Below are positions 1 to 64,000 of a stretch of DNA of 64,000 nucleotides, piece after piece (positions within the stretch are counted from its first letter, which is position 1; every line of letters starts with the position of its first letter). Under the pieces are notes generated by a model that saw only the letters and a list, made by a program, of their open reading frames with translations, had not been told where the DNA came from and searched no databases. The stretch lies in assembly GCF_022045235.1 (NCBI RefSeq), contig NW_027266273.1, positions 434,001 to 498,000 of the forward strand, read 5' to 3'. The stretch comes from Haliotis cracherodii. Lineage: Eukaryota. The position numbers and the translations under genes are program-made.

Positions 1-708
1 AAGCCGATAATGCAAGCACTGGAAAGAATAAACTGGCTGCAGTTTTTTTCCATTTTTTTTTTACACTGAGATGATGCCAGCTTGACTTGATTAGAAGCCC
101 AGATTACAATATAAATATGCCTTGGTCATATGAAGTCAATAATTCTCCTATCCAGAGTTTCTTGCGGACAGCCGAGTGTTTTTCATCTCTTTCATTTTGG
201 ATAAACATATATCATGAAACTTACTCATGAACTATTTTCATTTGTGTATGTATACTCTAGATACTGTCATCAAAACCCTACGGAGGGCTAGCAGTACAGT
301 CACTTTGCTTGGGGTTTGTCGGCTATTGGTTACAAACAAGGTTCAGAACGGTCGACATCATATTCCTTTAAGATGCAGTGGTAACTTCATAAGTATTAAA
401 AATATATCACCGATTCTTAAAAATCACTGAGATATTTGCTTCTGTTTGTTTGTTGTTTTAAGCAGCACTAGCAATATTTCAGCTATATGATGGCACATAA
501 TCAAATCTGGACCAAACAAACCAGTGATTGATGTAATGAGCAATGTCCCATGCCATCTGGGTTAATGACATTCTCAAACATTCAAATGAGTGTTTGTTCA
601 AAGAGATGTTTTGTTTATTGCAATGTCTTTCAAACAATTGTGGTTGTGAACTTAAAATATAGCCTATCTTTCTTTGATATAGCTTCTATGTTATTATAAG
701 GGTTACAT

Positions 709-824
709 TATTTTTCAGGGCCTTATCATTTGCAGAAGCCTGAAGTCAGCCATAAACTACCTGACAGAGGAGCGCAGTAGAAAAGGTTGAGGACTTCATG
801 CAAATGATAATGCCCTGAAAAATA
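709..824. repeat. Foldback inverted repeat (MITE-like)
   Basis: 26-bp arms tatttttcagggc(c/a)ttatcatttgca with one mismatch. Confidence 0.75.
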
Positions 825-1706
825 CAGGTTCTGTTATTGCACCTAAAATAGATAGAGTTGTACCTAATCCCAAAATGAACAAATAAACAAACAGCAGCAT
901 AAGTTAAGTGGCTGTATCAAAAAGAGGTAATTAATTGACAAATAGCAACGTCTTAGAACATACTATTGGATGACATCACAAAAAAGAAATGCCAATGACG
1001 TCACATAACAATAGAATAAATAGCAGCCTGTTGTTAGGGAAATGCAGATTGTGATCAAGTTAAGTGGTCTGCAGATTTCTGATAACATGCAGGTTTTTAT
1101 GATAATTCTATCCATTTTAGCTATAATAAGCAAAAGCACATTTAGTTGGTCATGACTATACAGCAAGACTTCATTGACTTAAACATTATTAATTCAATGT
1201 ATTGCTTAAGATGATTAACTTCAGGTCCAGGTAAAAATCTTTTGCAAATTGATTATATATTGGATGCAAAAATATCTTTTTCTGACCCCTCCTAAAAAGA
1301 TTTTGTAAAAAATAATTCAAGATAAAAAAAATAGGAATTTTAAGTTCACATCCTACTGATTTTACATATGGCAGTAATGTCAACATCGATGGACTCAATA
1401 TGCACTCACATACATGGCATTCACATACCTGGTTGCTGAGTGATTCCATCAACATTCAAAATATGTACTTAATATAGTAGCACTAATAAAGTGAATAACC
1501 CTGAGATAATGCTAGTTCTATTGGCTGTTGTGTAAAGGTTCCGCAGTTGGTTTGTCAATATGTTTCATAAATATAAATATTCCAAAGTAACATTCAATAT
1601 TGGACTCGCAATAAAACATGTTGCAAAAGCTACAGGAATTGTAAATAAGGTGTTCATAAACTAGCAGATTGTTACAAAGTTGGAGTATTTACAAACTCTA
1701 ACTTAC

Positions 1707-1736
1707 TTGTCTTGGGAGGAGGAGTTGGTACAGCAA
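1707..1736 (-). CDS. Linker exon (V)AVPTPPPKT; last exon identified in the window
   Basis: 30 nt, ttttag|...|gtaagt. Confidence 0.8.
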
Positions 1737-4700
1737 CTAAAATAAAAGTGACAACATCAATTAGACATGATAAGTGAGCGAGATAGGGTTTAACAGCAAT
1801 TTGAACAGAATTTTGAAAAATGCTAACTAACTAAATCTGAATTTCAAACTATCGATACAATTATGTAAGCCCAAAATTATTCTAGTCTGAATATTTTCCT
1901 CTTATTTAGTCAGAAATGCCAGTATATGTAAATCAAGTCTATATTTTGTCAATAGCTAAAAACCTTGAAAATGTGGCTTTTAAGTTTCTGACCCGTTTGT
2001 AAGTGCATGGTTACTATCTTCAGTCAAGTTTTTACCTGGACAAAAAGAACCAAAAACTTTCTGTCTCATTTCATTCAGTTCACTGAACTCCTGAACAGTG
2101 AACCTGTAGTCATCAAGAGGACGGCTGGCAATTCCATCAATTTCCTTAGTATCTGTTAGACCAATACCAATGACATAGATATTGATGTTCTGATCTCTGG
2201 CTTTAACTGCCTCAGGCTGTACTCTTCTGGCATTGATATTGGACACACCATCAGTGATGAGAATACAGATATTTTCAACATCAGGTCGGTCTCCTGTTTC
2301 TGGTGTGTACATCTGAGTCCTCATTACATTTAGTCCACCATAGGTATTGGTACTTCCATACATATAGGGTATGTTGTCAATGGCTTTGTAAATGGCTCTC
2401 TTTTGCCCAATATACTCATTCATCTGGAACTGAATAGCAACTTTGGTACTGTAGATGACAATACCAACTCGGACATTGTCATCATCAATGTTTGCAGGGA
2501 AAAGGAAGAACTTCAAAAAGTCCTGCATAAGTCTGAAGTTGGGTTCTGTGACACTGGTAGAGGTATCCAGGATTAGCACAAGGTCCATCTTATTGCTAGA
2601 GCAGTCTGCAAACAAATTCATGAACATGGTTTGGTATGGGGGAATGAAATAGGTGTCAGAAACATGTTAGTAGAAAGTTGATGCATATATTTCATACATG
2701 TATTAATGTAAATAGAGATTATTAATATGAAACATTCATTTGTATTTTCAATAAATAGCAAAATATTGTAAAATCCCAGAAGGCACTGCAACAACATCTA
2801 TGACCCTATGTAGAAATATCTACAGTTCGACTATTACAAAAGTGATTGAAAATTAAAATGTCTGCTTGTTTGCGATATCAGTCATATTATAACAGGAGGT
2901 TATTAGTCAAGGTGAAACTGAGTTTAAAGTCATGTCCAAGAATATTTCACATACATCATGACATCCAAAATGTAACACGCTTGCAGCAAACAAACCAGTA
3001 GGAAAAATTTGATCATATATCAAGAGGAGTGATTAAGAGAGTTTGGTTTAGCATTGCTTTGAAGAGTATTTCAGGTACATCACAGCCTGTGTTTGTATCT
3101 AAGATGACTGGGCCATGCATGCCACCCTGTTACAGGTATGATCTGTAATCAGCAATAATGGGAGCCACCAGAGTCACATTCTTTAAGCCAGCAAATGGGA
3201 TTAGTGTCAGGCAGCACTTAGAAATGCTGGGAAGTTGCCTATGCAACAGTGTGCTTCCTTCCACTACATCTGCTGTATGTGCAACCCTACACTGTACGTG
3301 TATGTTATGAAGCAGAATACCATACAGAACAGAACTTTTGATCTTTATATTCCTATTTTGATGTAATGTATTATTACCATACTGATGATATGCACCAAGT
3401 AAGCTGAAGCCATATGCATCTCAAGCACTGATGAAGTAAGCCTTGCGTGCCTGAACATTGGCAACTTCATCCTGAGAGAGAGACACATTCCAGTTTGTTT
3501 TCTTGTCGTGCCCTACAGTGTTTGGGCTGTCATATTTATTTTTCCTCTTAGCACTGCTAAGCACCACCCAGAACTGCTGACTTTCACTCTTCAGTACTGT
3601 GCCACAACGAGGTGTGGACAGCAATGGAGAGTGTTAGGTCTAAGCAACGTGACCCAGATCCTCCATATAATTGTCTTATAACATGGGTCACTGATATAGG
3701 ACTGCATAGTGTTACCGGTATATTGGGTAAAACAAATATAACAAGTTTTGCTATTATTTGCATTGTTTAAATGATGCTTGCCTTCGAACTTGATTGACAA
3801 AACGGCGAAAACACGAAAGTGATAATTGTCTCACAATGTTATCTTCCCTGTATCCATAACTATAAAAAGGCGGCGACTGACCATGCTGAGTAATATTTAC
3901 TTTCGTATGTAGAAAATAGGATCTGCATGTATAATCAGTGTTAATCACTTTCAAACACTTTAGCTCCCAATATATATCGCAATATGTATTGCAATACAGT
4001 TACCTGTATCACAAAATATAGCAATACAATTTCTTTCCCAATACACAGAGTTACTGAGGACCAATGGTATCAAAGACTCCCCATAATACAATCCATTTAG
4101 TAATGATGCTACCAACCTTTATATTAATGAGAAATAACCAATTACTTGTCTCTTATAGTACAACATAATCATATTATTTCACAACAGATATTTTCTGTGC
4201 AAGATTAATTAATTGTTACAGGAATCAAGCAAGCTCATCACATTTGGTGTCAGCTTACTTACTTTTCCACCTTTTGTTATCTTATTATTTTGCTGTCCTT
4301 ACCTGTACATATATATATGCTCTCTGCCTCATGGCATTCATTCACCTGGTGAAGGAGTTAGCATATACTCAGAAATGTTGTGTTCCTCATAAAAAAGAAG
4401 TTGACATCCATATATTCTCTTCCTTAACTTACTGTAAGAGCAAATTTTTGAAAGAAACTGGAAATGGGTACTTTGTTATAAGAGAACATATCTTACCTTG
4501 TGCTTTGGGTGTTGGAGCAGGTGTTGGAGCTGGGGTAGTTGTGGTAGTAGTGGTAGTTGTAGTCGTGGTAGTAGTAGTTGTAGTTGTTGGAGGTGGTGTG
4601 GTAACTGAAATGAATAACAGAGTTCCTCACTCTTCCAATTATCAACTTGAAGTCTAAGAACAGCTTTGCAATGAAAATTATTGACAAATTGATGAAATCT

Positions 4701-7700
4701 AACCTAAACATATATTTACACATTTAGGCATACCCCAAAGGATAAAAAACACATTACTAAATGCTTTGAGCAGAGATTTTGTTGCATTCTTAACAGTAAA
4801 AACAATGTGTGAACATTTATTGTGGAGCATACTACAAACAGATAATTTGCATACATATTATCTTACTTTTTGTTTAATCTTAGTTTGACATATAAAGGAT
4901 TCCAAACTGACAACAATGGGTTAAGAATAGCATCATAGTCTGAATGATATTGATAAAAGTCTATAGCTGGAACTGGTACGTACTAGGACAAAAAGAACCA
5001 AAGACTTTCTGTCTCATTGCACTCAGTTCACTGAACTCCTGAACAGTGAACCTGTAGTCATCAAGAGGCCGGCTGGCAATTCCATCAATTTCCTTAGTAT
5101 CTGTTAGACCAATACCAATGACATAGATATTGATGTTCTGATCTCTGGCTTTAACTGCCTCAGGCTGTACTCTTCTGGCATTGATATTGGACACACCATC
5201 AGTGATGAGAATACAGATATTTTCAACATCAGGTCGGTCTCCTGTTTCTGGTGTGTACATCTGAGTCCTCATTACATTTAGTCCACCATAGGTATTGGTA
5301 CTTCCATACATATAGGGTATGTTGTCAATGGCTTTGTAAATGGCTCTCTTTTGCCCAATATACTCATTCATCTGGAACTGAATAGCAACTTTGGTACTGT
5401 AGATGACAATACCAACTCGGACATTGTCATCATCAATGTTTGCAGGGAAAAGGAAGAACTTCAAAAAGTCCTGCATGAGTCTGAAGTTGGGTTCTGTGAC
5501 ACTGGTGGAGGTATCCAGGATTAGCACAAGGTCCATCTTGGCAGTGGAACAGTCTGGAAAGACATGGAAAACTGTAACTTTGGGGGAACATTAAGTTATA
5601 ATATTGTCTTAAATGCTAATAAAGTGAGTGTGTAATTAAAAAAACTGTTGATGTTTGTTCTTTGTGCAAGATGATTGCAAAAACAAGATTGACAGAGGTG
5701 CCCATGCTTGTTTTAAGATTTGATGACATTCATTAAAGTCATCCCGATAACTGACATAAGTGTTTACTTACAAACTATGTAAGTTGAAGTCAGACAGGTG
5801 TACTATTGTCAGCATTACATAGTTTAATTTACAATACAGTGATGAATAGCCTAATTCAAAGAAATTTGTTGCTTGATTATTAATTATATTATTGCCATCA
5901 TTAATGTGTTTGTTGTTTTAATGCTGTACTCAGCAATATTACAGCTATTGTGGCACTTGCCATTGAGGCTATCAGAGAAACAGTATATAGATTTGCCTTA
6001 ATTCTCACTGTCTGAAACATCCCAAATGGATTCAGCTTAATGAATGGATGATGCATTTTTTCTTCATTAATTTCCTAATCTTAGTAATCTAGAGATAAAA
6101 ATCATGTACACTAATCTGTATGACTTCCTAAAAGATTACAGGTAGTTAGTTCTCCACTCCATCCATTAGTAGGAGTGGTTATATGAAGACTGAAGTACAT
6201 TGTCATATCAAGAATCATAACTTGTTTTATATTATCAGTATTTACAGATGTAAATGTCTGCACAATTCTGCAGACAATAAGTTAAGAAGCCATTTCAACA
6301 AACCATGACTATTCTAGTGTTGTGTCTATCTGAACTCAATTGTCAAACAGATTTATAATGAAAAGGCAGAGCTGTGAGGCCATATTTTTCTACCAGCAGT
6401 GAAGTCTACGTTCATTGTAAATACGTTCAATCATGTAAACATTTGTTTTTCATCATAGCTCTGTACCATATCAATGCTATATGATATCAGTTCTGTGTAA
6501 GAAAAGGTGACCTTACCTTTGGGTTTGGCTGGAGTTGTTGGTGGTGGGGTTGGTGGAGGAGTAACTAAAACATAACAAAGGGTTCTTACATTACAATTTG
6601 AAAATACAGGCAGTACACCTTAGAGTGCCTACTCCATACATGCTTCTAAGCTTTACAGAAAAAATATGAATGATTATAAATTCATTCCATCAGTGAATTC
6701 CTAGTTCTTTCTGTAGTTTATTTGCATCATGCCTAAAGATCTAATACTCAATTCAGATTGGCTACTTATTGCACCCATTTGTGCAGATGGACTTCCTTTC
6801 ACCTACTGCTTAGTTTCACTGAAATCATGCTTAGATCAAATAGTGCATTTGTTGATCCCGTATGGTATGTTCAAGGCATATATTCACTCTACAATAGCAA
6901 GATGAATTTTCAACAGATAGATATCAACATTATTTGATAATGCTGAAACAATACAGTTTGTCCATCACTGTTGTTATTATTTACTAACATTGAAATCAAC
7001 ATGAACAAATTTGAAGGACAGTATTACTGTCAACCTGTACAGTCTTAGAAGTATAGTGAATGTGAAAATGGACCCCAACCCAAAACCAAAATGTAAACCA
7101 GTTTGAACCACCCAGAACATCATGGAATATTTTTGCAACATGACAACTAGAATGTGTATGTACTCATAAAAACATATGTCTCCCCACACCTTCTTTTTCA
7201 TACATTAGTTCAAGTTGTTACTATAAATCTGTTTGCAAATAAAAAACCCAATAATAGCAAATTATAGCCTAGAATGATAACGGTTTCATGCAGAAATATT
7301 TATTAGCTGAAGAGTGCTGGCATGAAACAAATGCTCCTCATTTGAGACTAAGTCCAAATTGCTTCAATGGTCATTGCACATATTCAGTGTCATGCAAAAG
7401 TATTCATTCAAGCTTTGTTGAGGCCAGTAAATTAAACCCTTCCCTTGTTTAAGACTATGTCGAAATNNNNNNNNNNNNNNNNNNNNNNNNNNNNNNNNNN
7501 NNNNNNNNNNNNNNNNNNNNNNNNNNNNNNNNNNNNNNNNNNNNNNNNNNNNNNNNNNNNNNNNNNNNNNNNNNNNNNNNNNNNNNNNNNNNNNNNNNNN
7601 NNNNNNNNNNNNNNNNNNNNNNNNGGTATGTAATTAGAGGTACATACTTTGGCTATCTGATTCAATTTCTTCTGACATCATTCCAGTAGTCATAGTTATC

Positions 7701-10700
7701 AAGTTAAAGAGTATCAGAGCTTATACAAGGCTCTGTGAACTACATATAAAACAGATTTGTTTATCCAACTTTAGTTTATTCATGCCATACATGATTTTCA
7801 CTTACCTGGACAAAACGACCCAAACACTTTCTGTCTCATTGCATTCAGTTCACTGAACTCCTGAACAGTGAACCTGTAGTCATCAAGAGGCCGGCTGGCA
7901 ATTCCATCAATTTCCTTAGTATCTGTTAGACCAATACCAATGACATAGATATTGATGTTCTGATCTCTGGCTTTAACTGCCTCGGGAATGGTTCTTCTGG
8001 AATTGATATTGGACACACCATCAGTGATGAGAATACAGACATTTTCAACATCTGGGCGGTCTCCTGTTTCTGGTGTGTACATCTGAGTCCTCATTGCATT
8101 TAGTCCACCATAGGTATTGGTACTTCCATACATGTAAGGTATTTTGTCAATGGCTTTGTAAATGGCTCTCTTTTGCCCAATATACTCATTCATCTGGAAC
8201 TGAATAGCAACTTTGGTACTGTAGATGACAATACCAACTCGGACATTGTCATCATCAATGTTTGCAGGGAAAAGGAAGAATTTTAAGAAATCCAGCATGA
8301 GTAGAAAATTCTTCTTTGTGACACTGGTAGAGGTATCAAGGATGATAACAAGATCCATCTTGGCAGTGGAACAGTCTGAAATTACAAAGTCCAAATGTGA
8401 TGAGCTGAATTATTATGTGACATCTTTTTATATAGGATATTCTTTTAACCCATATATCATTATGGAAACAGAAAACAGAAATAAAGCGACAAAACCCTTT
8501 CCATAATCATACAAATCTCTGTTAAGAGCAGAGATCATTGTATGAATCTGACTATCTCATAATCATTTGTTTATCAATCACTATCAAATAGTGATCATAC
8601 CAGCCATGACTACTTTTTGTCTAAAGTTTCCCAAAATAAGTCAACGTGAAACACAAAGAGACTGCTGATTATTATAAATTAATAGTAGAACTAGAAAGGT
8701 GTTTGCATTACTTGCAAAAACAAAAGAGGCCTGTCCTCATCATTTTCTGAAAACTTTCTCATCAGAAACATATCATGAACCACTTTGACATTACCTCTCA
8801 CATGCCCAGTGCAGTACAAAGTTGAACAGAAAGTCCTATGCCTCTCAGTGCCTCAATAACAAAGTCATAAACACTGCCTAAATATCATGTATATAAAGTT
8901 TAGTGAAGTTCCAATAATAAATCCTCAATAATATATCCTTGCATATACACAACCTTTTTGGGATGTCTACTTCCCATTTTGTGACCTTGACCTTCAATGT
9001 CATCCAATCACATTGGTTGTCTCCATATGTTACAAACCATACTTCCTGAATGAAACTATCAACAAGTCTCATTTCCAGAGTGAATGACCTTCAAAGCGAC
9101 TCTGACATTTGACATAATCATGACATATGATAGGTGTTGACTTTGAGTTCATCGTAAATGATTGCAAAAGACTTTGATATTTCATGAACTAATCTGAAAT
9201 TTCATGAAATTAGAATGTTTCACATTCTGACTCCCAGTGACTTTGGCCTTATATGGAGGTCACATAAATTTGATGCGACCATCTTCCCTTAGAGATCATG
9301 TATACAAAGTTTTTTCAAATATCAATCATAAATACTCAAGTTTATTTAATGCCAAGTTCATACTGAATAACCTTCATCTTCCAGGTCATCCATTCATGTC
9401 AGAAACATTCCCCAGTGGTATATAGGCGGTATATCTGGTATTAAGTCTCTAACATCTGTCATAAACGCTTGGTTGAGAAAACCAATATTGGCGGTGAAGC
9501 TCAAATTCAAGCAAACACCACTTTTTGCAAAGTGCTTTTTTAATTATTCATGTTTTTAGTATTTTTCACTATTATCAACTAAAATCTTTCCAAGTGGAGA
9601 ACACACCAAAAATATCACATATATTATCTTTAACACTCTATTGGCACTCTAATGTTGTCGACCGCCTCCGTGGCCTAGTGGTAGAGCGTCCACCTGGAGA
9701 GCGGAAGGTCCGGGGTTCGATCCCCGGCCGCGTCATTCCAAAAGACGTTAAAAGATGGTACTTGTTGTTACCCTGTCTGGCGCTCAGCATTAAGGGGCTA
9801 AAACAAGCACTGGTCGGCTCGTAGTCTGTATACTGTGTCTGAGTGGGGTATTCATGTTAAACTGCGGCATGGTATCTCAGTGTGCTAGCACTATAAATCG
9901 GCATCAGTCCGGACTAGTACAAGCAGCCACAGACACCTGTACATGCACGTCGCTATATAAGTGCAATAATCTTGGACGCGACGTTAAACCCCATTTCACC
10001 TCAGCTCTAATGTTGTCACTAGCCTTACATTTCATGCCTATTTGGCAGCAAGTGATCTTGACCACCAATCTCAGGCAATTTCATATTCCCAAAGATCCCT
10101 ATAGTGTGTCAGTTATTGAGTGAGTGAATTTGGCTTGTTGTTGCTTTGAACAGTGTTTCAGTTATATCATGATGTGTTACCCTGATGTGGGAAAAAAGAC
10201 TGAAGTTAGGCAGGTCATATAGGTTTACAATGAGCTTGGGTATGGTGCTGACAAACCTAGAAAGAACATCAGGCCGAAATGGGATTTTGAACTCATGATT
10301 TCGAAAGTCATCTAAAATAAAAAATACCTAACTCATTCACTAGGGATCAAGTACATTGTTTGACACTTGACTCTGACACTTCATTTAAAAAAAATATATA
10401 TCCTCGCATATAAACAACATGTGTTTCTTGTTCAAAGTTTGTCTACCATCATCATTTTCAGAAGATACATGTTGTACTGTCACAACAGATTAATTATTAG
10501 CAGAGTCTAATAGACCCAAAAAAGGGAAACTTATCCACAAACAATACACTTCATACATCACTGACATTTTTCTTGTCATTTGAGCTTCTATACTGTGTGA
10601 CACTCCTTTAAGGGTCATACAGCATAAATAGTGATATAAGTTGTAGTAGTATCATGAGGGGTATCTGTGATTTTAGGCATTCCGCTGAGCCAGAGGCTAT

Positions 10701-13700
10701 AAGGGGTATAGGGATTTATTCTCCCACTCAGAAATCCATATGTAGCCTGTTTTCCCTGTGGCAAGTGTAAGGAATGTATTCTCCTACTCAGAAATATACA
10801 TCCCTCTCAGGTGGGATACATAATATTCTATCAAGATGAGGTGAACCTGTCAGATTTCAACATCCTGACATGTGAGATCACCAACCTTGTGCTTTTGTTG
10901 TTAGGAGTGGTGTTGTTGTAGTAGTGGTGGTAGTTGTTGTAGTTGTAGTAGTAGTAGTAGAAGTTGTTGTAGTTGGTGGAGGTGTTGTAACTGAAAGAAA
11001 TACAAAAGAAACTGCAATATCAAGTATAATTCAACTTTCCGATAGATCAGAAATAGATAAGTGGTGTATAATACATAGTTAATACAAATGTTAATGCATA
11101 GAAAAAAGATGAACTGATACGCTGAGGTCCTAATTTACTAGTAAGCAAATATACTACATACCACATAATATCAAAGCATTGAACCATTATATTTTATTCT
11201 CTGAAGTGTGAGTGAGGGAGTTGGCCACTTTGAACATTTAAGTTACCTGACACAGCATGTCAGCTTGAAGTGGGAGGAAAGCCAAAAGTCATGCAGGTCC
11301 ATGGCCAGCATGAGTATTGTGTTTACAAACCCAGAAGCACAGTCAATTTGAATCTGGGATTCAAACCAATGATAATAGTTTCCTGGCAGGCCTGATGGAG
11401 GAAACACAGTAAATTGTGACTTGGCTACCTGTGTTCCTTATCTCTCAAGAGGAAGACAACCTCCTTTTAAAATATTCAGTTCAACAGACTGAAGCCAAAA
11501 GGTAAAATCAAAGAAAAAGTAACAGTTCACGTTATTTACAATATTTGATTCAATGCATTGAATAGTCTCTTGCCAGTGCTAACACATGAAAAAAGAAAAA
11601 AGCCTTCTCTCACAGAAAGTAAATGCAAATACCTGTAACTGTAAAGATATTAAACATTCTCCACTCTGAACAGAATTAGTGTGTATATTTAACAGCTGAT
11701 ACAACAATGTTATGACAAATAAATTAAAATCATTAATTTCTAATTACTTACTGGGACAAAAAGAACCAAAGACCTTCTGTCTCATTGCATTCAGTTCACT
11801 GAACTCCTGAACAGTGAACCTGTAGTCATCAAGAGGCCGGCTGGCAATTCCATCAATTTCCTTAGTATCTGTTAGACCAATACCAATGACATAGATATTG
11901 ATGTTCTGATCTCTGGCTTTAACTGCCTCAGGCTGTACTCTTCTGGCATTGATATTGGAAACACCATCAGTGATGAGAATACAGATATTTTCAACATCAG
12001 GTCGGTCTCCTGTTTCTGGTGTGTACATCTGAGTCCTCATTACATTTAGTCCACCATAGGTATTGGTACTTCCATACATATAGGGTATGTTGTCAATGGC
12101 TTTGTAAATGGCTCTCTTTTGCCCAATATACTCATTCATCTGGAACTGAATAGCAACTTTGGTACTGTAGATGACAATACCAACTCGGACATTGTCATCA
12201 TCAATGTTTGCAGGGAAAAGGAAGAACTTCAAAAAGTCCTGCATGAGTCTGAAGTTGGGTTCTGTGACACTGGTGGAGGTATCCAGGATTAGCACAAGGT
12301 CCATCTTGGCAGTGGAACAGTCTGGAGATAGAAACGTTGAGTCCTCATTGAATATAACAATCCATACAATAGTGCAACTATAGCCAGTGATATTCGTTTT
12401 TGCTCCCTATGAAACAGTCACTACTATCATAAACTGTTTTAATGAAATAATGACAGTACTAAAAGTGATATTCAGCAGTCTTCTGTATGTAGCTAATACA
12501 GATATATTGTTTACAAAAACAGTAGATCTGAACCCACCTTTTGGTTTGGCTGGAACTGTTGGTGGAGGTGTTGGAGGAGGCACTAGAAATAAACCAACAC
12601 ATACTCAACCAATTGAACATGCATATATGTTATAAAAGAACACTGAAATATTTCAAGAACATTACTTAAAGGAGATTGGGGTAAAGTTGTTTATTTATTG
12701 TGCCACATTTAATGTCTAAGTATCTAAATCCTAAAACATTGGTGAAAATGTTTCAACATCAAATGTTTAACACATTGTTTTGAATTGGAAAAAATGTAGT
12801 GTTAAATACCTGGACAAATTGATCCAAAGACTTTTTCCCTCATAGAAGACAGCTCACTGAACTCCTGGACAGTGAAACGATTCTCCTCAACAGGCTGTGA
12901 TGCAATGCCATCAATTTCCCTTGTATCTTGCAGACCAATACCAATAACATAGATGTGGATGTTTTGGTCTCGTGCTTTGACAGCTTCTGGAATTGTCCTT
13001 CTTGAGTTGATATTGGACACACCATCAGTGATGAGAATGGCCACATTCTCAACATCAGGTCGGTCTCCTGTTGCTGGTGTGAACATCTGTGTCCTCATGA
13101 CATTTATTCCACCATAGGTGTTTGTACTTCCATACATATAGGGTATGTTGTCAATGGCCCCGTAAAGTGCTCTCTTTTGTCCAATATATTGACTCATCTG
13201 GAACTGGATAGCAACTTTGGTACTGTAAATGACAACACCAACTCGAACATTGTCATCATCAATGTTGGCAGGGAAAAGAAAATATTTCAAGAAATCCTGC
13301 ATGAGTCTGAAATTGGGTTCAGTGACACTGGTGGAGGTATCAAGGATTAGCACAAGGTCCATTCTGGCACTGTCACAACCTGAAAGCACACAATGGTCAG
13401 CAGGTAGAGAAAACACCTGGTTTGACTGGAGAATACTTCAACAATAATTTCAGAATTTATACAACTGTTGCTTAGTATAGATAAGCTGGTGAACATAGAG
13501 TTAGTGAGATTCAAAGAATGTCTACTGATCTTGTTATAGCTCTTTATCATCTAGATACACAGTGTATAAGATACTGTAAGATTATGAACAAACATGCAAC
13601 ATGTAGACTTTTGACATATAGTAACAATACTTGTTCACAGATTATATATAATGAAAATCAAATAAATTGACTTTTCAGTGGTTTAGATTACATTATGGAA

Positions 13701-16700
13701 AGATGTGAAGCATGATTTTTCATTTATGTATATATCACATTGTGTGTGAGGAAACATATTACATTAATATTTCCATTTGCAAATAATAAGAAGAGAAATA
13801 AAAACTGACAATCATTTATTTGGGAGCTTGTAATAAAAACACACGAATGATACACAAGGGTTGATTGTTAAATCTCATATAGAAGGAATTGTGGAATAGT
13901 AAAATCTCTTGCTGTGGACATTACATGATGTTGTGGACAATTTGAGCAAATTGTTAGGCTGTGAACGTCAGCAAAGAGAGCTCCTTGTCACAGTGTAACA
14001 ATTCCTCAATTGACTCAAGAGAACACAACAAAAGATTTCACTTTTATGCAATTCCTTCCATATGAGGCTTAGAACTGATCAATCAACCCTTATAATTGAT
14101 ATCTTTAGAAAATCTACTTTCTAGATGACCAAATACATCTTGATGACTCACCTGTGACTGAAAGTTGACATGGGAATTCTGTTCATCCGCATGATCACAA
14201 CACTAAGCCTCAATAAATACTACTTATAATGGCTGATATCCTAACTTGCTTTAACATTGAGATGCATTAATCTATCAGAAGTAACTGCAATTTGATCCTA
14301 TAAACAAGACAGGTTGTACACAAAACAGGATATATATTTGAATTAATACACAACAGTTTACATTGGTTAGGATACACTCAGACGAGTATATATTCTGAGA
14401 AATTGTACACAAAACAGGGCATATATATTTGAATTAATACACAACAGTTTGCACTGGTTAGGATACACCCAGAAGAGTATATATTCTGAGAAGTTGTACA
14501 CAAAACAGTATATATATTTGAATTAATAAACAACAGTTTGCTCTGGTTGGAATACACCCAGAAGAGTATATATTCTGAGGAACAATTAAGTTTTTGATGT
14601 TCTGACAAACACAGGTTAAATAATGACAGACAGTATGTGCAGAATAACTGAAATAGAAGAAGTGCAAAGGTTAGATATTAATGAGAAACACATTTTGGGC
14701 AATGTTACATCACCGTGGACAAAGTATTTCAGGGGATGAAAAAAGTGGAATTGTTGAACAAAATGTGAACTCCAAAACCCAAAGATAGTTGTGCAAAGTA
14801 TGTGCATATAAGACATTTTAGGAAACAAAATGAAAGCAATTTATAACATAGGTACATGAGGCAAATTAGGAAACAAAAGGAAAGCAACTGATAATGTAGC
14901 TGTATTAGACAAGTTAGGAAACAAAGTGAAAGTAATCTATAATTTAGGTCTATAAGACAAGTAAGGAAACAAAAGGAAAGCAACTTATAATGTCGGTGTA
15001 TTAGACAAGTTAGGAAACAAAATGAAAGTAATCTATAATTAAGGTCTACAAGACAATAAGGAAACAAAAGGAAAGCAATTCATAATGTAAGTGTATTTGA
15101 CAAGTTAGGAAACAAAAGGAAAGCGAAAGATAAATAAGGAATTAAATTGGGAATCATTAAGACTAACTAATAATGGAATCTTAAAAAAATGTCATAGATT
15201 TGGGAGGAAACATAGAGCTAAATTGGGTCTATAACCTGCCACGAATCATCATTATAAGTATGCATGACATACATGGCTGAATGGAACAAAATGAAATTTG
15301 GATACAGAAATATGGCATCAGGACATTATCATGAATTTAACTTACATTACCAAATGTAGCCTTAGGGCATTTTGGATGACATACAGTCAATGTCCCAGAA
15401 AATGAACCAATCTGATTCCCTGAGAAAAATATCTTTTTTAAGAATTTTCTTCAAAATATCATGTTTCTTTTGCTGTCTGTATCTTGAAATTGGTTTCTTT
15501 ATGTAAGCAATCATTTATGCTATTGATGTTACCATACATGTCTCAAGTTGTACATTTAGCTGCCTATACACCACATTCTGTAAACATATTTTCTACCATA
15601 TAAATATCTTTTTGAACGTGGACAAAGTTGCTCTAGACAAAGTGAAATAGAGAAAAATAACTCAGAGAATTTACAGTTGACGTACTGAAGTGGAACATAT
15701 TTACACATATAGTACCATTTAATCTTAGACCATGATTAAGAAGAAAGAGAATCACAAATACATCAGACAAATCTTGGAGAAATGGACAGTCACACTGAAC
15801 ATATAGATACAGTATATTGGTACATGTACAACGCTACAGTCATAAGATACAACTATGCAACCACCAACCATGACAGTGTTTAGACAGCGGTAGTGGTCGC
15901 TCTCAGACAATGACAGGATGACAGAGGAAACGCCAACACATGTACACACAGCTAAAATACATTAACAAGATTAACATAGAAGCAGTACACAAATACACAT
16001 CAGGCATTACTATTAACATACTATATATATAAATGAAAGCAAAAGGTTTAAAACTTATTTGAAATTATCATGAAAGTATATAAATCTGTTCATGTGCAGT
16101 TTGATATAAAAGCTGATGTTACAAAGTTACAAATAACTGTAATGGTCATTAATCAGTTTATTGCCTTTTTAATTAACAGTTGAAACTTTTGGAAAATGAA
16201 TTTTAACTCAAAGCTTACTTACTTGGACGCTTCTTGGGAGGTGGAGTCACTGGAATAGGAACTGAAAGTAAAGCAAACAGTTTTGGTCTTGAGCTGGCAT
16301 GAACTACAGAATAGTGAGCAAGTTGGGGATTGCCATTGTTGTCTCATTAAACAACATTCTGAGAGTTTGGATTGTGCGAATGTTTTTTAATGCTGCAGTT
16401 CATAATATTCAAACTCTACCATGGCAGCTAATATCTAAGAGAGTCTGGACCAGGCAAACCCATTACTGAAAGTAATGTAGGGAGAATAAACAACTCGGGG
16501 CTGTGCCCCTCATGATTTATTCTCCCTGCAGTGTTTTATTGTATGATAAACATCTTCGACTCGTTGTTTAGTTCTTAAATAAAATCAATTATAAGACAAT
16601 ACAGGATGGAATATATTAGAAGTAAAATATGTCCAGGCATCATCTGTTGTCAAATAGACAATGGTTAACATAAAATGTAAAAATAAATAACAAAAAATAA

Positions 16701-19700
16701 ATGCATTTAGACATATCTACAAGGAATGATTGTGGGGTTAAATTTGCATTTATGTTGTGATAAAAATATCTGATAATATTGTCAGAGTAAAAATACCCCA
16801 TAAAATCAGATGTGAGAGGAAATGTTGATATAAAGTAACATTTAAATCATATGTTTTATTCTGAAACATTATTTATTCTTCAATTATTAATAAAGGCACA
16901 GCTGTATAATAATTATTAATCTGTGGTAAAGGCCTGCCAAAGATGTTGTGTGCTGCAAATGTAGGCATACCTCCAATTTTATCACATTGAAGTCCATGTT
17001 AGTATGAAAACTATTTGTTCGATTTGCATGCTGCAGTTTTTGAGAACTTGTGGGAAATAACACAAAGGCTGATAAATAGAATGAGTTTGCATTATTTCAC
17101 CGATGTGATGACACAATATCTCGCTGTTTTCTGATGTTGGCAATATACCGTTTTTATGGCGATTTTACTGCTATCTTGAATCCTGTCAATTCATGTTTTA
17201 GTTGAAGACAGAACAAATGTTGATATTCTAAACTAATAATCACTACAAATTATGTGAAATATATTCAGTAGTAAACGTAAACTTTTAGCTTGGCTCCATC
17301 TCTCCTTGTCACTAGTTGTCGCAGGGCAAATAGATCCGGGAACCAGACCAGAAGCGACAGGTTGGACCGTCGCTTTTATCATTTCAAAAGTAGAGTTATT
17401 GCTCTTTGGAACAAAAAGATCACCCATTGTTATACCGTTGGAGCACTTGACATTGCACCCTTGTGATCTAACTATATGCATAACAATTCTGGGCCTGACC
17501 AACATGTAATGGACAACAGATAATGCCTTGACATATTTTGTAGTCAAATTTCAGAAAGATGCAGAAATGGCTCAGTAATGGGTTAATATGTCTGTCATTG
17601 GAGACATGTCTAAAATTGGATTAGGACCCTGTAGGCAAACTCAGGAGACACAGGTGCTGGAATCATTCGTGCTAAGTTTCATAGGCCTTGAAGTTTCTCA
17701 GAAAATGTGGACATGGAAAACGTGCAATGACAAAAGCTCACTTGACTGTTAGTCAGGTGAGCTAAAAATAAAGCTTGTCTCTTTTATTATGTCATGTAAA
17801 AAATAGACTCAGTCTTTGACCTATCGTATTTCGAGATGTCATTTCTTTACGGGACATCAAATTTCCATCTCCAAATTTTGAAAATTATGAATCCAAGTTT
17901 CCAAGTAATAAATCATCTTCTTGAGAACACATTTTGTTTGACTATCTGTTATAATAATAAAAATACACATTTCTAAAGAAGCAATTCAACTAAAGAAAGA
18001 TTGAATCCCTATTCATATGTTAGGCTTGATACTGTTTCCTGTCATGTGGTGTCAAACATGTGATATCAAAGCATTTCATATTGATAAAAAGATAATAATG
18101 GTAGATGGAAAAATCTTACTTGGACACCCCTTCCTTAGAGAGTTGAAGACTTGATCTCTCATATTCTTCAGCTCACTGAACTCCTGAACAGTGAATCTGT
18201 TCTCTTCAACAGGTGGGGAGGCAATTCCATCAATTTCCTTGGTGTCTGTCAGACCAATACCAATAACATACATATGGATATTGTCATCTCTGGCTTTCAC
18301 AGCCTCTGGAATTGTCCTTCTGGCATTGATATTCGACACACCATCAGTGATTAGGATACAGTAATTTTTCACGTCAGGTCGGTCTCCTACTGCTGCCAAG
18401 AACATTTGGGTTCTCATAATGTTCAGTCCACCGTAGGTATTGGTACTTCCGTATTCATAAGGTATGTTGTCAATGGCCTTGTAAAGCGCTCCTTTCTGAC
18501 CTATGTACTGATTCATCTGGAACTGGATGGAGACCTTCGTACTGTAGATGACCACACCAACCCTGACCTTATCATCATCAATGTTAGCAGGGATAAGGAA
18601 GAATTTCAAGAAATCCAGCATGAGTTTGAAGTTCTTTTCTGTTACACTGGTTGATGCATCCAGTACAAAGACAAGGTCCATCTTAGTGTCTGTACAATCT
18701 GCAACAAGAGGAAAACATTTTCCCTGTACTGAAGAGTGTACAAGGATATATTGTTTCAAGAGACTGTTAGTCTAAAAATATTTCCTTGAAAATGACTCTT
18801 ACTTGGAACTGTTTTTGTGATCAATAACAGCTTGAACTATTGCAAAAAACAAACAGCTAACAACCACATATTTTATTTAGCGGCGGTGCGGTGGTCAATA
18901 TTTTGAACAAAAATTATGAAATAATAGTCATAAATATTTTTGCAATATGGCTGCCATGGTAAAAAAGTCTTAAACAAACCTGGTACTCTGAAGGTAACCA
19001 TCTCACCTACCAAGTTTCAAACCTCTGACCCTTCAAGCTTTTTAGAAGAAGACATTGGAATTTTTCTTGTGTTTAATCAAAGATACCTGGCACCTATATT
19101 GAAATTTTCAATTTTGATACCTTGAAAAACTTGAACCCTGTAACAACATGAAGCTGAAACCATGAAGACATTTCAGAGAAGTCAGAAATGTATGGCTGGT
19201 TGTGGCAGACAACTTTCAATGACATAAGCTCACATGGCTTTTAGGCCAGGTGAGTTACTACTGAAATGTCAAGTCTTAATCAAATCATATTTTAACCAAT
19301 GAAGATTATTATCCAATCTAACTGCTTCCTAAAATTGTCACTTATAATTAGTTTGCTGAAATGTTCATACCTTTCCTTTCACCTCCTGGGAGTGGAATCA
19401 TTATGGCTGAAAAGACAACTCATACAATAACATCACAAAGGAAAGCACAATGTTGAAGCATCAGGAGCAGCCTGATTAAAGCCAAGCAGAGCAATGCAGA
19501 GCAATGCAGAACAAGCAAAGGAGCATAAGCAATGCTTGCATTTGGGAGAATTTACCTGGTTTATGAATTGGGACAAATATCTTAAAGAGATACATTTCAA
19601 AATATGTTAGGACTACCTGACATAGGAAATTCAAATGTACTTAGTTCTGAAACATCATGATTATTCAAATACCAATTTGTATTCATGAAGCCAGTCTGTT

Positions 19701-22700
19701 AGGCAAAAGGTGTTAGTATTAATTTTGAAACAAGACTAAACAGCAAATGATTACCATTGGTAGGAACTTAATAGTTCAATACCAGTGATATGATCATGTC
19801 AGTATATGTGTTATGTCAAAGTTAGACGTCGCAGCTGATGAAGGAGGAGCTGGATGAAGGTGTATATCAAGATGTACATAGGCTTCCTCTGAAGGATCTG
19901 CAACAACAAAACCAAATGTAAGAACTTGTCCAATGCATGACAGAAACATACTCAGCAAAGATGTCAGGTAATGGTAGTTATCTCGTACTGTAAAGGAGAT
20001 AGCGCCATGAACAACATGATACCAATACATCTTCACTATGCTGAGTGTGTGACTGTCATGCTTACACATGCCAACGGAACATTTGAACATTCGGAACACT
20101 ACCCTGGAAGAGAAATTCATATTAAAGCAATTATGTACGTATGGTGTTGTGTTGTTTGGAATCAGTTTTTTGTATCAAAACTTACCCCTATCTGAAATGG
20201 AGGATGGTGTAACATGTCTGTGGATGATGATGTGGTGAAATTGAATGTGAGTAACGAAAGACAGTACCCATCACCATAGTGACACAGGGTTATGGCCCAC
20301 AGTTTTCACAAAATCTGACACAGAACAAATACAAGATCCCATTGAGGATACAGACACAACACACAAGCAAACCTGTGCAGAAGGAACTGAACACTCGTTG
20401 CTGTAGATTATTAAGTTGAGAGAAATCCTCCACAATGAATCGATGCTCTTCCAAAGGCGGGCTTGCCATTCCATTGAGCTCTCTTGTATCTGCAAGCCCA
20501 ATTCCAATAGCAAACAGTTCAATTCCTTCTAATTGTGCATCCTGAGCTTCAGGGACAGTTCTCCTGGCATTAATATTGGACACACCATCTGTCAGAATAA
20601 TGGCAATGTTGTGAACATCTTGCCGGTCACCACTTTGTTGAGTAAATATCTCAGTCCTCAGAGATTTGATTCCATCAGCAGTGTTGGTACTACCATATCT
20701 GTAGGGAATATTGTCTATGGCTGTAAGAACCTCTGTCTTAGAGGTGTAGTCATGCAGGAGGAACTCCACATGGACTGAAGTACTGTACAACACTACACCC
20801 ACCCTAACATTGCCATTATCAATGTCAGCTTGAGCTAAGAAGTTCTTGACAAAGTTCAGAACAAGCACAAAGTTTGGTTCCGTGACGCTGGTAGATGCAT
20901 CAATGAGGAACGCTAGATCCAGGCGAGTGCTGCTGCATTCTGAAAGAAGAAATAGTATATCAATAATTTGAACACAATAGGGTAAACATTTTCATTCTAA
21001 ATTTTAGCGTTACTAGAAATGAGGTACAGGTATAGATGGTGAAACAATTCCTGAGGAAACCTTTGTTAAGGCTCCTCCCAGGTTCTCTCTCCAAACCTCC
21101 ACCATCTTGATAAAGATGTTGATGTTAAAAAGTCAATTGTTTGGTTATTCATTCACTGCATCTTGTCCTGGTAGATTATTCTGTGTTCTTATTATCAAGC
21201 ACAAAAAAAGGTTTATTTGCTGAGGAGCACCAGCAAAATGTTAAAGATGTCTGTTTATATGCAGGGTTACCTACATCACTGCCTGAAACATGTTTACTAG
21301 AAGATACTGACTGCAAATATAGATAGATTGACACACCCTTAGATGTTGTTGCTGGAGGTGGCAGTGTTGTGGTAGGGACTGAAAAAAAGAGAACACAAAA
21401 TAAATAAACTACAGTGAACACATATGTTTGATCCTCTCCAAAGGACTACGGAATCAACAAGAAAAGATGATTGGACAGTCCAGTGATTATGGAAATGTTT
21501 TCCCCCGTATATATAATCAAGTGTGAAAATGTGAAAACAATTGTTGTCCTCTGACATGATATTGCTGAAATAACTGCCTCCTTGGTGTAGTAGATAGAGT
21601 ATCTGCCTAGAGAGCTCATAGTCAGTGGTATGAATCTCTGGCTGTGTTATAATAAAAGGTGTAAAAGGAGAAAGAACAAGAAATGGTAGGTCTCAAAGTC
21701 AGTATATAATGTGCGAGTCAGGTATCTATATATGTTAAAGTGCAGCATTGTATCTCAGTATGCTGTCAATAAAAAGCACCTGTTCCTGGAATATTGCTAA
21801 AAGTAGTGTACAATCTCACCATCTCACTCAAAAACAAGTCAAAGCAGTTGTCTATAATAGTTGTTTCACATTCATTCAATCTTATTTATAAAGTACAACT
21901 TTTCAAAACAGGCATTATTTTATTTTTAAGGACATTTTGTTCACTCAAATCTACAGTTAACATTATTCCACAATTAAAGCAAGATAGGTAAATTTCCTTA
22001 ATGAGTGAGTGAACTCTGGGTTGAACTTATATCAGTTATATCATGTAATGCCAACTTCATTCTATTTTGTAAACACAACTTCTAGGCATTTATATCCCAT
22101 GAAACCCATGATGCTGACAAAGCCCAAACATTTGGTACAAATCCAGGATCTAAACCAGCATGCAGCAGATTCTTGCATGGCTAACAGATGCAACTCTGCA
22201 CACAAAATTGCAGCATCTTAGATTTCCTCCATGAAATAAGTAACAAAATGAAATATCAAAAATGAAACAGAACTCACTTGGGCAGAAAGATGAAAAGACC
22301 TTGTCCCTGAGTTGCCTGAGTTCACTGAAGTCTTGAGCTGTGAATCTGTTTTCATCCAGAGGCTTGCTGGCTATCTGATCCAACTCAGTTGTATCCGCCA
22401 AGCCTATTCCTATGGCATATATGTGGATGCCAGCATTACGAGCTTTCAGAGCCTCAGGGATAAGCCTTCTTGAGTTTATATTGGAAACACCATCAGTGAT
22501 GATAATGGCAATATTTCTTACACCTGGCCTGTCACCTCTTTCTGGGAGAAACATCTTTGTCCTCATTGTGTTAACTGCACCATAGGTATTAGTGCTTCCA
22601 TATTCATAGGGAATATTATCTATTGCCACATATACATCTCTTTTACTATTGTACTCATTCAGATGGAACTGGATGAAGACTTTTGTACTGTAGATAACCA

Positions 22701-23415
22701 CACCAACTCGAACATTACCAGCATCAATGTTGGCCACAAACAAGAAGTCTTTCAAGAAATTCAGCATCAGCTTAAAGTTCGGTTCGGTCACACTGGTGGA
22801 AGCATCCAGAACGAATATCAAATCTAGCATAGCATCTGCACAATCTGGAATACGAAAAAAATCTGTGAAAGAACTGTACGATATCTCTAAAGCATGTTTC
22901 AGACACATAAAATCAGAATCTTGGCAAATCTGTGATTTGAACCCAAGATCACAGGCTCTTGGCAAGCCCAAGTGACTAACCTGTTCCAGCACCTAAGACA
23001 ACTTGGCTACCCATGTCAACACACTGAACTGAGTAGAGTAATTACCAATCAGTTTCAAAACTGAATGATAAAATATGATAAAGTTTCTTGCTTCTTTTCA
23101 TAAAAATCATCAGTAGATGAAAAGAGGAAGCAGATGCAGGTCTTAGTAAAACCCAGGGAATGGGTATGATGCTGCCAAACCAATGACATCATAATCATGG
23201 CAAATCTGTGATTTGAACCCAAGATCATAGGTCCTTGGCAAGCCCAAGGGACCAACCTGTTGCAGCACATAAGACAACTGGGCTACCCTTGTCAACACAC
23301 TGCATTGAGTAGAGTAATTGCCAATCAGTTTCAAAACTGTATGAACAATCTGTCAGGAATTACAATGAAAAGAGACAAAGATACAATACATTTCTATTTC
23401 TAATAGCACGCTCTC

Positions 23416-23448
<33 letters not shown>

Positions 23449-26400
23449 TACTTAGTCTCAAACGAGTAGCATTTGTTTTATGCCAGCACTCTTCAGCTAA
23501 TAAATCTTACCATCTAATATTGGTGGAAGTGTTGGCAGAGGCTTTGCTGGTACTGGGCAGAATGAGGAGAAGACTTTGTCTCTAAGGACAATCAATTCCC
23601 TAAAATCTTGAACAGTGAAGCGGTTTTCCTCAATAGGTTTACTTGCAATGCCATCAATCTCCCTTGTGTCTGAAATTCCAATGCCAATAGCATAGATATG
23701 GATGCCCTTTCTTCTAGCCTTCTTAGCCTCAGGAACTGTTTTTCTGGCATTGATATTGGACACACCATCAGTGATCACAATGGCAACATTTTTTACTTTG
23801 GAACGGTCTCCTGTTGCACGAGTGAACATCTTCGTCCTCATTGCCTTCAATCCTCCAAAAGTGTTTGTGCTGCCATATTCATAGGGAATAGCATCAATGG
23901 CACTGAAAACATCTGTCTTGGTGGAATACTCATTCAGGTGGAACTGAATATATACCTTGGTACTGTAGATGACAACGCCAACTCGAACATTACCATCATC
24001 AATGTTGGCCACAAAAAGAAAGTTCTTCAAGAAATCCAGCATGAGTTTGAAATTGGGCTCTGTGACACTTGTGGATGCATCCAGAACGAATACTAGATCA
24101 AGCTTGGCATCAGCACAGTCTGAAACAGAATAACATCAACAAGGGAATTACTCATCTTGTCTTAGTATCTAGTGTGTGTGGCTGCTTGTACTAGTTTGGA
24201 CTAATGCTGATTTGATAGAGCAAGCCCACTGAGATACCATGATGCTGTTTAACATGAATACCTCACTCCGAACCAACCAGTCCTTGTTTTAACCCAATAA
24301 TGTCAAGCACCAAGCTGGGTAACAACAAGTACAATCTTTTAATGTCTTTTGGTATGACGTGGCCGGAGATCGAACCCCAAACCTTCTACTCTCTGGGCGG
24401 ACGCTCTTCCACTAGACCACAGATGCAGTCCACAGAAAGATGAAAATAGCATGATCATCATGAACAATATCTACAAATATTTATATTTGGCAGATGAATA
24501 GTCAGTCTATTAATCTTTAAACAAACTTTGGATCATTTTTCTTTTAGTTTCATATATTCTAGTTTATTTAATAATACAAAAGTAACAAAAGATATATTTC
24601 TTGGGTATTGGTAATAAAACCTGTTAACCATGCTTTTTTGACTTACAATAAAATGGTGTGTGCTTATTTCCTGTATTTTACACTTACATCTATTCATGGT
24701 CACTTTAGCTTTATGATATGCTGTAGAAAATTGGTGTTATAGTCGCTTACAAAGCTCAAACCTTCTCCCATTCATTTGGAAAGACACAAACCTGAGAAAC
24801 AGTTTATTATTGGTATGTAGCTTATTTCTGAGAATAATTTCCTTTTGATGTTGTTACTTATCTGCTCAAAAGGTTCAGCTCTGAATGTTATCCTGGGAAA
24901 CCCATTGCTCTGAAATGTGTACACATTATAACAAGTTGGGCACAGGACAGTTATGATACATTCTTTTGCACTGAAATTTGCAGATAATCAAACCTATTTA
25001 GTGAAAATTACTTGAGGCCCAATGTCACCAAATACACTTCTATTATCCAACCATCCTTTGATGCACGCACTTAGCCTTATGATAAGAGTATGGCAATCTG
25101 CACTGCACCAACACAGTGGTATTGTGTTACAGTCCTTGTGAGTGATTGTATCTTACCATCAAGTTTAGCTGGTATTGTTGGTAAGGGTGTTGTTGTTGTG
25201 GTGGTGGTTGGAGCTGTTGTTGAATGAACTTGAAAAATAAACAAGGTTCTGATTAAAGTTCATTCAAAGTGCAGGAAGATAATGAAGTTCATGTAAAAGT
25301 ATATCTCTTTTATTAAGCACAAAGCAATGGCTAAATACAAGTTTACAACATTAAAATACATTCAATTGTCACATCATATGAAATAAATAAAATATAATAT
25401 TACAGGCTTGAGTTCAGTACAGCTGAACACTCATCCCTGGAGTTAAATAGAAATACTGTGCTGTGTTTTTCTGTATACAACACAGGAATGAATTAACCAA
25501 TAAACATACAAACAGTATTGCAGATTTGAGAGCAGCATACCTGAACAAAAGGAAGAAAACACTTCATCTCGCAGACCAACAAGTTCATCAAAGTCCTGAA
25601 CAGCAAATCGATTCTTCTCAATGGGTCTGCTTGCTATCCCATCCAACTCTGTTGTATCAGCCAAACCAATGCCAATGGCATATATATGGATTCCTTGCTC
25701 CCGCACCCTTTCAGCTTCAGGAATTGTTCTCCTAGAATTTATGTTTGAAACACCATCAGTGATGACAATGGCAACATTGTCAACATCTGGTCGGTCTCCT
25801 GTCCTTGGAGTGAACATCTGAGTCCTCATAGTGTTCAGTCCTCCATAGGTATTTGTACTTCCATACTGATAAGGTATTTGGTCTATGGCTACATAAACCT
25901 GGCGCTTGGATGTGTACTGACTCATTTGGAACTGGATGCTAACTTTGGTGCTGTAGATCACTACACCAACACGAACATTGCCATCATCAATGTTGGCTAC
26001 ATACAGAAAGTGTTTAAGGAAATCTTTCATGAGAATGAAATTCTTCTCTGTGACACTGGTGGAGGTGTCCAGAACAAAGACAAGATCCAGTTTGGCATAG
26101 GAACAGTCTGAAGAAACAAGACAATATCAAACTTGATGAATTAACAACTAATCGGGGTTCAAATAGTTTTAAATGAAGCTAAAAGAAGCCCATGGACAGA
26201 TATCATTCATATGATTACAACATGATGCCAAAACCTTTCAAGGATTTCTGAATGCAAAACAAACATTACAAAAAACAGAACCTTTGTAAAAAAATATACA
26301 TGCAATTTCTAGTATAAGTTAAATTGAACTATAAACCATGTAACTTACCTTGAACTTTTGGTGGTAATGTACGTGGAACTGGAGTAGTGACAACTGGACA

Positions 26401-29400
26401 AAATGAGGTGAATACTTTGTCTCGCAGACCTCTGAGCTCTTTGAAATCCTGTACTGTAAACCGATTCTCGTTAATGGGCCTGCTGGCTATTCCATCCAAC
26501 TCAGTTGTGTCAGCCAAACCAATACCAATAGCATAGATGTGGATGCCTGCACCTCTTACAGACTCTGCTTCTGGAACTGTTCTCCTGGCATTGATGTTGG
26601 ACACACCGTCAGTGATCACCACAGCCACATTCTTGACATCTGGTCGATCACCTCTTTGGGGAACATACATCTGGGTCCTCATTGTGTTCAGACCTCCAAA
26701 GGTGTTGGTGCTGCCATACTGGTATGGTATTCTGTCTATGGCAAGAAACACATCTCTCTTTGTTGCATATTCATTAAGGTGGAACTGGATGCTCACCTTT
26801 GTGCTATAAATGACTACACCAACTCGGACATTGCCATCATCGATGTTAGCCACGTAGAGGAAGTTCTTCAAGAAGTCCAACATTAGTTTGAAGTTAGGCT
26901 CTGTGACACTGGTGGAGGAGTCCAGCACAAAGACCAGATCCAGTTTGGTACTGGAACAATCTGATCAGAAACCATGAAATAATAATTCAGTAAAGTCACA
27001 TCAGTTCCAATTATTTCAAAAACTAACATCACATTCTTTTGAAAGAGTTGCGGTCAAGTAGTTAGATTATTCAAATAAGACTGATTCCATTCCTATTCTT
27101 ATTCATATCTGACAAGGTGTTGAGGCTTCCTTATTTACATGACACTCAATTTTGTGTCACCTCATGATCATAATAAAACAGGTCGCTTAACCATACTTAC
27201 CATCCACCTCAGGAGTAGTTGTTGTTGGAATAGTTGTTGTGGATGTAGTAGTTGTTGTAGTTGTGGTTGGGGCAAGGGTAGTTGTTACTGAAAAAGTATG
27301 TAGAAAACGACTTAAATATTTCATAACTTGATATAACATTGTCAGAATGGTTTGGATTGAAGATGCTTGAACAAATTGCACATGTTGTGCAAGAATTTGC
27401 ACAACATATTAATTCAGCTTTTTATTCAGATTAGTTTTTAGTTTGCATAAAATATACAGTTCAGCTGAACACTCATCCCTGGAGTGAAAGGAAAAAACTG
27501 TGCTGTGTTTTTCTGTATACAACACAGGAATGAATTAACCAATAAACATACAAACAGAATTGCAGATTTGAGAGAAGCATACCTGAACAAAAGGAAGAAA
27601 ACACTTCATCTCGCAGACCAACAAGTTCATCAAAGTCCTGAACAGCAAATCGATTCTTCTCAATGGGTCTGCTTGCTATCCCATCCAACTCTGTTGTATC
27701 AGCCAAACCAATGCCAATGGCATATATATGGATTCCTTGCTCCCGCACCCTTTCAGCTTCAGGAATTGTTCTCCTAGAATTTATGTTTGAAACACCATCA
27801 GTGATGACAATGGCAACATTGTCAACATCTGGTCGGTCTCCTGTCCTTGGAGTGAACATCTGAGTCCTCATAGTGTTCAGTCCTCCATAGGTATTTGTAC
27901 TTCCATACTGATAAGGTATTTGGTCTATGGCTACATAAACCTGGCGCTTGGATGTGTACTGACTCATTTGGAACTGGATGCTAACTTTGGTGCTGTAGAT
28001 CACTACACCAACACGAACATTGCCATCATCAATGTTGGCTACATACAGAAAGTGTTTAAGGAAATCTTTCATGAGAATGAAATTCTTCTCTGTGACACTG
28101 GTGGAGGTGTCCAGAACAAAGACAAGATCCAGTTTGGCATAGGAACAGTCTGAAGAAACAAGACAATATCAAACTTGATGAATTAACAACTAATCGGGGT
28201 TCAAATAGTTTTAAATGAAGCTAAAAGAAGCCCATGGACAGATATCATTCATATGATTACAACATGATGCCAAAACCTTTCAAGGATTTCTGAATGCAAA
28301 ACAAACATTACAAAAAACAGAACCTTTGTAAAAAAATATACATGCAATTTCTAGTATAAGTTATATTGAACTATAAACCATGTTACTTACCTTGAACTTT
28401 TGGTGGTAATGTACGTGGAACTGGAGTAGTGACAACTGGACAAAATGAGGTGAATACTTTGTCTCGCAGACCTCTGAGCTCTTTGAAATCCTGTACTGTA
28501 AACCGATTCTCGTTAATGGGCCTGCTGGCTATTCCATCCAACTCAGTTGTGTCAGCCAAACCAATACCAATAGCATAGATGTGGATGCCTGCACCTCTTA
28601 CAGACTCTGCTTCTGGAACTGTTCTCCTGGCATTGATGTTGGACACACCGTCAGTGATCACCACAGCCACATTCTTGACATCTGGTCGATCACCTCTTTG
28701 GGGAACATACATCTGGGTCCTCATTGTGTTCAGACCTCCAAAGGTGTTGGTGCTGCCATACTGGTATGGTATTCTGTCTATGGCAAGAAACACATCTCTC
28801 TTTGTTGCATATTCATTAAGGTGGAACTGGATGCTCACCTTTGTGCTATAAATGACTACACCAACTCGGACATTGCCATCATCGATGTTAGCCACGTAGA
28901 GGAAGTTCTTCAAGAAGTCCAACATTAGTTTGAAGTTAGGCTCTGTGACACTGGTGGAGGAGTCCAGCACAAAGACCAGATCCAGTTTGGTACTGGAACA
29001 ATCTGATCAGAAACCATGAAATAATAATTCAGTAAAGTCACATCAGTTCCAATTATTTCAAAAACTAACATCACATTCTTTTGAAAGAGTTGCGGTCAAG
29101 TAGTTAGATTATTCAAATAAGACTGATTCCATTCCTATTCTTATTCATATCTGACAAGGTGTTGAGGCTTCCTTATTTACATGACACTCAATTTTGTGTC
29201 ACCTCATGATCATAATAAAACAGGTCGCTTAACCATACTTACCATCCACCTCAGGAGTAGTTGTTGTTGGAATAGTTGTTGTGGTTGTAGTAGTTGTTGT
29301 AGTTGTGGTTGGGGCAAGGGTAGTTGTTACTGAAAAAGTATGTAGAAAACGACTTAAATATTTCATAACTTGATATAACATTGTCAGAATGGTTTGGATT

Positions 29401-32400
29401 GAAGATGCTTGAACAAATTGCACATGTTGTGCAAGAATTTGCACAACATATTAATTCAGCTTTTTATTCAGATTAGTTTTTAGTTTGCATAAAATATACA
29501 GTTCAGCTGAACACTCATCCCTGGAGTGAAAGGAAAAAACTGTGCTGTGTTTTTCTGTATACAACACAGGAATGAATTAACTAATAAACATACAAACAGA
29601 ATTGCAGATTTGAGAGAAGCATACCTGAACAAAAGGAAGAAAACACTTCATCTCGCAGACCAACAAGTTCATCAAAGTCCTGAACAGCAAATCGATTCTT
29701 CTCAATGGGTCTGCTTGCTATCCCATCCAACTCTGTTGTATCAGCCAAACCAATGCCAATGGCATATATATGGATTCCTTGCTCCCGCACCCTTTCAGCT
29801 TCAGGAATTGTTCTCCTAGAATTTATGTTTGAAACACCATCAGTGATGACAATGGCAACATTGTCAACATCTGGTCGGTCTCCTGTCCTTGGAGTGAACA
29901 TCTGAGTCCTCATAGTGTTCAGTCCTCCATAGGTATTTGTACTTCCATACTGATAAGGTATTTGGTCTATGGCTACATAAACCTGGCGCTTGGATGTGTA
30001 CTGACTCATTTGGAACTGGATGCTAACTTTGGTGCTGTAGATCACTACACCAACACGAACATTGCCATCATCAATGTTGGCTACATACAGAAAGTGTTTA
30101 AGGAAATCTTTCATGAGAATGAAATTCTTCTCTGTGACACTGGTGGAGGTGTCCAGAACAAAGACAAGATCCAGTTTGGCATAGGAACAGTCTGAAGAAA
30201 CAAGACAATATCAAACTTGATGAATTAACAACTAATCGGGGTTCAAATAGTTTTAAATGAAGCTAAAAGAAGCCCATGGACAGATATCATTCATATGATT
30301 ACAACATGATGCCAAAACCTTTCAAGGATTTCTGAATGCAAAACAAACATTACAAAAAACAGAACCTTTGTAAAAAAATATACCCGCGATTTCTAGTATA
30401 AGTTAAATTGAACTATAAACCATGTAACTTACCTTGAACTTTTGGTGGTAATGTACGTGGAACTGGAGTAGTGACAACTGGACAAAATGAGGTGAATACT
30501 TTGTCTCGCAGACCTCTGAGCTCTTTGAAATCCTGTACTGTAAACCGATTCTCGTTAATGGGCCTGCTGGCTATTCCATCCAACTCAGTTGTGTCAGCCA
30601 AACCAATACCAATAGCATAGATGTGGATGCCTGCACCTCTTACAGACTCTGCTTCTGGAACTGTTCTCCTGGCATTGATGTTGGACACACCGTCAGTGAT
30701 CACCACAGCCACATTCTTGACATCTGGTCGATCACCTCTTTGGGGAACATACATCTGGGTCCTCATTGTGTTCAGACCTCCAAAGGTGTTGGTGCTGCCA
30801 TACTGGTATGGTATTCTGTCTATGGCAAGAAACACATCTCTCTTTGTTGCATATTCATTAAGGTGGAACTGGATGCTCACCTTGGTGCTATAAATGACTA
30901 CACCAACTCGGACATTGCCATCATCGATGTTAGCCACGTAGAGGAAGTTCTTCAAGAAGTCCAACATGAGTTTGAAGTTAGGCTCTGTGACACTGGTGGA
31001 GGAGTCCAGCACAAAGACCAGATCCAGTTTGGTACTGGAACAATCTGATCAGAAACCATGAAATAATAATTCAGTAAAGTCACATCAGTTCCAATTATGT
31101 CAAAAACTAACATCACATTCTCTTGAAAGAGTTGCGGTAAAGTAGTTAGATTATTCAAATAAGACTGATTCCATTCCTATTCTTATTCATATCTGACAAG
31201 GTGTTGAGGCTTCCTTATTTACATGACACTCAATTTTGTGTCACCTCATGATCATAATAAAACAGGTCGCTTAACCACACTTACCATCCACCTCAGGAGT
31301 AGTTGTTGTTGGAATAGTTGTTGTGGTTGTAGTAGTTGTTGTAGTTGTAGTGGTTGTAGTTGTGGTTGGGGCAAGGGTAGTTGTTACTGAAAAAGTATGT
31401 AGAAAACGACTTAAATATTTCATAACTTGATATAACATTGTCAGAATGGTTTGGATTGAAGATGCTTGAACAAATTGCACATATTGTGCAAGAATTTGCA
31501 CAACATATTAATTCAGTTTTTTATTCAGATTAGTTTTTAGTTTGCATAAAATATACAGTTCAGCTGAACACTCATCCCTGGAGTGAAAGGAAAAAACTGT
31601 GCTATGTTTTTTCTGTATACAACACAGGAATGTATTAACTAATAAACATACAAACAGTATTGCAGATTTGAGAGCAGCATACCTGAACAAAAGGAAGAAA
31701 ACACTTCATCTCGCAGACCAACAAGTTCATCAAAGTCCTGAACAGCAAATCGATTCTTCTCAATGGGTCTGCTTGCTATCCCATCCAACTCTGTTGTATC
31801 AGCCAAACCAATGCCAATGGCATATATATGGATTCCTTGCTCCCGCACCCTTTCAGCTTCAGGAATTGTTCTCCTAGAATTTATGTTTGAAACACCATCA
31901 GTGATGACAATGGCAACATTGTCAACATCTGGTCGGTCTCCTGTCCTTGGAGTGAACATCTGAGTCCTCATAGTGTTCAGTCCTCCATAGGTATTTGTAC
32001 TTCCATACTGATAAGGTATTTGGTCTATGGCTACATAAACCTGGCGCTTGGATGTGTACTGACTCATTTGGAACTGGATGCTAACTTTGGTGCTGTAGAT
32101 CACTACACCAACACGAACATTGCCATCATCAATGTTGGCTACATACAGAAAGTGTTTAAGGAAATCTTTCATGAGAATGAAATTCTTCTCTGTGACACTG
32201 GTGGAGGTGTCCAGAACAAAGACAAGATCCAGTTTGGCATAGGAACAGTCTGAAGAAACAAGACAATATCAAATTTGATGAATTAACAACTAATCGGGGT
32301 TCAAATAGTTTTAAATGAAGCTAAAAGAAGCCCATGGACAGATATCATTCATATGATTACAACATGATGCCAAAACCTTTCAAGGATTTCTGAATGCAAA

Positions 32401-35400
32401 ACAAACATTACAAAAAACAGAACCTTTGTAAAAAAATATACCCGCGATTTCTAGTATAAGTTAAATTGAACTATAAACCATGTAACTTACCTTGAACTTT
32501 TGGTGGTAATGTACGTGGAACTGGAGTAGTGACAACTGGACAAAATGAGGTGAATACTTTGTCTCGCAGACCTCTGAGCTCTTTGAAATCCTGTACTGTA
32601 AACCGATTCTCGTTAATGGGCCTGCTGGCTATTCCATCCAACTCAGTTGTGTCAGCCAAACCAATACCAATAGCATAGATGTGGATACCTGCACCTCTTA
32701 CAGACTCTGCTTCTGGAACTGTTCTCCTGGCATTGATGTTGGACACACCGTCAGTGATCACCACAGCCACATTCTTGACATCTGGTCGATCACCTCTTTG
32801 GGGAACATACATCTGGGTCCTCATTGTGTTCAGACCTCCAAAGGTGTTGGTGCTGCCATACTGGTATGGTATTCTGTCTATGGCAAGAAACACATCTCTC
32901 TTTGTTGCATATTCATTAAGGTGGAACTGGATGCTCACCTTTGTGCTATAAATGACTACACCAACTCGGACATTGCCATCATCGATGTTAGCCACGTAGA
33001 GGAAGTTCTTCAAGAAGTCCAACATGAGTTTGAAGTTGGGCTCTGTCACACTGGTGGAGGAGTCCAGAACAAAGACCAGATCCAGTTTGGTACTGGAACA
33101 ATCTGATCAGAAACCATGAAATAATAATTCAGAACTAGAAAAGTGTTGTCCAATTATGCAAACGCAGAAGCAGCCTCATCCCTACCATTTTCTGAATGCC
33201 CTAAGCTACTAAGAATGACCAGCTGATACTACAGTAGTGGCCCAATTACGATCCTAATTCAACTTCACACAAGAATATAATAGTATTCTATGTATGAAAG
33301 ACAAAATGATAATAATTTTTATGGGCCATGACCAGTTGCAGGAATGATACTTTCGTCATATATTTTCTCTTGTCTGTGGGGAAATATATACAACCTGTTA
33401 TAAGCAAAATTAACATTGACATGGTTTGAAAGATGCTGAATAAACTATGATTATTTTATGATTATATAGACTTACCATCACTCTTTGGTTGGGTTGTGAC
33501 AGGTACTGAAGGTCTTTCAACTGAAACACAGCAGAAGATTACAAACATTTGTTACAGAATTTAAACTGAAACACCTCTGAAACACATTCTGACTGAAAAA
33601 TATCTCATTTACATTGGTCACTGAAAGATAGTTTGTGAACAATATAATATTACATGTTACAATGTACCAGTACTTAAGAAAACAATGATTTATTGATGGC
33701 AAAAATGTAACACATTTGAGTTTCAAGATCTGGAAAAGTAGGAAAACTTGTCACTGATATTTGGGAAACTGACAACAAAAGTACTTATGAATGGGAAATT
33801 ATGTCTTCATACTAACAGCCAACATATTTGTCAACAGAAATTTCATACTACATATTTCCAACATCAACCTTACACAATACATATGAAAATGCCTTTGGTA
33901 CTTCAAAAACAAAGCTTATATGTGTCATTACAAGATAATAAGAGATTTAGACTCAATTTGTACATCCATATCTTTTAACTAGTTTAGACAAAAACACATG
34001 TAGTGCTTCTTTTAAAACTTAAAATACCTGGTCTATTTTTTATTGATAGATATGGAGATATGTACTAAACTGAATACTGATATATTGTTACTCAATAAAG
34101 TCACAAATCGGCCAACTTCTTTCCCTGGCCATGGTTTACTCTCGCTGTTAACATTTACATGATGAAAGGTGAAAAGTAATTTTTTTATAGAAGTCATTCT
34201 CTTATTAAACTGATTCATACCTCAAGATCACATTAACACATTTCACATTTATGAAATTCCAGAGACATCATGACAATCATCGCATCTGATGACAAGGAAA
34301 CAGATCAATAACGTGATTCACATGTCAAAATATATCACACTGCTGATTTCACTCTAACATCCATGACCCATGGTTTTAACTTGACTTACAAAAGTAAGTT
34401 TACAGGGGACCAAATAATTACTTTCAAGGGTACTTGCAGGCAATATGAGGGTCCTGTAAAGTAATGAAATGGTGTAGGGTACTGTACACTTTGATAATTA
34501 CTTTTGAGCCTGGAATGCCTCAATGATCATGTGGACAGTGGTCATGACTGATAGCTGAAATAACAGACACCCATCACTTCTCCTGATACTCTGTAGGTAC
34601 AATGAACATTAATGTGCATCCCTCGGAACACAGTGTATTTATTTCAGTGTCTATTTTCTCTACAGACGTAAAACCTGGATAACTGGTATTTTGTTCTTAC
34701 TGCAGGAAAAACAAAAACAATTGTCCAGTGTTAAAGTTATCCTCTCAGCAAGAAGAACCTTATTCTTTTAAAATAGTTTGCCCATATGTCAAAATAATAT
34801 GAGTAAATGACAAGGAGAGAAAAATACACCAGAAGTCATAGCATAAAGTTGGCTATCAACAACACAACCTCCTTGGTTCATAATCATACTTAGTTCGTGG
34901 CTAAATAGTGAAAACTCTGCCATTATGGAAAACAATTACCCAACTCACTAACCCATGGTAAGTGCTGTTCTATTCAGGAGATTAAGTTCAGTACCTAATC
35001 ACAGTCCTTTGCTTAGTATGTCAGAAAGATTTGATTGTTAACACTATTTCTGATATGCTATAAAACAGGCAGCTGTGATGTATTTTGCTTGTGAAACTGT
35101 TTGACATTCACATTGAGAAATTCTCTCTCATAAACAATAACAGATTGATTACAAAGACATCTAAAAACATCTATATAAATATATAAAAACTGTGAATATA
35201 ATGACATGTTTATATATATATATGTATATATATGGACATTGATGTATATATTGTATATTATTAAAGCCATTCCCAGCATGCAACAATTATTAGACATCTG
35301 AACCTACACCAGCTGTTCCTGGTGAAGTGAAGGACATGAAAACACAGTGTGCAATACCCGCAACCAGTGCTGAGACAGGGGTTAAACAATGAAACACCTC

Positions 35401-38400
35401 CGCTGCAACCAGAGCTCAAATCAACGACGTTAGCAAGCAGACACCAAACATCCCAGAATGATCTGGTCTGTGATGATCCTGCCCGACAAGTGGGCGGAGA
35501 AACAGACGATGTGTTAGGTCACATGATGACGAGGACACCTATTGGCGTAGCTCCTACCTGGACATACAGATGTGAACACCTTTTCCTTGAGGGTCTGTAG
35601 CTCTTTGAAATCCTGGACTATGAATCGGTTCTGTTCAATGGGATCAGATGCCATACCATCAAGTTCCCTGGTTTCTGCTATACCTATACCAATAGCATAG
35701 ATCTTGATGCCTGCCTTTCGGGCCTCTTCAGCTTCAGGGATGGTCTGGCGTGCGTTAATGTTAGATATGCCATCTGTTAGGACAATTGCGACATTAGGGA
35801 CATCAGACCGGTCTCCAGTTCGAGCTGTGAACATCTCCTCTCGCATTGCTCTCAAACCTCCAGCAGTGTTGGTGCTGCCATACACATAGGGAATGTTGTC
35901 TATGGCTGTCATCAATTCACTCTTGGTGGAGTAGGCATTCATGTGAAACTCTACCTGAACTTTAGTGCTGTAGAGGACTACACCGACTCGAACATTGCCA
36001 TTGTCAACATCAGCATAATCTAGGAAATCTTTCAAGAAATCCAAGACCAGCTTGAAATTTGGTTCTGTTACACTTGTGGATGAGTCAAGGACAAAAACCA
36101 GATCCAGTTTGGCATTCAAGCAGTCTGCAAAAAATGAGGGGTGAGGATGAATTGACTAGGCACTAAGATAAAGTCTACACAGACTCCTACCTTCTGCTGT
36201 GACTGTTCGTTGCAGCCTTCAGAGTGGCCATCAGGACCAGCAGCAGTCACTTCTCCAGCTTCTTCCTCCTCTGCATCCTCCATCGGGTCCATGAGGTTAA
36301 AACACTACTCTAATATTTCACACACATTGCCATAGCAACTCAAGAATGGTACCAAAGAAATTAATGAAAGTCAACATACATGTGCTGAAAGATTTGGATC
36401 TGATTGCTGTTACAGAAAATGAATAACGGAAAATGGTTAAATTCCTCCAATTATTTTTAAAGGTACAGCAAATTTTGATGTGTAAAGCTGAGTCAAGATC
36501 TTTTCACTTGAAACATGTTCATAAAACCAAAACTTTCAGCTTAAAAAACGAGTATAATAATGTTAATGCTTGTCATCGCCTGAATTTTTTCGAATTGCAC
36601 TACTTACTGAATTGTAGCACTTTCTTACAAGTGTGTCATTTACTGTATTTACATCTCAGGAGACAAAAGCTAAAACATTACTAATACTTGTTTCATTTGG
36701 GAGCATATTTGACTATTCTACAGTTACATTCCATCTCTAATCAGCTAGTGATCTTGAGGGGCTGCATCCACGATTGCTAAAATCACTGAAAGAAAAGACA
36801 TTCTCTCCAATGGTACTTTCAACATGGACAGATCAACAAGCACTTGACCTGCACTATTATATTCAGTTTTGTTCTAAAGTTAATTTAAGTAAAATATTTA
36901 TACTTCATAATTTCAGCAGCTATTAATAATCAGACAAACAACCCTTACTTGAGATGCCATTTTTTTGGAAAATGTCAATATAACCTTGATTGTATGAGTG
37001 CTTCAAAACCTGGCATGCTAGTATGAATGTACCAGTGGTTTGGAAAGGTTTGCACATAAACCCCTGTAGTGCTGTTCATCCCAATTTTGTCAGGAAGTAG
37101 CACATGGGTATGCAGTGGTTAGTTCCAAAAGCTTCATGAAACAGGATAGACAGTTAGCCATAATGGGAAATTATGTATAGCAAGGGAATCTACGTTTAAC
37201 CATGTGACCCAGGGGCAGAGAACTACCGTAACTGTAGTCCACTATCTCAATGGTCACATTACTTACTATCCGTCTTGCCTTTGGCTCGGACTGAAAAGAA
37301 AAGAAAAGAATAAAAGGATATGGTATTCAGTAAGAGTATTTAGAATGAAAGAGCTTTTTTATCATTAAGATAGAAATCTCAAATCAATATTTCAAGAACA
37401 AAAACATTTTATTTTAGAAGTCACTCACAGGCCTGAATTGATCTTCGGACAGAGTCTCCATTCCTCTCGAGCTCAGCATAGTCTGACACTGTGTGGATGT
37501 TGTTGGTATCTACTGCAGCCATCTCCAGCTGCGACTTGTCTGATAGGCCCACCCCCACAGTGTACACCCCGATACATGCTGCCTTCATCTGATCTGCCTC
37601 TGCACTGATGGCAGCACGGGGCTGATTGGCTGTAGTGTCAGTCACAAGGATAACACCATTAGGTACACCATCACGGTCACCATTAGCGGACGTGAACATC
37701 TTTTCTCGGATAGTTCTCAGCATTCTTGGTAGGTTGAAACTGCGTGTACGGGCTACTCTCTTTGCGAGTTGGTTGATGGCGTCTGCGACATCCATAGTGG
37801 AGGAATATCTAGAGCATTGTAAAAAAACAACTCTTCAGATACAAATAAAAACACCTTATCACATTAAGCCCCAAATTATCATTTTCTTTGTGTAATGAAA
37901 ACCAAAAACCAAAAAGATCTAAGGGAATGAGGTGAGGAGTTCTCCCAGCAAAGAATAGTACAGCATTGTTTTAATTGACCATTAATCATTTTTCAACCAA
38001 GAATTACATTATGTTCTAGATACGGTAGATGAAAATATTTATGACTGCACGATTTATGGCCAATGAATGACCCCCATGAACCCACCCATCCCTCCGGATC
38101 TGCAACTGCAGTTTCAACTCAAATGAATCATGGCATGTCTAAGGGATGCAACTTTGCAAAGCAATTATTGGCACCTTAGACAACTGAGCTATCAGTGGCC
38201 CCTGATGTATACCAATATTTAAGTATATTGTGTGGGTTCAACAAAAACAATTTACCTGTATTTTGATATGATGAAAAAGAATGAATATTTAGTGGATAAC
38301 TAACAATCTATGCAGCATTACAGATTATCTGTAACATAATCATTGAGTCAGGTTTAATTAATCAAGAGGGTCAATCAGGATTTTTAAAGAATTAGAAAAT

Positions 38401-41400
38401 AATCAACACAATGCGAGAAATGTTTTTGATGAATGAATGATGAATTACAGAATTACAGATACTATTATTTCTGAGTCACTGGCAAGTCATCTACAGTAAA
38501 CTACGGTTATAACGAACTAACAATTTAATTTTAGTTCGTAATAACCGTAGTTAGTTATAGGCATATATATACAGCATACATATATCAAATGGCTGGGACT
38601 AGAAAATAAGTTTGTTATATCCGTCAGTTCGTTATAAGCGTGTTCGTTATAAACATAGTTTACTGTATATTTTGTCAATGGATCTTTTTGAAATGGGGCA
38701 GTAGAGAAGCCTGGTGGTTAAAGCTGATGGCACACACATGGGTACACAGAGAAGCTCATACTTATGTACTCTTTTAAAAGTGAGGAAAAATGTGGGTCTG
38801 TCATTTAGTAAGGTCAACCAACTGTTCTAACAACATCACATGAAAACATCTTTGATGTCATCAACCATAGATGATATCATCTTCAATTGTCAGAAGCAAT
38901 GCACTGATCTGACAAGGGGTGGCACGATTCATTGATGTATTGATGCATCACAAAACGATACTCCTACCCTTAGATCAGTTCATATATGTCTCAAATCTGT
39001 TTCGACTTTAAAAAACTCAATTATGTTCTTTATGAACAAGTCTGTTAATATGTTGAACTTGGGTTAGCATTACAAGCATACTTGGGCTAGCCTATCACAT
39101 GAAAAATTGGAAAATCTGATTGCATAATAGTAAGTTAAACACAAACCAGTCAACAGTAACCTCATGTTAGCCGGGCCACATGAACATGTAGAATTCAATG
39201 CAAAAACAGTGCAAATTAAGCAACTGGATACATCATATCATAACTCCGGTAAATCAATATGTATGTATCAATATTTGAAATAGGCATATTGTGTCACCCC
39301 TAATCTAAAGTCATGGTGCTGTGTATAAGGCTGCCTAAAAATAATAAAACAGTAGGCATGAAGGAAGGTGAATAAAAAAATATTACATTGAGAAAATAAC
39401 TTCTCTTAGTCTGGATAGTTACGAGGTAATACAAGTAAGTACATACCTGCTTAGTTGGAATGGAGTATAACCACCATCAACAAAGAAGCCGAGACGGACA
39501 TTGCCAGAATCTACATCTGCTGATTGCACCAAAGATACCAAGTATGTTTTCAATTTGGCAAAATTCTCTTGGGATCCCTTTGGATTGAAGTAGATGGCAA
39601 AGATGATGTCAGCCTGAGGGCTAGCTGTATCAGAGAAAGGAAACAGGTATGATTATGCGAGTGACTAAATGGGATGTATCAAGGGTTTTATTGTGTATTT
39701 TTCGAAAATTGCACATGAAAATGACTTCCGGAGTCAGAGTCAGCATAAGATTTGAAATTAAGGCATCAGTTATTTGTTTCTCAGACCATTTTTATTAAAG
39801 TGACAATGCAGTGGACAATTTGTTTTAGGTCGGCATGAATGGTTTCAAAATTGAAATATGTAAGGGAAACGTGAAACAGTGAAGTTTTTATGCCATTGTT
39901 AAAAAATGAACTTACTATTTTATAGAAATTACAATGTTCTCTTATGGATGAAACATTCCATCATGCTACAGTGAATGATTTTCCTACATGACTCATCAGC
40001 AAAAAGTAAATTGGTGTTTGAGTAAAGGGGCTTCTACCACAATAACAGTTTAACAAAATACCTTAGATTTCGAAAATACTTATCTTCGAAAAAGTGAAAT
40101 ACTCCTAATCTACACAAACAGCCAACCTTTAGTATAAAGTGGAGTTCAGTGTAGTTTACATCATACAATAGCAGCACTGCACTTTGTATCTATATGTTCA
40201 TATATTGGCAAGGGTTTTGTCTTTCACTTACAGGCCAAAGATGCACCACAAGCAGGTCCTGAAAAGATCCAAGAGATATTGTGAGAACAGAGCGCAATAA
40301 TCATTAAATTTTGGGTGAGTATCAACATTCAGAAGATCTTATTGGTAAAGATCTTAAACAATTAAAATAATAACAGAGTGTGTTTTAGGTTCTGTGTGTT
40401 AATCATGAACAGTTACAAAGATTATGTTAGATCAAAATAAAATGTTAATTTTAACATGTCACAAACATAAAAGATTCATCCTAAAATCTAAAGAATGAAA
40501 TAATTACATTTCCTGTGTTAGCTGTTTGAAAGAAGAAGCAACGATTAGACTTTACAGGGACATGATCTAAAAACATCTACATTTCCTAGAACTTAGTGCT
40601 AAGGCTTACCTTTCAATCAATCAGAGACACTTGAATAACTCTTTACAAATACATGCAAGGACTATTCTATTTAATAATTGCGTATACTTTACTATATATC
40701 CACTGAGGTATACAGCCATAGATGTAATTGTCATGCTCTGTTTATCTATTGACAATACATAAAACAAACACAACACTTACACTGGACAACATTTTACAAC
40801 ATACAAACAAACAAATATTTGAACACCATTTCACAATATACCACAAACAAACAAATATGTACATACACATAAATAGTTAACATCACAAGAATGAATAACT
40901 CCATTCAAAACAACATACTAACCTTCATTATAAAAAGTTGGAGAACAGTTAGTAGAAATGATATTTAAATAAGGGAAACGTTCAGTCCTGTATCAAAAAA
41001 ACAATTATCATAAGGGTGAAAACATCATTCACAATAAAAGAAACAATGTGCTTACATACAGTGTAACACGTGAACAGTCAGTGTAATACACAAGCATCCA
41101 GTAAGAGACAACACAGAACATGAAGTCCAAAACAGACGTCAAATCCAGCGTGGATGTTGAAATGTGCCAAGTGCTATCAGTGCAACTGCCTTGAATTGGC
41201 CTGGAAAAGAGCTAGAGATGAGATGTAGTGACGTGATTACATCAAACCAGAGATGTCACTCCCATGCAAGATAATCCATGACACACACAATGTAGACATA
41301 CTTAGTTCATATCATGCAGAAACACAACTGGTGCTTCTTCTTCAACATTTTCAAATTTCATGCACTGGCTTGGGTCTTGAAAATCCACAGTGAATAGGGT

Positions 41401-44400
41401 ATGAAGTTGAAAAAAAGGGGATACCCGATAACTCATGCAGCTGAATAAAATCCTCCTTGTTGATGACTGATCCGAGTTTAGACTCATGCAGATTTGGGTA
41501 ATGTGGCATGTACTCAGTCATTGAACTACCGTCTATATTGTAGTCCACATAATGTATGCACAAACTGGTTAACTGTTTCAAATGCATCATGCGTCCATGG
41601 TGTTGAAGTAACTGAACTAGGACACTTCAAAGGTGACATGCGCATTGCAGCACAATCTCCTATAATGGATATGACAATTGAATTAGAAGTGACTGATCTC
41701 TAGATGCTTTCATGCCAGTCTTCCGTGTACCTACATCACTCAGCAGACAATCCAGTTTGATATTCAAAGTCAGCTGCAGCTTTCATAGTATACTTAAACC
41801 TGGACATCTGAACCAATAACCATGCAGCATCCAGCTTTATATGTATTCTTGCTGCTACATCAGATACTGGCAGATTATGTGATTATATGAACATGTGAAT
41901 AATCACTTTCAATGCGTCGATCTATCTAAGTCGTGGTGAGTGAGACCAACTTCATGCATCATACTGTCAAACAGAACTCTTCATTCTAGTGCTGCCAACT
42001 GCGCAACTATGTGATCCTGCTTCTATGTGAGTCACTGTACTTCTCAACTTGGTGAGTGCTTCAAAACCATGCATCGGTCATTCTGCTACATCTCGCCATC
42101 ATGTGATGCATGTGATCACAGGTTTGCTCATGATGCAGATCAGGCAAGACAACTCTCCCTGCTTGCTAGTCTCTATGACTGACCTGGTTTAGGTGTTACC
42201 ACTCCTGTTGGTTTTGTTGTCTGAGGTCCCCTTGTTGGAGGTTTACGTGGGGTTGAACTCACTGGAGTAAATGTGTATGCATCAGATTCATTCCCTTCCA
42301 TGACAAAATTATACAGAAATAAAAATATATCAATAGGAATATGGAAGTGAATATGCCTTAACATCAGAGATGTTTTGATATCATTAACCCACAAAATGAA
42401 AATCAAGAAGTATTCATCCAGTAAATTCAACTGAGGTTATGCCACAGTGAGCAGTATGATTGAGAGCTATCCCTTCTTCACTTACAGGCATTCACGACAG
42501 CACCAACAGTTTTCTTGACAGCAGGGCCAAGGTTGCCATACTTTGGAACATATGTGGAGTACGAAGCAGCTGGCTGACTTGCTGCACTTCCAAGTTCCCT
42601 TCGGTTTGCTTTCCCCAGACCAATAGTGAATATCTGTGTTCCAGCTGCCTTCAGCTTGCTGGCTTCGGCAATGAAACCTGCAGGTTTGATATTGGTTCTT
42701 GTGTCTGTTATGAGTATGACAGCATTTGGAACACCTGGACGGTCACCCTTAGCTGCAGAGAATACTTGTGTTCTGACAGTGCTCAGAGCTTTTCCTCCAT
42801 CAACCTTTGCAATTCGCTGCCTTGGACTGATTGATTTAGTGATTGCAGAAAGCACTTTGGCTTTTGAGTTATGCTGGTTGAGATTAAACATTGTTGTGAC
42901 TTTCCTTCCATAGTTTACAAGTGCCACTCGGACAGCTCCTCCATCTATATCAGCATTGCTCAGTAAGCTCTTCACAAATCTGATGAAATTGGATCTGATG
43001 TCCTTTGGTTTGGTTGATTTGCCAAACTGGTAGACAATAGCAATATCTGCCTCTCCACTATCTGAAATAGGTCAACATTTGACTGTCAGCATACAATATG
43101 ATTCAACACTGACATGATAAACTTTGTGACTATAAACCATACAGAACTCATATGGTAAGAAGGTCACAAAAGAGTTATTTTCACAGAGCATCAGAAGCTA
43201 CTTAAGGTCAAATAATAGCAGGAATGTGATGCTTCAAGATAACATGAATGAAAGATGTGTCCAAACTGTATGACTGAAGACACAGAAGGACACTACAGTC
43301 AAAGAGAAAACTTGATGTCATACTTAATACATGAGAAACATGAGGATTTATAGAAACTTACACATGATTCGGAGAAGGGAAGAGAAAGGAAAGTGATCAA
43401 GAGCCTTGAAGAAGACTCTCAGACATGTGCTGATTCTTGCTGTTTGAGCTGTACATTTGGGCATATTATAACAACTGCTACAGCAGTGAGTATATGTAAG
43501 GCAAGACTGAGAAGAAGGCACTGAATTTGTAGGATGTAGTATTGGGAGATGACATTGCTGTCAGTGCCCCAGAGTCAGAATGATCAGGACTGATGGGGCT
43601 GAGCATGGGACCATGATGAAACAACAGATGGATGTCCAATCCAATTATGATGGTCATGATAGATGGCAATGGCATATTAGCCATAGTTAAGAGGATCTTG
43701 TCAACAAATATTATTACCAATGGTCAGTTGGGAGAAGTGATAAGGAGGACGTGGTGGTATCAGAATGTCAGGTTTGAGGCTTTGGGACAGATGGACATTG
43801 ATGAAATTGGAATTTCAAGATGGAAAAGAGGATGGACCTGGGATGGAGATAGGATTCGAGCTGAAAATTAGGGTTTTGGATGTAGATGGAGAAGATAATC
43901 TGAATGGGGTATAGATGGCTTTTGGGACTGATAGATGTTAAGAAGATGGGGATTGACAGTAGGGGCTGCTTCCTGCTTGGGTCTTGTAAATTACATTTAG
44001 GGATAAGCATTGTGGGATGAACATTAAAAGAATTGGAGAAATATAAATTGACACGAAAAGTATCTTGTGAGATTGAATTGTTAACATTTTAGGCATATGG
44101 GACAGATTTAGGAGATGGGACGGGTGCCTGGATGGGAATGAGCTCGTGGAGTGAGGTTGGGGAGTGTCGGCATCAGAGTGTGAATAATGGGAGAGAACAC
44201 ATTGTCTTGATAAGACAAGTACTCACTTGCAAGAGTTAAAGGTTCATCAGCACCTGGAATGTCCTCTGAAAATAGGTAGCATATATGCATGACACATATA
44301 CAATGTCCTCACCAAGCTACCATCACAAAAAGTATCACATAAAGACTTGACACAAGATCTGGCATATGTCACATGTGGGAGTTTGCCATTTTCCCTGAAC

Positions 44401-47400
44401 TCAAACTAATTTGGGGGCAAATGTCAAATGTTTTCATAGTTAATACCAATAATTATAAATACAATAACAACATGCTGTGCACATGCAATACATTCGAGAA
44501 AACACATGTATTTCACAACTGACAAATCAAAATGCCATTTAACCTGCAATAAAAAAGGAAAACAACCCACACATTTCAACATCACAGTATAGTAATTCAT
44601 TACATAGTTTCATGTATAGAAAACACATCTATCAGAAGAAAGGTCAGGAAATTCACGAAGTGTTCAGTCAACTATCACAACAGAAAATTTGCATGCAAAA
44701 AGCATTTGTGGTTAGTAAACAGTGTATGATAATAGTACAATATATCAAATACAGAAGAAACAAGAACATTTGCCTATGACATATAACACAGAACAATACT
44801 TATCATAATATCTTCAGCATAAACCATTTTGCTTACAGATTCAACCTTTGTTCACATGTCTTACAAAATGGTGAGCAGCCTACTACCTGTAATTCTATGG
44901 ATATCAAAATCACAGTGCATTTTGCACCTGGAGTAAAATAAACCACTCAAAATTTGCTAAGGACCAAACCTTTGACTACAGATGACTACTTTAGTCTTCA
45001 GCAAATGTTGTGTAGTCTATGTGACCAGTGGCAGTTTATTAGGCAGTGAGTCCCCCAAATTACTTAAATTATTCAGAAACTATGGCTTATGCCTGAGATA
45101 TTACAGTTTTCTGAAAACACTAACAGACCTCTTATATACACACTGATTGGCATAGGAAATTATGCATCACTTTTAACTTTCTTAAAAGTTGATAAATGTA
45201 TCTGTTAATCTAATCATATGTATATTTTAGCTAATATATTGCTATTTTAGTTTTCAGTTATCCTATGGAGATTTTATCCTTTGAATGGTAATTTTAGTGT
45301 TACAGAAACAGAAATACCTCTATCAATCTCTTTATTACACATAATACTGCGAATAATTGTCATCTCCTTACATAATTCATAACAGCAACAACTGAGGTCA
45401 TGAGTGTGAATGAGTATTGTCTGTGGGAGTGCAAAGCTTGGGTAGGAACATTTCCATGAGGGAAAGCCACGACAAGCTGGGAAATAACATCCACAAAGGT
45501 ACCGGTAATGGTACGATAAACGCTGACTCATATTTACCTGTTCGTTATTTTGTAATGTCTCACTAATGTTAACCCTTTTTAATACAGGATTATTATATTA
45601 ATTGTCGGTCAATGATTTTCAGATATAGCCCTCCTATATAACTGTTTTCAATTAAAATATTTGATTCTCTTTCTAAAAAATCCACAAAAAAAATCTGGTT
45701 AAGTTTATGATTTGATATGTATGCTTCAACATGCATCTCCGTTTACCTGGATTTGATGTCACCCCAGGTGGTCCATCTCTCACTGAAAAAACGAAGTTTG
45801 AAAATATGAAAAAAGGAAATGTGGGTGAAATTTGTTGATAGATTTGGAAATCAACTGCAAGAAACAAAAATAAATACCGGTAGTCATGGGTCTCTGTAGC
45901 TAACAAACCAAAGTAATTAACAGACTTAAAATTTGTACGATTATTTTCCTGACAATAATACTGTGTTCATCTGTGAAATATACATATAACAACCAATGTA
46001 TTGAAATGATCAGAATAACAATTATAGGTATTCAGGAATTGCTTGAAAATGATCGAAGAGCGTGTCCGATGTGTTAACTCTCATTCCACAACATTGATAA
46101 TGATGTAATGAAATAATGTTTAAACTGGCATTTTAAATGTGATCCCACTATAGCAGTGGTGGACCCCATTGGTCAAATTCTACTTGTTCACAGGTCATTT
46201 CAGACCAGTAGATTAAGATTTTCAAAAGTCTTGGGGTCGTGTTTATTCCTGTATAGACCAACACAGACCATGATCTAATTTATATGAACAATATTGAAAG
46301 AGATTATTGCAGAATAGACTTTTAAAAAATGTCAAGAAGACATTTGTGAAAGAATAAAAATTGGTTTACTCTAATTGAGGAAAACAAATGATGAGGGGAA
46401 AACTAGTTTAGTTGGCCTGTGAGTAATGGAATATCATGAGAATATGTCAAATGTCCTGCCTGAGATACAAACTTTAATCCAGTGTGAGTGGTGAATGAAT
46501 CCTTTGGAAACAATTTATGTATTAAGGAATTGATATTTGTGAATAAGGACAGTTGTTTTAGACAAGACTTTATGTCCATTTCAGTTACTTTTGAAAGCTG
46601 TGATACATTAACATCATGTTAAGTGGAAAAGGTAAATAAATGTGGACTTGCTTGAAGTGGGATACATATGAGTCAATGACCGATATTACATCTGGGAAAA
46701 GTATGAGTAATAACTCTAAGTTAATAACACAAACTTACATGGCTGAATCTGCTCCACAAAGTCATCCCGGGCTGAGGCCAACTCCCCAAAGTTGTCCAGT
46801 TCATAGTAGTTGACCCCTGTAGCAATAGCCTCCAGTTCATCCGGAAATTCAAGATTGAGACCAATGGCGTAAACAAGGGCACCACTGTTCTGTAGATCCT
46901 GTGCTGCCTGAATGGTGTTGGCGACATCAATGTTGGAGTTAGAGTCAGTGACAACAATCACCATATTAGGCACCTGAGGTCGATCACCTGCTCTTCTGTT
47001 GAACATTTGCTGACGTACCAGGTTCAAGCCTGATGCAGAGTTGGCCTGAAATAATATTTCAGAGTCTGAAATAACTTGGATTATTAATCATTATTTTTCT
47101 TTGAAATAACATTTTTTTGAATGCATTCGAATAAGGCATCCAAGTCAGTACCAGAATTACCAGGAGTTAATTCCTGTTCCTAGTACACTACAGCAAGTAA
47201 GTTTAACTAATCGAAATCGATGATAAAAAAACACTTTCAAGATGTTTTAGTTTTACAAGTGTCCTATGTGAAATCTATATAAACTGTGTCTCAATTCTTT
47301 CACAAGGCCTCTATAACCATGACAATGTAGTGGGAAGGAGTGTGTGACAGATTGTAGCTTTATGCTGCAGACTTGCAATATTTCTGCTCGGGTCACGCAA

Positions 47401-50400
47401 TCCTTTGGCTGACTGCAAGAGCAATTCCCCTGCTGGGACATGATGACACACAATCAATCCAGTAACAAATTGTAACCACCTTACTCCATAAGACTGTTTC
47501 CATTCCACGTACTGATCACTGATGTCCTCCACAAAGTGAGTGAATGAAGGCACTCAATGAAGATGGTGGTTCCAAATCCAAATTTTGAGTTTTATGTCAA
47601 TGTACTTTTAGTCTCATGTTAGGCAAGGGATTCTTGGTACTCAGATGGCATTGTAAGAATAAATGAAATATAGCATTACTGAAACATTTGCACTAATTAT
47701 TCAGTATCCCACCTGTCCATCACGGTAGTTGAAGTTGATCCTGTCAATGCCGGTCATGACATCCTGTTTTGAAGCATACTGGTTTAGATTAAAGACTACT
47801 TCTGCATTGCCTCTATAAACAGCAGCTCCCACTCGCACTGCACCAGAATCAATATCTGCTCTGAAAACTGACGACTTGAGGAAGTCCAGAACTTGACTAA
47901 AGGAATTGCGCTGAATCTTGTTCGAGAAGTGAAGTAAAAACACTAGATCCAGTTGATTTCCTGTAACAAAGATGTTTAGTGAACAATCAACAGTGCAAAA
48001 AACATAATTCAGTACCAGTGGAAATATAAAAAATTATCTTTCATGGATTTATTACAGCTTTTCCACACAAGGTCAGTCGAAATAAAAAATTATTTATTCA
48101 TATGAAAGTCATTCTGCTGTCGGGTTAAAACTGCAGCTGGCTTCTTGAATCACTGATGTAGACATGGAACTTATATATTTCAGTTATTATTGTATAAGAG
48201 GAGTCTATATTACAATATCAAAACGATATTTTTATGTTGAATTTATTTCAGTAGGGGCAGGGGGCCTATGAAGTGAAAAAATATAAAATGTGTGGCCTTA
48301 TTAGAAATAAATTCAACTGTCAGTAGTTTTGAAACCTTATACATGTAGGTTTGGATTGATTAATCTTTGTCTGTAGGTGAGGTGAGGTGAAATGTGATCT
48401 AACGTCGTGTCTAAGATTATTGCACTCTTAGAGCTACTTGTACTAGTCTGGAATGATGTTGATTTTATAGTGCTAGCCCACTGAGATACCATGCCACATG
48501 AATACCCCACTCAGACACAGTATACCGACTCCAAGCCAACCAGTCCTTGTTTTAGCCCCTTAATGCTTAGCACCAGGCAGGGTAAATCAAGTACCATCTT
48601 TTAACCACTTTTGGTATGACAGGGCCGGGGATCGAACATTGGACATTCCGCTCTCCGGGCAGACGCTCTACCACTAGACCACGGAGGCTGTTTGCCTGTA
48701 GGTAGACTCATGTAAGACAAAGTCCGTAGCGTAAACATTATGAAGGAGTTTCATCCATTTTACCTTTTGACATAGCTGATAATAACGACTGATAACAATC
48801 CACACCATCGTCAATAAACCTGGTCAGCCTATTGACCATCTTTAGTCTCTTTAAGTTCTTTAAGAAAAGCATGGGACACTTAGGCATTTTGTTTCTGACA
48901 CAATTGTACCAAAATGTGGAATAAAATTGAATTTGTGATGTCCTTTTATCTTCCCCTGCAAATCTGTTTACTAATTCCAATAATGAAAAAAGTCCTTTAA
49001 AGGGCAAGTTCACACGGAAATGAACCATTTTTTCTTGTACTTTTTCCACATTAAAAGTGTTAACATAGAAGTGTCATAGACAAAAATATAAAAAACATCA
49101 TATTTAATTAACATATTTTTTGCACTAAAACGATTTATATTTTTCACATTTACCAAGTGTTCTATTTCCATAACAAAAACACCATGGCTTATGCCCCTTG
49201 CAATATGACGTCATTGGTGCCAATTGATAAACATTATGACGTCATCATGCTTTGTTAGAGCCGCTTCACGTGGTGTAGGTACAGTTTTGTGATTCTAGCA
49301 TCTCAGATGCCAGCCAGAATTGTGTTATGCTGAGTCACCCTGCGCCCGAGTGTGTCGTAGACCATGTTGTTTTACCGCAAACTGTTCCTTGATATCTTTT
49401 GCGTTGAGAATAGACAGGGGCCCAGTTGAATTGGCACCAATTACGTCATAATCTAAGGGGGATAACTCAGGCCTATTTCGCTCGTAAAACGAAGGCTTCA
49501 TAACGGCATATCACTTTCACACTATTGTGAGCTTCCCACTTTCACTGTGAAAAAAATGAGTGTATATTTTCAAACACAGATACTAACTAATTCTAAAATT
49601 GCGTTTTGTTTAGAAAAAGAAAGAAAGTGATTTTTGCGTGTACACTTCCCCTTTAAAGTAACATATTTCCTGTATTAGATGCCTGTGTGTCTATTAATTT
49701 CATGCAAGACATTGACCTGATATCGATTAGGGGCCGGGTTACCTTACTTCCTTCCGAATCCAAAATTCTACAATCATAAGAGTACATTAGCAGGAAAAGA
49801 TCCTCATAAATCGCCAACATTTCACGGTATAAATTTGCAAATTCTTAGCTTGGTCATTCATCAGAGACCCAGCTTTACAGAGGAAATATGGCAGGTCAAA
49901 AGAGTCAATGCCAATAAAAAAACCCTCCTTTTCATATTTAATTATTTCATTTGACCAACAACAAAAATAAATCAGAAATCACTGAATTTTTATTTCATGT
50001 AGAAAAGAGGCCATAACTGGAAGATATTCTGCTGTGGAAGACCCCCCCCCCCCCCCCCCCCCCTTCATTTGCTTCTTAATCTGTAGAAATTAGAACAACC
50101 GTGCCGATACCTGTAAAGATATTTATACGTGAGTCCAACGTGATTCAAACATGCATTTCGAAACTTCCCGCATACATTTGGTAGCGGCTTTTGGCAAGCA
50201 GGCGACAATTATTTTTTTTGTCAATTGTGCAAGGGAGGTTACTCTTACTTGCAAAGCTACTTCCAAGTTGGAATATCAATTGAGCTATTGTGACACAGAT
50301 TACAGAGTTCGAACACAGAGTTACAAATATTTTCGAAACGGCATATTAGTTTCTTTTACTTGTTATCTTTTACAACATAACTTTGCAAAATTAAAATAAA

Positions 50401-53400
50401 GATTCATTAGTGCATATATGCCGATATGCATATTAGGTAAATACACAAACCTTGAATTGAGCCTGATGCACCGCCATCGCCGTTACCGCCTTTCCCACCT
50501 AAAACAGTATTGTGATCAGTAACTGACAGTAAGTGTGAAAGAACTGAATCAAAACTAGCTGTGTAAAATAAAACAGTAACATTATAAGTAACACACAAAG
50601 TATTCACTATTCAATTGAGCCCGAAAGAATTCCCACATTTTACCAACAAGCCCAAGTCAAAAACAAGTCAAATCCTAACATGGCGTATAAATGTACTGCA
50701 GTACGAAAGAAATTTTCCAATATGTTCAAGATAAAAGTTCAAACTGACATTGTTTTTACTCTATTTCCACGCGGAACCGCCTGGATGAGTTAAATTCTTG
50801 TTTGAGAACGACATATCACTACAACAGTGTGCACAATCAATGAATGATGCTGTTACAGTTTAGCGTTAACTTTATCCTATTATTTTTCATCCTAAAACAG
50901 ACGCCGTCCACACTTATGCAGTCAGACATAAAACATATTTTTCGAATATGCAAATAACGATACAAATGAAACCTTTATGAAACGAGAGATTCGGTAATAC
51001 CGGATACGGTTATTAACAAGGATAGTGAGGCTATTGACCTCGTAGAGCAGAAAACTACGTACATATTGTGGAGTAAACTACGTCACTCATGAAGGCGAGG
51101 TCAGCAGCATCGTTGATGAGAAACTTATGGTCATCTGCTGGGTCTGTCACAAGTGTGTCGATCTCCCCTTCATTTTGTACACCGACACCAACGGCGGCGA
51201 TCTTGATCCCTGCAGCCTTAATTTTTTTGGCTTCGCCTGCGCTTCGTCTGGCCTTGACCTGTGAATTGCCACCAGTCAGGAGGAGGACGTACTTTTCGGC
51301 GTCTGCGCGGGCACCCTTAAAGAACCTCTGTGTCTGGATGAAGGCCTTGGAGAAGTCGCGACGCCCCCTTTCCTGTGGAGCCGACAATATTCCCCGCTGG
51401 ACCGAGTCCAGAGTCCTGAACTTGCCGAACCCGAACCTAGGAAGGAAATGGTTGTTATGTCGTTGGTTTGGTTGTAACAATCGTTAGCGTGATAAAAAAA
51501 ATCCAACTAACAATAAGATGCATATAACGCCTCTTTGAACAGCATTGCAGTTACATTCATACGTCCCAGTTAAATGTGTGAGGAGAAACCGATGAATCCG
51601 GGTGGGGGTGGGGGGTTGTAATACGTACTTATTTCTTGCCCTTGAACTGGCGCCTATCAGGCCGACTCTGACGTTACCGGTATCAACGCTGGCGAACTCA
51701 ACGACATCGTTAGCAAACTGCCTGAGAGCAGTGTAGACCGTTGGTGGAGCTGCACTATCTAATATTATCACCAGGTCAATCTTTGTCTGTCCACAGCCTG
51801 GTGAGATAAAACATGAAAGACATTGCAACATTCCGCATTCTACATTTGCTACAGGCACAGTCAAACGAGGATGACAATGTCGGACATAACGAAACATCGT
51901 GCAATAACGAACGCATCAATGTTTGGTGTCTTGCCATACATGTCTAATGTATAAGATAGCCACGGGTTGCTCACGTACTTGTTTATTAGTCTTAAATCTT
52001 CTGGCAGTGCTAAAATTTCGAATTTCGAATATACCGAATTCATGTTTAGTTCCCATGAAGTTCCCTTTTATTACTTTTACATTTGGATCTCCTGAGTAAA
52101 AAAAATCCAGAATCTGGACAGTTACTGTTGCGACGTTTGTATAGAAATATAGGCATTCGTAAAGTGTGTAAGTCTGAACGATTTCACTGGGAACGGTACC
52201 GTCAGGATTAACAACATCGCACAGTAGTACCTTTTGTAAGGATGTGGTCCACATGTCAAATTTGAGAACATTTATAATTAGAACATACATCTGGAAATGT
52301 AACTTTCTATTTACACTTTGGAAAGGGTTTAGTTTAACTCACCTGAAATTCCATTTGGCACAACTGGCAATGTCCCCTCAGGAAACAAATCTGAATCGAA
52401 AATGAGGACGCCGGTTTTTTCAAAGGGAATATTGAAACCTCAAATAAAGTAGTCAGCAAAATACGTAACTGTATTTTTTAAATGTGGATAAATCATCTAA
52501 TTTAAGGACCCTACAGCCTCTCTTTGTAGAAAGATATATTCCTGACCGCTCGGGTTAATACTGGGAGTATGTCAAGCTTACTGAACTAACAATTCTGATA
52601 GGAGTTGGTTGATGTTTATGATTATATACAAACTCATTATTTCAAAAGCCCGTATTCCTGCTTTGGCTGTCCTGGCCTCTTTGCATGTTTAACTTGGAAG
52701 ATAACCCTTTGTGCTTTGAAGTTTGACGTAGTCCTACTGTAGATTACATACTTCTCAGACACCTTTTTTATTAATTTGGAACCGAGTGTTTTAGCGTTCT
52801 CAGTAGTGTTCCCCCGGAAGATAGACGTTTCACTGCATATGAAGTATGATTATGGAATACAATCAAATTTGCTTTTGATAAAAATAAGTTAAATTTAATG
52901 CAACGTAAGTTTGGGTGGTTATGTCGTTTGCTTAAATTAACGCCGAAAGCTTCGATTCCCACATAAGTAGAATTTGTCAAACCCTTTCAAGGTGTCCACC
53001 AGCCCAAATAATGCTGGACAATTGCGAACTATTGCCTAATAAATACCATACTCACTCAAGACCAAAAGTTAAAAATAGTTAAAATAATTGCAATGAAATC
53101 TCGTTAAATCGGATGGCACTGTCCCAAGCTTAATCGTGTGGACTAACGAATTATTGTTCTGATTAATTATGTTTGTGAATTTGGAAGTCGCCTGGAAAAT
53201 GTGCTTTGCCGACTGAAGACGTCTGTCGAACGTCGCAGCTTCATCTTCATTTTCGGAAAACAAATGCGCACCTCACTATGCCAACTGGCTCATGGAACTG
53301 TTGAAGTTGTCCTTGGCTAAAATACACTTAATGTGAAAAATGTCTGTCATGCTTTTTGGGGGCAAACATATTTATGTGCATAACGTGACATTTTTCAACT

Positions 53401-54214
53401 GTGTCAACATTTGTATTCCATTACATTGACATACACCTATCGTTAATAAATCCAATTTTGTTAATTCATTGGCATAAATGTGCATTTATGATCCCATCGT
53501 GACATTGGCAACCGTTACTCTCCATCAAGGTAGCATTGTTTAGGCATCAAGTCCTTGAGAAGTGACCGTCATGAATTTCGATTGCAACTGTTACAGCAAA
53601 AGAAAACTGCCCGAGCAGCGTTCATGATCCCGATATCGTGGGAAGACGACCTCCAGCGGAAACTAATTCTAACACTTGAACTTAACGTTCATTCTAACCC
53701 AAATAGGAATTACCCTGATTGTTTACAAGGATGGTTGAATGAACACATATATGTGCTGGAGTCGTCCTGCTTCCTTCATAAACAGACAAGACCACTCCAA
53801 ATCAAGTATTTGTTTAGTGGCCTAAACAAGATGTAATGAAAGCTAAAATGAGTTTAAGGAAAATAACTTATGCGATTAATAAATATAGTTGTTTTGTTAG
53901 TAATATGATTAATCATTTGCTACTGACAATCTTGGTGTATTTAGTCAACAAATAACATAAGACAAACTGACCGTATGCAATTTAAGAATGCGATTAGCTT
54001 ATAAAATAATGATAGATGTTAAAAAATTGGATTTAAAGTGAAAGCGCTTGGTTGAATGAATAAATTCTCAACGCGACATAATATAAACAAAACATTGTCC
54101 AGCGTTATGAAAGTTAGATATGTAAAACATTGCGTGGTACTTACTGTCCTGGGCTAGACAACAAGCCAGAAGCCCCAATATCACAGTCAGCAAATGGCGA
54201 CACATTGTTGCCAT
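1707..54214 (-). CDS. Giant secreted multi-vWA protein (22 vWA domains plus Pro/Thr linkers; matrilin/collagen VI alpha3 N-terminus-like), 46 coding exons, 3'-incomplete
   Basis: Hand-spliced model with GT-AG introns. Exon lengths sum to 13,903 nt and keep frame. Starts with a signal peptide. The last exon in the window ends at a phase-1 donor, so the gene continues beyond position 1. Confidence 0.85.
2036..2605 (-). CDS. vWA22
   Basis: 570 nt, phase 1-1. Confidence 0.9.
4497..4604 (-). CDS. Poly-Thr/Pro linker exon (I)TTPPP(T)nPAPTPAPTPKAQ
   Basis: 108 nt, tttcag|...|gtaaga. Confidence 0.85.
4984..5553 (-). CDS. vWA21
   Basis: 570 nt, phase 1-1, donor gtacgt. Confidence 0.9.
6517..6564 (-). 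CDS. Pro-rich linker exon (V)TPPPTPPPTTPAKPK
   Basis: 48 nt, ttttag|...|gtaagg. Confidence 0.8.
7467..7624. other. Assembly gap (158 N)
   Basis: Run of N. Confidence 1.
7806..8375 (-). CDS. vWA20
   Basis: 570 nt, phase 1-1. Confidence 0.9.
9660..10004 (+). mobile_element. tRNA-derived SINE, full length and young
   Basis: Pol III A box tggcctagtgg (9671-9681) and B box ggttcgatcc (9714-9723); perfect 13-bp TSD ctctaatgttgtc (9647-9659, 10005-10017); homologous copies elsewhere in the window. The central segment resembles the Meta/MESC SINE domain as I recall it (unverified). Confidence 0.9.
10886..10990 (-). CDS. Poly-Thr linker exon (I)TTPPP(T/S)nPLLTTKAQ
   Basis: 105 nt, tttcag|...|gttggt. 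Confidence 0.8.
11752..12321 (-). CDS. vWA19
   Basis: 570 nt, phase 1-1. Confidence 0.9.
12538..12582 (-). CDS. Pro-rich linker exon (V)PPPTPPPTVPAKPK
   Basis: 45 nt, tttctag|...|gtgggt. Confidence 0.8.
12810..13379 (-). CDS. vWA18
   Basis: 570 nt; CDSARMD...DTSTS...ICP. Confidence 0.9.
14314..14580. repeat. Minisatellite, ~90 bp x3
   Basis: ttgtacacaaaacag recurs at 14314, 14403 and 14494. Confidence 0.9.
14818..15125. repeat. Minisatellite, ~48 bp x ~6.5, two alternating variants
   Basis: aggaaacaaa recurs every ~48 bp. Confidence 0.85.
16223..16261 (-). CDS. Linker exon (I)PIPVTPPPKKRP
   Basis: 39 nt, ctttcag|...|gtaagt. Confidence 0.8.
18120..18698 (-). CDS. vWA17
   Basis: 579 nt; DCTDTKMD...DASTS...RKGCP. 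Confidence 0.9.
19371..19406 (-). CDS. Linker exon (A)IMIPLPGGERK
   Basis: 36 nt, cttttcag|...|gtatga. Confidence 0.7.
20373..20939 (-). CDS. vWA16
   Basis: 567 nt; ECSSTRLDLAFLIDASTS...FCT. Confidence 0.9.
21337..21378 (-). CDS. Linker exon (I)PTTTLPPPATTSK
   Basis: 42 nt, tttttcag|...|gtgtgt. Confidence 0.75.
21572..21830 (+). mobile_element. Degraded SINE copy of the same family
   Basis: Collinear decayed matches (ctgcctccttggtgtagtag...gcattgtatctcagtatgct). Confidence 0.5.
22278..22844 (-). CDS. vWA15
   Basis: 567 nt; DCADAMLD...DASTS...FCP; donor gtgagt. Confidence 0.9.
22922..23339. repeat. Intronic ~140-bp direct duplication (22922-23061 / 23198-23339)
   Basis: tggcaaatctgtgatttgaacccaagatca...ccaatcagtttcaaaactg occurs twice. 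Confidence 0.85.
23411..23448. repeat. (CT)n microsatellite
   Basis: Read directly from the sequence. Confidence 0.9.
23511..24119 (-). CDS. vWA14 with fused Pro-rich linker (basic: AKKARRKG)
   Basis: 609 nt; DASTS MIDAS; ends PVPAKPLPTLPPILD. Confidence 0.9.
24172..24430 (-). mobile_element. tRNA-derived SINE, same family, 3'-truncated
   Basis: Reverse-complement match to the head and body of 9660-9940. Confidence 0.8.
25157..25228 (-). CDS. Thr/Pro linker exon (V)HSTTAPTTTTTTTPLPTIPAKLD
   Basis: 72 nt, ttttcaag|...|gtaaga. Confidence 0.8.
25541..26107 (-). CDS. vWA13 (type A)
   Basis: 567-nt array copy. Confidence 0.9.
26349..26960 (-). CDS. vWA12 (type B)
   Basis: 612-nt array copy. 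Confidence 0.9.
27201..27287 (-). CDS. Poly-Thr linker exon (87 nt, one Thr>Ser)
   Basis: Array copy. Confidence 0.85.
27583..28149 (-). CDS. vWA11 (type A)
   Basis: 567-nt array copy. Confidence 0.9.
28391..29002 (-). CDS. vWA10 (type B)
   Basis: 612-nt array copy. Confidence 0.9.
29243..29329 (-). CDS. Poly-Thr linker exon (87 nt)
   Basis: Same splice sites as 31285-31386, 5 Thr codons shorter. Confidence 0.85.
29625..30191 (-). CDS. vWA9 (type A)
   Basis: 567 nt, near-identical to 31683-32249. Confidence 0.9.
30433..31044 (-). CDS. vWA8 (type B)
   Basis: 612 nt, near-identical to 32491-33102. Confidence 0.9.
31285..31386 (-). CDS. Poly-Thr mucin-like linker exon (102 nt)
   Basis: tttcag|...|gtaagt; VTTTLAP(T)nIPTTTTPEVD. 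Confidence 0.85.
31683..32249 (-). CDS. vWA7 (array type A)
   Basis: 567 nt; DCSYAKLD...DTSTS...FCS. Confidence 0.9.
32491..33102 (-). CDS. vWA6 (array type B, fused Pro/Thr linker)
   Basis: 612-nt phase 1-1 exon; DSSTS MIDAS; ends PVVTTPVPRTLPPKVQ. Confidence 0.9.
33476..33520 (-). CDS. Linker exon (V)ERPSVPVTTQPKSD
   Basis: 45 nt, tttcag|...|gtaagt. Confidence 0.75.
35558..36124 (-). CDS. vWA5 (canonical MIDAS DSSTS/T/TDG)
   Basis: 567-nt phase 1-1 exon, Cys at both ends. Confidence 0.9.
37267..37290 (-). CDS. 24-nt linker exon (F)RAKGKTD
   Basis: ttttcttttcag|...|gtaagt. Confidence 0.7.
37429..37808 (-). CDS. vWA4 second half
   Basis: ctctag| phase 2; NGDRDGVPNGVILVTD and VYTVGVG; donor gtgagt. 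Confidence 0.85.
38494..38665. mobile_element. TA-flanked MITE (Tc1/mariner-pogo type)
   Basis: TA|cagtaaactacggttataacgaac ... gttcgttataaacatagtttactg|TA. Confidence 0.8.
38915..39301. mobile_element. Degraded hAT-like MITE
   Basis: TIRs aggggtggcacgat / attgtgtcacccct with subterminal (g/c)atac motifs; the TSD is not clean. Confidence 0.45.
39447..39624 (-). CDS. vWA4 first half (ADIIFAIYFNPK..., degenerate MIDAS); not in the ORF track
   Basis: Hand translation includes ADVDSGNVRLGFF; phase-2 donor gtatgt matches the next exon. Confidence 0.8.
40232..40258 (-). CDS. 27-nt linker exon (G)PACGASLA
   Basis: cttttcag|...|gtaagt, phase 1-1. Confidence 0.65.
42184..42261 (-). CDS. Pro/Thr/Lys linker exon SSTPRKPPTRGPQTTKPTGVVTPKP
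   Basis: 78 nt, ctccag|...|gtcagt. Confidence 0.75.
42486..43061 (-). CDS. vWA3, Lys/Arg-rich, degenerate MIDAS (ADIAIVYQFGKS)
   Basis: 576-nt phase 1-1 exon; GDRPGVPNAVILITD and IFTIGLG. Confidence 0.85.
44227..44265 (-). CDS. Linker exon (E)DIPGADEPLTLA
   Basis: 39 nt, ttttcag|...|gtgagt, phase 1-1. Confidence 0.7.
45747..45782 (-). CDS. Linker exon (L)RDGPPGVTSNP
   Basis: 36 nt, tttttcag|...|gtaaac, phase 1-1. Confidence 0.7.
46739..47045 (-). CDS. vWA2 second half
   Basis: tttcag| phase 0; GDRPQVPNMVIVVTD and VYAIGL; donor gtaagt. Confidence 0.85.
47713..47960 (-). CDS. vWA2 first half (LDLVFLLHFSNK..., degenerate MIDAS)
   Basis: ttacag| acceptor; ADIDSGAVRVG; phase-0 donor gtggga. 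Confidence 0.8.
48379..48690 (-). mobile_element. tRNA-derived SINE, same family as 9660-10004
   Basis: Reverse-complement match; (tcacc)n tail; 13-bp TSD tttg(t/c)ctgtaggt with one mismatch. Confidence 0.85.
49001..49652. mobile_element. Non-autonomous Kolobok-like DNA transposon
   Basis: TTAA|agggcaagttcacacg ... cgtgtacacttcccct|TTAA; AG..CT termini; internal inverted repeats at ~49189-49225 and ~49429-49465. Confidence 0.7.
50451..50498 (-). CDS. Gly-rich linker exon (C)GKGGNGDGGASGSIQ
   Basis: 48 nt, ttttag|...|gtttgt; the junction codon T+GT gives the C-terminal Cys of vWA1. Confidence 0.75.
51063..51436 (-). CDS. vWA1 second half
   Basis: cctag| phase-2 acceptor; motifs YVLLLTGG and IAAVGVG; phase-1 donor gtacgt. 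Confidence 0.8.
51629..51797 (-). CDS. vWA1 first half (GCGQTKIDLVIILDSAAPP..., degenerate MIDAS)
   Basis: vWA strand motifs DLVIILD and NVRVGLI; accag| acceptor, phase-2 donor gtacgt. Confidence 0.8.
52343..52390 (-). CDS. Linker exon (N)LFPEGTLPVVPNGIS
   Basis: 48 nt, ttcag|...|gtgagt, phase 1-1, open frame. Confidence 0.75.
54145..54214 (-). CDS. Start/signal-peptide exon MATMCRHLLTVILGLLACCLA-QD
   Basis: ttctttgtttcag|actgaATG...GACA|gtaagt. Hydrophobic core with a small-residue cleavage site; phase-1 donor. Confidence 0.85.
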
Positions 54215-57195
54215 TCAGTCTGAAACAAAGAAAAACATAATTAACATTTATGTAAAGTAAATATTTTGCAGGGGAGAGCAGACCAAAATAAACAGCTGAT
54301 AAGAATGTTGTTCATTGGTCGGTCTGACATTGACAATTCGAAAACTGCATGCAAAGGAAGTTAAATACTCTGAAATTGGATACCTGTGAATGTGTAAACA
54401 TATGTATGTTGATCATAATTGAGAGATAAACTCCTTTATCTGTAAACACTATCCACCAAACCGCGTATGTTTTGAAAGATGTGGAATGTAATCAGGAATT
54501 CGTTTTAAAGGATCCGTGTGTAATGTGAAGCGTTCGTAAAAGTACCATCTGGTAGCAGTCACAATACGTGAATAAGACTATGTCAATGGTTTACCAACAT
54601 GCTGCGTACTATATATATATAATACATGAGCACCCAAACCATATCCAAATATCAAACCCACTAAAGAATTAAACTAAATCCGACACACGGATGTCCCATT
54701 TGAACACCATGTAAGCTAGGACTGGCAAGTTCAAATGACATTTACTGTATGCTGAGACACACATTCAGCTTTCGAACTGAACTTTGCATGGTCATATAGA
54801 AAAACACTAAACTAAAATAAAGGCCCAAAGTCAATAATCGTAAGAAAGGATTCATTTTACGATTCCGACTATGTCAATGATACAGGTCAAAATAAGTATT
54901 TGCATCGGACATAATTTCTGCCACTGATACATCAAATTGGAGGAATGTCCTCCACGTGTCTACCAAACAGCGATTTGACAGTTTTACTAAGGCCTTGAAT
55001 GTTGTAACCCTGTTCAAACAACGTTTGGGTAAGAGTCGCATGGCACTCATTGAAATGTTCGGAGTAAGAGCATGCTCGATGTATCTCAAAAGTTGTGAAA
55101 GGCTGGAACTGTTAGAATATTGATCTAAATAAAGGGTACTTGACAGTTGGAAAGTTTGAGTTTTTCTTCTTGTCATATAGTCTTGTGCAGAGCTTTTTGG
55201 CACTCGTATGCATAAACAAACAGATCGGCAAGGACGGGTGTCCATGGGGATGCTTACTTCTTACTATGTCCCATAGATACGACAAGGAGAAGTGCTTTGG
55301 TTGAGATAAAACGGATGTATCTGAATATTGCTGGATAATATAACTTCAAATCAATATGATGCAGACATCATTACATGTATAAAGCGTTTATTTTATCTAG
55401 ATGATCACATAAATGAATATTTTTATGAGGCCAGTGTATGTTCTCTCGCTCACCTCACCCTCATCAATGTGAAAAAAGACGTCTACCCAGTGAAAACGAA
55501 ACACTCAAGTTAACGTCAAAAGAAATTATCGGTTGATGATGATATATGTTATCAGTTGTGTCTTGACGATCGGGAAATAAATCTACCTTGCGTGAAAACA
55601 GTCTGGGACTGACAAGTAGCTTGTAATACAGACCTTTCAGACAGAGTAACAGTGAAATTATTAGTTTCGTATTTTATACAATACGAAACTAAAACTAGTT
55701 AAAGTTTACGTTTCGTAAAATAACTATATATTGGGAGCACAGTGGATAGCATGAAGTCGGTTCATCTGAGTAGTGATGCACGTCCAACTATCCCCTCTAG
55801 ATCTGATATGGGGTTGATTAAATTCCGACACTACCCAAAACTTTGATTTCAAACTTGCATATCAATATATGTCCATGTTGTACTGAGGAACTGCATGCAT
55901 GACTGCATGGATGCAGTTACATAGACCTATACTCATTCATACCTGTTTTATGGCTATATAATTACGCACCCTCTATTGCACAGTTTTCGGCCACTCTTTC
56001 TTGGCAGATATGGTTTCGTGTGTCAGAAATACCAAAACCCACTAAACACTGCTGTATTGAAAAACATTTGGCTCCAAACAGTACCTGATTTCACTGCTAA
56101 AAACCCTGTTTTGTTGAAACAGTGACATGAATATAAGCATATAATCTTCGAACGTTTCCTCAGAATATTTAACTATCAATCCGCCCTCCCAGATACGACA
56201 GTTGGTTGATTCTATCGCCCAATATATAATAAAGTGATTTGTTGAAACATTGGCGTCAATACATTTTTCTTTGGAATATACCTCACCATATTTAATCATA
56301 AATCAATAAGCCTTCTGAATTATTGATTCTACTGCTCATTAATATAATAATTCTGTTTTGTTGAATCATTGGCATGCATATGGTTTTTTTGGAATACACC
56401 CTCAGCATGAATAGCCAAGAATTCATCATCTCCCATGGGATGTTCGGCCCTTCACCCAGATCAGGTGGAATGTGGACTTTTAATTCGTTTATCTCGAAGT
56501 GAGAATGCATACTATTATGTCGATATACCCTTGTATAAATTATAAGCATATATACCAGGAAAGGAAATTCATTTCTCATCTCTGAATTATTCCTGGGGGC
56601 TATGACTCATATCGTCGTGATCAGCCATAACTCGGCCTATTAACTAAACTCATGGCTCCTGCTAGACTGTGAATGGGCGGAGGTCTCCAAGACCCCATCG
56701 TGTGCTGCGCGATTATCTACCAGATACAATGTGCGAACTTGTAATAACGAACTGGTGCATCGTGTGCGTGAAAGACATTATTGTTGTATGTATTGAAGTG
56801 CGATGTTCGCATACGCACAGCGTGCAAAATGTCTAATCGACAAAAGATGACGCTCATTTTCATTGTTATTATTACTGTATGCTATTTAAAATCACGATTA
56901 TCATCATCGGCTTCTTGGCTGCAACCACTACAACATCCACATTCTAATAATCATAATATCGTACAATCATCAAACATTTACATCGCTACATCAAATAGTG
57001 GCGATTATTCGCAGATGTAACGTGACGTTGATGCGCTTTTCTCAAGACTGTGACCGTTTAAAATATAATATTCATACAGCTTACTAATGCGGTGTTCTTT
57101 GATATGTAATTAAATAAATGATTCTTTTTACGTTTTGTTGATAAAAATGGTTATGTGAACATTTAAAACAAAGACCTAAATTCCAAGGCCAATTA

Positions 57196-57296
57196 CAGTA
57201 AACTACGATTATAACGAACACACTTATAACGAACTAACGGATATAACGAACTAAAATTAGTAGTCCCTTTGAGTTCGTTATAACCGTAGTTTACTG
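57196..57296. mobile_element. TA-flanked MITE, shorter copy of the same family
   Basis: 24-bp TIRs with one mismatch; TA on both sides. Confidence 0.85.
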
Positions 57297-57866
57297 TAGC
57301 TTGAAACATACATCTCAGTGAGTAAGAAACTATTTCCCTATGTTTATTGTTTGGATCAGCAAATGCAATATGTTTTATCTCAGTATGTTTTTTTTGTCAG
57401 TATATAATAGTCAGGCAGTTTTAACCCTTGTGCTAAGGTGCTAAGACATGATTATAAGAGCCGCCTTTGCATTACCCCCAGTAGTTAGAGAAAACATGTA
57501 CTGTCTGAAAAGTGGAAATTCTAACTTCAACAAACACCTCCCGGCACAGTAACCGTAATCAGACGTGTATATCTACCAATATAGATTCTATGATTACTTC
57601 TCCGCAAATAAACAGACCTAAATACCACAAACAAAGAGATGTTGATAGTGAAAATAAGAGGCCAAAATAGGTTTGATGGAAAAATAAACATTTAAAGTAG
57701 CTTATCACGATGACAAGGTCAACAGATGGTCACTACACTATCTACATCAGCTGACCACAGGCTACACCGCTTTGAACAGTATTCCAGTTACATCACGTCT
57801 CAGGCGTTTACCACTTTGGTGAAACCCTCGAACACGGGGATTGTGCTGACAAACCTAAAAGTTCTA

Positions 57867-58037
57867 TGTTTATTGTTTAACGCCGCAATATTCCAGCTAT
57901 ATGACGACGCTCTTTAAATAATTGAGTCTGGACCAAACAATCCAGTAATTGATATCATGAGCATCAATCTACGCAATTGCGATACTATGAAATGCATCAA
58001 CCAAGTCAGCGAACCTGACCACCCGATCCCGTTAGTC
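57867..58037 (-). mobile_element. Second interspersed SINE-like repeat family, fragment
   Basis: Shares tgtttaacgccgc...caatattccagctat...gagtctggacca with fragments at ~444-560, ~5906-5955 and ~16379-16478, and in the opposite orientation at 60166-60331. Confidence 0.6.
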
Positions 58038-58728
58038 CCAATTGGTGGAATAACCTTTTTCCAAAATATGCAACGGTCACCATACTATGCATATCAGGCA
58101 TTCCACGACTGGTAATATAATGAGTGCCAAAGACGCTTCTGTCAAGTGTCTTTAGACATAATAATATCTTTCTAGAACTCCAAAGTCTGTCCTCAAGAGT
58201 ATTTACTGCTGGCACTCCAAATAAACATTCGCAACAACGCGCATGATTCTGGGGAGAGACGAATCGCTTCTTGCGTTGTGTTTATTGAATGCAGCAATAG
58301 TATTACGATAAGATATTTATTTGGATATATATCAATGTGTAACATTCTTGATAAAACAGAATGATTACTCATTTCATAGATTATCGGTGTAATTATCATC
58401 ATCTCAATTATGTTTCATTCCCGAAATGGATTTCGGCGCTTTTATTTTCACTATGAATGAGCTTGAATGTATTAGAAGTCAGGTGTGCAAATTATGAATA
58501 ATATCTATAGAATTAACGTACAGATCCTTCATTATAATGTATATAACAGTTATTTAGAATATTCAACATGAGCAACTTATGGCTTAAACGTATACAAGAC
58601 AGTGATGGAATCAGAAAAATCATTCAGTGCCAAAACTAGGATAAAATACTCAATAACTAGTCCTGTGACGTCAAGTGGATCCACTTACGTTTACGATGGC
58701 CAAGCGGTGATGTGAGAATCCTACTCAC

Positions 58729-58770
58729 AAATTCCCACTAACAGTCCTCAAGGTGAAGTTACACTGTCCT
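58729..58770 (-). other. Candidate non-coding first exon (5'UTR)
   Basis: Lies between the TATA box and the GTGAGT donor. The ATG exon has a strong acceptor only 5 nt before ATG, so an upstream UTR exon is expected. An alternative donor would end the exon at 58689. Confidence 0.45.
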
Positions 58771-58793
58771 AAGGCTGAGTAGGAACTGGTCGC

Positions 58794-58801
58794 CTCTTAT
58801 A
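58794..58801 (-). promoter_or_regulatory. Candidate TATA box (TATAAGAG) of the vWA gene
   Basis: TATAAGAG on the minus strand about 30 nt upstream of a plausible start (~58770), followed by consensus donors GTGAGT (58728-58723) and GTAAGT (58688-58683). Confidence 0.5.
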
Positions 58802-60101
58802 CCATACACAGTGCGTTCTTGCAATATGATCGGTTCCAATGAAGGGGAGAACGTTGAAAGTTTCGCCTAAATGACAGGTCACATGATGCTTTTAGCTAGC
58901 GCCAGTGCGGAATGCTACCTCAGTTACACCAGGTCATAAAACTCAATTAGCTAGATTTTGGAATGCATTTTGGACATTCTAATGAAATTGTTCGGCAAAT
59001 ACGCGTGACAGATGAATGACATGTTAGGTTCAAATACCGTCACTTTTAAATATTACCGTTATGTACCATATATTGATGTTTTATATAATATAGCATAACT
59101 TGTTGCGGGCGTTGAGATGATGGTCCACCTGTGGAACGAACGAAGTGCAATCGCGGGTTCATTACACTGCAGTACCCGCGTTGAAACAACAGGCACATCT
59201 AGTTGGGTTGAGACTCCAAAACAATTTTGAAGACAACACTTAGAATTACAATTATTGTAAGCGTTATGTTTGAAACAATTACATATATGAACGTCATGTT
59301 TGTAAAAAAATATTCATTTTAATTAAATGAGTAACCGGTAGTTGGTAATGCATGCAGCTAACGTTTCGTTGTTTTAAATTGTGCGACAGGAAACTTCACG
59401 TCTTAAGTAAGATATCGGCAATATTTAATTCGTTTGCGATCAATACACGATTTTCAGTTAGACAGTTTCGTTCCAGTCTCCTTTGTATTTGCGTGCATAA
59501 ACTTGTTCAAACCGGATCCAGGTTTCTATACTTCAGATCTACTACGCAGGTGAGAACTCGTTATGTAAAATGTTCATCTTGAGTTATCAGTGAGGCAGTG
59601 CTCTCAACCACGCGGAGAGCATGATATACGCGGGCTCCTCAAAAATATACCGCCAGGTCATAAAGGGTCCCTTTTTAACTGCACTTATTTAGTAATGACA
59701 TCACTGCCAGAGGCGTAGCCCTGTAGTATGTAGTACTTAGGTACTACGCATTACGAGTACTAACGACCCTTAAACTTGCTGCCACTCACGCACGCACACA
59801 CACAGCCTGAGCCTGTCCACTCTAACCATTAAGTCGCGTCTTACGACCTACATAAGCTGCTGGGGAAAAGTTTAATCGATGAGGTGCATGAAACGATGAC
59901 ATATCACCGCACCGTATTGTTCATTGCACATATTTCATTGCAATGCATTGATTTGCATTGTGAATTTGGTTGAAGAAACTGATATAGAGGTTTTCTCAAG
60001 TAACCAGTGAATCTCTTGATAGGAAGGTAACGGTATATATTCACCATTGCAAATATTAATACAACTATTTAACCATTGTAATACCACAATGTCTGCAATA
60101 A

Positions 60102-60137
60102 CCCCCCCCCCCCCCACACACACACACACACACACAC
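60102..60137. repeat. Poly-C plus (CA)n microsatellite
   Basis: Read directly from the sequence. Confidence 0.85.
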
Positions 60138-60165
60138 TACTCAACGAAATCACATACATGTAGGT

Positions 60166-60331
60166 ACCCGCGAAGATCCGGATTAGAATTGGATTGGTCT
60201 TCAGCAATCCGAAAGAGACAACTATGCTTGTCCTAGGAGGCGGCTAACGGGTAGTCTGTCTCACTGTCTCTGAACCACTGGACTATCTGATCCATATTCG
60301 ATTATTTACAGACCGCCGTCCTATAGGAATA
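60166..60331 (+). mobile_element. Second SINE-like family, opposite-orientation fragment
   Basis: Contains reverse complements of motifs in 57867-58037 (ctaacggg, cgattatttacagaccgccgtc). Confidence 0.5.
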
Positions 60332-62454
60332 TGTAGGGTAATCTCGTCAAACAAAGGGAGGAAACAATGTCTGAACTGGAGTCACTAGTTTCAGTTGTTC
60401 ACGTGATTATTACATTACACAAAACAGGCATTACCCTTATAAAAATGTTGCTCGATGACAAATGATGAATGTATTATTATAATATATGTCTATTAACCAT
60501 AAAAACAAGCTTTATTTATGTTGAACGACCTTTATGCGGCAGCATCTAGCGTTACACAGATGATAGTGACACTAGACAATATCAATACTTTATTGCGCAT
60601 GTAGAGTGTTCGTCAAAGTACATGACAATAAATAAACAAAAAAAACACAGAATATCTTATCCACTTTGAAACTATTCCGATGCATCAGGCCTCGTGGTGT
60701 AATTCGTGCTTCTATTATCAGACCTCCTTGTGTTAACATATTGATAAAGATCAGCTCACAGCTACTTAGCTTCCTGCTCAGGTGACCACTCGGGTCCGAC
60801 TCTTTCGCCTCACTTGACCTTTTAATGACCTTCAGTGGCGGATGGGTCATCTTGACCTCGCAGTTAGAAGGCTGATGTAATAATTGGGACGACTGACATG
60901 CAAAACCTGCTTTGATAAACAGTTCGTTGTTTTGTCAACTGATACCACCTGCGACTGAGACTGGACATGTGACATTTCCACTGGGATGTGTAGGCTTGCG
61001 AACAAAGCAGGCGTCGTCCGGGATACGCCGCTGGATGTTTTTGTTAATTTTTTAATTGTTCTCCATTGTAAAGGGAATATAATGTGTTTCCTCTGAAGTA
61101 ATATCAGGCTTTGAAACTGAAAATAATGGAAAGCGCCCTATTTACAATTTCCGCCCATAATAACGGCATATTACAAAACCATTGTTTACTCTGACTTGGG
61201 GCTAACAAACGAGGTGATGGGGTAAAGATGCGTGAGACAGGAGACGCTGACGGGAGGATTGGTGGGTGGGTCGGGTTTGTTTTGTGTTTTTTTTAATTGG
61301 AAGATCATAAAAATGACTTGAAGGGTGGGTAACCCATGCCGTGTGCGAAATACGCATCAGTCGGAAAGCGCACGTTAAATCTCCAAAGTAAGTAAGGGTA
61401 ACCCATCAGATGCAGAACAAGCTACACATTCCAGTTGTGGTTCCCGTTTAATTTGTAGGTGGCAAGTAAAATGCAATTATTTCATACTTCCAGTTTTACA
61501 AAATACATATTTAGCTTCCTAATGGTGTAACTGAATAAACATTGGTGTACAAAGAACGACTCTCACAAAGATTGTTATTAGGTTTTTGAAGTCATTAACT
61601 TCATATCTGTACAAATTCCATTACGACCGAGATAATGATTTGTATTCTATATTTACTGTATTAAACAAGTGTTTAGTGATATAAGATAAAATTGTTCGTG
61701 TTTATTTAACTTCATACATTTGACGTTAATGTTATCAAATTCCCTGTACGGAGAAAGCAAAGTCAAAACTTCGGTTCTTTATTTGGAACATATGAAGTTA
61801 TGTGTCTGCTTAAGAGGGTTACTCACACGAACGTCAATAACCGTGTAAGATGGGATCACTTTAAGAAACTATTAAGTCTTTCAACGCATGCTTTTCATGT
61901 TACGAGATTCAACCATAAATTATCTCATCTTGTCTCCAAACAACATTTTTTCATTCAACATTCTTTTTCAAGTGGCTGATTTAATTTATTTTATCACCCT
62001 TTACTCCAAACCTCAGATGACGAGTATATTGTTTGCCAAACCGTTTAAGACGCGCACTCAGATATAAACTGACGATTGAACAACTTTGTCTGCTCTAAAC
62101 TCCCTCTCAGATTTGTAGTGGAGAAGATGTCTTTGAGAAAAGCTGTATATTTATATCTCATAAGGGCCCAACTTTGATAAATGTTAAGTGTTTTCCTGTA
62201 TATTTGTGTATAAATCATAACTACGGCAGGAGAGTGGGGAGATTAATACAGTGCTTGAAGTGGCGTTTTACACTGATTTATGGTGGGACCGCTGCCAGTT
62301 AATTATAATTAAAAGTATATATGGACGCTGTTATTACTTTCCGAATTATGGCGGTTGTCACACAGCGGAACCTGAACCTCGTTAAAAGGGTTTTGTTCTG
62401 ACAACAATTCGAGACTAACGACGCATTGAACTCAGAGTAAAGGTTACCAGACAA

Positions 62455-62958
62455 AATCGCCGATGAGGGCTTCTGTTACGATAATCGGTGAGATCTACGG
62501 TGAGGTCACCATATCTGTCGCTGGTGAAAGTCTGATACGTCACCCGTGAGATCTCTGATGAGGTCATCATCATATAAAATCGGAGGTCTGAACTCTTGGG
62601 ACGTCTCTGATAAGTCACTGGTGAGATATCGGTGCTGTCACCATAATAGTCGTTTTCGCGGTAAAACAAATTACGGGTAAGATATCCGATGAAGTCATCA
62701 TATTGGTCATTGGTGAGATCTATGGTAGGCTCTCTGATTCGCCACTCGTGAAATATCTGGTAAAGTCACCGTAGCGGCGCTGGTGTGGTCACAAGGGAGA
62801 TCACTGGTCAAATCTCCGATAAAGTCATGCATCATATCGGTCACTGTGATATATGTGGTGGGGTCTCAAATACGTCACTCGTGAAATCTCTTGTGACGTC
62901 GCAATAACGGTTGCTGGTGTGATCATTGGGTCTTGGTGGTTGTGGTGGTGGTGGTTGT

Positions 62959-62994
<36 letters not shown>

Positions 62995-63240
62995 TTTGAT
63001 ACGTCACTGGTCAAATAACCGGTGAAGTCACCATAGCGGTCGCTGGTGAGATCTATTGTGGGGTCTCAGATAAGTCACTCGTGAATCTCTTTTGAAATCC
63101 CCACAGCGGTCTCCAGTGAGATCACCGGGGATGTATCTCATAGGTCATCGGTCATATCTCCGTTGCGGTCATCGATGACTATACATCAAGCGAGATCACC
63201 GCTACAGTCCCCGATGAGATCTCTGGGTGGTCTCCGATTA
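62455..63240. repeat. Degenerate ~130-bp tandem repeat block with an embedded (GGT)n/(GT)n microsatellite
   Basis: Recurrent ggtgagatct...gtcactcgtgaaat motifs near 62581, 62712, 62846 and 63045; (GT)n at ~62960-62992. Confidence 0.65.
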
Positions 63241-64000
63241 TCAGTTATCTATTTATTTATAGATCGGGAAGTTCAGAAAAGCACCTTTAAAGAAAACATG
63301 ACGTGCTTGCCAATATAAGTTAGTGATTAACCTAAAATTCCCAAACACATACGTTCCCCAGGCACTCCAGTGCCTCTTAAATTCAAATATTTGAAATAGT
63401 ATCACATTAGCAGACGCCCACAGGAATGGTTTATTTCAAACGCTTGAGTGCAGATCTATTCATATCAAACGGGTAGTCCTAAGAGAACGAGACAAGCGGC
63501 ATGGTGGCATGAAGAAATCAAACAAGCAGGAATTTTATGATATTAGTCGTAAAAATAACCCGTCTTGTGTAATTTGTCACGCCCAATAAACAGCAGGTGG
63601 GAAAAAAGAACCGCCCATTTAATTAACTACAGTAAAAAGCTTATCTTCTGCACATGAGAAAAGTATATCTGCAGCTTGCAAGAAGAACGTTATGACATGG
63701 GGCCATGGTGGTTTGGGAGGGGTGGGAATGAGGGAGGGGTAGGTGTTTGGACGTCACGTGCACTTTGAGTACAAATCAGGTGAAAATTATACTTATTTCC
63801 GGCTTCGGAGAATTCACGACCACAACCATAATGCTGTAGGAATAACCCAAAATGACAGATTAATGTGTTTCTCAAGAAGAACACTTCTGAGTGAGATAAA
63901 CGTTTCATGGTTTACGATTAGGTTATCTTCATTAGATGTGACTTTGGTGCCGCTTTTGATATCCCCCGAGTGACACGTGGGCTTACTTTCACAGAGAACT

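What the first reader, a model, noticed from the sequence alone, without database searches (positions are those of the whole stretch)
1707..54214. Giant secreted beads-on-a-string vWA protein: at least 22 vWA domains, mucin-like spacers, no collagen helix
Seen: the scattered vWA ORFs splice into one frame of about 4,630 aa or more after a single signal peptide. It has 22 vWA domains and Pro/Thr linkers, with no Gly-X-Y or EGF modules in the window. Established: collagen VI alpha3 has about a dozen vWA domains, matrilins and mussel byssal PTMP1 have two, and vWA proteins occur in gastropod mucus and adhesives. Inference: a multivalent, divalent-cation-dependent cross-linking scaffold with O-glycosylated spacers, for example in pedal mucus/glue or another secreted matrix. 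Automated pipelines would probably fragment it or label it 'collagen alpha(VI)-like'.
Basis: partly seen in the sequence, partly recalled or inferred. Interest (0 to 1): 0.8.

Follow-up and report, generated by a model that had tools for sequence, protein, structure and literature searches.

The report
Giant secreted multi-vWA matrix gene
The window holds the front third of one very long mollusc gene for a secreted chain of metal-binding vWA domains joined by threonine/proline spacers. It is a very large member of a known family, and its transcripts carry an unexpected stop-containing exon after the 16th domain.

Summary
On the minus strand the window has one signal-peptide exon (54214-54145) and 22 vWA units (Pfam PF00092). 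Eighteen are single phase-1/phase-1 exons with an intact MIDAS motif and a terminal Cys pair. Twelve Pro/Thr mini-exons lie between them. There is no Gly-X-Y run or EGF module in the window.

RNA contigs from four runs confirm five GT-AG junctions exactly where predicted (V14-V15-PT-V16, and into V17).

Two corrections:
- The same contigs show a unique 527-nt exon (19897-19371) between V16 and V17 with stops in every frame. The assembled isoform therefore encodes about 3,300 aa and 16 vWA domains. The roughly 4,500-aa reading needs this exon skipped, and no skipping joint was seen.
- The gene does not end at 1707. Same-strand phase-1 exons continue for 119 kb to a stop with AATAAA signals. The locus totals about 53 vWA units, a Gly/Pro-rich exon and four EGF exons near the 3' end.

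Exons downstream of the stop exon are under purifying selection (dN/dS 0.11-0.17), so some isoform translates them.

Relatives with 8-22 vWA domains, some with the same Thr/Pro spacers, are already in public annotations as 'collagen alpha-3(VI)-like'. This is a very large member of a known kind. Tissue and role (mucus, shell matrix or connective tissue) remain untested.

The parts
54145..54214 (-). Signal-peptide exon (ATG at 54214; ends in phase 1 before GTAAGT)
   Evidence: MATMCRHLLTVILGLLACCLAQD, with an in-frame TGA just upstream. It is the only convincing signal-peptide exon in the 224 kb scanned.
51629..51797 (-). vWA N1, first exon (MIDAS-dead: DSAAP)
   Evidence: hit to my vWA HMM, AG/GT ends, joins in frame with the signal-peptide exon.
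51063..51436 (-). vWA N1, second exon
   Evidence: PF00092 E 4.7e-11. Donor T|GTACGT.
50451..50522 (-). Candidate Gly-rich linker exon. Something like it is needed, because direct N1b+N2a splicing gives TGA.
   Evidence: phase 1-1 open exon. No transcript evidence.
47713..47960 (-). vWA N2, first exon
46739..47045 (-). vWA N2, second exon
   Evidence: PF00092 E 4.5e-13
42486..43061 (-). vWA N3 (single exon, MIDAS-dead QGSVD, no Cys)
   Evidence: PF00092 E 1.3e-27
39447..39624 (-). vWA N4, first exon
37429..37808 (-). vWA N4, second exon
   Evidence: PF00092 E 1.2e-14
35558..36124 (-). vWA V5 (567 nt, phase 1-1, MIDAS intact)
   Evidence: PF00092 E 1.1e-47
33476..33520 (-). Linker mini-exon ERPSVPVTTQPKSD
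32491..33102 (-). vWA V6, with an in-exon Pro/Thr tail VVTTPVPRTLPPKVQ
31683..32249 (-). vWA V7
31285..31386 (-). Poly-Thr/Pro mini-exon (TTTLAPT17IPTTTTPEVD)
30433..31044 (-). vWA V8 (100% aa identical to V6)
29625..30191 (-). vWA V9 (100% aa identical to V7)
29243..29329 (-). Poly-Thr/Pro mini-exon
28391..29002 (-). vWA V10
27583..28149 (-). vWA V11
27201..27287 (-). Poly-Thr/Pro mini-exon
26349..26960 (-). vWA V12
   Evidence: PF00092 E 3.1e-42
25541..26107 (-). vWA V13
   Evidence: PF00092 E 6.6e-43
25157..25228 (-). Thr/Pro mini-exon
23511..24119 (-). vWA V14. Donor at 23511 confirmed by RNA contigs.
   Evidence: joint 22844|23511 in all four runs
22278..22844 (-). vWA V15. Both ends confirmed by RNA contigs.
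   Evidence: joints 22844|23511 and 21378|22278
21337..21378 (-). Pro/Thr mini-exon PTTTLPPPATTSK. Both ends confirmed by RNA contigs.
20373..20939 (-). vWA V16, the most divergent canonical domain (53-63% to the others). It has a weak donor, GTTTGC.
   Evidence: The downstream intron 20372-19898 is retained in contigs.
19371..19897 (-). Unexpected 527-nt exon, unique in the genome, with stops in all frames. The in-frame reading is DPSEEAYVHLDIHLHPAPPSSAATSNFDITHILT, then stop.
   Evidence: joint 18698|19371 in four runs and 19897|20373 in three. One 2,266-nt contig carries V15-PT-V16-this exon-V17. Also.
18120..18698 (-). vWA V17. Acceptor confirmed by RNA contigs.
   Evidence: The loose end at 18120 matches the next mini-exon in 29 of 30 letters.
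16223..16261 (-). Pro-rich mini-exon PIPVTPPPKKRP
12810..13379 (-). vWA V18
12538..12582 (-). Pro/Thr mini-exon
11752..12321 (-). vWA V19
10886..10990 (-). Poly-Thr/Pro mini-exon
7806..8375 (-). vWA V20
7467..7624 (.). Assembly gap, inside the intron between V20 and the next mini-exon
   Evidence: The frame does not depend on it.
6517..6564 (-). Pro/Thr mini-exon
4984..5553 (-). vWA V21
4497..4604 (-). Poly-Thr/Pro mini-exon (TTPPPT18PAPTPAPTPKAQ)
2036..2605 (-). vWA V22
   Evidence: PF00092 E 2.1e-40
1707..1736 (-). Pro-rich mini-exon. It is the last exon in the window, and the gene continues to the left of the window.

Best explanation
The window holds the 5' third of one long minus-strand transcription unit of about 173.6 kb. 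It runs from the signal-peptide exon at 54214 to a TGA about 118.9 kb left of the window start. It encodes a secreted matrix protein with collagen-VI/matrilin-type vWA domains and no triple helix.

The gene is built from symmetric phase-1 cassettes: vWA exons of about 570 nt, Pro/Thr mini-exons of 30-108 nt, one Gly/Pro-rich exon and EGF exons. Any subset of these stays in frame.

The domains with an intact MIDAS and a Cys at each end would act as repeated metal-dependent binding beads. The Thr/Pro spacers are probably O-glycosylated and would keep the beads apart. This is inferred, not shown.

In the RNA sampled, the assembled isoform includes a stop-bearing exon after V16. It therefore encodes about 3,300 aa with 16 vWA domains. 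Longer forms, with all 22 window domains and up to about 53 in the whole locus, would need that exon skipped. The conserved coding capacity of the downstream exons says some such form is made.
For: Domains, signal peptide and phases:
- Domains and phases.
- MIDAS and Cys pattern.
- Only one good signal-peptide exon in 224 kb.

Transcripts:
- RNA contigs from 4 runs (3 studies, 2 organism labels) show five GT-AG joints at the predicted sites. One 2,266-nt contig spans V15-PT-V16-stop exon-V17.
- The share of words held by the best runs (0.37-0.41) equals the exon fraction of the query, about 0.40.
- The stop exon is unique in the genome and closed in all frames, and the only minus-strand AATAAA between 17,961 and 21,212 lies outside it, at 18877-18872.

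Locus beyond the window:
- The array continues on the same strand with the same phases to a stop followed by AATAAA signals.
- The next gene beyond it is a C2H2 zinc-finger gene.
- Paralogous exons downstream of the stop exon have dN/dS 0.11-0.17, the same as upstream exons.
- Exons V19-V22 are 92-99% identical while their flanking introns do not align.

Relatives:
- The closest solved relatives are collagen VI alpha3 and PTMP1.
Against: - No contig shows V16 joined directly to V17, so the long isoform is inferred, not seen.
- Contigs cannot prove that one molecule spans the whole locus.
- A transcript with a premature stop about 40 exons before its end should be an NMD target, yet it is the abundant assembled form.
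- Only 6 kb of the 173 kb could be checked against RNA.
- The N1-N2 junction needs an unverified linker exon.
- Tissue of expression is unknown.
Confidence: 0.6

Rival explanations
1. There are two or more tandem genes rather than one. Gene A runs from the signal peptide through V16 and its 34-aa tail. Gene B starts at V17. The joined contigs would then reflect read-through transcription, or an assembler merging overlapping transcript ends.
For: - The stop-bearing exon lies exactly between V16 and V17.
- V16 is the most divergent canonical domain, and sequence families shift there: V17 is 78-81% identical to V18-V27 but about 70% to V6-V15.
- Weak coverage runs past the 19371 donor to about 18,900, near the only AATAAA in that region at 18877-18872.
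- The tool itself warns that a contig across two genes shows no single transcript.
Against: - The only in-frame ATG before the 19371 donor gives MIPLPGGERK, which has no signal peptide. No other signal-peptide exon was found.
- The only joint into V17 comes from this exon, at a depth like that of neighbouring exons.
- The exon has a strong acceptor and donor and no poly(A) signal inside it.
Confidence: 0.22
2. One reading: a constitutive single open frame carries all 22 or more vWA domains, and the 527-nt exon is a minor or aberrant splice form.
For: - All exons are phase-compatible, and skipping the exon gives 4,522 aa.
- Downstream exons are under purifying selection.
Against: - The exon is included in contigs of all four runs, at depths equal to or above the flanking vWA exons.
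- No skipping joint is listed.
- Contigs drop rare variants, so the rare form is the skipped one, if it exists.
Confidence: 0.13
3. The domain count is inflated by the assembly. On this reading the four 2,042-bp units (V6-V13) are an over-expanded or polymorphic tandem array.
For: The units are 98.9-99.6% identical, introns included. The proteins V6=V8=V10=V12 and V7=V9=V11=V13 are identical.
Against: The copies differ at 9-23 positions and in poly-Thr length (17, 12 and 8+S+3 Thr), so they are distinct sequences and not one copy printed four times.
Confidence: 0.1

Closest known systems
Collagen VI alpha3 N-terminal vWA array (solved chain 9han_C; fish col6a3 models with up to 22 vWA, e.g. 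P0082)
   Same: - Tandem vWA domains, each encoded by a symmetric phase-1 exon.
- Best solved-structure match: E 3.7e-100 over four stretches.
- Secreted protein.
- Exon symmetry allows isoforms of variable length.
   Different: - No Gly-X-Y triple helix anywhere in the 224 kb examined.
- Poly-Thr/Pro mini-exons lie between the domains.
- About 53 vWA units in the whole locus.
Mollusc VWA-containing proteins without a triple helix (Pinctada nacre VWAPs, PMC5597905)
   Same: - The paper reports expanded VWA protein families in molluscs, with collagen-like vWA domains but no triple helix.
- It proposes that they cross-link matrix. RNAi against six of them disturbs nacre.
   Different: Those proteins are much smaller. 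Some carry chitin-binding domains, and none was seen here. A shell-matrix role for this gene is untested.
Sinanodonta woodiana 'COL6A' hypothetical protein (P0077, KAL3854705.1)
   Same: - 64% identity to V12.
- The same bead-and-spacer layout: 8 vWA domains separated by Thr/Pro stretches.
   Different: - 2,044 aa with 8 domains.
- Ends in SRCR and toxin-like modules, not EGF/vWA.
- A bivalve protein and not an orthologue (at most 65% identity).
Haliotis vWA-EGF proteins (P0078 H. rufescens LOC124110407, 3,005 aa; P0312 H. cracherodii, 5,189 aa)
   Same: Abalone genes with runs of near-identical vWA domains joined by short Thr/Pro linkers, plus EGF modules and a last vWA.
   Different: - Paralogues on another chromosome (at most 63% identity).
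- They carry dozens of EGF repeats; this locus has four.
Mussel byssal PTMP1 (4cn8)
   Same: Secreted mollusc protein with tandem vWA domains. Second-best solved match, E 4.8e-35.
   Different: Only two vWA domains and no spacers. Its collagen-binding role has not been tested for this gene.
Amphioxus LOC144905190 (P0079, 6,024 aa, 21 vWA stretches)
   Same: A giant multi-vWA secreted protein outside the vertebrates. One cluster member is labelled 'biological adhesion'.
   Different: 37% identity, from a different phylum. No orthology is claimed.

Membership tests
vWA domain (Pfam PF00092) | Profile match above the gathering score | tested here: met
   all ten ORFs tested scored 43.7-162.9 bits against a cut-off of 23.8. 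My own HMM finds 22 units in the window.
vWA domain (Pfam PF00092) | MIDAS residues D-x-S-x-S, T and D, needed for metal-dependent ligand binding | tested here: met
   V5-V22 all read D,S,S,T,D. N3 reads QGSVD and N1 reads DSAAP, so those N-terminal domains are MIDAS-dead. Actual metal binding was not tested.
Collagen VI / FACIT collagens | Gly-X-Y triple-helical domain | tested here: not met
   the only run of five or more G-X-Y in six frames of 224 kb is a Gly-rich 15-mer at 50455-50499.
Matrilin | vWA domain(s) followed by EGF repeats | tested here: inconclusive
   There is no EGF in the window. Four EGF exons (PF00008, E 3e-10 to 4e-8) interleave with the last vWA units 102-118 kb left of the window. 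Whether they share a transcript with the window exons is not shown.
Matrilin | C-terminal coiled-coil oligomerisation module | not tested
   The last exon ends ...SSCTITSDQPAGGELEGSRG then stop, which is too short for a coiled coil. No coiled-coil prediction was run.
Gel-forming mucin | vWD/C8/TIL assemblies and long PTS domains | tested here: not met
   The spacers are 10-45 aa. The ten largest non-vWA ORFs of the fetched region sent to Pfam gave no vWD hit. Smaller ORFs were not all scanned.
Secreted protein | N-terminal signal peptide | tested here: met
   a basic n-region (R), a 13-residue hydrophobic core, then CLA-QD. This was read by eye and a simple scan. No SignalP was available.

The most novel reading that the evidence does not exclude
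All of about 53 vWA units, the Thr/Pro spacers, the Gly/Pro-rich module and the four EGF domains are joined in one secreted polypeptide of roughly 11,000 aa. That would be the longest vWA array I found any record of. Inclusion or skipping of the 527-nt stop exon would then act as a splice switch between a 16-domain form and the giant form.
Probability: 0.3. Interest if true: 0.55.

Novelty: new member of a known kind. Interest (0 to 1): 0.4.

Why it matters
Multi-vWA proteins without a collagen helix are a large and little-studied part of mollusc matrices, found in shell, byssus and glue. This locus is an extreme case. It is built from interchangeable in-frame cassettes, with very recent internal duplications and exon-only homogenisation.

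It could serve as a model for how repeat number and spacer length are tuned in a matrix protein. It could also show how a stop-carrying exon sets protein length.

For annotation, it warns that exon-phase logic alone over-predicts the open frame.

Tried and rejected
- **The protein-atlas search:** closed for new sequences.
- **Joined spliced model:** All searches used single exons or stored database proteins.
- **Looking for an annotated orthologue:** I used a long Haliotis paralogue as the query and ran tblastn of the best hits on the locus. Only paralogues appeared, at 71% identity or less. A model longer than 5,259 aa would have been outside the length range.
- **Single-exon word searches:** these returned only genomic single-exon fragments for this species, so they gave no isoform evidence.
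- **Stop exon as a transposon:** rejected, because it has a single genome match.
- **Second signal peptide:** the scan found none that is convincing. The candidate MSSVYVCILCMLVVA, about 76.2 kb left of the window, has a poor context.
- **Gly/Pro-rich exon:** no Pfam or PDB relative.
- **Literature:** searches for abalone mucus vWA proteins found nothing specific. The slug-glue paper (PMC6124484) is not held.
- **Species check:** using P0312 failed on a length limit. 'Black abalone' rests on earlier scan notes only.


Full report
**Place and layout.** The window is G000:C10:434001-498000 of a 1.18-Gb, 80-contig genome. Earlier scan notes call it black abalone; I did not verify this. Best protein hits are molluscan, mostly gastropod. 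Everything described lies on the minus strand.

**Observation.**
- Stop-to-stop ORFs and Pfam show 22 vWA units between 51797 and 2036.
- Eighteen of them (V5-V22) are single exons of 567-612 nt. Each is bounded by a polypyrimidine-AG acceptor and a GT donor, and always in phase 1...TGT CCA G|gt ... ag|AC TGT....
- The four N-terminal units have a different exon structure. Three are split, and their donors split a Cys-like codon as T|GT.
- Of the two I checked (N1, N3), both have lost the MIDAS motif.
- The exon 54214-54145 starts just after an in-frame TGA and encodes MATMCRHLLTVILGLLACCLAQD. It ends in phase 1 before GTAAGT and joins the first vWA exon in frame.
- A scan of 224 kb for Met-hydrophobic-core exons with a phase-1 donor found no other convincing signal peptide.
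- Between the vWA exons lie twelve mini-exons of 30-108 nt. All are phase 1-1 and encode Pro/Thr stretches. Five have runs of 7-18 Thr written with mixed ACA/ACT/ACC/ACG codons, so they are coding rather than plain microsatellite.
- Five vWA exons also carry a 14-15-aa Pro/Thr tail.
- No frame holds five or more Gly-X-Y, and no EGF pattern occurs in the window.
- The gap 7467-7624 is intronic, and the frame does not depend on it.

**Transcripts.**
- Runs X1-X4 hold 0.37-0.41 of the sampled words of 18000-27000. That is the exon fraction of the stretch (about 0.40), so they look like RNA.
- I laid contigs of X1, X2, X5 and X6 (three studies, two organism labels) on 18100-24099. This gave five joints, all CT..AC on the plus strand, which is GT..AG on the minus strand: 23511|22844, 22278|21378, 21337|20939, 20373|19897 and 19371|18698.
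- The ends of V14, V15, the 42-nt mini-exon, V16 and V17 are therefore exactly as predicted.
- The loose end beyond 18120 matches the next mini-exon (16261-16223) in 29 of 30 letters.

**The surprise.**
- Two of the joints define an extra exon, 19897-19371 (527 nt; 537 nt in organism A because of a 10-nt indel).
- It has a strong acceptor and donor and is unique in the genome.
- It has many stops in all three frames. Read in phase from V16 it gives DPSEEAYVHLDIHLHPAPPSSAATSNFDITHILT, then stop.
- One 2,266-nt contig carries V15-PT-V16-this exon-V17.
- The intron 20372-19898 is also retained in contigs, at depths near those of the exons. That form stops after 27 more codons.
- No joint from 20373 to 18698 is listed.
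- The assembled isoforms therefore encode the signal peptide, 16 vWA domains and a short tail, about 3,290-3,310 aa. My exon chain with this exon skipped gives 4,522 aa in the window.
- Direct N1b-N2a splicing makes TGA. A Gly-rich phase 1-1 exon at 50522-50451 could sit between them, but it is unverified.

**Are the downstream exons coding?**
- V17-V22 are intact.
- Paralogue pairs among them show dN/dS 0.11-0.17, the same as pairs upstream of the stop exon.
- V19-V22 are 92-99% identical as exons, while 300 nt of flanking intron on either side do not align.
- This argues that some isoform translates them.
- The only in-frame start before the 19371 donor would give MIPLPGGERK with no signal peptide. 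Skipping the exon is therefore a more natural route to translation than a second gene.

**Beyond the window.**
- I fetched 140 kb to the left and 20 kb to the right. The array goes on, same strand and same phases.
- First come 16 more canonical vWA exons with intact MIDAS (V23-V38; one divergent unit is interspersed).
- Then comes a 630-nt phase 1-1 exon of GPDGxP-like repeats with no Pfam or PDB relative.
- Then come ten Cys-less vWA exons with a degenerate MIDAS, each followed by a Pro/Thr mini-exon.
- Last come about five vWA units interleaved with four EGF exons (PF00008).
- The final exon ends ...GSRG then TGA about 118.9 kb left of the window start. AATAAA signals follow 420-460 nt later.
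- Nothing vWA-like lies further out on either side in the fetched region. The next gene to the left is a C2H2 zinc-finger gene.
- The locus is therefore about 173.6 kb with about 53 vWA units.

**Relatives.**
- A full HMMER search with V12 found 758 representatives at E<=1e-30.
- The closest are a Sinanodonta 'COL6A' protein with 8 vWA and the same Thr/Pro spacers, and a Haliotis rufescens vWA-EGF protein.
- Proteins with 19-22 vWA stretches already exist in annotations of amphioxus, fishes, lamprey and a sponge.
- None of the long mollusc proteins retrieved is an orthologue; identity on the locus is 71% or less.
- The closest solved structures are collagen VI alpha3 and byssal PTMP1.
- PMC5597905 reports expanded mollusc VWA protein families that lack triple helices. 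These sit in nacre and disturb it when knocked down.

**Mechanism.**
- Shown: a secretion signal, 18 MIDAS-complete Cys-bracketed domains in the window, spacer exons, expression, and correct splicing at six junctions.
- Inferred: metal-dependent multivalent binding, O-glycosylated extended spacers, and variable length through cassette choice.
- Tissue and partners are unknown. Pedal mucus, shell matrix and connective tissue are all open.

**Limits.**
- Contigs show presence, not absence or linkage.

**Verdict.** This is a real and expressed gene, and a very large member of the mollusc collagen-VI-like vWA protein kind. The single-frame claim needs an unobserved exon skip, and the gene is three times longer than the window shows.

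Noticed in passing
window 19371-19897 (minus): A unique 527-nt exon with stops in all frames is included in RNA contigs of four runs. Organism A carries a 10-nt insertion behind 19490. The upstream intron 20372-19898 is retained at near-exon depth.
   Followed up: yes
L007:3686-5359 (about 34.6-36.3 kb left of the window start, minus strand): A 111-bp tandem array of 15.1 copies, 95% alike. At least 11 units hold a 48-nt phase 1-1 candidate mini-exon (IDTLTTLPTPTPPST) flanked by ctctag and gtaggg, with 63-nt 'introns'. It is either a micro-exon spacer array or an intronic minisatellite.
   Followed up: partly
L011:4318-4947 (about 75.1-75.7 kb left of the window start, minus strand): A 630-nt phase 1-1 exon of GPDGxP(I/V)-type repeats, about 210 aa, with no Pfam or PDB match. 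It lies between the canonical and the Cys-less vWA blocks. A TAA follows its weak donor directly.
   Followed up: partly
L016:864-1064, L016:7356-7592, L017:2300-2443, L017:4067-4360 (minus): Four EGF exons (PF00008), all phase 1-1, interleave with the last vWA units of the locus.
   Followed up: yes
window 24919-33102: Four tandem units of 2,042-2,058 bp, each holding two vWA exons and one poly-Thr exon. The first three are 98.9-99.6% identical, introns included, and the fourth is 87% identical. Poly-Thr length differs between copies.
   Followed up: partly
window 2036-12321: Exons V19-V22 are 92-99% identical, while 300 nt of flanking intron on each side do not align (about 45% identity). 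dN/dS between them is about 0.15.
   Followed up: partly
window 51063 / 47960: Splicing N1b directly to N2a would create TGA. A Gly-rich phase 1-1 exon at 50522-50451 could lie between them.
   Followed up: partly
about 41.9-42.5 kb and 77.7-78.3 kb left of the window start: One Cys-less vWA exon of the distal type sits inside the canonical block. It is 94% identical in protein to the first exon of the distal block, so a segment was copied across about 36 kb.
   Followed up: no
L017:7047-7748 (minus); L018:7120-8148; L019:1477-3525: A reverse-transcriptase ORF lies in an intron near the 3' end of the locus. A Tc1/mariner-type transposase ORF and a C2H2 zinc-finger gene lie beyond the gene's end.
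   Followed up: partly
window 18872-18877: This is the only minus-strand AATAAA between 17,961 and 21,212. It lies about 490 nt past the 19371 donor. Weak contig coverage runs from the donor to about 18,900, so it may be an alternative 3' end for the short isoform.
   Followed up: no
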